This document shows positions 1 to 64,000 of a DNA stretch of 64,000 nucleotides, one piece after another. A model generated the notes under the pieces. That model was given only the letters and a program-made list of their open reading frames with translations, searched no databases and was not told the origin of the DNA. Made by a program: the position numbers and the translations under genes. This DNA comes from Alphaproteobacteria bacterium (lineage in GTDB: Bacteria; Pseudomonadota; Alphaproteobacteria; Paracaedibacterales; VGCI01). Within the stretch, counting starts at the first letter, position 1. Every line of letters begins with the position of its first letter. The stretch lies in NCBI GenBank assembly GCA_016869075.1, contig VGEY01000002.1, forward strand, positions 2,376 to 66,375, in the 5' to 3' direction.

Positions 1-731
1 ATCCGTTACATCAATTTACAATCCATCCATTAATTAAATTGGAAGTAGGGGGTTGGGATATTTCATTCACCAATTCTGCTCTTTTGATGGTCTTAACGAC
101 ACTTCTCATCAGTATATTTTTTTATTTTTCTGTAAAACCCCGTGCGATGGTTCCAACGCGCTTCCAAATGGTGAGTGAATTATTCTATACCTTTATATCT
201 GATATGATCCGCGAAAATACAGGGAAAGCAGGGCTGCCTTACTTTCCTTATATCTTTAGCTTGTTTTTATTTATTTTGATGGGAAACATGCTCGGGATGT
301 TTCCCTATAGCTTTACCTTCACGAGTCATATTATTGTAACTTTTACTCTCGCAGCCCTGGTGATTAGCTCCATCACCATTATAGGATTTGCGAAACATGG
401 CTTCCACTTTTTGCGCTTGTTTTTCCCCTCGAACACCCCTCTTTATATTCTTCCCATCTTAGTACCCATAGAAATTATGTCTTACCTCATACGCTCGGTA
501 AGTCTGTCAATCCGACTTTTCGCAAATATGATTGCAGGACATGCCATGTTAAAACTTTTCGGAGGCTTCGCTCTTGCATTAGTCGGTACTATCTATTTTC
601 CTGTGGCCATTGCTTCAGTCGCTTTGAGCGTTCTCATCACAGGATTTGAATTTTTAATTGCCCTCCTTCAAGCATATATCTTTACGATATTAACTTGTAT
701 ATATTTAAACGATGCACTAAATTTACATTAA
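1..731 (+). CDS. atpB: F0 ATP synthase subunit a (5' end truncated by window edge)
   Basis: Motifs SLSIRLFANMIAGH and LQAYIFTILT. The frame stays open to the window start (PLHQFTIHPL...), so the true start is upstream of base 1. Confidence 0.97.
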   Translation, partial: PLHQFTIHPLIKLEVGGWDISFTNSALLMVLTTLLISIFFYFSVKPRAMVPTRFQMVSELFYTFISDMIRENTGKAGLPYFPYIFSLFLFILMGNMLGMFPYSFTFTSHIIVTFTLAALVISSITIIGFAKHGFHFLRLFFPSNTPLYILPILVPIEIMSYLIRSVSLSIRLFANMIAGHAMLKLFGGFALALVGTIYFPVAIASVALSVLITGFEFLIALLQAYIFTILTCIYLNDALNLH

Positions 732-773
732 ATTGTTATTTCAAATTTTTGATCAACACGGAGTATATATTCT

Positions 774-998
774 ATGGATATGTCAGCAGCAAAAATGATC
801 GGTGCAGGATTAGCAATGTTAGCATTGCTTGGAGTTGGAATTGGATTGGGATTGATTTTCTCAAATCTTATTACAGCCATTGCTCGCAACCCTTCAACGA
901 AAGATGATGTTATGAAAGTTGGGTTAATAGGCTTTGCCTTAACAGAATCTATTGCTTTATTAGCTTTCGTAACAGCATTAATTATTTTGGCAAAATAA
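774..998 (+). CDS. atpE: F0 ATP synthase subunit c
   Basis: 74-aa hairpin with GxGxGxG, ARNP loop and the essential Glu in GFALTES. Confidence 0.98.
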   Translation: MDMSAAKMIGAGLAMLALLGVGIGLGLIFSNLITAIARNPSTKDDVMKVGLIGFALTESIALLAFVTALIILAK

Positions 999-1025
999 CT
1001 CTACAAAAATTAGTGAGTTTTCTCC

Positions 1026-1514
1026 ATGCCACAATTTGATGTTACAACATTTTCTTCTCAAATTTTTTGGCTGCTCATTTGTTTTGCTTTTCTCTGTATA
1101 ATAATGGCAAAATTTCTGGTCCCAAGGCTTATCGCTGTTTTAGAAGAAAGGGAGCATCGCATTCAAGAAGATAGGAATCAAGCAGACATCTTAAACGCTA
1201 AAAGAGAGACTTTAAGAAAAGAAAACCTGGCCAGCTTGGCCGATGCCCGCTCAAAAGCACATGCTCTTCTTCATCAAGCAATGCAAGAAGCTCATCAAAC
1301 AAAGGCCAATCGTATTTCCTTTTTAGATGATGAGCTCATTACTAAAACGAAAAAAATTCGTAGTAACATAGAGTTACAAGCCCATAAAATTTTGAGTAAT
1401 ATTGATCCCCTTGTCTCTCAAGTAGTTAAATCAACCGCCCCACGCCTATTAGGGCAACCTCTTTCACTCAAACAAATTGAAGAAATTCTTAAGAAAAAAC
1501 GGAAAATAAATTAA
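1026..1514 (+). CDS. F0 ATP synthase subunit b'
   Basis: MPQFD..TF.SQIFWL N-terminus typical of alphaproteobacterial b', followed by a coiled coil; operon position. Confidence 0.93.
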   Translation: MPQFDVTTFSSQIFWLLICFAFLCIIMAKFLVPRLIAVLEEREHRIQEDRNQADILNAKRETLRKENLASLADARSKAHALLHQAMQEAHQTKANRISFLDDELITKTKKIRSNIELQAHKILSNIDPLVSQVVKSTAPRLLGQPLSLKQIEEILKKKRKIN

Positions 1515-2054
1515 ATGGACCCAACTCTTGTTGTCTTAATAAGCTTCGTCATTTTTATGGGGATTGCCTATCGGCTGGGGTACAAGCAATCTATGGCAGC
1601 TTTAGACAATAAAATTGAAACCATTAGGACGATGCTTAATGAGGCCACAAAAGCCAAAGAAGACGCTCTCCAGGCTCTCAACGAAGAAAATCGTTACCAT
1701 GGGGAAATTATGGAAGAAATCGAACTCATAACAAAGCGGACAGAGGAGCAAGCCCTTCTTTTACGACAACAAGCCCTCCAGGAAGTGGACAAAATTATCT
1801 TCAATCGACAATTAGAAGCAAAAAACATGATAGATCGTTTAAGGAATGAGGCTATTAATACCATCCAAGAAGAAGCAACTGCTAGAACTCTCGCCGTTTT
1901 TGAAACACTTATATCAAAGGAACTTTCCTCCGCTCAACAAGAAAATATAAATGACAGGGCAATTGCTCAGATTGCCTCACAATTGCATAAGGCGCATCCC
2001 ACAAACGCTGTAAAATCCAGGCACCTAAAATCAAAGAGATCAAGAAATATCTAG
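1515..2054 (+). CDS. atpF: F0 ATP synthase subunit b
   Basis: N-terminal TM helix plus coiled coil, directly after b'; divergent sequence. Confidence 0.88.
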   Translation: MDPTLVVLISFVIFMGIAYRLGYKQSMAALDNKIETIRTMLNEATKAKEDALQALNEENRYHGEIMEEIELITKRTEEQALLLRQQALQEVDKIIFNRQLEAKNMIDRLRNEAINTIQEEATARTLAVFETLISKELSSAQQENINDRAIAQIASQLHKAHPTNAVKSRHLKSKRSRNI

Positions 2055-2155
2055 GAATTAAAACACAATCTTAACTTGCTATTGTGGAAAAATATGTCTA
2101 ATAAAATAAAGACTATGGATCAAAATAAAATAATCAACCATTTGGAGCAATTATA

Positions 2156-3553
2156 ATGAGGCCATTGAAGAACATTATCATCTCTGGCCGTGAAGTTTTA
2201 CCCCTTGTAGAAGGTGGAAAAGGGATCTCCGTGTCGAATGGTGAAAGCTCCGGAGCCTGGGCTGCTGCTGGTGGTGTGGGCACATTTTCAGCTGTAAACG
2301 CAGATGCTCATGATGAACAGGGACGCTTAATCCCCATTGTATACCATGGAAAAACACGCCGAGAACGCCACGAGGAATTGATCAATTATGCAATTCAGGG
2401 AGGAATCACTCAAGCAAAAATTGCTCATGAGCGTTCTAACGGACAGGGCCGCATTCACATGAATGTTTTGTGGGAAATGGGAGCAGTTGAACCTATTTTG
2501 CATGGTGTTCTCTCCCAAGCTAAAGGCCTGGTTCATGGGGTAACCTGTGGAGCTGGCATGCCCTACAAGCTAGCAGAAATTTGCGTCCACTACGGCATCC
2601 ATTACTATCCAATCGTTTCCTCAGCGCGCGCTTTTCGCATTTTATGGAAGAGAGCTTATAATCGCTTTCCTGAAGCTCTTGGAGGGGTTGTCTATGAAGA
2701 TCCCTGGTTAGCAGGTGGTCACAATGGTCTCTCTAATAGTGAACATCCTGATCACCCCCAAAAACCCTACCCCCGTGTGGCAGAACTTCGTCAAGCTATG
2801 ATTGAGTGCGGACTTAAGGATACCCCCATTTTTATGGCTGGCGGAGTTTGGAGCATTAATGAATGGGAGGACTGGCTAGATAATCCTGAGCTTGGACCCA
2901 TTGCCTTCCAGTTTGGCACACGTCCACTTCTTACACAGGAAAGTCCTATTTCCGAGGCGTGGAAGAAAAAGCTTCTCACCCTTAAAGAGGGGGATATCCA
3001 ATTAAATAGATTTAGTCCTACAGGCTTTTACTCGTCCGCTGTACGTAATGATTTTCTATTGTCATTAGAAGCAAGATCACAAAGGCAAGTCGCTTATAGT
3101 GTTGCCCCTGTTGGAGAGCATACAGAAGCTTTCCCAGTGGGAGCACGTGGACGATTTGTCTATTTAACAATCCATGATAAAGAGCAAGCAGAATCATGGG
3201 TTCAAGCAGGCTTCAAAGAAGCGATGCGAACCCCCGATTCAACGTTGGTGTTTGTAACTCCAGAACACCAAAACGAGATTTTAACGGATCAAATAAATTG
3301 CATGGGATGTTTATCTGCTTGTAATTTCAGCAACTGGGCCCAAAATGAAGAGGGAACGACGGGCAAAAAGGCAGACCCCCGTTCTTATTGTATTCAAAAA
3401 ACTCTTCAAGCAATTAGCCATAGCGAGGATGTCAACAATCAGTTAATGTTTGCAGGTCATCAAGCCTATCGCTTTGCACGAGACCCTTATTACGCCAATG
3501 GTTTTATTCCATCAGTCCAGCAATTGGTTGAACGCCTTCAGACTGGAAATTAA
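2156..3553 (+). CDS. NAD(P)H-dependent flavin oxidoreductase (nitronate monooxygenase / 2-nitropropane dioxygenase-like family)
   Basis: EGGKG, GAGMP, AGGHNG, AGGVW and FQFGTR FMN TIM-barrel motifs; C-terminal CMGCLSAC...YCI cysteine cluster. Confidence 0.88.
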   Translation: MRPLKNIIISGREVLPLVEGGKGISVSNGESSGAWAAAGGVGTFSAVNADAHDEQGRLIPIVYHGKTRRERHEELINYAIQGGITQAKIAHERSNGQGRIHMNVLWEMGAVEPILHGVLSQAKGLVHGVTCGAGMPYKLAEICVHYGIHYYPIVSSARAFRILWKRAYNRFPEALGGVVYEDPWLAGGHNGLSNSEHPDHPQKPYPRVAELRQAMIECGLKDTPIFMAGGVWSINEWEDWLDNPELGPIAFQFGTRPLLTQESPISEAWKKKLLTLKEGDIQLNRFSPTGFYSSAVRNDFLLSLEARSQRQVAYSVAPVGEHTEAFPVGARGRFVYLTIHDKEQAESWVQAGFKEAMRTPDSTLVFVTPEHQNEILTDQINCMGCLSACNFSNWAQNEEGTTGKKADPRSYCIQKTLQAISHSEDVNNQLMFAGHQAYRFARDPYYANGFIPSVQQLVERLQTGN

Positions 3554-3653
3554 TTAATTAGAGTATACAAAATACGATATCCTTATGATAACATATAACT
3601 AGTAGCCCTTTTTGTTTATTTATGGGCTGGTCAATAAAGATGAGGAGACCGTT

Positions 3654-4115
3654 ATGCGCAAAAAGAAAACTTGGATTCTTTTAGCAGATGGCGGCCGTGC
3701 TCGCATAATTGAACGAATCTCCCCTCTTGGAAAATTAAAAGAACTCCATTCACTTTCCCATACCCATCAACTCTCTCATGTGCATGGAAATGACCGCCCT
3801 GGTCGTACGTTTGAAAGTGCGGCTCCAATTCGTCATGCTTATGATCCTTCGCCTGATTGGCATGAACTGCAAAAAGAATCTTTTGCAAAAGAACTGACAA
3901 CTTTTTTGAAGCATGCAAGCCACAATCAGCTCTTTGAGGAACTGCATATTATCAGTTCACCACAAATGCTCGGGTATTTACGAACACATCTGGATAAAAA
4001 TGGTCTTGCCTCAAAAATTACCAAAGAAGACCATAAGGATCTTCTTGGAATTCCCTTGAATGAACTGCCTGATTATCTTGACAATCTTCCTCCTAAGAAA
4101 AGAGCAAACAGATAA
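3654..4115 (+). CDS. host attachment protein family (AtsE-like / baeRF12-like)
   Basis: TWILLADGGRARI, DRPGRTFES, FAKEL, P.MLG.LR and KDL motifs; ATG at 3654 after GAGGAG. Confidence 0.85.
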   Translation: MRKKKTWILLADGGRARIIERISPLGKLKELHSLSHTHQLSHVHGNDRPGRTFESAAPIRHAYDPSPDWHELQKESFAKELTTFLKHASHNQLFEELHIISSPQMLGYLRTHLDKNGLASKITKEDHKDLLGIPLNELPDYLDNLPPKKRANR

Positions 4116-4117
4116 AA

Positions 4118-4750
4118 TTATTTTGTTTTTGGCTCATAGGGACATAAATCATTGATGATACATGTTGGACATAAGGGTTTGCGGGCTTTACAAACATATC
4201 GCCCATGTAAAACAAGCCAATGATGAGCATGCACACGAAATTTTTCTGGAATAACGCGTTCTAGATTCTTTTCAACTTCTAAAGGATTTTTGCCACACGC
4301 AAGCTGCAACCGATTTGACACTCGAAATATATGGGTATCCACAGGAATAGTTGGCTCCTTAAATACCACGTTGAGAACCACATTCGCCGTTTTACGACCA
4401 ACACCTGGTAAAGATTCTAATTCGGTACGTGTTTCGGGAATTTTTCCTCCATAATGATCCACCAACAGTTGTGACATTTTTATAATATTCTTAGCTTTTG
4501 AAGGATAAAGCCCAATGGTTTTGATGCTCCGCATTAATCCCTCAAGCCCAAATGTGAGCATCTTTTGAGGCGTATCGATAGATTGAAAGAGATCTTTGGT
4601 TACCTTATTAACCCCAGCATCAGTGGCTTGTGCAGATAAAATAACAGCGACGAGAAGTGTATACGAATTAATAAAATAAAGCTCTGTTTTTGGGTGAGGG
4701 TCTTGTTCTGCAAAACGCGCAAACATTTTATCAATCGTGGCGGGAGTCAT
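4118..4750 (-). CDS. nth: endonuclease III
   Basis: LSAQATD, HhH motif LPGVGRKTANVV, VDTH and the 4Fe-4S CxxxxxxCxxCxxxxxC motif. Confidence 0.98.
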   Translation of the reverse strand: MTPATIDKMFARFAEQDPHPKTELYFINSYTLLVAVILSAQATDAGVNKVTKDLFQSIDTPQKMLTFGLEGLMRSIKTIGLYPSKAKNIIKMSQLLVDHYGGKIPETRTELESLPGVGRKTANVVLNVVFKEPTIPVDTHIFRVSNRLQLACGKNPLEVEKNLERVIPEKFRVHAHHWLVLHGRYVCKARKPLCPTCIINDLCPYEPKTK

Positions 4751-4802
4751 TTATTGTTCCTTCTTGTTTTTATTGTATTTTAATTTATTGCAAGGGGCAT
4801 CC

Positions 4803-5576
4803 TTATTTGTTCTTAAAGCTTGGCTTCCTCTTCTCCAAAAAAGCATTCATTCCTTCTTTTCTATCTTCCAGTGCAAAGGAGGCTTGAAACAAATGACGTT
4901 CAAACCTAATCCCTTGGGTTAAAGGCATATTTTCTGCTGCGCAAATGGCTTCCTTTATCATTTGGACAGCGGGCAGAGAAAAGTCAGCAATTTTTTTAGC
5001 CATACTCAGGGCTTCATCCATTAATTTCTTTTCAGGGACAACCCGGGCCACAAGACCACATCGTTCTGCCTCCTGCGCGTCCATAAGACGCCCGGTTAAG
5101 CAGAGTTCCATCGCTTTTACTTTACCCAGTAAATGCGTTAATCGTTGCGTCCCACCAGCCCCCGGAATGGTTCCTAATGTAATTTCTGGTTGCCCAAACT
5201 GGGCCGTATCCGCGGCTAAAATAATGTCGCACATCATGGCCAGCTCGCAACCACCCCCCAACGCATACCCAGAAACGGCCGCTATGGTGGGTTTTCTACA
5301 TTTGGACAAATATTCCCAAGTTTCAATAAAATCCTCAGCAAATACTTTTTGAAATGTGAGATCTTTCATTTCTTTAATATCAGCCCCAGCGGCAAAAGCT
5401 TTTTCATCCCCCGTTATGACCATTGCCCCAATTTCTGAATCAGCCTCTGCCTGGCGTAAAGAATGGTTCAGCTGAGAAATAAGCTCTTGAGATAAAGCAT
5501 TCATAGCTGGAGAGCGGCTAAGGGTGATCACCATAACCCGTCCTATTATTTTTGTATGAATAAGTGGTTCTGCCAT
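4803..5576 (-). CDS. enoyl-CoA hydratase (crotonase family)
   Basis: AFAAGADIKEM, ALGGGCELAMMCD and PEITLGTIPGAGGTQRL; ATG at 5576 with GGAGG RBS. Confidence 0.95.
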   Translation of the reverse strand: MAEPLIHTKIIGRVMVITLSRSPAMNALSQELISQLNHSLRQAEADSEIGAMVITGDEKAFAAGADIKEMKDLTFQKVFAEDFIETWEYLSKCRKPTIAAVSGYALGGGCELAMMCDIILAADTAQFGQPEITLGTIPGAGGTQRLTHLLGKVKAMELCLTGRLMDAQEAERCGLVARVVPEKKLMDEALSMAKKIADFSLPAVQMIKEAICAAENMPLTQGIRFERHLFQASFALEDRKEGMNAFLEKRKPSFKNK

Positions 5577-5666
5577 CTTAACCTCCCCTTTTTTATAAGC
5601 GTAAAATATTTTTTTAAAGAAAGCACTTGAATTTTCTGTATAAAGTACATACATTTTCGTTAAGTT

Positions 5667-5736
5667 CTCCTGTGGGGATTGAAGATTAAAATATGTTAGC
5701 TATTTTATCCCCACCCGGAGGGAAAAGGGATAAATA
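5667..5736 (+). promoter_or_regulatory. structured leader upstream of rimP with two mutually exclusive hairpins
   Basis: GTGGGGAT(5672-79) pairs with ATCCCCAC(5707-14); alternatively TATTTTATCCC(5701-11) pairs with GGGATAAATA(5727-36). Confidence 0.45.
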
Positions 5737-5741
5737 AGGCA

Positions 5742-6227
5742 GTGGACATATTAAAGCGCATCGAAGCTATTATCGAAGAACCCCTCATCGCTCGTGGGTA
5801 TTCTATTGTACGCGTTCAGCTTTCTGGTTCCCACCGGAAAGTTTTGCAAATTATGATTGAGCGCTTGGACGAGAAGCCAATTACAGCGGATGATTGCTCA
5901 ACCGTAAGTCGTGTGGTTTCGGTTCTCTTGGATGTTCAAGATCCTATAAAAAATCCCTATGTTTTAGAAGTTTCATCGCCTGGGTTGGAACGTCCATTGG
6001 TAAAACTAAAAGATTACCAACGATTTTGCGGACAAATGGTTGTTGTAACAACGCAACAGCCGATTAATGAGCGCAAACGCTTCCAAGGACGCTTGACGTC
6101 AGCAAATGAAAGGGAAATAACCTTAGATCTGTTAAATGTTGCAGATACAGAAAAGTCTCCCAGTGTAACTATTGGGATGGAAAATATTCGCGCCGCGCGT
6201 CTTTTTGTGGATTTTAATGCGTTATAG
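5742..6227 (+). CDS. rimP: ribosome maturation factor RimP
   Basis: YVLEVSSPGLERPL motif; precedes nusA. Confidence 0.97.
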   Translation: MDILKRIEAIIEEPLIARGYSIVRVQLSGSHRKVLQIMIERLDEKPITADDCSTVSRVVSVLLDVQDPIKNPYVLEVSSPGLERPLVKLKDYQRFCGQMVVVTTQQPINERKRFQGRLTSANEREITLDLLNVADTEKSPSVTIGMENIRAARLFVDFNAL

Positions 6228-6260
6228 TGAAAATATGATTTAGATAGAAGGAATAATATC

Positions 6261-7814
6261 GTGTCCAGTCAAAAATATAGATCTACTGAAGTAAATATGA
6301 GCAACCAGCCACGTCATGAACTGCTCCTTGTTGCTGAAACAGTTGCCCGTGAAAAGGGGATTGACCGGGAAGATGTTGTGTTAGCTATGGAACAAGCCAT
6401 TCAAAAGGCTGCCAAGGCAAAATATGGTATGGATCGAGATATACGCGCAACCATCGATCGCTCAACCGGGGAAGTAGATATTCAAAAATGTTTAACAGTT
6501 GTCGAGGAAGTTCAGAACCCCCTTGTCGAGATTAATCTATCGCAAGCAAAAGAAAGGAACCCCTCAGCAAATGTGGGCGATGTAATTTACGAAATGCTTC
6601 CACCCATTGAGTTTGGCCGTGTGGCAGCACAAAGTGCCCGACAAGTTATTTTCCAAAAAGTACGGGATGCTGAAAGAGCACAACAATTTATTGAATATAA
6701 GGATCGCATAGGACAAATTATTAGCGGATTAATCAAGCGTGTAGAGTTTGGTAACGTGGTTATGGATCTTGGTCGCACAGAAGCGATTCTCCGCAGGGAA
6801 GATACTATTCCACGTGAAGTCTTTCGTGTAGGCGATCGAATTCGCGTCTATATTGCCGATGTTCGCCCAGAAGTGCGCGGACCTATGATCTTTTTATCGC
6901 GTACTCACCCCCAATTTATGACAAAACTTTTCGAACAAGAAGTCCCAGAGATCTATGATGGTATTATTGAAGTTAAAGCCGTTGCACGGGATCCAGGAAG
7001 TCGAGCAAAGCTTGCCGTTTACACATCTGATCCAAGCATTGATCCCGTAGGCGCCTGCGTCGGTATGCGCGGCAGTCGCGTACAAGCAGTTGTAACTGAG
7101 CTACAAGGAGAAAAGGTTGATATCATTCCTTGGTCATCAAATCCTGCAACTTTTGTTGTTAATGCCTTAGCGCCTGCCGAAGTCATGAAAGTTGTTCTTG
7201 ATGAAGAAAACCATCGGGTTGATGTTATTGTTGAAGAAGAGCAACTCAGCCTTGCCATTGGCCGTCGTGGGCAAAATGTTCGCTTGGCATCTCAATTAAC
7301 AGGATGGAATATTGACATCTTGACCGAGGCTGAAGAAACAGCACGACGGACTGAAGAACACGCAAATCGTACAAAGCTATTTATGGAATCATTAGATGTG
7401 GATGAAATGATTGGCCAATTGTTGGCTGCTGAGGGATTTGCAACTATTGAAGAAATTGCATATGTTCCTATAAGTGAATTCTCTAATATTGAAGGTTTCG
7501 ATGAAGAGATTAGCCAGGAATTACAAACACGCGCACTTACGCACTTAGAACAGCGCGACACTAAAATACGCAAAGAATGCGAAGAAATGGGTCTGGCACA
7601 GGACGTTATGAATATTGATGGTCTAACCCCTGAAATGCTGTTAAAATTGGCAAAAAATGGTATTAAAACCCTCGATGACTTTGCGGACTTAGCCGGAGAT
7701 GAATTGCTCGATATTATTGGTAAGCAATCTCTCCCCTTAGAGCGCGCTAATGAAATGATTATGGCTGCACGCTCTCATTGGTTTGCAGATGAAGAAACTC
7801 CACAATCTGTATAG
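6261..7814 (+). CDS. nusA: transcription termination/antitermination factor NusA
   Basis: FGRVAAQSARQV, S1 and KH domains (ARDPGSRAK, AIGRRGQNVRLA), C-terminal acidic repeats; alternative ATG at 6297. Confidence 0.98.
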   Translation: MSSQKYRSTEVNMSNQPRHELLLVAETVAREKGIDREDVVLAMEQAIQKAAKAKYGMDRDIRATIDRSTGEVDIQKCLTVVEEVQNPLVEINLSQAKERNPSANVGDVIYEMLPPIEFGRVAAQSARQVIFQKVRDAERAQQFIEYKDRIGQIISGLIKRVEFGNVVMDLGRTEAILRREDTIPREVFRVGDRIRVYIADVRPEVRGPMIFLSRTHPQFMTKLFEQEVPEIYDGIIEVKAVARDPGSRAKLAVYTSDPSIDPVGACVGMRGSRVQAVVTELQGEKVDIIPWSSNPATFVVNALAPAEVMKVVLDEENHRVDVIVEEEQLSLAIGRRGQNVRLASQLTGWNIDILTEAEETARRTEEHANRTKLFMESLDVDEMIGQLLAAEGFATIEEIAYVPISEFSNIEGFDEEISQELQTRALTHLEQRDTKIRKECEEMGLAQDVMNIDGLTPEMLLKLAKNGIKTLDDFADLAGDELLDIIGKQSLPLERANEMIMAARSHWFADEETPQSV

Positions 7815-7836
7815 AAGAATTTAGGCGAGAAACAGA

Positions 7837-10404
7837 ATGAATAAACCGACCGATCAGGAACCGAAAAAAACTCTAACTTTGAGTAAAAAATTAGATGTAA
7901 AAAAGGTCGTTGAATCAGATCAAGTTCGCCAAAGCTTTTCCCATGGCCGTACTAAAACTGTATCGGTGGAGGTTAAGCGCAAACGGGTTTCTATGCCTGG
8001 TGAAATCATTGAGGAAAAGCCCATTGAAAAATCGCCTCCCACTTCTCCTCCTGCCCAAGAACCAGAACAAGATTTGAAAAAGGCAACCACTTCAGCAGGC
8101 AAACGCCTTACAGAAGACGAGCTCACCAATCGCTTAAAGGTTGTGCAAGACGCCCTTAAAACAGATGCTCTGGAAGCTGGAGAACGCGCACGCAGGGAAG
8201 CTGAAGAGGCTGAATGGCGGCGTCAAATGGAGCAATTGGCGCTTGAAAAACAACAAGAAAAGCCACCTGCCAAGGAGAAATCCCCTTCTGAATCAGAAGA
8301 AGCCCCCTCTTCACAGGAAGGGACATCGTCTGATCTTACCCGTCATAAGCCTGATAACCGCCACCCGGCTGGAAAAACCTATGCACCTACCTATGCAAAG
8401 AATATCGTTGAAGAAGACGAGGATGAAGACGCAGGAGGACGCCGAAAGGGTGGGGCGCGTATAGATGCAAAGAAAAATGTAGGACCAGCTGTTAAGAAAG
8501 AATTTGATCATCCGCGAAAATTAGATCGTCAATCAATTACACGTGCGCTCTCAGGTGAAGAAGAAAGCCGAGGACGCTCTCTAGCTTCATTAAGACGTGC
8601 ACGACAAAAACATAAACAACTTGCAGACCAAACTGAACAACTTAAAGTTATTCGTGAAGTTATTATTCCTGATACTATTACAGTCGGTGAACTTGCTAAC
8701 CGTATGGCGGTTCGAGGGGCAGATGTTATCAAATCTCTCATGAAGTTAGGGATGATGGTAACCATTAATCAGCCTATTGATGCTGATACTGCTGAACTCC
8801 TTTGTAGTGAATTCGGTCATAAATTTAAACGCATCTCTGAGTCCGACATTGAATTAGGATTACGTGGCGAAGAGGATAAAGAATCTGAATTGATCCATCG
8901 CGCACCAGTTGTTACGGTTATGGGACACGTTGATCATGGAAAGACATCTCTCCTAGATGCCTTACGCAAAACGGACGTTGTAAGTGGAGAAGCTGGAGGA
9001 ATTACCCAACATATTGGAGCTTATCAAGTCACACTGAGATCTGGCCAAAAGATAACCTTTATTGATACGCCGGGCCATGCAGCATTTACAGAAATGCGTG
9101 CGAGAGGTGCGAATGTTACGGATATAGTTGTCCTTGTTGTTGCTGCCGATGATGGAATTATGGAACAAACAATCGAAGCCATTCACCATGCTAAGGCCGC
9201 TAAAGTACCCATGGTTGTTGCTATTAATAAAATGGACAAGCCTGAAGCAAATCCTTCACGCGTTAGATCAGAACTCTTACAACACGAAGTTGTTTTGGAA
9301 GAATTCGGGGGGGATATTCTCTCAGTAGAAGTCTCAGCAAAAAAACTTATGAATCTTGATTTGCTTGAAGAAAAAATCCTTCTTCAAGCTGAAGTTTTAG
9401 ATTTAAAATCAAATCCCAGCCGAGCTGCAGAAGGCGTTGTCATTGAGGCGCAAATTGATAAAGGACGTGGAACAGTTGCAACTATTTTAATTCAACGAGG
9501 CACCTTAAAGGTTGGAGATATTTTTGTTGCAGGAACAGAATGGGGACGTGTCCGTGCTCTAATCAATGATCATGGACAAAAAATCGAAACGGCTACACCT
9601 GCTATGCCTGTGGAAATTTTGGGTTTCAACGGGGTACCTTCTGCCGGAGACGAATTCTTTGTTGTTGAAACTGAGGCTCGCGCCCGTGAAGTTGCCGAAT
9701 TCCGTCAACGTCGCGAACGTGACGCAAAAGTTGCTGCTTCAGCTCGCAGTTCCATGGAACAAATGATGACACAAATTGCAAGTGGAGAAGCACGTGAACT
9801 GCCCCTTGTTATTAAATCAGATGTCCAAGGCTCTCTGGAAGCTATCCAAGCCAGCTTAGGAAAATTATCAACTGAAGAAGTTAATATCCGCGTTTTACAC
9901 GGTGGTGTTGGGGGAATTAATGAAAGTGATGTAACTCTTGCCAGAGCCTCCGGCGGAATTGTCATCGGCTTCAACGTTCGCACCAACCCACAAGCTCGTG
10001 AATTGGCACGACGTGATAATGTTGAAATTAGGTATTATTCTATTATCTATGATGTTATTGATGATATGAAAGCCCTCATGAGCGGCCTCCTCGCTCCAAC
10101 TTTGCGAGAGAAGTTCCTAGGTTTTGTGGAAATTCGCCAAGTTTTCAGTATCAGCAAAATTGGAAAAGTTGCTGGCTGTTATGTTACAGAAGGCGTCGTT
10201 AAACGCGGTGCGAGAATACGTCTTCTCCGAGACAATGTGGTTATACACGAAGGTGCCTTGCAATCCCTCAAACGTTTTAAAGATGAAGTCAAAGAAGTTA
10301 AAGAATCTTATGAGTGTGGTATTGTGCTAGAAAATTATAATGACATTCAAGAAAAAGACATCATCGAATGTTATGAAATAGAGAGCGTTGCACGCCAAAT
10401 ATAA
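7837..10404 (+). CDS. infB: translation initiation factor IF-2
   Basis: [26 protein letters not shown] and NKMD motifs. Confidence 0.99.
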
Positions 10405-10416
10405 TTGCCAAATACA

Positions 10417-10809
10417 ATGAGAGATTATTCTAAAAAAACTTTGTTTGCACCCTCGCGTGCCCCCAGCCATCGTCGCTTAAAAGTGGGTGAGGAAGTGCGC
10501 CATATTTTATCTAGCCTCCTTTTGCATGCAAAACTTCCCGAACCAGGTTTGCCAGTCTCTGTGACAATAACACAAGTTCAAATGTCTCCCGATCTGCAAA
10601 TTGCTACCCTATTTGTTATGCCCTTAGGTGGCCAGATGCGCGAAGAAACACTCGCTCATCTATCAGAACTGGCGGGCTATTTGAGGCATCAACTGGGCAA
10701 AAGGCTTTCTCTTAAATTCACACCTTCGTTACGCTTTCGCATCGATGAATCCTTCGATGAAGCTGAACGCATTGAGAAATTGCTCAACAGCATAGCCGAA
10801 AAAAACTAA
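10417..10809 (+). CDS. rbfA: ribosome-binding factor A
   Basis: RRLKVGEEVR, MSPDL and KFTPSLRFRIDESF; follows infB. Confidence 0.96.
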   Translation: MRDYSKKTLFAPSRAPSHRRLKVGEEVRHILSSLLLHAKLPEPGLPVSVTITQVQMSPDLQIATLFVMPLGGQMREETLAHLSELAGYLRHQLGKRLSLKFTPSLRFRIDESFDEAERIEKLLNSIAEKN

Positions 10810-10842
10810 TCCAAAATAATATGAGTACACGGACTCAGCCAA

Positions 10843-10924
10843 GCCGAAGGCTATGCAATAGAGAAGAGAGTTGCCCCAGCCTTCGGCCTCTCAATGAGGC
10901 ATAGAGATTGAGTCTCGAGATGAC
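10843..10924. repeat. degenerate palindromic intergenic repeat (RPE/REP-like)
   Basis: Inverted repeat GCCGAAGGCT(10843-52)/AGCCTTCGGC(10878-87); TTGC...CTCTCAATGA resembles the RPE-type GATTGC...CTCGCAATGAC arm. Confidence 0.5.
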
Positions 10925-10940
10925 AAGAAGAAACGAACGA

Positions 10941-11246
10941 TTATTCATCTTCTTTTTTGCCAAAGACCTTATTTATATTTCTTTCAATTTTTTCTCCAAT
11001 TTTATGAGCTAAATCTGCTGGAGCATCGACAAACTTACCTCCCTCAAGCCCCCAGGGTTCGACCTTGTCTCCTTGAAGTGTTTTTTCCTCTTTAGGGCGC
11101 GTAGGATCTGCAGGTTGCGCGGTTGCTGTTGTAGTTCCCGGTGTTGCTTCTTCTTTGTCCTTTGGTTGTTCTGCTGCATTAACAGCTCCAACACAAAGAC
11201 TCACAAACAACAAACTTACCACTTTTGAAATAAAAAATTTATTCAT
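10941..11246 (-). CDS. hypothetical secreted protein
   Basis: MNKFFISKVVSLLFVSLCVGAVNA signal peptide with AAGGA RBS; low-complexity mature part. Confidence 0.75.
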   Translation of the reverse strand: MNKFFISKVVSLLFVSLCVGAVNAAEQPKDKEEATPGTTTATAQPADPTRPKEEKTLQGDKVEPWGLEGGKFVDAPADLAHKIGEKIERNINKVFGKKEDE

Positions 11247-11477
11247 GATCAATTCCTTATGTTTTTTATTAATACAACTGTACAATATAATATTGTACAT
11301 GCCTGTTATTATTTTAATATGTGAAATTTATATTAATTTTATCTTATTTCAACATTGTAAAAATATTATACTTATTGTTTAAATTATACACAGCAGAAGA
11401 TTCCTTACCTTCCTTTTAAGCATATCTTAAGAAAATCTAGATATACTTAAGGAAGATTATCAATAGGAGGGAAAAAA

Positions 11478-11894
11478 ATGTTTAAGGGAATTATTTTAGG
11501 TAGTCTTTTAGGGGCTGTTTTCTTTACAACTCTAGCCGAGGCGGGGGAAGCAACTTTGAAAAAACAAAATGCAAAGATCAATCTGGCAAAAAAAAGAAAT
11601 TGTCCTCAGAACTTGGATGGAGACATTGTAGAGCAGTTTGCTGAAGGGTATCCTGAGAATGCAAGTGATCCTCATAATGTACTCGTAAAAGATGATATAC
11701 GCATAAGATCAGCACTTTCTCATGACATAACGATAAGAAGAAAGATACAAGCAGAGCAGGTCCAAAAGGGCGGCAACTGGTCACTGACCAACGAAGCTCC
11801 TTTAAGTGGTGCTCATTCCTCTGTTTGCACCTATACAAATGGGCGTCTTGACAGGGATATTAATACCATTAAGGTCTCTGTGTATCCAAAATAG
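11478..11894 (+). CDS. hypothetical secreted protein
   Basis: AGGAGG RBS; signal peptide ending LAEA; two Cys. Confidence 0.8.
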   Translation: MFKGIILGSLLGAVFFTTLAEAGEATLKKQNAKINLAKKRNCPQNLDGDIVEQFAEGYPENASDPHNVLVKDDIRIRSALSHDITIRRKIQAEQVQKGGNWSLTNEAPLSGAHSSVCTYTNGRLDRDINTIKVSVYPK

Positions 11895-11897
11895 CCA

Positions 11898-11970
11898 TGG
11901 AGCGGGCAAGGGGAATCAAACTCCCGTTGTAGCTTGGGAAGCTTCTGCTCTCCCATCGAGCTTGGCCCGC
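11898..11970 (-). pseudogene. degenerate tRNA-Gly(CCC)
   Basis: Minus strand reads GCGGGCCAAGCTCGATGGGAGAGCAGAAGCTTCCCAAGCTACAACGGGAGTTTGATTCCCCTTGCCCGCTCCA: Gly-type acceptor, CCC anticodon and encoded CCA, but U8>A, T-loop TTTGA and stem mismatches. Confidence 0.85.
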
Positions 11971-12009
11971 AATAGGCATAGCCGCCTTATAAAAATTTTT
12001 CTATTCCAA

Positions 12010-13317
12010 TCAAGCCTGGTCCATGCAAAACTTCTTTCTTTGCATCCATAACCGCATTGGAATCCCTAGAATAAGAATAAGGAGCGAAAGGCCTACCATT
12101 TTAAAGCTTGCTGCCCACAAAGACCATCCCGTAAAAATCAGAGCACTCACCCCAAGAGTAATTTTGTAAAATGTCACCTGACGCTCTTGAATGATCACCT
12201 TCAAATACGCCAAGACAGATACGGTGTAAACAAGGAGAATAAGTGTTACTGCAATCTCAATTACAAAATTAAATTGCTCCATAAGAGTATTTTTTAAAGA
12301 GATAAATAAAAGGGGGACCGAACATAAAGAAGAAATAAGAACCCCCCAATACGGCGTGCCATGGCTTGTTGTTCTTGTAAAGAATTTGGGGAACAATCCA
12401 TCTTGAGCAGCTCCGTAAGGGATACGACCCACAATGATCAAGTACCCATTTAAGGAACCTAAGCACGAGATGATCGCTGCAACGGTAACAGGCGCACCCC
12501 AAGCTCCTCCAAAGATTCGTTCCGCTGCATCTGCATAGGGGGCTTTTGATTGAAGTAAGTCATGAGGCGAGACAACCCCCATCACAACGATGGCGCCCAA
12601 AATATAGACTGCTGCTGCAATAACAGTACCTAAGATGGTTGCACGAGGAACAGTTCGGCAGGCGTCGTACACTTGACCAGCCGGGATTGTTCCAGTCTCT
12701 AAACCCACAAAAGCCCACATTGCTGCTAAAGTCGCTGCATTAAGCGCCATTCCAAAAGATTTATCTGAGACGTTGACGTGTTGGGTAAGAGTTGAAAAAT
12801 CAATAAAATATAGACCAATCAAAGGTAAAATCAACAAGGGGATTACTTTTAAAGCCGTAATACCAAGTTCAGTGCGGCATGTCACTTTCATGCCTGCTAG
12901 ATTAAAAGCAGTCAAAGAAGCTACAATCATAACTTCTAACCAAAAGTGCGTCAGTTGACTTAATCCTCCACACAGGGATGAAATGTAACCAACTGCACCG
13001 ATTGCCAATGCAGGATTACTCATCCACATTAGGACCCAGTATCCCCAACAAACATAGTACCCTACCGTATCTCCAAAGGCCTCTCGCGCATAAAGATAGG
13101 GACCTCCTGTCTTGGCTTGGCGTGAACTCAGATTTGCAAACACCAAAGAGAGAAGAATGGCCCCCAAGGAGGCCATAATCCATCCAGAAATACTAATTAC
13201 CCCATAAATTGCAAGTGTTGCTGGCAGCAAATAAACCCCTGACCCAACCAAATTCCCTGTGACAAGGGAGGTTAAAGGCCAAAGGCCAATTTTATCTTGC
13301 GAAGGCGTCGACGTCAT
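12010..13317 (-). CDS. APC-family amino acid permease (AdiC/PotE/CadB-like)
   Basis: KIGL...GNLVGSGVYLLPA, GGPYLYAREAFG and WAFVGLE motifs; about 12 TM segments. Confidence 0.93.
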   Translation of the reverse strand: MTSTPSQDKIGLWPLTSLVTGNLVGSGVYLLPATLAIYGVISISGWIMASLGAILLSLVFANLSSRQAKTGGPYLYAREAFGDTVGYYVCWGYWVLMWMSNPALAIGAVGYISSLCGGLSQLTHFWLEVMIVASLTAFNLAGMKVTCRTELGITALKVIPLLILPLIGLYFIDFSTLTQHVNVSDKSFGMALNAATLAAMWAFVGLETGTIPAGQVYDACRTVPRATILGTVIAAAVYILGAIVVMGVVSPHDLLQSKAPYADAAERIFGGAWGAPVTVAAIISCLGSLNGYLIIVGRIPYGAAQDGLFPKFFTRTTSHGTPYWGVLISSLCSVPLLFISLKNTLMEQFNFVIEIAVTLILLVYTVSVLAYLKVIIQERQVTFYKITLGVSALIFTGWSLWAASFKMVGLSLLILILGIPMRLWMQRKKFCMDQA

Positions 13318-13392
13318 TTTTTCTCTCCAAATAAAATATAAAACAAAATTTTCCTTTTAAGGAAAAAATATTAAAACTAAGAATTGTCTAAT

Positions 13393-13422
13393 GAAAAAAA
13401 GAATAAGCGCTTAGCTGCGCTT
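13393..13422 (-). terminator. attenuator-like intrinsic terminator overlapping the leader ORF stop codon
   Basis: Minus strand AAGCGC-AGCTAA-GCGCTT then ATTCTTTTTTT. Confidence 0.6.
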
Positions 13423-13554
13423 GAGAAATTTAAAATGACGGTTGGGTTGGCAAGTAGACACAGGGAATGAAAATGCATTCTGCACGAAGGGATGCAGAAA
13501 GAAGCCATCATTGAGAAGTCTGTTTACATAGACAAACATAAAAACTCTTTTCAT
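13411..13554 (-). CDS. putative 47-aa leader peptide MKRVFMFVYVNRLLNDGFFLHPFVQNAFSFPVSTCQPNRHFKFLKRS
   Basis: Open frame translated by hand between a TTGACA hexamer and the permease; the stop codon lies in the terminator loop; alternative ATG at 13539. Confidence 0.55.
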   Translation of the reverse strand: MKRVFMFVYVNRLLNDGFFLHPFVQNAFSFPVSTCQPNRHFKFLKRS

Positions 13555-13580
13555 AAAAATTCACTTACACACTGAATAAA

Positions 13581-13609
13581 TATATGTACATTTATAAATG
13601 GACTGTCAA
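13581..13609 (-). promoter_or_regulatory. putative sigma-70 promoter for the leader/permease
   Basis: Perfect -35 TTGACA (13609-13604) followed by an AT-rich TACATATATT -10-like region. Confidence 0.4.
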
Positions 13610-13627
13610 GAATTTTTGCAGCCCAAA

Positions 13628-15457
13628 CTATCCTTTTTGTTCATCTTTTTCAACAAGATACTCAGAGATTTGTTGATCAAACCACCCCCCACGCCATCGA
13701 GAGCGTAAATTTCTTAATTGCAAAAATGCATCTTCTTTGCTGATCATATTAGTTTCCAACCGATGCGCAATATAATCAAACCGCGCAATTGCACGGACCT
13801 TAGAAGAAAGCGCCCGCTCCATAAGCTCTCCCAAAATTTGCAAACCTTCATCTTCTTTTCCCTGGTTAAGAAGCATTTTTGCGCGCGCAAGATTAAAGGT
13901 TTCCTTGGCACTTCTCTCCTGTGGTGAAGTTTCTCCCTCTAAGAAGGATGTAAGAGTTTCAATATCGTTTGCGGCAATCGCGGCCATTAAAATAAGGGAC
14001 ATCAATTGATTACGTAGAGGCTTCGGATAGCTTTGTAAAAGAGGCTTTGCCATTTGGAAGTGCGAACGCAGATGATTTTGTGGCTTGCAATGCAATCCTA
14101 GGCAAGAAGGATATTGAATTGCTTTTAATATCGACAACCATATCTGTACTTCAGGTTCTTCACGTACCTCTCTTAAAGATTGCTCTGCACCATAGTACCG
14201 ATGCAACAATAAGTTTGCGACCCCTTGCAAAGCTTTGAACACAGATAAATCAGCAATACTTGGGCGCATTTTGGCAAGATGAGTTAGATACCCCAATGCT
14301 TCATTAGCTTCACCCTGACTTAATAACAACCATGCCAATTCTAATTCGCCTGGCCCATGTTGGTCGTGAGGAAGATCTAATAATTCTTGGTTAATTTCTT
14401 CTTTTCTATTTTCCCAATCAAGATCTTGAGCTTGTGCAAAAAAACCCGTCGGCATTGCCCAGGTACGAACTTGCTCACGATCTTCTCGCCGACTGATGGC
14501 TAACCCGTCAGGATGTGTGATTTCTATCCCACCTGGAATGACCTTTACCATAAGATCATCCTTTATTGTTTGAATTCCTACTCCTTGGGGTGCCTCCATA
14601 ATTTTAAAATCAGGAAATTCCTGGCGCGATTCAATACCCCAGCCCACTCGATAGGAAGGAAAGACTACCCATCCATAGCCAGTACGTTGGTCTATGAAAT
14701 GAATTTCCTTTCCTAAAGAGCTGGCCTCAATAATTAATCTATGCACCTGAGATTGAGGAAACTCAATAGATGCCTGGTGAAAAAGGAGTTGAGGTTGAGG
14801 TTTAAAAATGATGCGCCATTTATTATCTTTATAAGCAACCTCAGGTGTGAGCTGATCTTCTACCGTCACTTGTAAAACTAACCCTTCTTGGGTGGGCAAA
14901 ACTTCAATATTTTTAAAACCTAAAGCAGAATGTTCTTCAAATGAAGGAAGCAAAGGATTTGCTTTCTCGTCAAAAACAATCCACCATTTGCTCCCTTCCT
15001 TTAAAACCGCTAAAGCAGAGTTGTTATTTTGCCAATCAAATATTAAGTTGGGTTCGCCTTTGTTTGGTTCTATGAGAATTTTCACGTCAGGTAGATTGCT
15101 ATCTTTTGCTTGGGCAATTTTCGAAAGAGACTCAAGAGCAATTGGTGTAGATATAAACCCTATATAAAAATTGTCGTGAGGCTTTGGTATAAGGAAGAAA
15201 GGAAGAAATGAATATTTTGTCTCAATACGGGTTTGCCCTCCAAAAATGATCGGGGCGCCATATCCCTTTTTCGCTTTGGTAGTCTTTAATTTTTTATGTT
15301 TTGGTCTCTTTTTTTGAGAAGAGTTTTTTACGGATTTAGCAAGTTTTTGATTGTGCTCTTGTCCCCAAGTAGAAAGCATACCTCCTGGAGTGAGGTAACT
15401 CCAAAATATACATCCCACGAGTACTCTTGTAAAATAGCGACCAAACGACATGAGCAT
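13628..15457 (-). CDS. hypothetical exported protein, beta-rich N-terminal half and TPR-like helical C-terminal half
   Basis: Hydrophobic N-terminus, Lys-rich linker, LIFDW...WWIVFD segment and TPR-like helices (ELAWLLLSQGEANEALGYL). Confidence 0.6.
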   Translation of the reverse strand: MLMSFGRYFTRVLVGCIFWSYLTPGGMLSTWGQEHNQKLAKSVKNSSQKKRPKHKKLKTTKAKKGYGAPIIFGGQTRIETKYSFLPFFLIPKPHDNFYIGFISTPIALESLSKIAQAKDSNLPDVKILIEPNKGEPNLIFDWQNNNSALAVLKEGSKWWIVFDEKANPLLPSFEEHSALGFKNIEVLPTQEGLVLQVTVEDQLTPEVAYKDNKWRIIFKPQPQLLFHQASIEFPQSQVHRLIIEASSLGKEIHFIDQRTGYGWVVFPSYRVGWGIESRQEFPDFKIMEAPQGVGIQTIKDDLMVKVIPGGIEITHPDGLAISRREDREQVRTWAMPTGFFAQAQDLDWENRKEEINQELLDLPHDQHGPGELELAWLLLSQGEANEALGYLTHLAKMRPSIADLSVFKALQGVANLLLHRYYGAEQSLREVREEPEVQIWLSILKAIQYPSCLGLHCKPQNHLRSHFQMAKPLLQSYPKPLRNQLMSLILMAAIAANDIETLTSFLEGETSPQERSAKETFNLARAKMLLNQGKEDEGLQILGELMERALSSKVRAIARFDYIAHRLETNMISKEDAFLQLRNLRSRWRGGWFDQQISEYLVEKDEQKG

Positions 15458-15501
15458 TTCATTTTTTTAATAAAACAGTTAAAACCTCACCATGGATGAA
15501 C

Positions 15502-16101
15502 TTACATCGACGTCAAGAGTGAGGTTGCAAAATCCCAATTGACCAAATGATTTAAGAAAGTATCCACGTAGTCTGGGCGTCTATTTTGAAAATCTAAATA
15601 ATAAGCATGTTCCCAAACGTCACATGTTAAGAGCGCTGTCGCACCATGAACCATGGGAAGATCCGCATTCGCCGTTTTCATAATCCGTAAATTTCCTTTT
15701 TCAGCAACTAGCCAAGCCCAGCCACTCCCAAATTGAGTAACAGCGGCTTGCTTGAAATCAGCAGCAAACTTCTCATAGGATCCAAAAGCCTGATCAATCA
15801 AGTCTTTCAAATCCCCTGTGGGAGCCCCACCTCCTTGCGGCTTCATGCAATTCCAAAAAAATGTATGGTTCCATACCTGAGCGGCATTGTTAAACACACC
15901 CATCTTCTCAGGATTTTTTGCTGTTAATTGAATAATTTCTTCCAGAGATTTATCTGCTAAATCAGTATTTTGAATGAGATTATTCAGGTTTGTTACATAA
16001 GCTTGATGATGTTTTCCATGATGAAATGAAAGTGTTTGTGCTGAAATGTGAGGCTCGAGTGCATTAAGTTCATAGGGAAGATTTGGTAGTGTATGAGGCA
16101 T
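15502..16101 (-). CDS. sodB: superoxide dismutase [Fe]
   Basis: HHGKHH, NNAAQVWNH, QFGSGWAW and DVWEHAYY; AAQ signature of the Fe type. Confidence 0.96.
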   Translation of the reverse strand: MPHTLPNLPYELNALEPHISAQTLSFHHGKHHQAYVTNLNNLIQNTDLADKSLEEIIQLTAKNPEKMGVFNNAAQVWNHTFFWNCMKPQGGGAPTGDLKDLIDQAFGSYEKFAADFKQAAVTQFGSGWAWLVAEKGNLRIMKTANADLPMVHGATALLTCDVWEHAYYLDFQNRRPDYVDTFLNHLVNWDFATSLLTSM

Positions 16102-16214
16102 GAATTGTTCTCCTTTATTTTGCTTTTAAGCATTATAAAGGAGAGCTAACGTTAAAGGTACCCCCTTCGTCAAGATGAATTTATAAGGGATAAGCCCTAA
16201 GTAATAATTTTCTT

Positions 16215-16985
16215 CTATCTCAATATTTTAGCGGAGTGAGGATTAGGAAGCGGACGCTTAATTATTTGGCTCAATTTCTCTGGGTGAGCTTTCATGTCCT
16301 TCCATGCTTCCAAATCTGGTAATTGATCTAACTTTGAGCGTTCAAGCCCTGTTGATTGCATTATGCTTTTCACCGCAGTTTCTCTTGTTGGTTTTCGACG
16401 ACCCATTTCTGCATTAAGTTTTACAATTTTATCTTGCCATTCTTTTAGGACCGTCTGTTCAGCGCTTAAAGAGAGTTTATCTCTCTGTGCCTTATTCATT
16501 TTCTCCGTTAGATCTTTCATTTTTTCAATAAGACTTTTCTTTTCCTTTTCCATTGTATTTATCTCACCAGATATTTTTTGATAAGTATAGACAACAGAAG
16601 AAACATCTGCTCCTCCACCCCCAACCGAGTCCCTTAGTTTTAAACCTCGTTCTTCTAGAAGAATAAGATCTAAGCCCCACGGAAATTGCTTTCCCTTTTC
16701 TAAAATTTCAGTAAGAGTTGGTGATGTGTTGTTCAAACGATCTAAGTTATAAACATTCTGCTCAAGAGGAGAAAGGACCGTCATATCTCCCGCACTTTTC
16801 TGTACTTTTCCCTTTACAACCTTTAAAGTTGCTTCCTCTTTTGGTGAAAGAGGCTGTCTTTTACTCAATTTACCATGAATAATTTCAAGAGCAGATGGAG
16901 TCCCAGAGCCCTGTGAAGCCAGGAGACTGCCTTGAAATCCCAATGTAGATATTCCTAACATAAGCAGAATCAAATAATCTTTCAT
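16215..16985 (-). CDS. hypothetical secreted coiled-coil protein
   Basis: Signal peptide ending SLLA; K/E-rich heptads in the middle; GGGAG RBS. Confidence 0.75.
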   Translation of the reverse strand: MKDYLILLMLGISTLGFQGSLLASQGSGTPSALEIIHGKLSKRQPLSPKEEATLKVVKGKVQKSAGDMTVLSPLEQNVYNLDRLNNTSPTLTEILEKGKQFPWGLDLILLEERGLKLRDSVGGGGADVSSVVYTYQKISGEINTMEKEKKSLIEKMKDLTEKMNKAQRDKLSLSAEQTVLKEWQDKIVKLNAEMGRRKPTRETAVKSIMQSTGLERSKLDQLPDLEAWKDMKAHPEKLSQIIKRPLPNPHSAKILR

Positions 16986-17146
16986 CGAAGCAAACTCCCG
17001 AATGTGTTCATTTATGATTTTAAGCTTAAGAAAATATTCTTAAAATTTGGTTATTATTTCATAAATTTTAAAGGAATAATATAAAGCTCCATTCAATAAA
17101 ACTCTTGCGGTACACCCCCTATTCCTCGTAAAACTATATCGAATAA

Positions 17147-18220
<1,074 letters not shown>

Positions 18221-18343
18221 AAAAGTGTTAAAACCCTCTTTTAAATACCCCCAGAGTTTTATATTATAAGAATGGTTTTGTTGTTACTAGGTATGATTAT
18301 AAATTATTGAAATTATGACACTTAACAAGGTTAACCAGCCTGC

Positions 18344-19231
18344 ATGGCAAAGATTAAGTCTTCTGAATTAAAATCTTTCTTTCTTCAACGACCATCCTTA
18401 AAGTATGTTATGGTCTCCCAAGTTCATAACCGACCTTCTCATGGATTTACCCACTTTCCCTTAGGGATGGTTTCTGTTCTCATTGGTGCATTGATTATCT
18501 TTACATTGTCGATTAGGGATAATAAAGCAGTTCAGCATCTTAACTCTTTGCTTTTGGATCTAACTTTTCCTCTCATAGACGGCATTACACAACCTTTTTC
18601 TGCCCTAGACTCCTGGAGCGACACATTTCGAACAAATAAAAGCTTGCGCGAAGAAGTAGCTTTTTTAAGAGAGGAAAATGAACATTTTCAATTTATGATC
18701 CAAGATTTGCGCCAACAGACACGTGACCAACATCAACTGCAACTTTTAACAAACGCACTCCCTGATACCCAAATTGAGCGCCTAACAGCACGTGTTGTTG
18801 GACATGTAAGTGATGGAATGAACACCCAGTTAACAATTAAGGCATCCGAGGAAAATGGAATACTTAAGGGGCAACCAGTCATTACGGCGGATGGAGTCCT
18901 TGGGCGTATCAGCGAGGTGGGGGGGCTTTCTTCCTCTAATGCACGCGTAATGCTTCTTACTGATCTATCTTCGCGTATCCCTGTAGAAATTGAATCAACA
19001 CACGATCATGGAATTATTTCGGGTCAAAATGGGCCTGAATTGCGGCTCATTCATTTAGAAAAATCTGTTAAAGTCAAAGTAGGTGATCGTCTTTTAACTT
19101 CCGGTTATGGCGGTATTTTTCCTCCTGGACTCCCCGTCGCAATTGTTACCCAAGTAACTGATGATACTATTATCGCACGTCCTTTCGTTAAAGAAACACC
19201 CACCTTTGTAACAGTTCTTTTTGGCCTTTAG
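18344..19231 (+). CDS. mreC: rod shape-determining protein MreC
   Basis: TM helix, coiled coil, VMLLTD.SSRIPV and LTSGYGGIFPPGLPV. Confidence 0.95.
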   Translation: MAKIKSSELKSFFLQRPSLKYVMVSQVHNRPSHGFTHFPLGMVSVLIGALIIFTLSIRDNKAVQHLNSLLLDLTFPLIDGITQPFSALDSWSDTFRTNKSLREEVAFLREENEHFQFMIQDLRQQTRDQHQLQLLTNALPDTQIERLTARVVGHVSDGMNTQLTIKASEENGILKGQPVITADGVLGRISEVGGLSSSNARVMLLTDLSSRIPVEIESTHDHGIISGQNGPELRLIHLEKSVKVKVGDRLLTSGYGGIFPPGLPVAIVTQVTDDTIIARPFVKETPTFVTVLFGL

Positions 19232-19282
19232 GTTTATGAGAATTGTCATCCTGATACACTTATTTAGTTGAGAGAGAAGTTT

Positions 19283-19792
19283 ATGATTGATGGCGACCAT
19301 TCAACCTCTAAAAAAGTTTGGAAACATCGACTTCTCATATTTATATTTTTGGTTTCCGTCGTTTGTTTAAACATTCTTCCAGTATGGCAAAGCCTTGGGG
19401 TACAGCCAGTTTTGCTTTTGATTGTTCTCTATCATTGCGCGCTATATAGGCCGGATCTTCTTTCTGTTGAGCAGCTCGTCTTAATTAGCCTCATTCTAGA
19501 TGGAATTTATGCCTATCCCTTGGGATTTTCTGCTGTTAGGTTGCTAACAGAATATACTCTCCTTCTCACACAAAGGAAAATTCTTGGTCACCAAAACTTC
19601 TTGTGGGTATGGGGGGGATTTTGCCTCTTTGCACTTATAGATGGTCTTCTCTATTCAATTCTTATCTCTTGTGTTAAATCTCAATGGACTGGGATTTTTC
19701 CCATTATTCCGAGTATTCTCCTAACCATTGGTTTATACCCTCTCTTAACATGGGCCCTAAACCGCATAATTATGAGACGCCTTTTCACGTGA
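19283..19792 (+). CDS. mreD: rod shape-determining protein MreD
   Basis: Polytopic membrane protein with YRPDLL and D...YPLG motifs, after mreC. Confidence 0.85.
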   Translation: MIDGDHSTSKKVWKHRLLIFIFLVSVVCLNILPVWQSLGVQPVLLLIVLYHCALYRPDLLSVEQLVLISLILDGIYAYPLGFSAVRLLTEYTLLLTQRKILGHQNFLWVWGGFCLFALIDGLLYSILISCVKSQWTGIFPIIPSILLTIGLYPLLTWALNRIIMRRLFT

Positions 19793-19809
19793 GTTTTATA
19801 ATTAAATAA

Positions 19810-21135
19810 CTATCTTTCTGTCATAGAATTGTCTATGGCACGGAGGAAAGGCTTCAGGAAGTAATTCAGCACAGACTTTTGGCCGGTGAGAATATCGACT
19901 TCAACTTGCATACCAGGCATAATTGCATAAAGCCTTCCTTTTTTAGCAAGAACATTTGATTTTGTTTGCAAGAGAACTCGATAGAAAGTTTGTTCTCGCT
20001 TGTCTGTAATAGTATCCGCGCTTATATGCTCAACAGTGGCTTCTAAACCTCCATATGTACTGAAGTCATAAGCGGTTACCTTTATTGTTGCAGTCATACC
20101 AGGACGTATAAAAGCAACATCTGATGGAGCAATTTGAGCCTCCACAATCAAAGTATCGTTTAAAGGCACTATGTCCAACAGAGCTTCGCCAGGCTGAACA
20201 ACGCCCCCAATTGTTCTTACTTTAATATCACGAATTGTCCCTGTAATTGGGGAACGAATTTCTGAACGTGCAACTCGATCTTGATCTGCTGTCTTTGCTC
20301 CTCTCACTTCTGCAAGTCTCCCTTCAATATCACGAAGTTCCTGTAAATCATCCGTACGATATCGAATAAGCACCTGGTCGAGTCGATCTTTAGCCTGTTT
20401 AACGGCTACCGATAGGCGCTTAAGGTTTACTTTTAAAACTCTTAACTGTGCTTTTTGATCAGAATAATCGCGCATAAGTTTAAGATAATCCATCTGTGAA
20501 TATATCTTGTTTTTTGCTAAAGGCGTAATGATTTTAACTTGCTCAGAAGCATATTCATACTGTTCTTTTACCTCATTCATTTTTTCTTTTATTTCATTCA
20601 TTTCTTGCCGCTTCATTTCATAATCTTTTCGAGCGATATTTAAATCATTTTGCTTCTTCAAAAGATTTGAAGCGAAGCGCACACTTTCTTCTTTTGCAAG
20701 ATTTGGGGCATTCATTAAAAGATCCGGACTGGGAGCAAAAGCTTGTTGATTATTAATTTGTGCCTGTAGCCGCTCAGCAGATGCAAGAAACCGATAGTAA
20801 TTTTCTAAACCTTGATAATATTTTGCTTGCGAAATCGTTGTGTCTAACCTGATAAGAATTTGACCAGGTGATACAATTTGATTATCTCGAACTAAAATCT
20901 CTTTGATAATTCCTCCTTCTAAATTGCTTATAGTTTGATTGTGTGTAGAGGAAATGATTTTACCTGTTCCTTTCGTTACTTCATGCAACTGTGAAAAGTG
21001 TGCCCAAATGAAGAAGGCGATAAAAAACATCAAAATAATTTTTTGTGCCAGGTAAGTTTTCTTGTGACCTACACGATAAAAGGCCGCCGCACGCGGGGGT
21101 AAAAATTCTAAGTCTTTTTCAGGAGTTTCACTCAT
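19810..21135 (-). CDS. HlyD-family type I secretion membrane fusion protein
   Basis: ISNLEGGII, IRSPITG, GGVVQPG, KVTAYDFSTYG and PGMQVEVDILTG. Confidence 0.96.
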   Translation of the reverse strand: MSETPEKDLEFLPPRAAAFYRVGHKKTYLAQKIILMFFIAFFIWAHFSQLHEVTKGTGKIISSTHNQTISNLEGGIIKEILVRDNQIVSPGQILIRLDTTISQAKYYQGLENYYRFLASAERLQAQINNQQAFAPSPDLLMNAPNLAKEESVRFASNLLKKQNDLNIARKDYEMKRQEMNEIKEKMNEVKEQYEYASEQVKIITPLAKNKIYSQMDYLKLMRDYSDQKAQLRVLKVNLKRLSVAVKQAKDRLDQVLIRYRTDDLQELRDIEGRLAEVRGAKTADQDRVARSEIRSPITGTIRDIKVRTIGGVVQPGEALLDIVPLNDTLIVEAQIAPSDVAFIRPGMTATIKVTAYDFSTYGGLEATVEHISADTITDKREQTFYRVLLQTKSNVLAKKGRLYAIMPGMQVEVDILTGQKSVLNYFLKPFLRAIDNSMTER

Positions 21136-23288
21136 GTCTCTCCCCATTCGGTTTCACCGCTTGACCAGGCTTTTGTGCTAATAATTCTAAGATTTTATCT
21201 CTTGGTCCATCAGCAATGATACGTCCTTGATCAATGAGTAAAATTCGATCCACCAATGTCAAAACAGAATGGCGATGCGTTACAACTATGAGTGTTTTAG
21301 AAGGAATATGTGCTTCTAATCGTTTAATAAAATTAAATTCTGACTCTGGATCCATAGAAGCTGAAGGTTCGTCGAGTAACAAAATGGCAGGATCATGTAA
21401 AAGAGCTCGTGCAACAGCAATAGCTTGCCGCTGTCCGCCAGACATTCCAGACCCCCCTTCTCCGATTGGCATATCATACCCTTGAGGATGCTGACGCACA
21501 AAATCATCTACTCCAGCTATTTCAGCCGCCTTTAGGATTTGAGCATCATCAAAGACAGCCTTGGAAAGAGCAATATTTTCACGAACTGTTCCTCTAAACA
21601 AATAGACTTCTTGAGATACATATCCAATTGATGCACGAACCTCCACGGGATCCAACTGGCGTGTATCAACCCCATCAATTAAAATTGTTCCTGAATCTGG
21701 CTGATATAAACCTAAAATTAATTTTTCAATTGTAGTTTTGCCAGACCCCATCCTTCCAATAAGAGCAACTTTCTCCCCAGCTTTAATTTTAACTGACATG
21801 TTTCTTAAAGCTTTAACTTTATGTCCAGGGTATGAAAAATCTACTTCTGAAAATTCAATATCACCTTTGAGAGCTTTGATGAATGTAGCGCATGCTGGAG
21901 GATCGTTCAGCCGGCAAGTTTACAATTGTGTCTAAGAGTTTTAAGGATGTATAGGCTTGATTAAATCGGGCTGTTAATGCAACAACACTTCCCATCGAAG
22001 CAATGGCGCGCGTGGTCAAAATTGTTGCAGCAATCAAACCTCCCACCGTTAAATTTCCAGCAGCAACTTCATATACACCAATGACAATCAAAAAGACATA
22101 TGCAGCGTTTTGTATAAAGAAAATTGCATTGGAAGATAACAGCGATATGTAATAAACCTTATTTGCTGCAAGCGCAGTTCCTGAAACGGACTCTTCCCAC
22201 TTATGGAGCATCCGTCCTTCAGCATTTAAGGATTTTACGGTTTCTATTCCCGCAAGAGACTCCATAAGAATGCCATGCTTGTATTCCATTTGAGAAAGAA
22301 GATTTTTAACAGAACCTTTCAAAGAAGGCTGCATCATAAAGCTAATGATTAATATGAGAACTATAGCAGCAACTGGTACAATGACCATTGAAATTGAGAT
22401 CATACCAATGGCAAATAAGAAAATAATTGCAAAGGGTATATCAACCAGACTTACAATCGTTGTTGAGGAGAAAAATTCTCTTACTCCTTCAAATTCTCTT
22501 AAGTAATGAGCAAGACCACCTGCTGAAGGAGGCCGATGCATTAATTGCAAGCCTAAAATCCGCTCATACAAAAAACTTCCTAGCAATACATCTGCGTTTT
22601 TTCCAGCAATATCAATAAAATATCCCCTAATCATACGCAAAAGAAAGTCAAACAAGTAGACGACAAAAATGCCCACAGATAAGACTAATAGAGTATCAAA
22701 GGCTTTATTAGGTAATACCCTGTCATAAATATTCATCGCATAAAGCGTTCCAGCCAATAAAAAGATATTAATGAGTGACGAGGATAAAATGACCTGAGTA
22801 TAAATGGAGCTAAAAACTTTTAATGTATCCCAAAACCACTCCAACGCAGCAGGTTTTGTAGGCTCAATAAGATGTAAAGGCCTATGAGCTATTAAGATAA
22901 GTTTACCTATGTAGAGTTTTTTTAATTCCTCTAATGGTAAAATGCGCGGTTCACTTTTATCTTCTGGAAAATAAACAGTGGCTTTCCCTTGTTCAATGGA
23001 AGCAAGAACACAAGCCTTTCCTCCATGTAATAGAAGGATACATGGCAATATAAGTGAAGAAATTTCACCAAATCTTTTATCGGTTATTTTTGACTTGAAA
23101 TTAAATCTCTCTGCTGCCCGCAGTAATAACCCGGGTCCAAATCCTAAAGGTCCTATAGGTAGGCCTGCTTTAAATGATTCAGCAGAGACACGATAATTTA
23201 ATAAACCTGAAATAATTTCTAAGCATTGGAGAAGAGCATCTCCATACTTGAGAGGTTCATCTGATTTCGTTTGGTAATCTTGAGCCAT
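21128..23288 (-). pseudogene. type I secretion permease/ATPase (LapB/LssB-like), split by a frameshift near 21878
   Basis: Frame 23288-21861 holds a C39-like domain and ABC TM domain (NIYDRV). The ATPase domain (KALKGDIEFSEVDFSYPG...GRMGSGKT, MSGGQRQ, LLDEP) continues in another frame. Confidence 0.88.
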
Positions 23289-23423
23289 AAAATACCCCAC
23301 AATACCTTTCTCTTCCATGAAACCACACAAAAAGTTTCAACTAGATTAATTTTAGAGAAAAAAATGTATAAAATTTATGTTAAAATGTTATTATTAAATT
23401 AAAGGCCAACTTGAGACTTTGAT

Positions 23424-25091
23424 ATGCTTAAGAAAATTCTTACAAAAATGGTTTTGAGTTTTGTTTGTTCTTTCATTTTTTGGAGAACTGCTTATACCTT
23501 ACCTAACGAAAAAAAGCCTAATCCTCCTCCGCAGGATACTCAAATACAAGATTCCTCCTGCTCAAGTGATAACCTAGGTTACCCAAAAATTAATGAAGTT
23601 TCTCAAGGGTATAAAAAACCCTTAAAAACGACCTCTACGACACTTAACCAAATTGTTAAGGAGGCCTTAACAACTCATCCAAACGTTATGGCAGATAGGG
23701 AGGCCCTCAGCGCTGCAGATGAGGTTATTACTCAAGCTTACGCAGGCTATATGCCAACCGTTGATATGCGGGTTAGCCTCGGAAGAGACAATATCCGTAG
23801 AAACTTTAGTGTTAACTCCTTAAATCCCCTCGGAAGTTCCGGTACAATTTCCACAACCCGAACGGATCCCTCTATTACCATTAAACAAATTTTATTTGAT
23901 GGAATGGCCAATGCATCTCGCGTTGATAAAGCACGCTCCCAGCGTAACCAGGCTGAGGGGACTTTAGGTGTCACTACTGATACAACAGCAATTGATGCTG
24001 CCACGTTCACTATTGACTTACGACGCCTACAAAGGCTTGTAAGAATTTCCGATAATAATATTCGTTTTCACGAAATTATGAGAGATAAAGTAGCTGAAAT
24101 AGTCGAAGCTGGCGCAGCGCCCATTTCCGACCTCGTTCAAGTGGAAGCTCGATTACATGATACTCATATTGCGAAATCAAGCATTTTGTCAGATATGGAA
24201 GTTGCACGTGCAAAATTTATTGAAGCGACAGGAAGAGAACCCCCTTCCAACATCCAGCGCGTAAGACTTCCTGCGTACCTTATCCCCTCTTCAGCGGAGA
24301 CAGCTGTCCGAATGGCTCTTGAAAATAATAATAGCCTCAAGGTCGCTAAAAGTTCCGTCCAAATTGCAGAGTCAAACCAACGAGAAACCATTTCAAAATT
24401 AGTCCCTACAGTCACTCTTGAATTAGAAGGAGAAAGGGATCGTAACATGAATGCTACATCAGGTTTTCAAAACCGCCTCACTGCAATGATTGTGGCACGA
24501 CATAACTTGTATAATGGTGGGGCAGATTTTGCAAGATCGCGAGAAACAACGAAGCGGCTAACTGAAGCTCATGCCAGATTTAGTCTTACACGCCGGCAAA
24601 CTGAACGAACCATACGCTCAGCATGGGGCGAGGCAAAAAGTTCGCGCTTAAAATCAGCCCATCTCACCAATCTTATACATGAAAAACGCGCATTACGCGA
24701 AACATATTTAACTGAATTTAGCCTAGGCAAACGTACTCTCCTTGAACTTTTAGATACTGCGAATGATGTTTTCATCTCAGAGGCCACTCGAACAACTGTT
24801 GATGCAAGTACCGATATCAACACTGTTATAGTGAGTGTGGGAACTGGCAAATTTCAAAAATACTTAGACGGTAAAAACACGGGTGAAGATATAGATTCAG
24901 ATGAGACCTCCAACATACGTGATGCAGATAATTCAGTCTATATGATACCTTATAAAAGTCCCTCAATTGGAAAGAGCAAAAAATCAAATGGAGGCGACAC
25001 TGTAAAGAGTGTAACTTACAAAAGAAAAAGTATTTTCGAGCAAAGAAAAGAAGAACGACAAAATATGTATATGAATAAAGCTTCAACCTAA
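23424..25091 (+). CDS. TolC-family outer membrane protein (LapE/AggA-like)
   Basis: Signal peptide, ALTTHP, AGYMPTVD, QILFDG and EFSLGKRTLLELLD; divergent from the T1SS ABC/MFP genes. Confidence 0.92.
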   Translation: MLKKILTKMVLSFVCSFIFWRTAYTLPNEKKPNPPPQDTQIQDSSCSSDNLGYPKINEVSQGYKKPLKTTSTTLNQIVKEALTTHPNVMADREALSAADEVITQAYAGYMPTVDMRVSLGRDNIRRNFSVNSLNPLGSSGTISTTRTDPSITIKQILFDGMANASRVDKARSQRNQAEGTLGVTTDTTAIDAATFTIDLRRLQRLVRISDNNIRFHEIMRDKVAEIVEAGAAPISDLVQVEARLHDTHIAKSSILSDMEVARAKFIEATGREPPSNIQRVRLPAYLIPSSAETAVRMALENNNSLKVAKSSVQIAESNQRETISKLVPTVTLELEGERDRNMNATSGFQNRLTAMIVARHNLYNGGADFARSRETTKRLTEAHARFSLTRRQTERTIRSAWGEAKSSRLKSAHLTNLIHEKRALRETYLTEFSLGKRTLLELLDTANDVFISEATRTTVDASTDINTVIVSVGTGKFQKYLDGKNTGEDIDSDETSNIRDADNSVYMIPYKSPSIGKSKKSNGGDTVKSVTYKRKSIFEQRKEERQNMYMNKAST

Positions 25092-25118
25092 GTTATAAAC
25101 TCACTATCTGAATAAAAT

Positions 25119-28100
25119 CTATCCTATCTCTTGTAGAATGGGACCAGCTGTCCACAAAATCATCTTCTTAATTTTATGGTTTGGATAAAGCGACTTTAAG
25201 GCGGCTTCATATGCTTCTAGTTGTTTTATATAGGCTGCTGGTACATCTTGTAAGGTGTGTGGAAAAATACTGTCGGTTTTGTAATCAACAATTGTCAATG
25301 TATCTTCTGTTACAAGTACACGGTCAATACGCCCCTGAAAATGCTCATTATTATGAAATGCAGTAACAGACACTTCTGCAAGAGAATTTTCTCCAAATAA
25401 TTTCTCGAAATCTGGACTATCAAGAATTTTTAAAACTTCTTGAATATCATTTTCCCATTCTCTCACTGAGAGTCCTTCCTTTTCTACAAATTGGCATGCA
25501 GTCGTATAGCGTTTCTCCCGTGAAAGATTGGGCAAATATTCAAAAAATTTATGGATGAGAATTCCGCGATCCATTGCAGCAGAAGAAAGGATATCTTTTT
25601 CTCTAACCTTCTTGTGAGGTGTTATATTTTTAGGACGCGATGTAACCCACTCCGGAAGAGGAAGAGGTTCTTGGATAACCAGATCATAATGTTGTTTCGT
25701 CTCAAAATTACCTAACTGATAAGAGGACGTTGCTGATTTAGCCTGCAAAGCCTCTTGAATAATTTTATACCAAGAATCAGAAGATATATCCGCATCTTTG
25801 GCACATCCTCCTACAAAAAGCCAATCTTGTGCACGGGTAAGAGCGACATAAAGCAACCGTCTTTCTTCTTCAGAAATTGCCTCTTGTCTTATATTTTTCA
25901 AATGTGTTGTCTGTTCTGTATCCTGCGCCTGAGACGGCCACAACATGACGATATCTTCTCCCCATAAAAGAAGATCATTCTTCTTATGTCCCGACTCAGC
26001 TGCATCGGGTAAGATAACAATGGGAGCTTGAAGTCCCTTGGCACCATGCACTGTCATAATGCGTACTTTGTTATGAACTGTGTTCGATGCATCGCGCTTT
26101 ATTTCCTGACTCTGATGCCCCATAAAATGCAAAAATCCTTGTAAGGATGCTGCATAATTTTGATCATAGTTTAATGCTTGAACGAGAAATTCTTCCACAA
26201 TATCTTCAACTTCATTCCCTAAGCGACTCAGGAAACGACGCAACCCTTCCCCTTGCTTTAAAACCCAACTATAAAATTCATACACTCCTAAAAAGTCAAC
26301 TTTAGTAAGACAGGCATTCAACCATAAATATGCTGCTTCAAATGAAGGATTTATAGATCTGTTTTGTGAAAGAGACTCCCATAATGTTCCTTCCCGATCA
26401 TAGGCGATGGCGTATAATTCCTCTTCGCTTAATCCAATCAAAGGACTTCTTAATACACACGCTAACGAATAATCATCTTCTGGAAGAAGGCTAAATTGCC
26501 CAAGGGCCAAGAGATCCATTACAAGAATATGGTCTGCTAAAATGAGGCGATCAGAGCCCCCTACCGGAATTTCCTGTTCTTTGAGAGCGTGCATAATTTC
26601 ATGCACCAATTCACTTCGTTTCCTAACCAAGATAAGTATATCACGTGGTTGAATTTTTTCACGCGTGGAGGGCAAAATCACCTGAGATGAAATCCAATTT
26701 TTAATCTCACGTGCTATATGACGCGCCAACAGTGTTTGAGCACTCACCTGTTCAATGCGTTCTACAGGCAACGTCCATTTCATGTCGTCCTTTGATTCTT
26801 GTTGTAAGGGAGTCATTAAGGGCCATAATTTCACAAGCCCAGGATCTTGCTCACGATAAATGTTGTGAACAATATCTGCACCCAAAAAGGACATCCCTCG
26901 TCGATTTGTTTCTTTAGAAAAAACTTCATCCACAATTGCTAATATTGTCTCAGTAGATCGATACGATAAACCCAACTCAACCTCACGCCAATTCGGTGCA
27001 TTCCTTGAGAAATGAGCGTTAAAACGCAAGAATTCATGAGGGCTTGCGCCTTGAAAACTATAGATTGATTGCTTTGCATCACCAACGACAAAAACTGTGC
27101 GATAGGGTTTATCTTGCGTAAAAAAATCTTCTGTAAGTTTAAGAATAATTTCCCATTGAGCAGAATTTGTATCTTGTGCTTCGTCAATTAAAAGATGGTC
27201 AATTCCTCCATCGAGTTTATACAAAATCCAAGATGCATTCCCTGGTAGTGTTATGAGCTTGCGTGTTTTCTGAATTAAATCTTCATAATCCAATGCGCCA
27301 TTAGCTATTTTTCGATCTTGATAGCTCTCCATAATTGCTTGAAAAAGAACAAGAAAAGCACCAGTACGCTGAATTAACTCTAATGCTAAAAGGGTTTGAT
27401 TAAACTTAAAAACGCTCTTCGCCACATGGTTTTGTTCTGGTGAAAGTTTCTTTCGAATTTCTCCTTTTTGAGTCAGGAAATTATTTTTATATGTGTCATA
27501 CTCCACTCCCTCGGGAACAAATTTCATTTTCAAATGAGGAATAAAATTCAGATCCAAAATTTCTTCCGGATGTTGAACATAGGTACTTACCTCTAAGAAT
27601 TTAAAAAGTCGCTCCAATAAATTCCACAAACTTTGCTCGTCAGAAACCAATGCCTCAACACGAGCTCTATATTGAGAAAATTCATCCAAGATATCATTAA
27701 ATCTCTGATCGCTCATATAAGGATTTAAAATAGAGAGGGCTGCTTCGACAGCCGGTGTGGGTTTTGCAAATATTAATCTTTGCACCTCTCGTAAGAGAGC
27801 TTCTCCCTCTGCTTCATCTAATACTCTGAAATGGGGGGAAATTTCAGCTTCCAAAGGAAAGCGCGCCAAAATTGCTTGACAAAAGCTATGAATGGTTTGA
27901 ATTCTTATTCCCCCGGGAGCATCCAAGACCATTGTAAACAAACTTTTTGCCTTGATCGTCAAATGAGGTGAAATGTTTTCTTCTGGGTAAAGCTCTTCAA
28001 GTTCTCCTTCTAATTTTGGCAAGGGCATAATTGCCCATTGAGCTAAACGTTGCATTAACCGATTTGACATCTCTTGAGCCGCAGCTTTTGTAAATGTGAG

Positions 28101-28244
28101 ACAGAGAATGCGTTCTGGTGCAAAACCTTCCAACAATAAGTTTAACAGACGATCTATGAGAACTTTGGTTTTACCTGTGCCTGCTGAGGCATTTACCCAA
28201 GCACTCACTTTTGGATCGGCTGCCAGATATTGTGCAGTATTCAT
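25119..28244 (-). CDS. addA: double-strand break repair helicase/nuclease AddA
   Basis: ASAGTGKT, LTFTKAAA, IDEAQDT, TVHGAKGL, YVALTRA and C-terminal GRIDR...VDYKT nuclease. Confidence 0.97.
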   Translation of the reverse strand: MNTAQYLAADPKVSAWVNASAGTGKTKVLIDRLLNLLLEGFAPERILCLTFTKAAAQEMSNRLMQRLAQWAIMPLPKLEGELEELYPEENISPHLTIKAKSLFTMVLDAPGGIRIQTIHSFCQAILARFPLEAEISPHFRVLDEAEGEALLREVQRLIFAKPTPAVEAALSILNPYMSDQRFNDILDEFSQYRARVEALVSDEQSLWNLLERLFKFLEVSTYVQHPEEILDLNFIPHLKMKFVPEGVEYDTYKNNFLTQKGEIRKKLSPEQNHVAKSVFKFNQTLLALELIQRTGAFLVLFQAIMESYQDRKIANGALDYEDLIQKTRKLITLPGNASWILYKLDGGIDHLLIDEAQDTNSAQWEIILKLTEDFFTQDKPYRTVFVVGDAKQSIYSFQGASPHEFLRFNAHFSRNAPNWREVELGLSYRSTETILAIVDEVFSKETNRRGMSFLGADIVHNIYREQDPGLVKLWPLMTPLQQESKDDMKWTLPVERIEQVSAQTLLARHIAREIKNWISSQVILPSTREKIQPRDILILVRKRSELVHEIMHALKEQEIPVGGSDRLILADHILVMDLLALGQFSLLPEDDYSLACVLRSPLIGLSEEELYAIAYDREGTLWESLSQNRSINPSFEAAYLWLNACLTKVDFLGVYEFYSWVLKQGEGLRRFLSRLGNEVEDIVEEFLVQALNYDQNYAASLQGFLHFMGHQSQEIKRDASNTVHNKVRIMTVHGAKGLQAPIVILPDAAESGHKKNDLLLWGEDIVMLWPSQAQDTEQTTHLKNIRQEAISEEERRLLYVALTRAQDWLFVGGCAKDADISSDSWYKIIQEALQAKSATSSYQLGNFETKQHYDLVIQEPLPLPEWVTSRPKNITPHKKVREKDILSSAAMDRGILIHKFFEYLPNLSREKRYTTACQFVEKEGLSVREWENDIQEVLKILDSPDFEKLFGENSLAEVSVTAFHNNEHFQGRIDRVLVTEDTLTIVDYKTDSIFPHTLQDVPAAYIKQLEAYEAALKSLYPNHKIKKMILWTAGPILQEIG

Positions 28245-28248
28245 GTGG

Positions 28249-31077
28249 TTAATATCCCCATTCTTTGAGCCGCTCTAAATGGGCATATTCATGGTGATTT
28301 GGTATAATAAAAGAATTGGGACACGCATAGAAAGGCGTTTCCTTTGCCAAGAAATGTTCAAATAATCCTTCTACACCGTGCTTTGCAGCTTCTATTAACG
28401 CCTCAGCATTATCAAAACTCACACATTCTCCTACAGGAAACCTTCCTGTCATACGCCAATAGCAGAGCGCTTCTGTAATCAGGGGTGGCAAGGAAGAAAA
28501 ACCTCCTTCCCTTAAGATGAGTCCTTCCAATGAAAGTTGTGGGGCATACCCTTGAGTGACCTCTTTCTTCGTTGGTAAACTCCCCGTTTTATAATCAATA
28601 ATTCGCGCAAAGCCAGAGGACAAAATATCAATACGATCAGCTTTCGTTGTCAGCAGAATTGGACCATTGGAAGTGGGAATTTCAAGAGACCCCTCGACTT
28701 CTGTTTTTATTTCTTGAATCAAGGGCTTTTCCTCACTCATTTTAGATAAAAACCATTCCCCTATGCGTTGAAATTGAGACCACCAAAATGCTTGTGCACG
28801 TACGTCCCGTAGCAAATGACCAAACGCTTTTTCTCCTAAATCTTCAAATAATTTCATTGCGCCTGGCGCATGAGGGTCCACACCTGATTTCACAAACGCG
28901 TCAAGCACTTCATGAATAGCTTGCCCACGCTTTAAGGGTGATAAATCTGCCTCAACTGGATCCAAGGGATATAGCTTTAAAATAGTTTTTGCATAAACAC
29001 TGTAAGGATCACGAAGGAGCGTTTCGACTGCTGTTACTGACAATCGACAGGGCCGCGCCTTAAGAGGGGGACAAGGCGACGGAGGTAAAAACGGTGAAGA
29101 TTTCATTGGCTGATCAAGTTGAGAAGCCCATGCGCCCCAAGGCTGTGAAGAAGTAAACTCCTTTTTTGCGGTTGCTAATAATGCAGCCATACGTTGCCAC
29201 CATCGACTTGGTAAGGTCGGGGTGCCATCACGCTTTAAAGATCTCGTTAAATAAACTCTAGGTGCTGAAAAAGCTGCACAAAAATCATGAGCTGACAAAC
29301 CAATTTTACGCTCCAAGGGAGGTAATCCAAATCCTTCGCGCATGGAACGACTGAGCCAAGGATCATCTTGAGGTATACTTGGCCAAACGTCTTCATTTAA
29401 CCCCCCTAGAATAACAACATTTGCCTGCAGCAATCGTGCTTCCAATGTCCCCAATATCATAAGCTGTGACCCAATTCCTTCTTTTTCTCGAACAACTTCT
29501 TCTGCCATAAGATTCCGCAAAAATGCTGGATAATCTTTAGCTGTCAAAGATGGAAATGTATCTGCGTATTCGAGAAGGGTTTGGAAAAGTGAAAAGGCTA
29601 CTTGACCATCATCCTCACTCCATAATAAGGAAACTCCTTCATTTGAATTTTCATTATCCCCAACAAGGTTCTCAGCAACAGCAATATGCGTTTTTAAAAA
29701 TTCAGAAAAAGAATGATGTCTTCCATCATTCAGGACCCTCAAGGGAGCGCATCGTTCACTACCAGGAAAATTAAGATCTTGGTGTGATCCAACTGTTTGT
29801 CCTCGTATAACTTCTCGTTCAAATTGCCGTGTTTGGTTTAAATGAAATCCTCTTAATTTACCTTTCATATAGAGAGGATGTTTTAAGAGAGCAAGTAGAT
29901 CGGTTGGCTTCATAGAGTCTACCAAAAGACTTGTTAAAAGCAGAAACCTCCCAACAACAGATTGTTTTAAGGGAAAACCACTTGATACATTTGCATGCAA
30001 TTCCCATCTTTTTAAAGCAGTTTTTACCCGCCATGCCAGTTCACGGTCGGGTGTGACCAAGGCTATCGTATTGCTTTCTTTTTCCAACTCATACCGCATG
30101 ATGAGAGCAATTTGGTTAGCTTCTTCTTCAATGGATGAAGCCTCAATGGCCTCTATTGAGGACAAAACTTCTTCTGCAATTTCCTGTGATATTGACCAAT
30201 TTTCTTGAGGTGATGCGGTCATAGCAGATGACAAAAAAATAGAACGAGAGGGTATATTTTTAATATCAGACGGCCATAACTGTGGAATTCCCAGTTTTTG
30301 TATAAGATGCATCAATGTATGCTGTGGGTGTGTTGCTGGTAAGGTTACGTGGTCACTTTCAAAAAGGGACATATCAACATAAGGTAAAACAACACAGCCT
30401 TTGTTCATTTGCAATATTGCCCCCATGAGAGCAGCAGTTGCAGGACGTGTTCCAGTTGTCCCTGCCAATATAACGGGATCCGTTGGATGCCAATATGAAG
30501 CCACTTGTTCTAGAATTAATCTTTTGCGCGCAGCAGGTTCCATAAAGCCGGCTTGAGATAAAATAGAGGGCCATTGATCTGTCAGAATTTTAAGAAAGTC
30601 AAGAGTGAGTTGCCAATGCGCTGCATAATCCTCCCCCACCAAGGTCTTTAAATTTTCTAAATTCAACTTGGAAGTTTCAACTTCATCAACAAAGTTCATG
30701 AGCTCTTGAGTTAAACGAACGGCACGTGCAGGATTTCCTATACCACCTTCTTTTTGCTCTTCAAATTTTAATACTAGATGACTTAAAAGACCTAATCTTT
30801 GCCAATTTGGAAGTGAAGGTGGAAGAATTTCTGGTGGCACATATCCGGGCAAATCCATTCCTTCCTCTATGTCTGCCAAAGCAATAATGCGAGGTAAAAC
30901 ACTTGTTGATTTTCTTGCTGTAAATGCTTGGTGTAACGCCAAGCACCCACGTCGTGTTGGTAAAATAACAACGGAACGAGCAAGACTTAATGGATCACTC
31001 ACAGCCTCATTTAACAACCCTTCAACAAGAGTTGATAAGAAAGGAACACCACTTGGTATTGCATATAGTCCTTTCAT
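28249..31077 (-). CDS. addB: double-strand break repair protein AddB
   Basis: LPTRR, ALVTPDRELA, GTLEARL, LSVT.VE..RDPY and KADRID...IIDYKTG; precedes addA. Confidence 0.96.
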   Translation of the reverse strand: MKGLYAIPSGVPFLSTLVEGLLNEAVSDPLSLARSVVILPTRRGCLALHQAFTARKSTSVLPRIIALADIEEGMDLPGYVPPEILPPSLPNWQRLGLLSHLVLKFEEQKEGGIGNPARAVRLTQELMNFVDEVETSKLNLENLKTLVGEDYAAHWQLTLDFLKILTDQWPSILSQAGFMEPAARKRLILEQVASYWHPTDPVILAGTTGTRPATAALMGAILQMNKGCVVLPYVDMSLFESDHVTLPATHPQHTLMHLIQKLGIPQLWPSDIKNIPSRSIFLSSAMTASPQENWSISQEIAEEVLSSIEAIEASSIEEEANQIALIMRYELEKESNTIALVTPDRELAWRVKTALKRWELHANVSSGFPLKQSVVGRFLLLTSLLVDSMKPTDLLALLKHPLYMKGKLRGFHLNQTRQFEREVIRGQTVGSHQDLNFPGSERCAPLRVLNDGRHHSFSEFLKTHIAVAENLVGDNENSNEGVSLLWSEDDGQVAFSLFQTLLEYADTFPSLTAKDYPAFLRNLMAEEVVREKEGIGSQLMILGTLEARLLQANVVILGGLNEDVWPSIPQDDPWLSRSMREGFGLPPLERKIGLSAHDFCAAFSAPRVYLTRSLKRDGTPTLPSRWWQRMAALLATAKKEFTSSQPWGAWASQLDQPMKSSPFLPPSPCPPLKARPCRLSVTAVETLLRDPYSVYAKTILKLYPLDPVEADLSPLKRGQAIHEVLDAFVKSGVDPHAPGAMKLFEDLGEKAFGHLLRDVRAQAFWWSQFQRIGEWFLSKMSEEKPLIQEIKTEVEGSLEIPTSNGPILLTTKADRIDILSSGFARIIDYKTGSLPTKKEVTQGYAPQLSLEGLILREGGFSSLPPLITEALCYWRMTGRFPVGECVSFDNAEALIEAAKHGVEGLFEHFLAKETPFYACPNSFIIPNHHEYAHLERLKEWGY

Positions 31078-31114
31078 GAATGTCAAACCATTTCCTTAGA
31101 CAAAAAGAAAGCCG

Positions 31115-31801
31115 TCATTCAACCTCCTTCATAATCTTTTCCACTAGTGAACTTACTTCTTTATAGGCAATATCCCCTCGTTGACCGTAGTGTACTATTC
31201 TTAAAAATTCTCCCCATACTCTGCTCATAGAATCAGAATTTTTATACCAATTGTCCCTTGTAATATAGGAGGAAACATGAGGATAAAGAGCATCAAATGT
31301 CTTTTGCTCATACTTTACGTTGGGTAAAAATTTTTTAAGTGTTAAATAATCACGTCCTGCACTAAAACATTTTGTAACGAAAGCTAGATGACGAGCACCT
31401 TGCAAGAAAGAAAGAGAGTTTTGTACATTTTCAAGGCAATTATTAGAGAGAGTATCCAGGTGAATCTCCATATTAGAAGGGAGGAATTTTACAATATGAT
31501 CATATAATACCTCAGCCTCTGGTTTTGCTATTTTGTAAGAATCTGTATAAGACGGCATTCCACCAGAAATGATAAGCTTCTGAGGCTTAACATTTTCGAT
31601 AACATTTATAATAGCCTCTGCACACTTATCGAAAGATACGGCTGTGCCAAATACAAAAACTGTGTCTGCACTCACACCTGATAAATCACTGTCCGATCTA
31701 AAGCAAAGTTCAGATAAATTTTTTATAGCTTTTTCACTCAAGAAGGGAGCTTTGGGCAGTTTTGAAATTTCTCTTTCCATCTTGCTGGTTGCCTTTTTCA
31801 A
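31115..31801 (-). CDS. YdcF / DUF218 family protein
   Basis: VFVFG, LIISGG, EAE and SNNCLENVQNS motifs; start uncertain (TTG 31801 or ATG 31780). Confidence 0.8.
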   Translation of the reverse strand: MKKATSKMEREISKLPKAPFLSEKAIKNLSELCFRSDSDLSGVSADTVFVFGTAVSFDKCAEAIINVIENVKPQKLIISGGMPSYTDSYKIAKPEAEVLYDHIVKFLPSNMEIHLDTLSNNCLENVQNSLSFLQGARHLAFVTKCFSAGRDYLTLKKFLPNVKYEQKTFDALYPHVSSYITRDNWYKNSDSMSRVWGEFLRIVHYGQRGDIAYKEVSSLVEKIMKEVE

Positions 31802-31833
31802 AGTACTTCAAAAAATTAAACACTCTTATTTTT

Positions 31834-32556
31834 TTATAAACTCTTCACGCGCTTATCTGATGAAATTGCTTTTAAACTTTCTAGGGTTCCAATATCTCCC
31901 CACTCCCCATCAAAGACTAAACCATAGAGACGCCCATTGCTTTCTGCTTTGTGAAAGAAAGGAACTATGGAGAATGGTTGAATCTTTTCACCCTCTAAGA
32001 GGCGTGGATGGAGAATTCGAATACCTGTAAATATATAGGGCCTCATTTCTTCCTTGCCCCTATATTTTAATTTACCACTCGCTGTGAGAAAATAATCCCC
32101 CACACCAGAATACCCCATGGCTTTTTCTCGTGGCATGAGAAGGAGCAATGCATCCATTTTTTCAGAATCCCACATTTCATTAAGATGTTGTAAACAAGAG
32201 TGCTGAGCATCACGCCACCAAATATCCGCATTTAATACAAAAAATGGTTCTCCACTAAAATGAGGAAGAGCCTGAGCAATGCCCCCGCCTGTGTCTAGAA
32301 GAATGGGCTCATGGGAAATATAAATTTCTGGTTTTCTTCGTCTCTGAAGGTGTGCCTGAATTTGATCTGCAAGATGGTGGGTATTCACAACGCATCTTTG
32401 AACACCATACGCATCTATTTTATCGAGGGCATGATCCAACATTGTTTTCCCGCCGATTTTAATCAAAGGTTTGGGCGTATGGTCCGTTAAAGGCCTGAGC
32501 CTTCTCCCTTCTCCTGCAGCGAGAATCATAGCTTGAATAATGGAATTATTGCTCAT
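31834..32556 (-). CDS. murU: nucleotidyltransferase (MurU-like MurNAc-1-P uridylyltransferase)
   Basis: AMILAAGEGRRLRPLT..PKPL, LDTGGG and W.DIGT; conserved position upstream of addB. Confidence 0.82.
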   Translation of the reverse strand: MSNNSIIQAMILAAGEGRRLRPLTDHTPKPLIKIGGKTMLDHALDKIDAYGVQRCVVNTHHLADQIQAHLQRRRKPEIYISHEPILLDTGGGIAQALPHFSGEPFFVLNADIWWRDAQHSCLQHLNEMWDSEKMDALLLLMPREKAMGYSGVGDYFLTASGKLKYRGKEEMRPYIFTGIRILHPRLLEGEKIQPFSIVPFFHKAESNGRLYGLVFDGEWGDIGTLESLKAISSDKRVKSL

Positions 32557-33233
32557 TTATCATAAACACTTTTAATGAAATTGAGATAATTTTCGATTGG
32601 CTCGAGACCCACTTTTTGACGGTCAAGATCTACATCTTTAAGTGTACCCTCAAAAGGTAAAAGTTTCCACTTATTGCCTTTTTGCTCGACTTGAGTTCCA
32701 TATTTTTGCTTAAACCCTAGGTTCTGGTATTTCAGGGCAACACGATCATAAAGATATGCATAATTCTTCACATCCGTTTCTTTCAGGGGGACAAGGTGCT
32801 GTAAAATAAAAAGGCAACTTGCTTGGAAGTGTGGATTGTGATCTGCGTGTTGCACCAACAGCCACGCCTGGTTATCTGCTTCGTTACCAAATTTAGTAAG
32901 TGTAATCCACCCATAAATAGCAAGAATTTTTTTAAGATGCTGAGTGTGGAATCGGTCCATTTTCTCAAGAAGATTTTTAAATTTAGCATTCATTTTAAAA
33001 GCAATCGCTTCTTTCCTGATCATTTGATCTAGAGTATACATAATCTTCAGTTGATCTTTAACTTGCTCAATATTTCCTATAGATTTTTCATCCAATTGCT
33101 GAAAAGAGTTCTCAACCTGTTTTTCCAACACAGGAAGCTTGCTCTCAATATCAGAACAAAAGCCTTTGAGTGAAAATCCAAAGATAATTAAAAATCTATA
33201 GATATATTTAGCTATCTGATTATTCATTTTCAT
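32553..33233 (-). CDS. DUF6624-like domain protein with signal peptide
   Basis: DQMIR, YGW, AWLLVQHAD, YAYLYDR and QKYGTQ motifs. Confidence 0.8.
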   Translation of the reverse strand: MKMNNQIAKYIYRFLIIFGFSLKGFCSDIESKLPVLEKQVENSFQQLDEKSIGNIEQVKDQLKIMYTLDQMIRKEAIAFKMNAKFKNLLEKMDRFHTQHLKKILAIYGWITLTKFGNEADNQAWLLVQHADHNPHFQASCLFILQHLVPLKETDVKNYAYLYDRVALKYQNLGFKQKYGTQVEQKGNKWKLLPFEGTLKDVDLDRQKVGLEPIENYLNFIKSVYDK

Positions 33234-34303
33234 TCTTTTTGAGCAATGACAGTTGGAAAAATGTTTCGCTTATCGTTAATGAATTTAATATTCTTAAATC
33301 CAGCTTCTTCTAACTGTTGACGGGTTAATGACTCAGTGCGTGTTGCTTGCCATTTCGCCTGTAAAATATCTACAAAAATTGCTTTTTGCATGAGGGCATC
33401 ATCCCTATTAAAATTTATCCATGGTGATGGTTGCGCTGTACCTGGTGGTGGCGTCAGAAAACTTGTTACTAAGATTCCTCCAGGTTTTAAAGCTTTGAAG
33501 AATGATTTATACAACCCTACAACTTTACGATCATCAGCTTCATAAAAATTAAGACCGTTACTTGTAATTAAATCATAAGAGTCTGAAGTATCTAGGTGCC
33601 AAGCACTCTTTTTTAGAAATGATACTTTCGCATTCGGCCTATATTTTAATATATTTTCTTTCGCGAGAATAAGAGATTCTTGATCTATATCTACTCCTAT
33701 GAGTTCAACATTTTCAAGATGAGTATAATCCAACCCTAACAAGGAATCCATCAAACCACATGGAATGGAAGCAAGCTTCATATTAGAGCGCAAACGACTT
33801 TGTATTTCCCTTTGAAAAATTTTATAACGCTCTTGCGAAGCAGTAAATGATGGAGACCTATTAATAAGCCAGTCTTCTAAAGGATTTTCTAGTTTTTTTT
33901 GAGGCCCATGTATAAGCCAATATGCGGTCCAGTAGCCGTTGATTCCACCATTTGCTAACAAGAACCTTCCGAGTTCAAACTCGGTCATTTGATGCAAAAT
34001 TTCTATTTCCTTCTCCAGGGATAAAATTAAGTTGGGCGCTTTTCTTAAGCGATTCTCAATGGATTGAAGATTAAAAGTACCTTTAACTTCATGTGTAATG
34101 ATTTTTTCATTTGATTCTAATTCATCAGATGACATAGAACTCCCTTTTGCTTCCTGATCCCTTGTATTAATATTTCTCACCTGACTTGAAGAGGTCCCCC
34201 CTTGTTTTTCTAAAATAACAAATTTTGCGCTCTTATTTGCCCATAACCATAGGGAGAGACTAACGACGATAAGACACCAGAATGAAAACTTCACAATTCT
34301 CAC
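33230..34303 (-). CDS. class I SAM-dependent methyltransferase with N-terminal membrane anchor
   Basis: ASIPCG, GVDID, DLITSNG and ALKPGGILV motifs. Confidence 0.87.
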   Translation of the reverse strand: MRIVKFSFWCLIVVSLSLWLWANKSAKFVILEKQGGTSSSQVRNINTRDQEAKGSSMSSDELESNEKIITHEVKGTFNLQSIENRLRKAPNLILSLEKEIEILHQMTEFELGRFLLANGGINGYWTAYWLIHGPQKKLENPLEDWLINRSPSFTASQERYKIFQREIQSRLRSNMKLASIPCGLMDSLLGLDYTHLENVELIGVDIDQESLILAKENILKYRPNAKVSFLKKSAWHLDTSDSYDLITSNGLNFYEADDRKVVGLYKSFFKALKPGGILVTSFLTPPPGTAQPSPWINFNRDDALMQKAIFVDILQAKWQATRTESLTRQQLEEAGFKNIKFINDKRNIFPTVIAQKE

Positions 34304-34337
34304 ATTCGCTCCCTTTTTGCTTATCTAGGATTGCAGC

Positions 34338-35231
34338 TTATTTGTTAAGGATTGCAGCCATAGGATAGCTAAAAAATAGGAAATGACACAAGTTCACAAT
34401 AAAATGAACGAGCATGGCTGCTTCCAACCTATTGGTCAAATGATAAGCATATCCATAAAACATGCCAGCAATTGTTGCAAAAGCAATAAAAGTTATTCCA
34501 CCTTTTAAATGACCAACCAAGAGAACACCAAAGAGCAAAGAAGTAACTGTTATGGGAATAAATGCTGGAATCTTACGCCCCTTAGAAATTTGCATTAAAT
34601 AATTTTGGATTATTCCCCGAAAAATCACTTCTTCTGCAAAACAAACAAAAAGCATATTATTAAAAATCCATAACCCCGTTGAATCTGGAATTTTAAAATC
34701 ATAATGCACATAGCCTGTGTAGAGTGCTATTGGGATGAGAACTGAAATGCACAAACCTGAAAGAAGGAAAATGCGTAAGAACGCCCCTTTTCCAAGAGGA
34801 AGGGTTTGATTAAAAATAAGGGAACTTGTCACAGCAAGAATAAGAGCTGCCGCAGTTTTATCGAAATTCAGATACATTGTAAAAGGCGCAGAAGATAAAG
34901 ATAAATACACATTATTTATGGCGCGTAAGTTATAAAATCCAGGAATAAGATGATTCGCAAAACCTAAAGCAATTGCAACAATGATGATAAGACGTAAAGA
35001 AGCAAGCCATCCTTTTGATGAAAAGTAGCACCAATGAAGTTCACAAATTCCCCAAAATATTCCTATGGCTAAGAGCCCCATCCAATTTATAACACCCCAG
35101 GCAAGGGCAAGAACCAATTGAGCCGCAATAAGGCTTTTAAGCAGGCGTTGGGAGCGAAAAATGAACATCCCGGTTATGAGAAAACCTAAAGTAAGATAGG
35201 GAAAGAGGGCAGAAACAGATTGAATATTCAT
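34338..35231 (-). CDS. CPBP (CAAX protease / Abi) family intramembrane metalloprotease
   Basis: EEVIFRG, FG...H and HFIVN motifs; multiple TM segments. Confidence 0.92.
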   Translation of the reverse strand: MNIQSVSALFPYLTLGFLITGMFIFRSQRLLKSLIAAQLVLALAWGVINWMGLLAIGIFWGICELHWCYFSSKGWLASLRLIIIVAIALGFANHLIPGFYNLRAINNVYLSLSSAPFTMYLNFDKTAAALILAVTSSLIFNQTLPLGKGAFLRIFLLSGLCISVLIPIALYTGYVHYDFKIPDSTGLWIFNNMLFVCFAEEVIFRGIIQNYLMQISKGRKIPAFIPITVTSLLFGVLLVGHLKGGITFIAFATIAGMFYGYAYHLTNRLEAAMLVHFIVNLCHFLFFSYPMAAILNK

Positions 35232-35495
35232 AAGCGCTCCATTAGTTTGCTATAAACTTTTCTATTCATACCTGGTTAGATTCTTTAAAACACCCAAAGA
35301 CTGACACTTGTTGGGTGCCTCGTCAACCCCTTAAAGATTTAGACGTTTTTGATGACCTTTTTTCACTCCCAGGAAGTTCCTTATAGATAGCTTAAATACT
35401 TAAGTTTTTTTTCTTGATTTAGGACGTGTCAAAATGCTTCTATACCACATAAACATTCAAGGTTCAGAACGACTCCTAAATAGGGATTATTAGAA

Positions 35496-37388
35496 ATGGC
35501 ATTAAATATAGAAACGTTTGATAACTGCACCGGGGGTAATGTCCTCTACAAAGTTCTTGCACATCCCCAAACAGCTCTGAATTTAAGAACTCTTTTTCAA
35601 CAGCTGAGTTCCTCTAAAATTGCTCTCTATGATCCTTTAGGAATTTTAGAAGCCTTTCAACAATTTTATCTTCCTGAGCTCCAACTCTTAAAGATTACTC
35701 ATATTTACGTCCAAAAATTTGAGCATATTGGGAAAGACTATCCATTGTTTGGGAATATCACAACCCGCCCCCTAACTGAACTTTCCGAAAATCAAGACGA
35801 CGTTTTATTTATTCTTTCCTTTGAGAAAGACTTGATGCTCTCTGCACTGACACCCTACCTTCCTAAAGGATTAAAGGTTTACTCCCTCGACGATATTCGC
35901 TTAGAGGTCTTAGCGGGTGAGAGAAATTATCTCACTCCCCTAAATTTTGCAACAAACTTTGCTTTTTTTAGAGAGCAAGATGGATTTCACACGCGCCTTA
36001 TTACGGCTAATTATTGGCATAGGTATGGTGCTAAAGACGTTAAGCTTTCTTGTACCCTTTTTGGAGAAGAGGGACAAGTTTTAGCTGAATGGGAGCATCC
36101 ATTAAATGCCAGCGAACATACCATCGTGCTCGATAGTCAAGAGATTAAAAAGAAATTTAATTTAAGCCCTTTTACAGGACAGCTTTTTATACACGTGATA
36201 GGTGCTAAGGGTCACGACATTGTGAAATATGCACTTGAAACATACACAGATGACCACACACACGTTTCTTGCACCCACGACGCCAATTCATGGCCTGCAG
36301 ATTCATATGCTGGGCTCCCGGCACCGCATCAAAATGAACAAGTTTATTTTTGGATCCAAAATAGCCACCCAGTTCCCATTCCTGCCAATTCCATTGGTAT
36401 AAATGTAATGGGCAAAAAGGATGTCGTTTGGCTTGATCGCCAAATAGCTCCTTTTGCAACTTATCGACTCAATGTTGCAGATCTATTACCCAATGTAAGG
36501 TGGCCTCAACAAATTGAAGTTCAAGCCGGTAAATACGTTGTGCGCCCACGCTATGAAATTATCTGTAAATCCACAAATAATCAGCGCATAGCTCATATTA
36601 ATGTTCAAAGAAATGATCTTCAGCCAACTATTACACCCGCACATTTAAAGCCCTTATTTGGGAAAAATTATATCCTTCCTGCTCCTATTTTGCCTCAATC
36701 TGATTTTCAATCATTGGTCCTTCCAACCCCCATGTGTACACAGCAAACACACCTTCCCTTAAAGGTTTTTGTCTATGATGCCACCGGACAAGCAATTGCG
36801 GAGCATTCCTTGGGAGTATTGGAAAGAGACCATGCAACGGTTGTAGATTGTGGGCAATGGTCTTTACCTAGCGGTTTTGGTCATATTGAATTGGCCTATG
36901 ATGAGGGTCAGAATATATCAGTTGACGGATGGTTACATGGCCTTTTCCGGTATGAGAAAGGACCTCAGAAAGCTGAAACAAGCTTTGGTGCTCATATTTT
37001 TAATACTCCTCTTGTTTATAAAAACGAGCCTCAAAGTTATGCTGGAAGTCCTCCAGGTTTGCGGACGCGCCTGTTCCTTGCCTTATCAGATTCTCAATCA
37101 GATACAACATGCTTCTTGATTTATCCATCCTCCACCCAATGGCATCCCTATTCAGAAACAAACTTTGTTCTTCACGATCATCAAGGCAAAGAAATTTCTA
37201 GTCATTCAGTAAAAATACCTTGCAGTGGGTCTTTTCTCTTTTCTTATCATAAGACATTTCCCGAAGAATTGCGCACAAAAGCAAAGGGGGGATATATCAT
37301 TATTCGTGATACGACCTGTCGCCTTTTCGGCTATCATGGCACCTGGGGAAATCAAGACTTTAGCTTTGATCATATGTTTGGATTTTAA
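35496..37388 (+). CDS. conserved hypothetical protein (630 aa)
   Basis: Long intact ORF; repeated beta-rich units; His-containing motifs; no recognised family. Confidence 0.85.
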   Translation: MALNIETFDNCTGGNVLYKVLAHPQTALNLRTLFQQLSSSKIALYDPLGILEAFQQFYLPELQLLKITHIYVQKFEHIGKDYPLFGNITTRPLTELSENQDDVLFILSFEKDLMLSALTPYLPKGLKVYSLDDIRLEVLAGERNYLTPLNFATNFAFFREQDGFHTRLITANYWHRYGAKDVKLSCTLFGEEGQVLAEWEHPLNASEHTIVLDSQEIKKKFNLSPFTGQLFIHVIGAKGHDIVKYALETYTDDHTHVSCTHDANSWPADSYAGLPAPHQNEQVYFWIQNSHPVPIPANSIGINVMGKKDVVWLDRQIAPFATYRLNVADLLPNVRWPQQIEVQAGKYVVRPRYEIICKSTNNQRIAHINVQRNDLQPTITPAHLKPLFGKNYILPAPILPQSDFQSLVLPTPMCTQQTHLPLKVFVYDATGQAIAEHSLGVLERDHATVVDCGQWSLPSGFGHIELAYDEGQNISVDGWLHGLFRYEKGPQKAETSFGAHIFNTPLVYKNEPQSYAGSPPGLRTRLFLALSDSQSDTTCFLIYPSSTQWHPYSETNFVLHDHQGKEISSHSVKIPCSGSFLFSYHKTFPEELRTKAKGGYIIIRDTTCRLFGYHGTWGNQDFSFDHMFGF

Positions 37389-37405
37389 TCATATTTGTCT
37401 TTGCT

Positions 37406-37436
37406 AAACCTCTCCTTGATAAAAAGGAGAGGTTTT
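37406..37436. terminator. bidirectional intrinsic terminator
   Basis: 12-bp stem AAACCTCTCCTT/AAGGAGAGGTTT between convergent genes. Confidence 0.8.
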
Positions 37437-37453
37437 TACAAAGAGGAAAGAAT

Positions 37454-38728
37454 TTAGGTCTTCTTCTTTTTAGTCTTCTGATAAGCCTGAATAAATTTTA
37501 TTGCCCCCAAAGAAACAACCCCCGCACCTGTTAGATAAAAAGCCGGTACCATGATGGAGCCAGTCTTGTTAATGAGGTACGTAATGAGCATCGGTGCGGT
37601 TCCTCCAAAGAGCGGACCACTGATATTCGTGGTAATCGCAATGGCAGAAAACCGAATTGATGTTGGGTAGGCCTCTACCATCATGGCTGGCGTTGGACCG
37701 AAGTAACCTCCAGCAGCAATGGCAAAAAGGAGTTGCGCTAAAAAGATACTCATTAAGCTGCTTGTGGTATTGATAATATTAAACAGAGGAATTGTTCCGA
37801 TTATAAAAATGAGCGCAGCACCAATCATCACAGGCTTACGTCCAATTTTATCAGAGAGCCATGCTCCCAGAACTGTAAAGACACATACTGCGATCAAATT
37901 AAGGGTATTTATGGTAAAGGCAGCCTCTTCTGCCAAATGAAGTTGCTTTGTTAAGTATGTTGGCATGTAAGCAAAGAGCATATAAAAGCTGACATCATGT
38001 AACATGACAGCCAAAACAACAATAAAGAGCATTCTACCCTGTTGTGCAAAAACTTGTGTGACGGGATGTTTTGATACTTTTCCAGACTTTTGAATTCCCA
38101 CGTATTCAGGAGATTCTGGAATTCTTGCACGTAAGTAATAACCGATGAAGCAAATAAAAATACCGAGTAAGAAGGGCAATCGCCATCCCCACGTATTTAA
38201 ATCAAGCTCTCCAAGAGTGTATGAAAAAAGCGTTGCTGTAGCTGAGCCTAATAAGATTCCTATTAGACAACTTGTAACCGCAAAACTACCAATCAGCCCA
38301 CGATGTTTAGGATCTGAATGTTCTGTTGTAAAGGTAATGGATCCTCCATAATTTCCGCCCATGGAAAACCCTTGTAAGATACGCATTACAATGAGCAAGA
38401 TAGAGGCCCAGACGCCAATTTCTTCATAGGTTGGTAAAAGACCTATAATAGCTGTGGGAATCGCCATCAGTAAGATAGTTAACACGAGTGCAGATTTGCG
38501 GCCCCACTTGTCCCCAATATGACCGAAAACAATACCGCCCAGAGGTCTAAAAATAAAGCCAACAGCAAAAACACCAAATGCTTTGATCAATTCAGTAGTT
38601 TCATCTGTAGATGGAAAAAAAAGCTTTCCAAAAACAGGTGCAAAATAGGCAAACAAGATAAAATCGTACCATTCAAACAAGTTCCCCATCATGCTGGTAA
38701 CAACTGTCCGAAACAAACTTTTTTTCAT
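37454..38728 (-). CDS. MFS transporter, metabolite:H+ symporter (ProP-like)
   Basis: GNLFEWYDF, RPLGG..FGHIGDKWGRK, RILQGFSMGG, WGWRLPF and ESP motifs. Confidence 0.94.
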   Translation of the reverse strand: MKKSLFRTVVTSMMGNLFEWYDFILFAYFAPVFGKLFFPSTDETTELIKAFGVFAVGFIFRPLGGIVFGHIGDKWGRKSALVLTILLMAIPTAIIGLLPTYEEIGVWASILLIVMRILQGFSMGGNYGGSITFTTEHSDPKHRGLIGSFAVTSCLIGILLGSATATLFSYTLGELDLNTWGWRLPFLLGIFICFIGYYLRARIPESPEYVGIQKSGKVSKHPVTQVFAQQGRMLFIVVLAVMLHDVSFYMLFAYMPTYLTKQLHLAEEAAFTINTLNLIAVCVFTVLGAWLSDKIGRKPVMIGAALIFIIGTIPLFNIINTTSSLMSIFLAQLLFAIAAGGYFGPTPAMMVEAYPTSIRFSAIAITTNISGPLFGGTAPMLITYLINKTGSIMVPAFYLTGAGVVSLGAIKFIQAYQKTKKKKT

Positions 38729-38809
38729 AACGTACTCCATATAGAAATTTCACTTAAAAAGTAAAATTTAATTCTAGTTTATAATAAGTTTTACATATGT
38801 ATAGGGTTT

Positions 38810-38840
38810 AAAAAAAGATAAAATGTCGACATCAGTCGAC
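38810..38840 (-). terminator. attenuator-like hairpin overlapping the leader ORF stop codon
   Basis: Minus strand GTCGAC-TGAT-GTCGAC then ATTTTATCTTTTTTT. Confidence 0.55.
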
Positions 38841-38888
38841 GAGTCGAAGTGAAAGGAGGAATGAAAAAAGAGAAACGTAGTAAACCAT
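38832..38888 (-). CDS. putative 18-aa leader peptide MVYYVSLFSFLLSLRLVD
   Basis: Short ORF about 100 nt upstream of the MFS gene; TGA stop is in the hairpin loop; weak AAGAG RBS. Confidence 0.4.
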   Translation of the reverse strand: MVYYVSLFSFLLSLRLVD

Positions 38889-38960
38889 TAAAATCTCTTT
38901 ACACTATTATCTGGTTGATCGGTAACATAAAGGTTGAATAAATGTCCATTAATTTTTTTA

Positions 38961-39677
38961 CTAATTAACCACTTTTGAGGTTCCTATTTGCATAGATTCT
39001 TGGGTATCTACACCGACAGGATGCGTTGAACGCTCTAGGACCCAACGGATCATTTTCACTGCCATATAAAATACAGGTGTGTTACAGAGTGTAAAAATGA
39101 GCTTAAAAAGATAACTATTGAAAATTATTTTTCCTATTTGATCCGTTGGAAGAATATTATAAAAATTCAGAAAACAATTTACGATAAGGGTGTCAACAAA
39201 TAGAGAAACGGCAATACTTACATTGTTTCGGATCCATAACCATTTTTCACCAGTCAAGGTGCGAATCCATAAATAGAGAGAAATATCAATTAATTGCGAA
39301 ACGTAGCAAGCGATAATGGAGCCTACAAAAGCAATGTTAAACTGTCCAAATACCTTGTGGAATATATCATTATTAACAGAAGACCAACTTGTTGCCTGCA
39401 AGTGATCCATACCTATAATTGCAAAGGCTATAATGACATTCATAATAAGGGCATTTTTTACACAAAAGCGCGCCCGTTCTCTGCCATAAAATTCAGTAAT
39501 GAGATCAGTTATAAGATAAGTAATTGGATATATAATGGCTCCCACAGACAGCTCAAATGACAGGAGGAAGGGAAAAGGTAACGAGACAAATTTTTGATAG
39601 ACCAAATTTGCCATCACAAGAAAAACGGCAAAAAGGGTCGATAAGAAGACATAAATTTTGTCTGAATGGGTTATCAT
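38961..39677 (-). CDS. yhhQ: queuosine precursor transporter (YhhQ/DUF165, Vut family)
   Basis: YPITYLITDLITEFYG, SIIACYVSQLID and LWIRNN.S...S..VDT motifs. Confidence 0.9.
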   Translation of the reverse strand: MITHSDKIYVFLSTLFAVFLVMANLVYQKFVSLPFPFLLSFELSVGAIIYPITYLITDLITEFYGRERARFCVKNALIMNVIIAFAIIGMDHLQATSWSSVNNDIFHKVFGQFNIAFVGSIIACYVSQLIDISLYLWIRTLTGEKWLWIRNNVSIAVSLFVDTLIVNCFLNFYNILPTDQIGKIIFNSYLFKLIFTLCNTPVFYMAVKMIRWVLERSTHPVGVDTQESMQIGTSKVVN

Positions 39678-39717
39678 GATAGAGTCATAAAATATTTTTT
39701 ATTAAACAAAAAAACTC

Positions 39718-41853
39718 CTATCCTGCGATCTGATTAACCAGCCGCTCAAATTCATCATCTGTTTCTGTATAAACCCGAGAGCGGGGAGCTATAGGCCCAT
39801 CATCAGAAATCTCATCAACATCTTCGTGGCTCATTTCTGCGGACATTTCAGAGCTCTCAACAGGTAATTCTCCTTGAGGAAGTCGATTATCATCATAAAC
39901 GAGTTTCATAAATGCGCCCCAAGTCCGCGCAGGTAACCTCGCTCCGGTAGATTTTTTTGCCATGGGCTTAAAATTATCATTTCCCGTCCAAACTCCAGCC
40001 ACAAGATCAGGGGTATATCCTACAAACCATGCATCAAAATCACCGTTGCTTCCTGTTTTACCAGCGACAGGAAAATGCATTTTTGCAGCTCGACCTGTTC
40101 CATTATTGACCGCACTGATCAGCATTTGATTCATTTGTTTAACATATTTTAAATCAACCACAGGGCTAGAAAATTCACTTGTGCGCTGATAGAGAATATT
40201 CCCGGCCTTATCTCTGATCGCTAAAATTCCATAGGGCCAAACACTCATACCATTATTTGCAAACGTACCTATTGCTGCAGTGAGTTCAAGAAGTGTCGTT
40301 CCCGTCGTTCCAATTGCCATGCTGAGGTCAGTTACAATCTTACCACTTATGCCCAAACGACGTGCAACTTCAGCAACACGCCGCGTCCCAACTTCCTGGG
40401 CAAGACGAACGGTGCATGAATTGACGGACTTTGTGATGGCTTCTTTAAGGCTATAATCTTCCCCATCTTCATAACGATATTTATGTTTACCAAAATTTCG
40501 GGGGGTCCAATTCCCAACCGTAACGGGTTCATCACTGACACGTGATTCTGGAGTCATTCCATATTCCAAAGCCGCCAAATAAACAAAAGGTTTCCAGGCA
40601 GATCCAGGTTGCCTAAAAGCTTGTGTTACACGATTAAATTGGCTTTCCTGATAGTTTTTCCCGCCAACCATTGCGCGAACTGCCCCATCAGGTGACATAG
40701 CAACCAAGGCAATTTCACTTGTTTTTAATTCTTTACCCATTTCGGCTAACAAGCTTAAGGCTGCCTCTTCGCCTTTCTTTTGCATTTGCAAATCGAGCGT
40801 TACGATCACTACTAAATCGCGATCCGTAATGGTTACATAATTAGGAATCGAGTCATAAACCCAATCAGCAAAAAACTGATGACTATTCCCTGTTGAAGGG
40901 GCGAGGTTTTGCTGAGCCATGCCTTGGCGTAAATACTCGTCTGCAGAGCGGATATACCCCGCTTCTTGCATTTGATCTAGAACCACTTTAGCGCGCGCCC
41001 TGGCACGTTCTGGATGTGCTGTTGGAGAATAACGGGAAGGTGCTTTAAGTAAACCAGCGATGACGGCCGCCTCATAAACTGTGAGTTGCCGTGCTGATTT
41101 TTTAAAATATTTATGGGCAGCAGCATCCACACCATAGGTTCCGGCACCAAAATAGACGCGGTTCAAATAAATGGTCATAATTTGGTCTTTGGTAAAATGC
41201 CATTCAAACCAAACAGCCATAATGGCCTCTTGTATTTTCCGCCTCAAAGAACGGTCATTATGGGTATAAAGACCTTGAGTCATAAGGAAGTTTTTAGCTA
41301 ACTGTTGGGTGATGGTTGAGCCACCTTGAACGACGCGATCAGCTCTATAGTTTGTGTAAGCAGCACGAACCAACCCTATGATGTCAACACCAAAGTGGCT
41401 ATAAAAACGACGATCCTCAATAGCCATCAACGCTTGGGGAATGTAGGGAGAAAGTTCTTCAACGCGGATCATATCTTCATACAAATCACCATAGGTTCCA
41501 ATAACTGTACCATCGGTTGTCATAATAGTGACGCTGGGCCGCCGCGCAGTTGCTTGAAGTCGATTAATATCGGGTAAGTCATAACTAAACCAAAGGACAC
41601 CTAATAGACCCAAGCTTACAAACCAAATTCCCAATGTGATGAAGAGACGAAAAATAACCCATTTTATCGATCTTCGTCTCGGCTGCTTCGGGGGGCGCCG
41701 ACCACCTCCTCCACCGCTTTTTCGAGTACTTTTTTCATTACTCGCCCTTCTTTTTGGTTGAGGTTTAGAGCGCGTGTATGTGCGTTTTCCTTCTTCTCCA
41801 AAAGATAAAGTTGGGCGCTCAAATCCAAAAAGTTTGGGAGGTTTTTTAGTCAC
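39718..41853 (-). CDS. class A penicillin-binding protein (PBP1A family)
   Basis: Transglycosylase EDRRFYSH and QGGSTITQQLAKN; transpeptidase SAWK, SVN and KTG. Confidence 0.96.
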   Translation of the reverse strand: MTKKPPKLFGFERPTLSFGEEGKRTYTRSKPQPKRRASNEKSTRKSGGGGGRRPPKQPRRRSIKWVIFRLFITLGIWFVSLGLLGVLWFSYDLPDINRLQATARRPSVTIMTTDGTVIGTYGDLYEDMIRVEELSPYIPQALMAIEDRRFYSHFGVDIIGLVRAAYTNYRADRVVQGGSTITQQLAKNFLMTQGLYTHNDRSLRRKIQEAIMAVWFEWHFTKDQIMTIYLNRVYFGAGTYGVDAAAHKYFKKSARQLTVYEAAVIAGLLKAPSRYSPTAHPERARARAKVVLDQMQEAGYIRSADEYLRQGMAQQNLAPSTGNSHQFFADWVYDSIPNYVTITDRDLVVIVTLDLQMQKKGEEAALSLLAEMGKELKTSEIALVAMSPDGAVRAMVGGKNYQESQFNRVTQAFRQPGSAWKPFVYLAALEYGMTPESRVSDEPVTVGNWTPRNFGKHKYRYEDGEDYSLKEAITKSVNSCTVRLAQEVGTRRVAEVARRLGISGKIVTDLSMAIGTTGTTLLELTAAIGTFANNGMSVWPYGILAIRDKAGNILYQRTSEFSSPVVDLKYVKQMNQMLISAVNNGTGRAAKMHFPVAGKTGSNGDFDAWFVGYTPDLVAGVWTGNDNFKPMAKKSTGARLPARTWGAFMKLVYDDNRLPQGELPVESSEMSAEMSHEDVDEISDDGPIAPRSRVYTETDDEFERLVNQIAG

Positions 41854-41915
41854 AAGTTACCTTAGTAAAAATTGTAAGTTTTATTTATTCGCTAATAACA
41901 ATAACTTATATACCA

Positions 41916-44390
<2,475 letters not shown>

Positions 44391-44406
44391 CTACCCCTAC
44401 ATTCAG

Positions 44407-45636
44407 TTAAAAATCCTCTTTTAAAGTTGCATTATGAACAGTCAGGAACTGTGCCTGATCATTCAAATTTTGAAACATAGATTTATCGGTTCCAGTCATC
44501 CATACTTGGATATGTCCCTTCCTAGAATCTTCAGACATAGGCCCTCTCACAGGTTTGCAAATTTCCTGAAATAAGACCTGACGATGCTGATCATCCAAGT
44601 GCGCTGCAACATCATCCAATAACAAAATAGCAGGACAAGAACTGTATTCTCTTTGAACTTTAGTAAAAGCCAAAGTTAAAGCCAACAAAAGCATTTTCTG
44701 CTCTCCCGTGGAGCATACCTCTGCTGGAAGCTGTTTGGCAAGATGGTGGACACAAAAATCGCTCCGATGCGGGCCAACAAAGGCCCCTCCTGTTTCAGCA
44801 TCTTGCGCCCTCACCATACAGAGCTTTTCCGCATAAATGTCTTCCGCAGCCAGGGCAGGATGATTTTCCAACCACTTTTCAACTTCCCCCTTCATTTCAG
44901 CCTGAAATTGAGGAAAAGGATAGTCCTTTTCTGTGTGCTGCGCATTCTCTAAATATTCAGCAAGCTCTTGACGTGCAACTGTAATAGCAACTCCGTCTTC
45001 TGCTAGCTTGCGTTCTAAGGTTGAGACCCACGCTGGATCATACCGGCCTTCTCTTAAAAGATGCGCACGTTCTTTCATATGATGGTCATACCTGTGGAGA
45101 CGCTCAGCATGCAGTGGGTCTATCGCATAGACAAGACGATCAATGAATTTTCTGCGCCCTGAAGATCCTTCCAAAAAAAGCTGATCCATTTGGGGTGTAA
45201 CCCAGGTAATACTTATCCAATTAGTAAGTAAAGCCTGACTTTTTGCAACTTGCCCATTAATTTTGACCAACCGCCGTTCACTTCCTGTCGCTGTGTAATC
45301 AAGACGTGTCCCTAATTCAATTAAATCATTTTCCCTCTCTATCGTTGCCGCAATTGCCCACGAAGGAGGAACAGGAACTTTTTGATTTAATATTTTTAGG
45401 TTTGTCACTTGCGATAATTTAATACTTCTCAACCCTCTTCCCGGAGAAAGAAAAGAAATAGCTTCTAATATATTTGTTTTTCCAGCTCCATTGGCTCCAG
45501 TGAGAACAATACAATCCCTTTGAAGCGATACATCAAGGCTTTGGTAATTACGAAATTGATGCAATACCAACCGAGACAGCCCATTTAAAGGGTAAGGAAA
45601 AGGCTGATAAGACTCTTTACTATTAACCTTTTGCAC
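44407..45636 (-). CDS. recF: DNA replication and repair protein RecF
   Basis: FRNY, GANGAGKTN, GPHRSD, STGEQK and LLLDDV. Confidence 0.98.
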   Translation of the reverse strand: MQKVNSKESYQPFPYPLNGLSRLVLHQFRNYQSLDVSLQRDCIVLTGANGAGKTNILEAISFLSPGRGLRSIKLSQVTNLKILNQKVPVPPSWAIAATIERENDLIELGTRLDYTATGSERRLVKINGQVAKSQALLTNWISITWVTPQMDQLFLEGSSGRRKFIDRLVYAIDPLHAERLHRYDHHMKERAHLLREGRYDPAWVSTLERKLAEDGVAITVARQELAEYLENAQHTEKDYPFPQFQAEMKGEVEKWLENHPALAAEDIYAEKLCMVRAQDAETGGAFVGPHRSDFCVHHLAKQLPAEVCSTGEQKMLLLALTLAFTKVQREYSSCPAILLLDDVAAHLDDQHRQVLFQEICKPVRGPMSEDSRKGHIQVWMTGTDKSMFQNLNDQAQFLTVHNATLKEDF

Positions 45637-45686
45637 TTAATCTTAATCCTAACTCTTTTATAGTTCAGAAACTTTAAATAAATCGA

Positions 45687-46808
45687 TTAAACACGCATAG
45701 GCATAAGGATATAAGTTGCTTCTTGATCTTTCATCCCCTTAATAATTGCAGGGGCATCCCCATTGGCAAGTACAACTTGGGCTTCATCTTCATCTATTTG
45801 TTGCGCAATATCCAATAAATAACGCGCATTGAATCCAATCTCAATGGGTGTATTATGAGGAAAATCTATAGGCATTTCTTCCACGGCATTTCCCAGATCA
45901 TGGCTTACGGCAGATAATGTTAACATGTTATTGTTTAGATTAACTTTTATGGCTCGAACCTTATCATTTGAAACAGTAGCTACGCGATCAACTGCAGCAG
46001 CAAAAGACTTTGCATCAACAATTGCAAGCTTATCATTCCCAATAGGGATAGCTTTCTCATATTCAGGATAAGTTGCATCAATTAACCGAGAGCTTAAAAC
46101 GGCATTTTCAAATGAAAATTCAATACGCGTTGGTGATAACGCAATGGAAACCTGCGTAGTTGTATCATCCACAAGTTTGCGAACTTCAGTTACGGTTTTG
46201 CGTCCAATAATAATTCCAGGCATCCCTTCTGCTCCAGGAGGCAAAGGGACCTCAATATAAGCGAGACGATGAGCATCCGTTGCGACTGATCTTAAAATTT
46301 TTTGCCCTTCACGCTCTAGTGTATGGAGATATATACCATTTAAATAATACCGTGTTTCTTCTGTCGACATGGCAAACTTTGCACGATCAAGTAGCTTCTT
46401 AAATATTGCAACAGGCAAAGAGAATCGATAAGGGAGCTCACCTTGCGTAAGTTGAGGAAAATCTTCAGAGGGAAGGCATGACAGATTAAAACGCGATCTG
46501 CCTTCTTTTATGTTTAACTGCCCAGTCTCAGACATAAGGGTTAATTCGATAGTTGAAGCTTCAGGCATTTTTCGAATAATTTCAAAAAGCATTTGAGCAG
46601 AAACAGTTGTCGTACCGGGTTCTAAGACGATTGCTGGAACTGTTTCAATAAGGGCTATATCAGTATCAGTGGTAATAAGTGATAACCCTTGAGGAGTCGC
46701 GCTGATAAGGATGTTACTTAAAATGGGAACGGTTGTTCTGCGTTCAACCACACTTTGACCATGGGATAAGGCCTTTAAAAAAGCAGACCTATCTACTGTA
46801 AATTTCAT
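45687..46808 (-). CDS. dnaN: DNA polymerase III beta sliding clamp
   Basis: ETRYYLNG, ATDAHRLA, GFNARYL and C-terminal MPMRV; ATG at 46808. Confidence 0.99.
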   Translation of the reverse strand: MKFTVDRSAFLKALSHGQSVVERRTTVPILSNILISATPQGLSLITTDTDIALIETVPAIVLEPGTTTVSAQMLFEIIRKMPEASTIELTLMSETGQLNIKEGRSRFNLSCLPSEDFPQLTQGELPYRFSLPVAIFKKLLDRAKFAMSTEETRYYLNGIYLHTLEREGQKILRSVATDAHRLAYIEVPLPPGAEGMPGIIIGRKTVTEVRKLVDDTTTQVSIALSPTRIEFSFENAVLSSRLIDATYPEYEKAIPIGNDKLAIVDAKSFAAAVDRVATVSNDKVRAIKVNLNNNMLTLSAVSHDLGNAVEEMPIDFPHNTPIEIGFNARYLLDIAQQIDEDEAQVVLANGDAPAIIKGMKDQEATYILMPMRV

Positions 46809-46812
46809 AACT

Positions 46813-48234
46813 TCATACCTCCAATGTTCGACGTAAAATATCGATATCTTCTGAAAATTCTCGATCCTGGTTTTTAACTTCATCAACTTTACGAACAGCA
46901 TGCAGTACAGTTGTATGGTCACGGCCCCCGAATTTCCGACCAATTTCAGGCAATGACCTTGATGTTAATGTTTTGGCAAGATACATCGCAACTTGGCGTG
47001 GCCTTGCTACATTTTGAGAGCGTCTAGCAGACTGCATATCAGAAATTTTTATCCCATAATATTCTGCCACGCGTTTTTGAATGTCTTCAATGGTAACACG
47101 TCTATCATTTGCTTTTAAAAGATCTCTGAGAACCTCATGCGTTGTCTCAAGACTAATTTCACGCCCAACCAATGTAGCATGTGCGATAATTCGGTTAAGC
47201 GCTCCTTCTAATTCGCGGATATTTGAGACAATCTTGCAGGCCAAGAATTCCATAACTTCTTTTGGAATAGCAATATTCAAAGTATCAGCCTTAGCATGTA
47301 AAATACCCAACCGCAATTCATAAGTTGTTGGGTGGAGATCAGCAACAAGTCCCCATCCTAAACGGGATTTTAAACGTTCCTCCATTCCCTCAAGGTCTGA
47401 TGGAGATTTATCTGCAGAAATAATGACTTGATGATTTTGGTCTACCAGAGCATTAAATGTATGAAAAAATTCTTCTTGCGTCGTATCTTTCCCGCCAATG
47501 AATTGAACATCGTCAATCATTAAAACATTCACTGAACGAAATTGCTCTTTAAATGCAACCGTATCCTTATATCTGAGGGCACGAATAAACTGATACATAA
47601 ATTTTTCTGCAGATAAATACATAACGCGACGTTTAGGATGACATGCTTTAATATGCCAAGCAATGGCGTGCATGAGGTGTGTTTTTCCCAACCCCACTCC
47701 CCCATACAAAAAGAGGGGGTTAAATTGGGCTGTCTGTGACTCTGCAACCCGCAAAGCTGCGGCGTAAGCAAGTTCATTGGGCTTCCCAACTACAAAATTA
47801 TCAAATGTAAAGCGCGTATCAAGAGGTGCGCTTATAACATTGCGATCTGCTCCTATAGAGTCTTCATCAGATGCTCCATGAGCAGACGTGCGAGAACCTG
47901 TGACATGAGATGAAGTTAACTCAGGCGCTTTCAAAACTTTTGAACTCAATTTAACAATAATTTCTATCTTGGTAACTGCGGGATTTAATTTTTGCCATAA
48001 ATGACGAATGCGCTCAACATAATGGGAAACAACCCAATCTCTCATAAAACGCGTTGGAGCTCCGATATGCACTGTCCCTTCAACAACCTCCTCAATAGAG
48101 AGGGGCTTAAGCCAACTTTTAAAGATTGCTTCACCAAACTCTTCTTGCAATTGATGACAAACTTGGTCCCACTCCACCATAAACAGGGGAACCTGAGTCT
48201 GATTCGAAGATTTTGTTAGTGCCAGCGCTGTCAC
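46813..48234 (-). CDS. dnaA: chromosomal replication initiator DnaA
   Basis: FNPLFLYGGVGLGKTHL, TQEEFFHTFN and GGRDHTTVLHA; GTG start. Confidence 0.99.
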   Translation of the reverse strand: MTALALTKSSNQTQVPLFMVEWDQVCHQLQEEFGEAIFKSWLKPLSIEEVVEGTVHIGAPTRFMRDWVVSHYVERIRHLWQKLNPAVTKIEIIVKLSSKVLKAPELTSSHVTGSRTSAHGASDEDSIGADRNVISAPLDTRFTFDNFVVGKPNELAYAAALRVAESQTAQFNPLFLYGGVGLGKTHLMHAIAWHIKACHPKRRVMYLSAEKFMYQFIRALRYKDTVAFKEQFRSVNVLMIDDVQFIGGKDTTQEEFFHTFNALVDQNHQVIISADKSPSDLEGMEERLKSRLGWGLVADLHPTTYELRLGILHAKADTLNIAIPKEVMEFLACKIVSNIRELEGALNRIIAHATLVGREISLETTHEVLRDLLKANDRRVTIEDIQKRVAEYYGIKISDMQSARRSQNVARPRQVAMYLAKTLTSRSLPEIGRKFGGRDHTTVLHAVRKVDEVKNQDREFSEDIDILRRTLEV

Positions 48235-48622
48235 AAAGATACCCTCACCCTAAATGAAAAACTAATTCTTCAAGGAAGCTCATAATACAAGGAGAAAACA
48301 TTCCTAATAGCCTACCCTCTATTTTTACATGAACTATTTGCAGAAACCAACGACAAAAGCGAATTTTGTTCGCTTTTTTAAAAAAACGGGCACAAACAGA
48401 GTCTTAAGAAAAAAATGTGTATCCTTCAAGCGAATATTTCGAAAGAAACACTAAAATGGCGACTCTTTGACACAAAGCCTACCGAAATTTTATTGTTTTT
48501 CAATGTCATTAATCGAATTTTCGTGAAAGCACACAGACCCTAGACATTTTTAGTAAAATCTGGGACAACAGGAGATAAGGTTGTGAGATTCTATCTCTCT
48601 CTAAAGTTAGGGTTAAAAACTT

Positions 48623-49534
48623 ATGCCATCCACTGTGGTCCGATATCAGTCTTTTATTAATCTTATTGTAAGTATAATGATGTGCACCTTTACCCCTGTA
48701 AAAGCTGAAGTTTTAAAGGATATGCCCTCAGCATCTTCACAGGGTAATGGCTCAAAATCTAAAAAAGATATGAAAAAGGATCAAGAGGGGGATTCTGGCA
48801 AAAAAGACATTGGCGAATCCTCTGATATACCAGAAAATGAGACGTTCGTAGATGAAGAGGCGAATGATCCGCTGGAGCCTCTTAACCGATTAGTCTTCGC
48901 TGTAAATGAAATTCTTGATTATACAATTATTCGGCCTGCTGCTGAGATCTACCGAGCAATTTTACCCGAACCCGTCCGCAATGGCGTAACCAATGTCCTT
49001 GATAATTTATACTCCCCTATTGTTTTTCTAAACAATATTCTTCAAGGAGAACCCGAGCAAGCATCCGTAACGGTCTTTCGTTTTTTACTTAATTCAAGCT
49101 TTGGGATTGGGGGACTTGTAGATGTGGCCTCTGATATGGGATATCCACGCTATGATACTGATTTCAACCATACCTTAACAGCCTGGGGCGTTGATACGGG
49201 ACCCTATATTGTTCTGCCTTTGATCGGGTCTTCGTCCATCCGTGGAACTGTTGGTATTGTTGGTGATTATTATTCTGACCCTCTCAATCTATATCTCAAC
49301 AATAGAGCGCATCGCAAATATCGTTATTGGTTGACCGTTCGTTACGGAGCCTATATGATCAGTCAACGTGAAAAGCATATCGAGATTCTTGACAACTTAA
49401 GAGAAAGCTCCCCAGATATGTATGTAACGTTAAGGAGTATTTACTTCCAACGGCAAGCTTATATGGCTGAGCAATTAAAAACTAATAAGCCTCGGGAAAG
49501 TACTCAAAAAGAAGATAAAGAAAAGAAATCATAA
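48623..49534 (+). CDS. mlaA: MlaA/VacJ family lipid asymmetry protein
   Basis: DPLEPLNR, RFLLNSSFGIGGL.DVA, GPYIVLP and DMY...R..Y.Q motifs. Confidence 0.93.
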   Translation: MPSTVVRYQSFINLIVSIMMCTFTPVKAEVLKDMPSASSQGNGSKSKKDMKKDQEGDSGKKDIGESSDIPENETFVDEEANDPLEPLNRLVFAVNEILDYTIIRPAAEIYRAILPEPVRNGVTNVLDNLYSPIVFLNNILQGEPEQASVTVFRFLLNSSFGIGGLVDVASDMGYPRYDTDFNHTLTAWGVDTGPYIVLPLIGSSSIRGTVGIVGDYYSDPLNLYLNNRAHRKYRYWLTVRYGAYMISQREKHIEILDNLRESSPDMYVTLRSIYFQRQAYMAEQLKTNKPRESTQKEDKEKKS

Positions 49535-49601
49535 CTGTTTGTTAATCTCTTTTTCGTACTCTTAAAATCAAGGAGTAACGTAGATAGAGAACGAGTAAAT
49601 A

Positions 49602-50210
49602 ATGCTAAAAAAATTTTTTTATTCTATTGCAATTGTCCTCTTTTGCGGCCAACTTGCGGCCTCTAAGGGCACAGATGAAGCAAAGCAATTTATTGAGGAT
49701 TTGGGACGTCGGGCTATCGAGTCATTAACAAAGCCTGGGATTTCTCAAAGTGAGTTACGTTCTCGATTCCGTTCTCTTTTAGAAGAAGGCTTTAATGTAC
49801 CTGCAATTGCACGGTTCGTTATGGGCCGTTATTGGAGAACAATGGAGGATAGCCAAAAAGAAACCTTTATTCCTTTGTTTGAGGATCGTCTTGTTACATC
49901 CTATGCCAATCGTTTCCAAGAATATCAAGGTGTAAGCTTTGAAGTTTCAGGCGCATACTTTCAAGGGGAGACTATTATTGTTAAAAGTACCATTCAAAAG
50001 CCTGGAGGGCCTCGCACAGCTGTTGATTGGAGGGTTTTCAAAAATAAAATTCATGATGTGAGAGTTGAAGGTGTCAGTATGAGCGTGACTATTCGCGATG
50101 AATATAATAGCTTAGTTGCTTCTAAGAATGGAAATATTGACGCATTTTTAGCTTCCCTGGGATCTGGTAAAATTTCCAAAAGTATGAGGGTTCAGGATTC
50201 TGAAGAATAA
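49602..50210 (+). CDS. mlaC: MlaC/Ttg2D family phospholipid-binding protein
   Basis: Signal peptide, IARFVMGRYWR, VDWRV and DVRVEGVSM....R.E. Confidence 0.93.
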   Translation: MLKKFFYSIAIVLFCGQLAASKGTDEAKQFIEDLGRRAIESLTKPGISQSELRSRFRSLLEEGFNVPAIARFVMGRYWRTMEDSQKETFIPLFEDRLVTSYANRFQEYQGVSFEVSGAYFQGETIIVKSTIQKPGGPRTAVDWRVFKNKIHDVRVEGVSMSVTIRDEYNSLVASKNGNIDAFLASLGSGKISKSMRVQDSEE

Positions 50211-50403
50211 AATACTCAGAGGTATTATTTCCTGAGCAACCCTGTATTAGAAAAAGATGATGCATAATCACCGCCTTTTCCCCCTTTCCGTTAAATTTTT
50301 AAAATAATATAGTAGAAATTTACCTCAAGAAGCGCCAATATAATCAGCAGAGCAATAAGATGGTGATATGTGATTAACACATTAATGTGGTTTGGCGCGT
50401 ACT

Positions 50404-50970
50404 ATGGAAACAGCCTTAACATCAGGAATTTTAACTTCACTTGCTGGGCGATATGCGAAAGCTCTTTTTGATCTAGCCCGAGAGAAAAAAGAAGTTGAAA
50501 GTATTGGGTCTTATTTAAAGGTCCTGCAGAAGCTTCTTCATGACTCAAAAGATTTAAAACAGGCACTGATGAATCCAACTTTAAAACGGCAAGAACAAGC
50601 TAATGCACTGCAAGAAATTTGTGTAAAAATTGCAGCCCCAGAGACCTTGCAAACTTTTACGTGCCAATTAATTAAGGCCCAGCGCATTTCTTATCTACCC
50701 AAAATCATAGAAATTTATGATAATTTAGTTTTACAAATGAACGGTGAATTGAGGGTGGAAGTTATTTCTGCTCACCCCCTAACACCTTCGCAAGGTCAAG
50801 TTTTGAAGATGGTATTAAAGAAATCTTTTCCCGGAACTCTGAATCTCATTTTTATGAAAGATCCTCGTGTTTTGGGTGGAATTATGGTCCGCATGGGATC
50901 GCGTGTCATTGATGCTACACTTGTCACCCAACTTGATAAACTTGCTACTGCAATGAAAGGAAGCGCTTAA
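50404..50970 (+). CDS. atpH: F1 ATP synthase subunit delta
   Basis: AGRYAKALF and DPRVLGG.....GS..ID. Confidence 0.97.
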
Positions 50971-52502
50971 TGGAACTAAAAGCTGCAGAAATTTCTGCAA
51001 TTTTAAAAAAACAAATTAGTGATTTTGACCCCAAAGCTGACATGGCAGAGAGCGGAACAGTTATAGCGATTGGAGATGGTATTGCGCGCGTTCATGGTCT
51101 CGACAACATTCAGGCTGGAGAGTTGGTAACTTTTCCAAATGATGTGAAGGGAATGGCTCTTAATTTAGGAACCGACAATGTTGGTATCGTCATCTTTGGA
51201 AATGATCGAGACATTAAAGAAGGGGATCAAGTAAAGCGCACACAAAAAATTGTGGAAGTACCTGTGGGACGAAGTCTTTTAGGACGCGTTGTTGACGGAT
51301 TGGGGAACACTATTGATGGGAAAGGGCCCTTAAAAGGCGTGAAACCCTCCCAAGTAGAAGTTAAAGCGCCGGGTATCATTATGCGCAAATCTGTTTTTGA
51401 ACCCATGCAAACAGGGATTAAAGCTATCGATACATTAGTACCTATTGGGCGCGGCCAACGTGAATTAATCATCGGTGACCGTCAAACAGGAAAGACCACC
51501 ATTGCACTAGATACCATCCTTAATCAAAAGGAAATTAATAAGGGTAAAGATGAGTCACAAAAATTGTATTGTATCTATGTAGCAATTGGACAAAAGCGTT
51601 CTTCAGTTGCTCGTATTGTCAAAACACTGGAAGAAACAGGCGCTCTTGACTACACCATTGTCGTCTCCGCAACGGCTTCTGACCCGGCCCCTATGCAATA
51701 TCTTGCACCCTATACGGGATGCACCATGGGAGAATATTTCCGAGATAATGGTATGCATGCTCTTATTATTTATGATGACTTATCAAAGCATGCGGTCGCT
51801 TATCGGCAAATGTCTCTCCTTTTACGCCGTCCCCCCGGTCGTGAAGCTTATCCGGGAGATGTTTTTTATCTTCATTCTCGGTTGTTGGAACGTGCTGCAA
51901 AACTTGACACTCCTTTTGGAGGAGGGTCTTTGACAGCCCTTCCTATTATTGAAACGCAGGCCGGAGATGTTTCTGCCTATATTCCAACCAATGTTATTTC
52001 CATTACGGATGGTCAAATTTTCCTAGAAACTGAATTGTTTTACAAAGGAATTCGACCTGCCATTAATGTGGGACTATCTGTCAGTCGTGTAGGATCTGCC
52101 GCACAGAAAAAAGCCACAAAGCAAGTGGCTGGTCAAATTAAATTGGAATTAGCCCAATATCGCGAAATGGCAGCGTTTTCTCAATTTAGTGCTGATTTAG
52201 ATCCTTCCACACAAAGACTGCTTCATCGCGGTGAGCGGCTTACAGAATTATTGAAGCAACCACAATATAGCCCTATGAGCATGGAAGAACAGGTTATATC
52301 TCTTTTTGCAGGTGTAAAAGGTTTCCTTGATTCTATTCAAGTAAAAGATATCTTGGAATTTGAACAAGAATATTTAGAAGTTTTGCGCCTGAAACAACCA
52401 GAAATTTTTGAGGGTATACGAAAGACAGGCACCTTAAGTGAAGAAGCTGAAAAGAAGCTGTCTAAATTTTTGACAAGTTTCTGTACATCTTTTTCAGCTT
52501 AA
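50970..52502 (+). CDS. atpA: F1 ATP synthase subunit alpha
   Basis: GDRQTGKT and [23 protein letters not shown]. Confidence 0.99.
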
Positions 52503-52524
52503 CTAAGGCGTTTATGAGGATCTG

Positions 52525-53448
52525 ATGACCGGTTTAAAAAGTCTTAGAACAAGAATCCGGAGTGTGAAGTCCACACAAAAAATTACCTCTGCCATGAAAA
52601 TGGTAGCAGCAGCTAGACTGCGTCGTTCACAAGAGCAGGTTGAAGCTGTACGCCCTTATGAGAGTGCTATGCATAGTATGGTCAGTCATCTTTTAAAAAA
52701 GAGCAGGCAAGACCTTGCAAAAGAACCTCAACTTTTAACTGGCAGACCAGATTTACCTGTACATCTGCTTATTGTTGTTACAACTGATAGAGGCTTATGT
52801 GGCGGATTTAATGGAGCTGTAATTCGCGAAGCAAAGTCTGTTATTCGCACGCTCCAGGATCAAGGGAAAGAAGTTAAAATATTTTGTCTTGGTAGAAAGG
52901 GGCGTGACCTTTTACGGCAAGATCATGGAAACCTTATTATTGAAACAATCCTCCATGGACATAAAACAGGAGGCGGAAAAACAACAGAAAATTTTGAAGA
53001 TGCATTGGAATTTTCATTACGCCTTCAAGCCATGCTCGAGAATAAACAATTTGGTGAAGCTTCTATTTTATTTACTGTGTTTCATTCAGCGTTACGCCAA
53101 ACCATTGCCCATCACTCACTCATACCATTTCGGGCAAATTTAGAAAAAGAAATGGGCGCGTCTTTTTCACCCAAAGATGAAACTGGCAAATATGCTCTTT
53201 ATGAATATGAACCGAATGTAGATTCATTGTTGGAACATTTGCTCCCACGCTACTTAGCCATTGAAATTTATCGTGTCTTTTTAGAAAACAACGCCAGTGA
53301 GCAAGGTGCCCGCATGACAGCAATGGATAATGCAACACGCAATGCGCAGGAAATGATTCAAAAGCTTGCACGCTCGTATCATCAGACACGTCAAGCGTAT
53401 ATCACCAAGGAACTGATAGAAATTATTTCTGCAGCTGAAGCAGTTTAA
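52525..53448 (+). CDS. atpG: F1 ATP synthase subunit gamma
   Basis: KITSAMKMVAA, DRGLCG and ARMTAMDNA. Confidence 0.99.
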   Translation: MTGLKSLRTRIRSVKSTQKITSAMKMVAAARLRRSQEQVEAVRPYESAMHSMVSHLLKKSRQDLAKEPQLLTGRPDLPVHLLIVVTTDRGLCGGFNGAVIREAKSVIRTLQDQGKEVKIFCLGRKGRDLLRQDHGNLIIETILHGHKTGGGKTTENFEDALEFSLRLQAMLENKQFGEASILFTVFHSALRQTIAHHSLIPFRANLEKEMGASFSPKDETGKYALYEYEPNVDSLLEHLLPRYLAIEIYRVFLENNASEQGARMTAMDNATRNAQEMIQKLARSYHQTRQAYITKELIEIISAAEAV

Positions 53449-53463
53449 TGAATGAGGAAATGA

Positions 53464-54947
<1,484 letters not shown>

Positions 54948-54948
<1 letters not shown>

Positions 54949-55199
54949 TGCATCTGACTCTCATTTCCCCTGAAAAAATTGTCTTCTCAGGAGCTGTTGA
55001 AATGGCTGTCATTCCAGGAGCAAAGGGAGAATTTGGCGTCCTTGAAAATCATATCCCCTTCATGACAATGCTCAGCCAAGGAGCCGTTCGCCTTTATGAT
55101 GGGAATACTCTCAAGCAGGATTTCACGATATCAGGGGGCTTTTGTGAAGTCACTCCTGATGGGTGTGTTATTGTCGCGGATACGGTTGAGAAAACCTAA
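54948..55199 (+). CDS. atpC: F1 ATP synthase subunit epsilon (N-terminal domain only, 83 aa)
   Basis: ISPE, PG..GEFGVL..H.P and ISGGF.EV motifs; last gene of the F1 operon. Confidence 0.95.
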
Positions 55200-55213
55200 T
55201 GTTAGGTTTTTAA

Positions 55214-56296
55214 ATGTTACGCATATTATTGTTTTTCATTATTTATTTTCCTTCTCTTTTCCTACCTAATTCATTGGCTATGGATAAAAAGGTAATCCTT
55301 AATACTTATCTAGCGGAGCATCTCAAAACTTAAAAAAGAAATGATCCACCAATTTTTAGATTTAAAGGCGGAAAACGAAAAATCTATATCATTGGTTCAA
55401 TTCATAATAGAGATCCACATTTATTATTGTCTGAGAAAGTTTTTTCCAAGCTTAAATTTATTTGTAAGGATGCGATTTTTTTCAAAGAACATGAATCTCC
55501 AGATGACTATCTCTCAACTAAAATACTAAGTGTTTTATCTCCGAGTCCCAGTTCCGATAAATGGCAGATAAGATTGCTTGACCCCTCGGATGCTTCCCAA
55601 GATGATTTAGCTATAAAGAAAATTCATCTTATTAAAAGATTGTTTGAAGTATGGAATGCAATGAAGGATCAAGAATTTTTAAATGAGGGATTTACATTAG
55701 GATTAAGCACCAGACTTGATTTTGTATATGGTGCATTTATCCCATATTTCTTTGGGGGTAAACGTTATATAGATGAAGTTACATGTGATTTTGAATTAAC
55801 ATTGATGAAATTGGGGGAGCAGGAGAATAAACCCTTATTTCTTGAGCCTCTTCCTGAATTATTTAGAATATTTGATAAACATCCAGGCGATTTAGACTCT
55901 TTTATACGACTTGGAATTGTCGCATACCGAGATGTTCTATTTTATAGGCAAAAATTAAATTCTTCTGATGATATAATGGAAGCCTGTGGAACTCTTTTAG
56001 CCGAATATCAAAATTCTATTCATCAATATTCCTATGCGAGTATTGAAACAAATGCTGACCGTGTTATTCCCTCAACTAAAGAACGAAATGTATTATGGGT
56101 TTCTGAACTAAAAACACGTTTATTACAACCAACTCTATTACAGCAGCCTCATGATGAAACCAATATCGTGATCTTGTGTGGTTTAGGACATTTAAGAGGT
56201 ATTTTTGAGCAGGACTCCGGAAGCTTTTTATCCTTACTTAAAAAGGAAGAGGCGCTGTTTTCTGAATTCGAGAGGATGAATCTTGAGGGAGGGTGA
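55214..56296 (+). pseudogene. TraB/GumN (TIKI-like) family secreted protein interrupted by an in-frame TAA
   Basis: ATG 55214 signal peptide, TAA at 55331-33, then in frame IYIIGSIH, FFKEHE, RN..WV and CGLGHL.G motifs. Confidence 0.75.
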
Positions 56297-56376
56297 AAAA
56301 AATGTAAGGAAACTTGTTATTTGTAAGCATTTAAGCTATTATTTCTTATTAAAAATCATTCTTGTAGGAGGCAACA

Positions 56377-56796
56377 ATGTTTCGATCACAAATTATAGGT
56401 GCCATGCTTCTCGCCTCTTTAGGTACACCAGTGTTATATGCATCAGATGATTTAAATACAGGTAATACGGAAAATCGCAAAAGCACGCACGAGCATCATC
56501 TTCCCCGCGGCAAGCAAACTGTGCTTTCTCCTGAGTTATCGAAAGGACCCGACTTAGAGAAAAAAAAAGAACTTGTGCACAAAGAAATTCAAAGGTTTAC
56601 AAGTTATTGCGATACAATAAAGGGAGCATCAAAGCATGCTCATTCTGCAAGTAACCCAGTTCTCCAGCGCTATGAGGATGTCATAGTTGCGTTAAATTCT
56701 TATCTTCAGCAAATTACGCCAGCAACCTCTGAAAAGGAAATTAAAGCTAAAATTTTTCAGATTGAAAAGGAAAACACTCCCGAAGATGCTGATTAA
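56377..56796 (+). CDS. hypothetical secreted protein
   Basis: AGGAGG RBS; signal peptide ending VLYA. Confidence 0.78.
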   Translation: MFRSQIIGAMLLASLGTPVLYASDDLNTGNTENRKSTHEHHLPRGKQTVLSPELSKGPDLEKKKELVHKEIQRFTSYCDTIKGASKHAHSASNPVLQRYEDVIVALNSYLQQITPATSEKEIKAKIFQIEKENTPEDAD

Positions 56797-56844
56797 TCGT
56801 CTTTTTTTAAAATGATTTTTTTCTCGTAGCACTCGTGACTTTGT

Positions 56845-56871
56845 CTGGTTTCCCGCTTTCGCGGTAATGAC
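56845..56871. repeat. RPE-4/dRS3-like palindromic repeat half
   Basis: CTGGTTTCCCGCTTTCGCGGTAATGAC closely resembles CTGGATTCCCGCTTTCGCGGGAATGAC. Confidence 0.7.
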
Positions 56872-56928
56872 TATAAATATTTTATCATTAAGAAATTCCA
56901 AAGGAACCTTGGTGATCCATGTATTTAT

Positions 56929-56964
56929 GGAATGCCACGCTCCCTACGGTCGCTCGTGATGACG
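56929..56964. repeat. RPE-like palindromic repeat half
   Basis: GGAATGCCACGCTCCCTACGGTCGCTCGTGATGACG resembles GATTGCCACGC...TCGCTCGCAATGACG repeats of Rickettsiales and other alphaproteobacteria. Confidence 0.7.
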
Positions 56965-57010
56965 ATCGGCACACCTTTTCTTCTCTTCTTTTCTTTCTTC
57001 TTTCGCTTTC

Positions 57011-57223
57011 TGTATCCCCATTTGTGTCCGCACCGGAAGGCTCCAAACTCGACTTTTCAGTCGGAAGGAAAGTGCGCGTCCTTAAGGTTATTAAGGATGC
57101 GAGTTAACAGCTATCCTTGCGGATAGATAGGCATGCTCTTGCTATAAAACTTGGGCTCTCAAGGTGAGCTTCAAATTTACAGCAATGCACACAGGTCCGA
57201 GTGCGGACACAAATGGGGATACA
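57011..57223. mobile_element. 213-bp element with perfect 23-bp terminal inverted repeats and internal hairpins (putative MITE or structured RNA)
   Basis: TGTATCCCCATTTGTGTCCGCAC (57011-33) and GTGCGGACACAAATGGGGATACA (57201-23); four internal stem-loops; no transposase. Confidence 0.6.
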
Positions 57224-57453
57224 TTTGTTGAAGGACGTGTGGATCAGTGATGTCGACGTTTATGATCCTTCATTCTTCAGGAGAAGCGAGTGATACAATA
57301 AAAAATTATAAAGACATTTTTATCTTCCTTTTCCAAATAAGCTGTTTAACAAAGTGTTTTTAAAAACGCGCTAGCAGGAAGAGTATTAAGAGATGCCCAT
57401 TTAAAAAGTCAAATTTTTTAATTGCCCATAAGAAAAAGAATTTAATATGTATA

Positions 57454-57511
57454 CCCCTCACCCGTTCGTCAGGCTATGCCTGACTTACAACCTCTCCCAC
57501 AAGGGAAGAGG
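57454..57511. repeat. alphaproteobacterial intergenic repeat (CCCCTCACCC...CCTCTCCCACAAGGG type)
   Basis: CCCCTCACCC, internal hairpin GTCAGGC-TAT-GCCTGAC, then CCTCTCCCACAAGGGAAGAGG. Confidence 0.6.
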
Positions 57512-57550
57512 TATAAAGAGAGAGCAAGGGGAGAAGTATAATAAGAGTAT

Positions 57551-57623
57551 CGTCACTGCGAGCGTCGTGAAGCAGTTCAAAATTGCATGCATCACGAGGC
57601 CACTTAAGGGCTCTCGTGATGCC
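57551..57623. repeat. degenerate RPE-like palindromic repeat
   Basis: CGTCACTGCGAGCG...GAAGCAGTTCA arm and GCATCACGAG.../CTCGTGATGC inverted repeat. Confidence 0.55.
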
Positions 57624-57649
57624 AAAAGGATAAAATATCAAAACTAACG

Positions 57650-58287
57650 TTATTGTGGGGGCGTATTAATTTCATCTAGAGATGAAGTCAAAATGCCTAC
57701 AGATCTCAGCTCTATGATTTTATTAAGTTGAGCTATCGTTGCACTTGCAATACCTAGTGTTTTAATGTAAAGGCTTGCTTGAATTTGATCGGAACTCGCA
57801 TCTATTTTAAGTGTTCTCTTTAAATGGTTGTATTCATTTTCTTGCTCTATCGAGCGAATCATCTCAGGAGTCAAATGATCTTTCTCTCCTCTCTCTACTA
57901 AAGTCTTTACTATTTCAAACTGATTAAGAGTTGGGTCAATGGCGCCCACGCTAGCTAGGGAGGCTGCAGCCTTAATATCACTCAAACCTGGCTGCTTTTG
58001 GAGAGACTCACCCATTAAGAGTTCAGCAGCTTTGACTTGATTAAAAGTCGGGTTATTAATCCCAACAGCCCTTACTTGAGATGCTGAGCGAATTTCAGAT
58101 AATGTAGGTTGGTCGATACCTATTCTAAAAAGATCTACAGTCGCAGTTACATTCTCATTACTTATGTGACGCATACCCATACCTACTAAATAATTTTCAG
58201 CATTCTGACGCTCGATTGCTTGTCCGGCAAAAGAAGTGGAAGTAAATCAGTTAATCCCAATAGTAGAAATTTTAATATTTTTTTCAT
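57650..58287 (-). pseudogene. secreted 19-aa-repeat protein, frameshifted within its signal peptide
   Basis: ATG 58287 (GGTGGAG RBS) gives MKKILKFLLLGLT; a 1-nt shift near 58247 joins FTSTSFA-GQAIERQ... which is in frame with ORF 57650-58180. Confidence 0.72.
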
Positions 58288-58403
58288 AATAAACTCCACC
58301 TATATTAATCAGATTACCCTCGATTTGAGGGATAATAATTATATAGGCTTCTTTATAACCTTTTACAAGGAAGTTGTTTTTTTACTGTTTAAAAAAGAGG
58401 AAG

Positions 58404-59246
58404 TTAAAGAATGCGTGTCATGCCTTGGCGGGCAACGAAGGCCTGAGGAAAACGTTCCTGCACTTGCACTTCTATAGTAGCCATAGCAATATCATCATGA
58501 TGCGGACTGTGGTGAAATAAGGCAATCTCCCGAACAGCGGCCTTATTGGCTAAATCAACCGCCTGATTCCATGTGGAATGCCCCCAAGACTCTCGGTCTT
58601 TAAACTCTTCCTCCGTAAAGGTGGCGTCATAAATCATGAGGTCAGTCTGATTAATAAATTTGACCAAATTGGAATTCAGACGTCCCGGCACATGACCCGT
58701 ATCCGTAATATAACAAATGGACTTTTCTCCAACATCAACACGATAGCCTGTACTTCCTCCCGGATGGTCCAATGCAATGGTTGAAACTTTTAGAGGCCCC
58801 ACAGAAAATGGTGCACCCACAGACACATCTATACAGGACTTTTGGCAGGCAGTTTTAAACCAAGAAATAGGAAAATAAGGGGGTGAAATCATTTGAGATA
58901 AAATAGCTTCAATTCCATTTGCATTCTTCTTTTTTGAAATCACCTCACCTGCTATGATGGTCAGTTCAAAATCTTTTTGATGAAGGGGTTCAAAAAAAGC
59001 AAGACCGTTAATGTGATCTGCATGTGCATGAGACATAAGGAGAGTTGCTCGTTTGAATCCCCGATTTAAAATCTCTTGTCCAGCATTAATAATTCCTGTC
59101 CCGGCATCAAAAATTAAATAATGGCCATCTACCTCAAGACTCACACAGCTTGTGTCTCCACCAACTTTTGAATATCCAGGCTTGCATACGGGCCAGCTAC
59201 CTCGTACCCCCCAAAATGTCACGCGAACTGAATTCTTATTAGACAT
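58404..59246 (-). CDS. MBL-fold metallo-hydrolase
   Basis: FWGVRGS, GGDTSCV, DAGTG, HAHADHING, HPGG, GHST and LFHH.P motifs. Confidence 0.93.
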   Translation of the reverse strand: MSNKNSVRVTFWGVRGSWPVCKPGYSKVGGDTSCVSLEVDGHYLIFDAGTGIINAGQEILNRGFKRATLLMSHAHADHINGLAFFEPLHQKDFELTIIAGEVISKKKNANGIEAILSQMISPPYFPISWFKTACQKSCIDVSVGAPFSVGPLKVSTIALDHPGGSTGYRVDVGEKSICYITDTGHVPGRLNSNLVKFINQTDLMIYDATFTEEEFKDRESWGHSTWNQAVDLANKAAVREIALFHHSPHHDDIAMATIEVQVQERFPQAFVARQGMTRIL

Positions 59247-59290
59247 TTTTTTCTCTCTCTAATGAAAATGCAGTGAAGAAAATAACCCTC

Positions 59291-60169
59291 TTACAACATC
59301 TCTTTTAAATCTTGAATATTATGCAACAAATGATGACGCATTTTACGTATGGCGCGCACTTCTAATTGGCGCACACGTTCTTTGCTTATTTTAAGCTTTT
59401 TCCCAATATCTTCTAAAGTTGTTGGGTGATCTGCTAATCGTCGAACTGTTATAATCATACGCTCGCGCGGACTCAAATAATGCATCGCCCCTTGTATCCA
59501 AAGTCGCCGAATGCTCTCATCAAGATTGAGAGCTGCAGATGCTTCCGGATCAAGATTTTGATCAGCCAATGAATCCACCCAATCATCACTACCCGATTCA
59601 TTCATAGGATGGCTCAAAGATAAATCATGAGAAGAAAGACGGTTTTCCATATCCTCCACATCATGGATGGGTACATGAAGTGTTTCTGCAACATGATCCC
59701 GTTCTTCTTGAGTCATTTGGTCTGTACTAATTTTTGACAATTGCGCTTTTAATCGACGCAAACTAAAAAATAACTGCTTTTGAGAAGATGTTGACCCAGT
59801 GCGTACAATAGACCAATTGCGTAAAATGTATTCTTGGATGTGGGACCGTATCCACCACCGTGCATAGGTTGAAAAGCGTACATCTCTTTCAGGGTCAAAT
59901 CGCTCAGCAGCATACATGAGCCCCAAATTTCCCTCTTGAATAAGATCTGATAAAGCAATCCCATAGTGGCGAAACCGTACCGCCGTACTCACCACAAGTC
60001 GCATGTAAGCCTGCACTAATTTATGTAAAGCCTTTTCATCCTGATTAACATGCCACGCGATTGCAAGATCGTGCTCCTCTTCCTTTTTTAAAAGAGGTTG
60101 TTCCATGAGTTGGCGAATGAATTCTAAATCAGCATGTTTTGTGTTAGCCCCAAAGGGAGATTTTTTCAT
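59291..60169 (-). CDS. rpoH: RNA polymerase sigma-32 factor (RpoH2-like)
   Basis: DLIQEGN.GL, RFSTYA.WWI, RpoH box QKQLFFSLRRLK and ISKERVRQLE. Confidence 0.9.
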   Translation of the reverse strand: MKKSPFGANTKHADLEFIRQLMEQPLLKKEEEHDLAIAWHVNQDEKALHKLVQAYMRLVVSTAVRFRHYGIALSDLIQEGNLGLMYAAERFDPERDVRFSTYARWWIRSHIQEYILRNWSIVRTGSTSSQKQLFFSLRRLKAQLSKISTDQMTQEERDHVAETLHVPIHDVEDMENRLSSHDLSLSHPMNESGSDDWVDSLADQNLDPEASAALNLDESIRRLWIQGAMHYLSPRERMIITVRRLADHPTTLEDIGKKLKISKERVRQLEVRAIRKMRHHLLHNIQDLKEML

Positions 60170-60446
60170 TATTCCTCGCTTTTAAAAATTTAATCGAAGA
60201 TCAAAAGAAAGAATTACTTTAGGTTTTCTGTCTTTTTACATCTCTATAATCATAACAAAAGGAGCGTAAAAATCTGGTTAAAGGGGGTAAAATTTATCTA
60301 AAAAATCTAAGAAAACAGCGGATTTTCCGATTATGGAGCTTTAAAAAAGAAGATATTAATAGGAAAATTGTTGCTAAAAACAATGATAAATGGCAAATAT
60401 TTATTAATTCTCTCGCTATTCTTTTAAATAAATAATAGGTGTTATT

Positions 60447-61880
60447 TTGTCATCTTTTATAACTCTTTTTTGGTTTCGACAAGATTTCAGAATATCAGAT
60501 AACCCAGGCCTTTTTGAAGCTGCTCAAAATGGGGCTATCTTACCCGTTTATATTCTCGATGAAACTTGCCCAGCTCAATTTAAACAAGGTGAAGCTAGCA
60601 AATGGTGGATGTATCATTCCTTACATAAATTAAATATATGCTTAAATAGCACATTAAATTTCTATGTTGGAGATCCTCAAGTTATTCTCACAAATATCAT
60701 ACAAGAAAATGATGTTAAAGCTGTCTATTGGAATAAAGTATTTGAACCATGGCAATTGGAAAAGGATGCACAAATAGAATCTAATTTAAAAAAAAGAGGG
60801 ATAGTATGCAAAAGTTTCAATGGATCGCTTCTGTGGGAACCTGAGAGTAATTTTAGTAAGAATGGAACACCTTACAGAATGTTTACACCTTTTTATCGTA
60901 ATGGGTGTCTCCAAGCTCCTAGCCCCAGAAAGCCTTTACCCATACCTGAAAAGATTATTTCACTAAAAGATCAAGGATGTAGGACAACCCTTGAAGACCT
61001 CAAGTTGCTTCCCTCTATATCATGGTATAAGTCAATTGAACATTTCTGGGAAATTGGAGAGCAGGCTGCCCAAAGACAGTTGGCAAAGTTTCTAGAATTT
61101 GGCCTAAAAGGATATAAGAAGAATAGGAATTATCCTAGCAAAGACGCTACCTCCAGACTTTCTCCTTATTTGCATTTTGGAGAAATATCGCCTCATCAAG
61201 TTTGGCAAGGTATTCAAGTTAAATGTGCCGCAGATGAATCCATTATTAATGAAGACAAAGAAAGTTTTTTGAGTGAAATTGGGTGGCGAGAGTTTTCTTA
61301 TTATTTGCTCTATCACTTTCCAAACTTGCCATATAAAAGTTTTTATAAAAAATTTGAGGACTTTCCATGGAAGCCCAACACAGAATTCTTGAAGGCTTGG
61401 CAAAAGGGATTAACTGGATATCCTTTCGTTGATGCAGGTATGCGAGAACTTTGGCAAACGGGATATATGCACAATCGAGTCAGAATGGTCGTTGCTTCTT
61501 TTTTGGTAAAAAATTTGTTGCAGGATTGGCGAACTGGAGCAAGTTGGTTTTTAGACTGTTTACTTGATGCAGATATCGCCAGTAATACTATTAATTGGCA
61601 ATGGGTCGCGGGCTCTGGTGTCGACGCAGCCCCTTATTTTAGAATCTTTAATCCCATTTTGCAGGGAGAAAAATTCGACCCTAAAGGTATTTATACACGT
61701 CGATTTGTTCCTGAGCTTGATAAATTACCTGATAAATATTTATTCAAGCCCTGGCAAACCCCAGATTATATTTTAAAAGAATGCAACATTATTCTTGGTG
61801 TAACTTATCCTTATCCTATTATTAATCTTCAACATTCAAGAAAAGAGTCTATAGAAGCATACAACAAAATTTCTCTTTAA
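60447..61880 (+). CDS. phrB: deoxyribodipyrimidine (CPD) photolyase
   Basis: WFRQDFRISDNP, TSRLSPYLHFGEIS, WREF, GYMHNRVRM, WQWVAG and PYFRIFNP; TTG start. Confidence 0.95.
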   Translation: MSSFITLFWFRQDFRISDNPGLFEAAQNGAILPVYILDETCPAQFKQGEASKWWMYHSLHKLNICLNSTLNFYVGDPQVILTNIIQENDVKAVYWNKVFEPWQLEKDAQIESNLKKRGIVCKSFNGSLLWEPESNFSKNGTPYRMFTPFYRNGCLQAPSPRKPLPIPEKIISLKDQGCRTTLEDLKLLPSISWYKSIEHFWEIGEQAAQRQLAKFLEFGLKGYKKNRNYPSKDATSRLSPYLHFGEISPHQVWQGIQVKCAADESIINEDKESFLSEIGWREFSYYLLYHFPNLPYKSFYKKFEDFPWKPNTEFLKAWQKGLTGYPFVDAGMRELWQTGYMHNRVRMVVASFLVKNLLQDWRTGASWFLDCLLDADIASNTINWQWVAGSGVDAAPYFRIFNPILQGEKFDPKGIYTRRFVPELDKLPDKYLFKPWQTPDYILKECNIILGVTYPYPIINLQHSRKESIEAYNKISL

Positions 61881-61958
61881 AAAAATAAGGAGAATAAATG
61901 CCATATTTTGTATTTAATCCAGAACTATTATTCAAGATACTGTTAAGAACGAAAACAA

Positions 61959-61987
61959 ATGAGAAGTCCCTGTAAGGGCCTTCTCAT
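61959..61987. terminator. intrinsic terminator between convergent genes
   Basis: ATGAGAAG-TCCCT-GTA-AGGGC-CTTCTCAT hairpin. Confidence 0.6.
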
Positions 61988-62027
61988 AAATAGGACTTGA
62001 TTAAAATGTGTGCAGTGAGGTTGGGTT

Positions 62028-62972
62028 TTAAGATAAGTGCTGCACTATAATCTCATTAAAAAGCTTTGCATGATTCCAAACAAAAGAATGATTTTTTCCT
62101 TTTATAATTTGTATATGGATATGGGGAGACCACTCTTTAGCTTTCACATACTCGTAATTAATAAACTCATCTTCCTCACCCCCTAACATGAGTATACGGA
62201 TCTTTGCTTCCTGAAGGGATTTAACTTCATCGACTCTTTGATTAGCAAAAACTGATTTAAACATGAGTCCTCTGGCACGACCATCCGTATCCATGGCTGC
62301 TTTAACTCTTTTTAAAACCTCTGCTGCTTCAAATCCGTTTGCTTTGAGATATAATTTTGCCTCTTCTTCAGTATAGCTTTCACCTTTACCTGAGAGTGCT
62401 CCTGCCGGGATAGACTTAAAAGCAGTACTTAATATTTCACCAGCATGTGATTCACTTTCAAAGAGAGGAAGTGGCGGTGACCCCGAAATAATTAGACTTC
62501 TGACTCGATCGCGCGCTAATTCATAAAGATTAATAGCTTCATGCCCACCTTTAGAAATTCCCAAAACATTGAATTGTCCAATGCCTGGCATCAGTTGATC
62601 AAGCCCTTCAAGCAACGTTTTTGCGCATCCAGGAAAAGTATAAATTTCTGTTGCTGTATCATCAGAAGCTCTAAAGCTCTCTCCATGTCCTGGAGAATCA
62701 AAACTAATTAGTCGCATCGTGGAGTTTTCATTCATTAAATTTTCGAATAACCAACTCCCAGTTGAGTTCCCATGAATACACAGAAGGACAGGACCCGTTC
62801 CACCGGAATCTCGATAAAATAAGCGACCTGTCTTAGTGTCCACATAACCGGTGGTAATTTTACGTTGTACAGTTGCAATTTCCCCTTTATCTGTATCATC
62901 TGCAGAGTAAGTAGGATCAGTTGTTGCTAATAATATCAGAACTGTTGGTATGAGTAATAATAGCCTATTCAT
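62028..62972 (-). CDS. secreted alpha/beta hydrolase
   Basis: Signal peptide, IHGNS, DSPGHGES, nucleophile elbow GISKGG, D in GEEDE and H in NHS. Confidence 0.9.
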   Translation of the reverse strand: MNRLLLLIPTVLILLATTDPTYSADDTDKGEIATVQRKITTGYVDTKTGRLFYRDSGGTGPVLLCIHGNSTGSWLFENLMNENSTMRLISFDSPGHGESFRASDDTATEIYTFPGCAKTLLEGLDQLMPGIGQFNVLGISKGGHEAINLYELARDRVRSLIISGSPPLPLFESESHAGEILSTAFKSIPAGALSGKGESYTEEEAKLYLKANGFEAAEVLKRVKAAMDTDGRARGLMFKSVFANQRVDEVKSLQEAKIRILMLGGEEDEFINYEYVKAKEWSPHIHIQIIKGKNHSFVWNHAKLFNEIIVQHLS

Positions 62973-63143
62973 TTTTTCCTCCAATCGTTTTAAATTTATT
63001 CATAACGTTTTGAGGATAGAGATTCGTATGAACTTCTTTCTATCGTAAAAAATACGATAGTGATGTAGAGCTGAAAAAAGAGGACCAATCTCACTTAAGA
63101 AGTGCTCGCTGATGGACTGTGCAAGAAATAGGATTCATCCAAA

Positions 63144-64000
63144 ATGAACCTAGATATACTTAAAATAAAGCAATCGGCCCTCGATCATTTTCGAGCAAAG
63201 AATCCTTCATTTATTAAACTTTGCCAACCTCTTCAGGAGATTGGGATACAGAATTATTATTTTATTAAGTGTCATGAGGATGGAACCTACCTGGCTTATT
63301 CAAGTAAGCCTGAGTTTTTTGAAGCTCATATCCAAACTATTCGTGGCCAAAGCCTGTTTTTCATAGACACTGTAGATATTGTTCCAAATAGTCAAATTTC
63401 TTTTTCTCTAACAGGAGATATTTATAGGTTTGATGTAAAAGCTGACCCTGTCATCGGTTTACTTTGGAAGTACGACTTCTGGAATACATTTATGCTTTAT
63501 AAGATAATAAATAATAACCTTTTAGAGGGGTGGGGGTTTTCCTTGGGGACAGAGGTTCTTGATCCGCTGGGATTCTTTCTTAAAAATAAGTCTCTCCTTG
63601 AAAGATTTGTGAACTATTTTGATGTTGCTGGAAAGGATCTCATGGATACCTCTGATAGAAAAAAATTAGCTGTCTATGATGAAAATTTTACTTTTTTTAA
63701 GAGAAGATCAGTCTCGAAAGACATAGATAAAACTCTTAACTTCCTACGCCAAACCCATCTGGGAGAACTCTTGCTTAGTTCAGAAGGATACTCTTTCCAT
63801 TTAACTCAACGCCAATGTGAATGTCTTTATTATTTGTCACACCATTACACTGCAAAGGAAATTGCGCGCTTTCTTCATCTCTCTCATCGATCCATTGAAA
63901 CTTATATTCAATCAATAAGGGACAAAATCGGGGTCTCCTCAAAATCTGATCTTCTCCAATTTATTCATAAACACGAATTAATCCAAAAATTAGAATTGTG
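63144..64000 (+). CDS. LuxR-family HTH transcriptional regulator (runs to the window edge)
   Basis: Hand-translated 285 codons, absent from the ORF track; C-terminal LTQRQCECLYYL...TAKEIARFLHLSHRSIETYIQSIRDKIG; the final TG may begin a TGA stop. Confidence 0.9.
   Translation, partial: MNLDILKIKQSALDHFRAKNPSFIKLCQPLQEIGIQNYYFIKCHEDGTYLAYSSKPEFFEAHIQTIRGQSLFFIDTVDIVPNSQISFSLTGDIYRFDVKADPVIGLLWKYDFWNTFMLYKIINNNLLEGWGFSLGTEVLDPLGFFLKNKSLLERFVNYFDVAGKDLMDTSDRKKLAVYDENFTFFKRRSVSKDIDKTLNFLRQTHLGELLLSSEGYSFHLTQRQCECLYYLSHHYTAKEIARFLHLSHRSIETYIQSIRDKIGVSSKSDLLQFIHKHELIQKLEL

Follow-up and report, generated by a model that had tools for sequence, protein, structure and literature searches.

Two transporter genes of unrelated families, both on the minus strand of the 64,000-nucleotide window (the whole stretch of DNA that was analysed), are preceded by small leaders of the same build, which raises the question of what these leaders sense and whether they belong to one regulon. 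The first-pass annotation had described two uORFs with in-frame FSF codons, each stopping inside the loop of a GC-rich 6-bp hairpin followed by C-T7, and all of these elements were recovered as described. It had proposed translation-coupled attenuation of amino-acid import, which is well supported by conservation, and a common regulon marked by GTGTAA, which did not hold. The features of the two loci are as follows.

13604..13609, minus: candidate -35 hexamer TTGACA of the APC leader promoter (candidate -10 at 13581-13586)
13552..13570, minus: GTGTAA-N4-ATTTT-N-ATG, copy 1 (APC), not conserved
13411..13554, minus: APC leader uORF, 47 aa, ending KFLKRS-stop
13417..13431, minus: putative Lys/Arg regulatory codons (KFLKR), reaching into the hairpin 5' arm
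13405..13422, minus: APC hairpin, 6 bp, GC-rich (4 G-C pairs), uORF stop in the loop
13394..13400, minus: APC T7 tract opening a G-poor tail (C-T7 at 13401-13394)
13349..13366, minus: second, weaker hairpin in the APC leader tail (similar ones seen by eye in genus orthologues)
12010..13317, minus: APC-family permease, AdiC/PotE/CadB-like (SD-like GGAGAG at 13323-13328)
38943..38948, minus: candidate -35 hexamer TGGACA of the MFS leader promoter (TAGACA, TGGACA or TTGACG similarly placed in genus orthologues)
38886..38904, minus: GTGTAA-N4-ATTTT-N-ATG, copy 2 (MFS); in orthologues only GAGA/GGGA and an AT-rich spacer recur
38832..38888, minus: MFS leader uORF, 18 aa, ending LLSLRLVD-stop
38841..38858, minus: putative Leu regulatory codons (LLSLRL) immediately 5' of the stem
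38825..38840, minus: MFS hairpin, 6 bp (4 G-C pairs), uORF stop in the loop (compensatory changes in orthologues)
38810..38816, minus: MFS T7 tract in a pyrimidine-rich, G-poor tail (C-T7 at 38817-38810)
37454..38725, minus: MFS metabolite:H+ symporter (MHS, ProP-like; alternative ATG at 38740, SD-like GGAG at 38735-38738)

The uORF stop ends 93 nt before the transporter ATG in the APC leader and 106 nt before it in the MFS leader. Both hairpins pass a terminator-like scan and are the MFE structure (z -2.1 for APC, -2.8 for MFS). The APC uORF keeps the C-terminus K(F/S)LKRS in 7/7 genus leaders with a variable N-terminal part, and the MFS uORF orthologues end in LSLRLLG-stop, LALRLVG-stop or LRLGG-x-C-RH; FSF, offered earlier as a signal common to both leaders, is not retained in orthologous peptides. 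A TTGACA/TTGACT hexamer lies at a similar place in six same-genus APC leaders, and a strict sigma-70 scan made no call at the candidate -35 of either window leader. The APC permease has PRK10644 as its best profile match, under that profile's cut-off, and aligns with AdiC at E 1e-60, retaining N22, S26, W202 and E208 and carrying Y for W293, residues that we take to be involved in substrate binding. The MFS transporter matches TIGR00883 at E 1.7e-117, below the cut-off.

The architecture itself exceeds chance, as judged from the transporter matches of a strict scan and from conservation in relatives. The genome-wide search for uORF stops in hairpins that the first-pass annotation had called for matched, in its strict version, 4 of 1336 called genes, three of them among the 71 with at least eight predicted TM segments; a relaxed version stayed close to background as a whole (13 of 678 regions vs 5-12 in 15 shuffles), with 3 of 40 transporter-like genes as the exception. 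The same genome carries two more leaders built in this way, one before BrnQ and one before an SstT-like symporter. Such leaders, each a short uORF with family-specific cognate codons, a single GC-rich hairpin of 4-9 bp holding or abutting the uORF stop, and a C-rich, G-poor tail, precede several unrelated amino-acid transporter genes and are conserved among Holosporales relatives; their bearers are protist-dwelling bacteria, and each leader is rich in codons for another amino acid. When a fixed detection rule, of which low tail G forms a part, was applied to 30 loci per family with the own genome included, the design was present at 11 APC, 13 MFS, 19 BrnQ and 14 DAACS loci, and at none of 80 control MFS paralogue loci. 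Two of 11 DAACS-paralogue matches (L212, L239) were judged spurious and removed before the statistics on 66 leaders; L104 was omitted from the positional profile, L034 from the MFS alignment, and L071 and L117 from other alignments.

Two prospective predictions failed: aromatic-permease loci carried the leader in 0/30 cases, and AGCS permeases carried Lys/Arg codons instead of the expected Ala/Gly codons. The gene behind the Lys/Arg leader, with its identical CTC AAG CGC AGC core, encodes an APC permease in some families and, in others, an AGCS permease unrelated to it; in no genome examined was the leader found at both genes. Beyond these families, sodium:solute symporters were present in 1 of 50 genomes and BrnQ homologues (E up to 1e-60) in 1 of 400 wider genomes, the leader being seen in neither case, and among 30 same-class genomes ilvB was preceded by an Ile/Leu/Val-rich small ORF in seven, none with such geometry by eye. 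The Leu-leader pattern gave 19 matches in 185,579 species genomes (4 before an MHS orthologue, 15 in unrelated contexts), the Lys/Arg pattern gave no leader at 18 metagenome-contig loci, and a promoter-anchored pattern run across the order gave eight matches, five of them already known leaders and three uninspected. Rfam returned one weak tRNA and nothing else on the window at gathering score, and, with E values of 1 or less allowed, only tRNAs and sub-threshold chance matches on ten loci with leaders; a curated covariance-model match to a leader, T-box or riboswitch was not obtained.

What the leaders might sense is suggested by their codons. Cognate codons are enriched 3- to 11-fold in a family-specific manner, as in the uORFs of classical attenuators. 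Taken as the fraction of the seven codons ending at the 5' arm, Lys plus Arg reached 0.45 vs a background of 0.14 in APC leaders, Leu 0.49 vs 0.12 in MFS leaders, Ile plus Val 0.57 vs 0.14 in BrnQ leaders, Thr 0.55 vs 0.05 in DAACS-B leaders, and Ser, Thr and Ala 0.36, 0.25 and 0.18 vs 0.09, 0.05 and 0.04 in DAACS-A leaders, DAACS-A and DAACS-B being two clades of that family. These codons agree with the nearest named families for BrnQ, the SstT-like symporter and the AdiC-like permease, the only cases with an independent substrate hint; the MHS-type MFS protein, its substrate being read from the leader only, is predicted to import leucine. The Leu codons hold CT across 12 aligned leaders while the third base varies, and codon choice is biased (CUA/CUC/CUU for 43/47 Leu, UCN for 30/30 Ser and CGA for 9/10 Arg), as expected where particular isoacceptors are sensed (PMC1183508). 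The hairpin loop begins 1-9 nt after the last cognate codon, and cognate frequency is maximal 2-5 codons before the loop (1.00 at -2 in APC and BrnQ leaders; 1.00 at -5 and 0.92 at -3 in MFS leaders), a peak that falls inside the roughly 12 nt covered downstream by a ribosome (PMC4833913).

Each leader is probably a minimal attenuator in which the ribosome governs transcription and which would turn its transporter on when the cognate amino acid is scarce. With charged tRNA plentiful, the ribosome would complete the uORF and depart, the hairpin would form, and transcription would stop in the pyrimidine tail. With uncharged tRNA, the ribosome would halt at the last cognate codons and mask the 5' arm and loop, so that RNA polymerase would read through; the GTGTAA motif would play no role. 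Since the hairpin would be covered by a terminating ribosome as well, the on-when-starved polarity hinges on release kinetics.

The same parts could work with the opposite polarity, for which pyrBI-like coupling is the model: at plenty a fast ribosome near RNA polymerase would block the hairpin, a ribosome lagging on upstream cognate codons would let it close, and the transporter would be made when its substrate is available. This reading could draw on the in-loop stop, which places the terminating ribosome on the hairpin, and on BrnQ, DAACS-A and MFS leaders, whose cognate runs reach 8-10 codons upstream of the loop, outside masking range. We nevertheless regard it as unlikely, since the most invariant cognate codons lie within masking range, where stalling would keep transcription from terminating, and APC and DAACS-B leaders have hardly any cognate codons farther upstream.

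In the aligned MFS leaders, two-sided changes affect four of the six stem pairs, and covariation was 0.361 vs 0.163 +/- 0.042, reached in 0/500 shuffles, in a test that ignores relatedness and includes 2/12 rows out of register. With a ribosome modelled upstream, the mean hairpin probability was 0.90-0.94 per family over the 66 leaders (the corresponding stalled value of 0 is so by construction and carries no evidential weight), and the folding predictions gave no competing helix or antiterminator of the classical kind in these 66 leaders. Both window copies combine a GC stem with a U-tract, and in most relatives the longest T-run in the 20 nt after the stem is only 1-5, which is poor for intrinsic termination. 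Termination could possibly be intrinsic for the two T7 copies of the window and would probably need Rho where the T-run is short. Over 40 nt of tail, C exceeds G 3- to 6-fold, a partly circular figure because low G is in the detection rule. Rho is encoded in 5/5 relatives tested; a search of the own assembly, 78% complete, did not detect it. In 38/66 leaders an in-frame start is preceded by a TTGACA-like hexamer at a distance of 34-39 nt, as are 221/5478 (4%) of intergenic ATGs. Many uORFs appear to be leaderless; the two window uORFs lie 55-60 nt from the hexamer.

Control could instead act on translation of the transporter, a stall freeing the 3' arm and unmasking the ribosome-binding site, or the hairpin could set mRNA stability. 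The leaderless-looking uORFs and the second hairpin over or near the SD in some leaders speak for such control, which we nonetheless consider quite unlikely: by folding prediction, masking the 5' arm hardly alters start-region accessibility (family means of 0.41-0.49 vs 0.41-0.45, 66 leaders), so that a switch at the ribosome-binding site is not predicted. Arrest peptides of the TnaC/SpeFL type, sensing a free amino acid or polyamine in the ribosome and shielding a Rho site, appear improbable. TnaC and SpeFL work in this way (PMC12360218), and the present uORFs have short invariant C-termini (LKRS, LRLLG, TSA) and a stop adjoining the C-rich, G-poor tail. Peptide conservation is, however, limited to 3-6 C-terminal residues, with free N-terminal parts and lengths of about 12-55 aa, unlike a conserved arrest peptide; the five families differ solely in which amino acid repeats, and in some leaders the stop shifts up to 33 nt beyond the loop while the cognate codons stay put.

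The motif that had suggested a single regulon is present at both sites with identical spacing, and 11 of the 16 bases before the ATG are identical. These are its only exact copies in the 1.55-Mb genome, both inside the window, from which the pattern was itself derived. A random pair of intergenic ATGs shares at least 11/16 bases with P 0.0012, a value that takes no account of how pairs and start codons were chosen. Conservation of the motif, in turn, was found in 0/12 same-genus orthologous leaders, even allowing three mismatches, and the BrnQ and SstT-like leaders of the same genome lack it (they match 0 and 3, respectively, of the 11 bases common to the two copies). A conserved common site, as a transcription-factor regulon would have, was thus not found, and the motif is probably a coincidence; the GAGA/GGGA element recurring with its spacer in MFS orthologues may be a weak ribosome-binding site. 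That the motif serves as a common site through which one regulator, protein or RNA, acts on both transporters is highly improbable despite two exact copies, each before a uORF of this kind, and the low pairwise chance, given its absence from orthologues and from the BrnQ and DAACS leaders and its definition after both copies had been seen. Since the two leaders, alike in build, carry different regulatory codons, we prefer to regard them as independent sensors, one of Lys/Arg and one of Leu.

The attenuator reading has known relatives. Classical attenuators (E. coli trpL, hisL, thrL, leuL and ilvL; C. glutamicum ilvBNC) also combine a cognate-codon uORF, a GC-rich hairpin, a U-rich tail (as in the two window copies) and biased synonymous codons (PMC1183508, PMC11857589), but they rely on pause, antiterminator and terminator hairpins that compete with one another, have their control codons at a good distance 5' of the terminator and govern biosynthetic operons, whereas here a single hairpin has codons reaching into its 5' arm and the targets are importers. 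Actinobacterial ilvB leaders likewise show Ile/Val/Leu runs overlapping a candidate terminator with incomplete attenuator parts, and mycobacterial cys leaders a cognate run near the stop without a terminator, where Rho was suggested (PMC1262725). These leaders differ in phylum and sequence, precede biosynthetic genes and concern one amino-acid group per report (PMC1262725), in contrast to at least five specificities in one geometry across five transporter families here. A later model of the C. glutamicum case has three hairpins (PMC11857589), and a similar-looking Streptomyces ilvB leader was unresponsive to codon substitutions (PMC1262725), which counts against the present model. Mycobacterial poly-Cys sORFs (the 'ribulon', bioRxiv 10.1101/834739) are leaderless sensory ORFs, as many of the present uORFs appear to be, and likewise have a one-amino-acid run at several loci, but all sense Cys and free a downstream RBS, whereas here the amino acid differs by locus and RBS switching is not predicted. 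Rho attenuation at tnaC, speFL, mgtL and cruR also places a uORF stop by a C-rich, G-poor stretch before uptake or catabolic genes (PMC12360218); those systems use ligand-induced arrest peptides or larger RNA rearrangements, whereas the present peptides are unconserved beyond the cognate codons. A description of these leaders was not found in our literature search, outside which most subscription papers lay. Vitreschak et al. (2004) reportedly surveyed proteobacterial attenuators, and similar designs could be included there. Within leader-peptide attenuation, the leaders would be a novel variant.

Small-genome, host-dependent bacteria are usually held to keep little nutrient-responsive regulation. 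Tentatively, at somewhat below even odds, we suggest that Holosporales, which depend on hosts for amino acids, may use a modular, ribosome-read nutrient code, in which importer-specific, portable sensors with a single hairpin, often leaderless and antiterminator-free, would be switched by direct ribosome masking and would name the substrates of orphan carriers. In a 2025 Holosporales review, 'attenuat', 'leader' and 'riboswitch' each occur 0 times (PMC11909080). If there is such a code, the ProP-like MFS protein would be a leucine importer, the 'alanine/glycine' AGCS carrier a lysine/arginine importer, and the DAACS paralogues Ser/Thr, Thr or Ala importers. This would yield testable predictions of what unannotated transporters carry, among them that the AGCS family may have a branch for basic amino acids, and leaders so small would allow a direct test of whether a one-hairpin attenuator works without an antiterminator. 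From the leaders one could also learn which amino acids of the host are limiting for the symbionts.

The leaders preceding the APC and MFS transporter genes contain every element that the first-pass annotation had described from the sequence. Their upstream ORFs (uORFs; 47 codons for APC and 18 for MFS) have short 5′ leaders, and each stop codon lies within the loop of a hairpin with a 6-bp stem, downstream of which comes a T7 tract. The two stems correspond to the predicted minimum-energy structure, and both hairpins were accepted by a terminator-like scan. A second hairpin, with a sequence that varies among genomes, was observed in the tail of the APC, MFS, and BrnQ leaders of the genus.

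Transporter genes and leader elements in the window
12010-13317, minus strand: APC gene, AdiC/PotE/CadB-like
13349-13366, minus strand: second tail hairpin, APC leader
13554-13411, minus strand: uORF, APC leader
37454-38725, minus strand: MFS gene, metabolite:H+ symporter
38748-38766, minus strand: second tail hairpin, MFS leader
38888-38832, minus strand: uORF, MFS leader

Several features adjoin these loci. In the APC leaders of the genus (loci L002-L007; window 13586-13552, minus strand), the presumed start site carries a short first ORF (e.g., MNTLKKWIF and a stop codon), which some genomes keep apart from the main uORF and others join to it in frame; only a three-codon GTG remnant, overlapping GTGTAA, is left of it in the window. 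Immediately downstream of the APC gene, a decaying tRNA-Gly(CCC) (11901-11970, minus strand) scored 30.5 bits in Rfam and was not called by ARAGORN, differing from the intact same-position copies in L002 and L003 by approximately 9 substitutions and a 1-nt deletion. A queuosine-precursor transporter gene (TIGR00697; 38961-39677, minus strand) ends 12 nt before the candidate -35 element of the MFS leader, and the sequence upstream of this leader differs in other genomes of the genus.

The motif GTGTAA-N4-ATTTT-N-ATG, which had been proposed to mark a regulon, occurs exactly twice genome-wide, versus 0.05 copies expected from shuffling of the window, although the pattern was itself derived from these two copies. 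A fairer figure, the chance likeness for one random intergenic ATG pair, is 0.0012, with several pairs and start codons open to choice. None of 12 orthologous leaders from six genomes of the same genus carried the motif, even at 3 mismatches, and it was absent from the genome's two other leaders of the same design; GTGTAA was therefore rejected as a regulon signal. The part recurring before the uORF start, GGA/GAGA with an AT-rich spacer, is an ordinary weak ribosome-binding site.

A strict scan for uORFs whose end falls in a GC hairpin followed by a pyrimidine tail matched 4 of the 1336 called genes in the genome (1.55 Mb, 78% complete): a BrnQ-like carrier, ftsK, and the window's APC and MFS genes. 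A relaxed scan added one leader, before an SstT-like DAACS symporter, and matched 3 of 40 transporter-like regions and 13 of 678 regions overall (5-12 in shuffles). On contig 5, the BrnQ-like carrier with its Ile/Val leader (L061, 723-1877) is followed approximately 670 nt downstream, on the same strand, by a second AdiC-like APC permease without its own leader (L061, 2550-3875); in a relative (L084, genome G037), an insertion has moved the Ile/Val-type BrnQ leader approximately 250 nt from its gene. Elsewhere on contig 5 (approximately 28480-28700, plus strand), a 455-aa membrane protein gene is preceded by a sequence that resembles a TPP riboswitch. At L063 (approximately 290-550, plus strand), a Bcr/CflA efflux MFS gene is preceded by a possible uORF that would start at TTG, contains three Cys codons, and stops in a small hairpin.

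When one fixed geometric rule (a uORF ending in a GC-rich hairpin with a G-poor tail) was applied to the 30 best loci per transporter from 40 relatives, it was passed by 11 APC, 13 MFS, 19 BrnQ, and 14 DAACS loci. All 13 MFS matches fell within the 21 loci of at least 59% identity and none among the 9 more distant; three APC leaders and one MFS leader of the genus failed the rule and had a uORF by eye. Further MFS paralogues yielded 0 of 80 loci, and further DAACS paralogues 11 of 40, comprising 8 of a Thr-rich group, 1 Ser-rich, and 2 spurious matches that were dropped. The leader of one DAACS paralogue (L104, near 2689-2752, minus strand) is Ala-rich and ends in TAGAAA and a stop codon, its relatives being Ser/Thr-rich, a possible change of specificity.

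Codon content, taken over the last 7 codons up to the 5′ arm in 66 related and hence non-independent leaders, was specific to each family: Lys+Arg in APC (45% versus a background of 14%), Leu in MFS (49% versus 12%), Ile+Val in BrnQ (57% versus 14%), Ser, Thr, and Ala in DAACS-A (36%, 25%, and 18% versus 9%, 5%, and 4%), and Thr in DAACS-B (55% versus 5%), the last two being clades of SstT-like symporters. The last cognate codon started 1-9 nt before the loop in 66/66 leaders; every APC and BrnQ leader had a cognate codon at position -2, counted in codons before the loop, and every MFS leader had one at position -5. Leu positions of the MFS leaders kept CT with a varying third base, the mark of a translated frame, and in the MFS stem, 4 of 6 pairs showed changes on both sides, a count not corrected for relatedness. 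Synonymous choice was biased towards CUA/CUC/CUU, UCN, and CGA. We regard it as highly likely that these are conserved translated regulatory leaders, and sensing through the cognate codons is very likely. A TTGACA-like hexamer 34-39 nt before the in-frame start (BrnQ, 17/19; DAACS-A, 10/15; MFS, 8/13; DAACS-B, 2/8; APC, 1/11; intergenic ATGs, 4%) suggests that many uORFs may be leaderless.

With a ribosome modelled upstream, the hairpin stayed folded (family means, 0.90-0.94) and thus gave no sign of an antiterminator, and predicted accessibility of the transporter start was unchanged upon masking of the 5′ arm. Direct masking of the hairpin by the ribosome is the mechanism that remains after this modelling. 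As the ribosome footprint extends approximately 12 nt downstream of the codon being read (PMC4833913), stalling at -2 to -5 would suffice to cover the 5′ arm. With charged tRNA available, the ribosome would terminate and depart, the hairpin would close, and transcription would stop in the tail; under starvation, a ribosome held on the 5′ arm would permit read-through. Such ON-when-starved transcriptional control is the probable mode, its rivals being opposite polarity via tight coupling, arrest-peptide sensing, and control at translation or stability. Termination could be intrinsic at the window's two copies; in most relatives, the T-runs are 1-5 long and the tail is rich in C and poor in G, which, together with rho in 5/5 relatives tested, indicates that Rho probably contributes.

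The proposed mechanism resembles classical leader-peptide attenuation, but window-type leaders fail its antiterminator test. Among the published architectures compared, the closest is that of actinobacterial ilvB, in which a run of Ile/Val/Leu codons overlaps the terminator and the regulation mode was left unclear (PMC1262725); the C. glutamicum leader was later assigned three hairpins (PMC11857589). Leaderless poly-Cys attenuators (10.1101/834739) and Rho-linked uORFs (PMC12360218) have single features in common with the present leaders, lysQ of Lactococcus lactis is an earlier attenuator before a permease (PMC4833913), and a more remote parallel is the Arg-sensing uORF of a Toxoplasma transporter (PMC8370653). 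The present design was not seen in 30 ilvB loci from the same class, no Rfam family matched, and a literature search covering few subscription papers found no description of such leaders. The exact Leu-leader pattern gave 19 matches in 185,579 genomes, the leader being found only before the orthologue of the window's MFS metabolite:H+ symporter.

Leaders are an established means of inferring transporter substrates. It had been predicted beforehand that aromatic permeases would carry aromatic leaders and AGCS carriers Ala/Gly leaders. The first prediction failed, with a leader at 0 of 30 aromatic permease loci, and the second failed as stated, Ala/Gly leaders not being found among the 9 of 18 AGCS loci that passed the fixed rule. 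Every one of these nine had a Lys/Arg end (e.g., LKRSAR and a stop codon), and a targeted search found a uORF of that type in 17/17 AGCS loci examined (one truncated and one duplicate locus excluded; one requires a TTG start and one extends into the gene). All four scanned proteins exceeded the TIGR00835 cut-off for AGCS. The core CTC AAG CGC AGC is common to AGCS leaders and same-genus (Finniella) APC leaders, and the window's stop-in-loop hairpin recurs at the AGCS locus L352/L363. The earlier idea of one leader type on two unrelated transporters thus applies to APC and AGCS across genomes and not to APC and MFS in the window. In a hand-compiled table of 41 genomes, the Lys/Arg leader stood on the APC gene in 15, on the AGCS gene in 14, and on both in none. 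The simplest reading is that both permeases import Lys/Arg; alternatively, the leader senses a signal other than its transporter's substrate.

Two Candidatus Finniella records carry the same MFS leader as the same-genus loci, making Finniella the most likely genus of the window, and NCBI places Finniella in Holosporales, protist symbionts reliant on their host for amino acids (PMC11909080). Collectively, minimal amino-acid-specific attenuator-like leaders on importers are a real, lineage-wide set.
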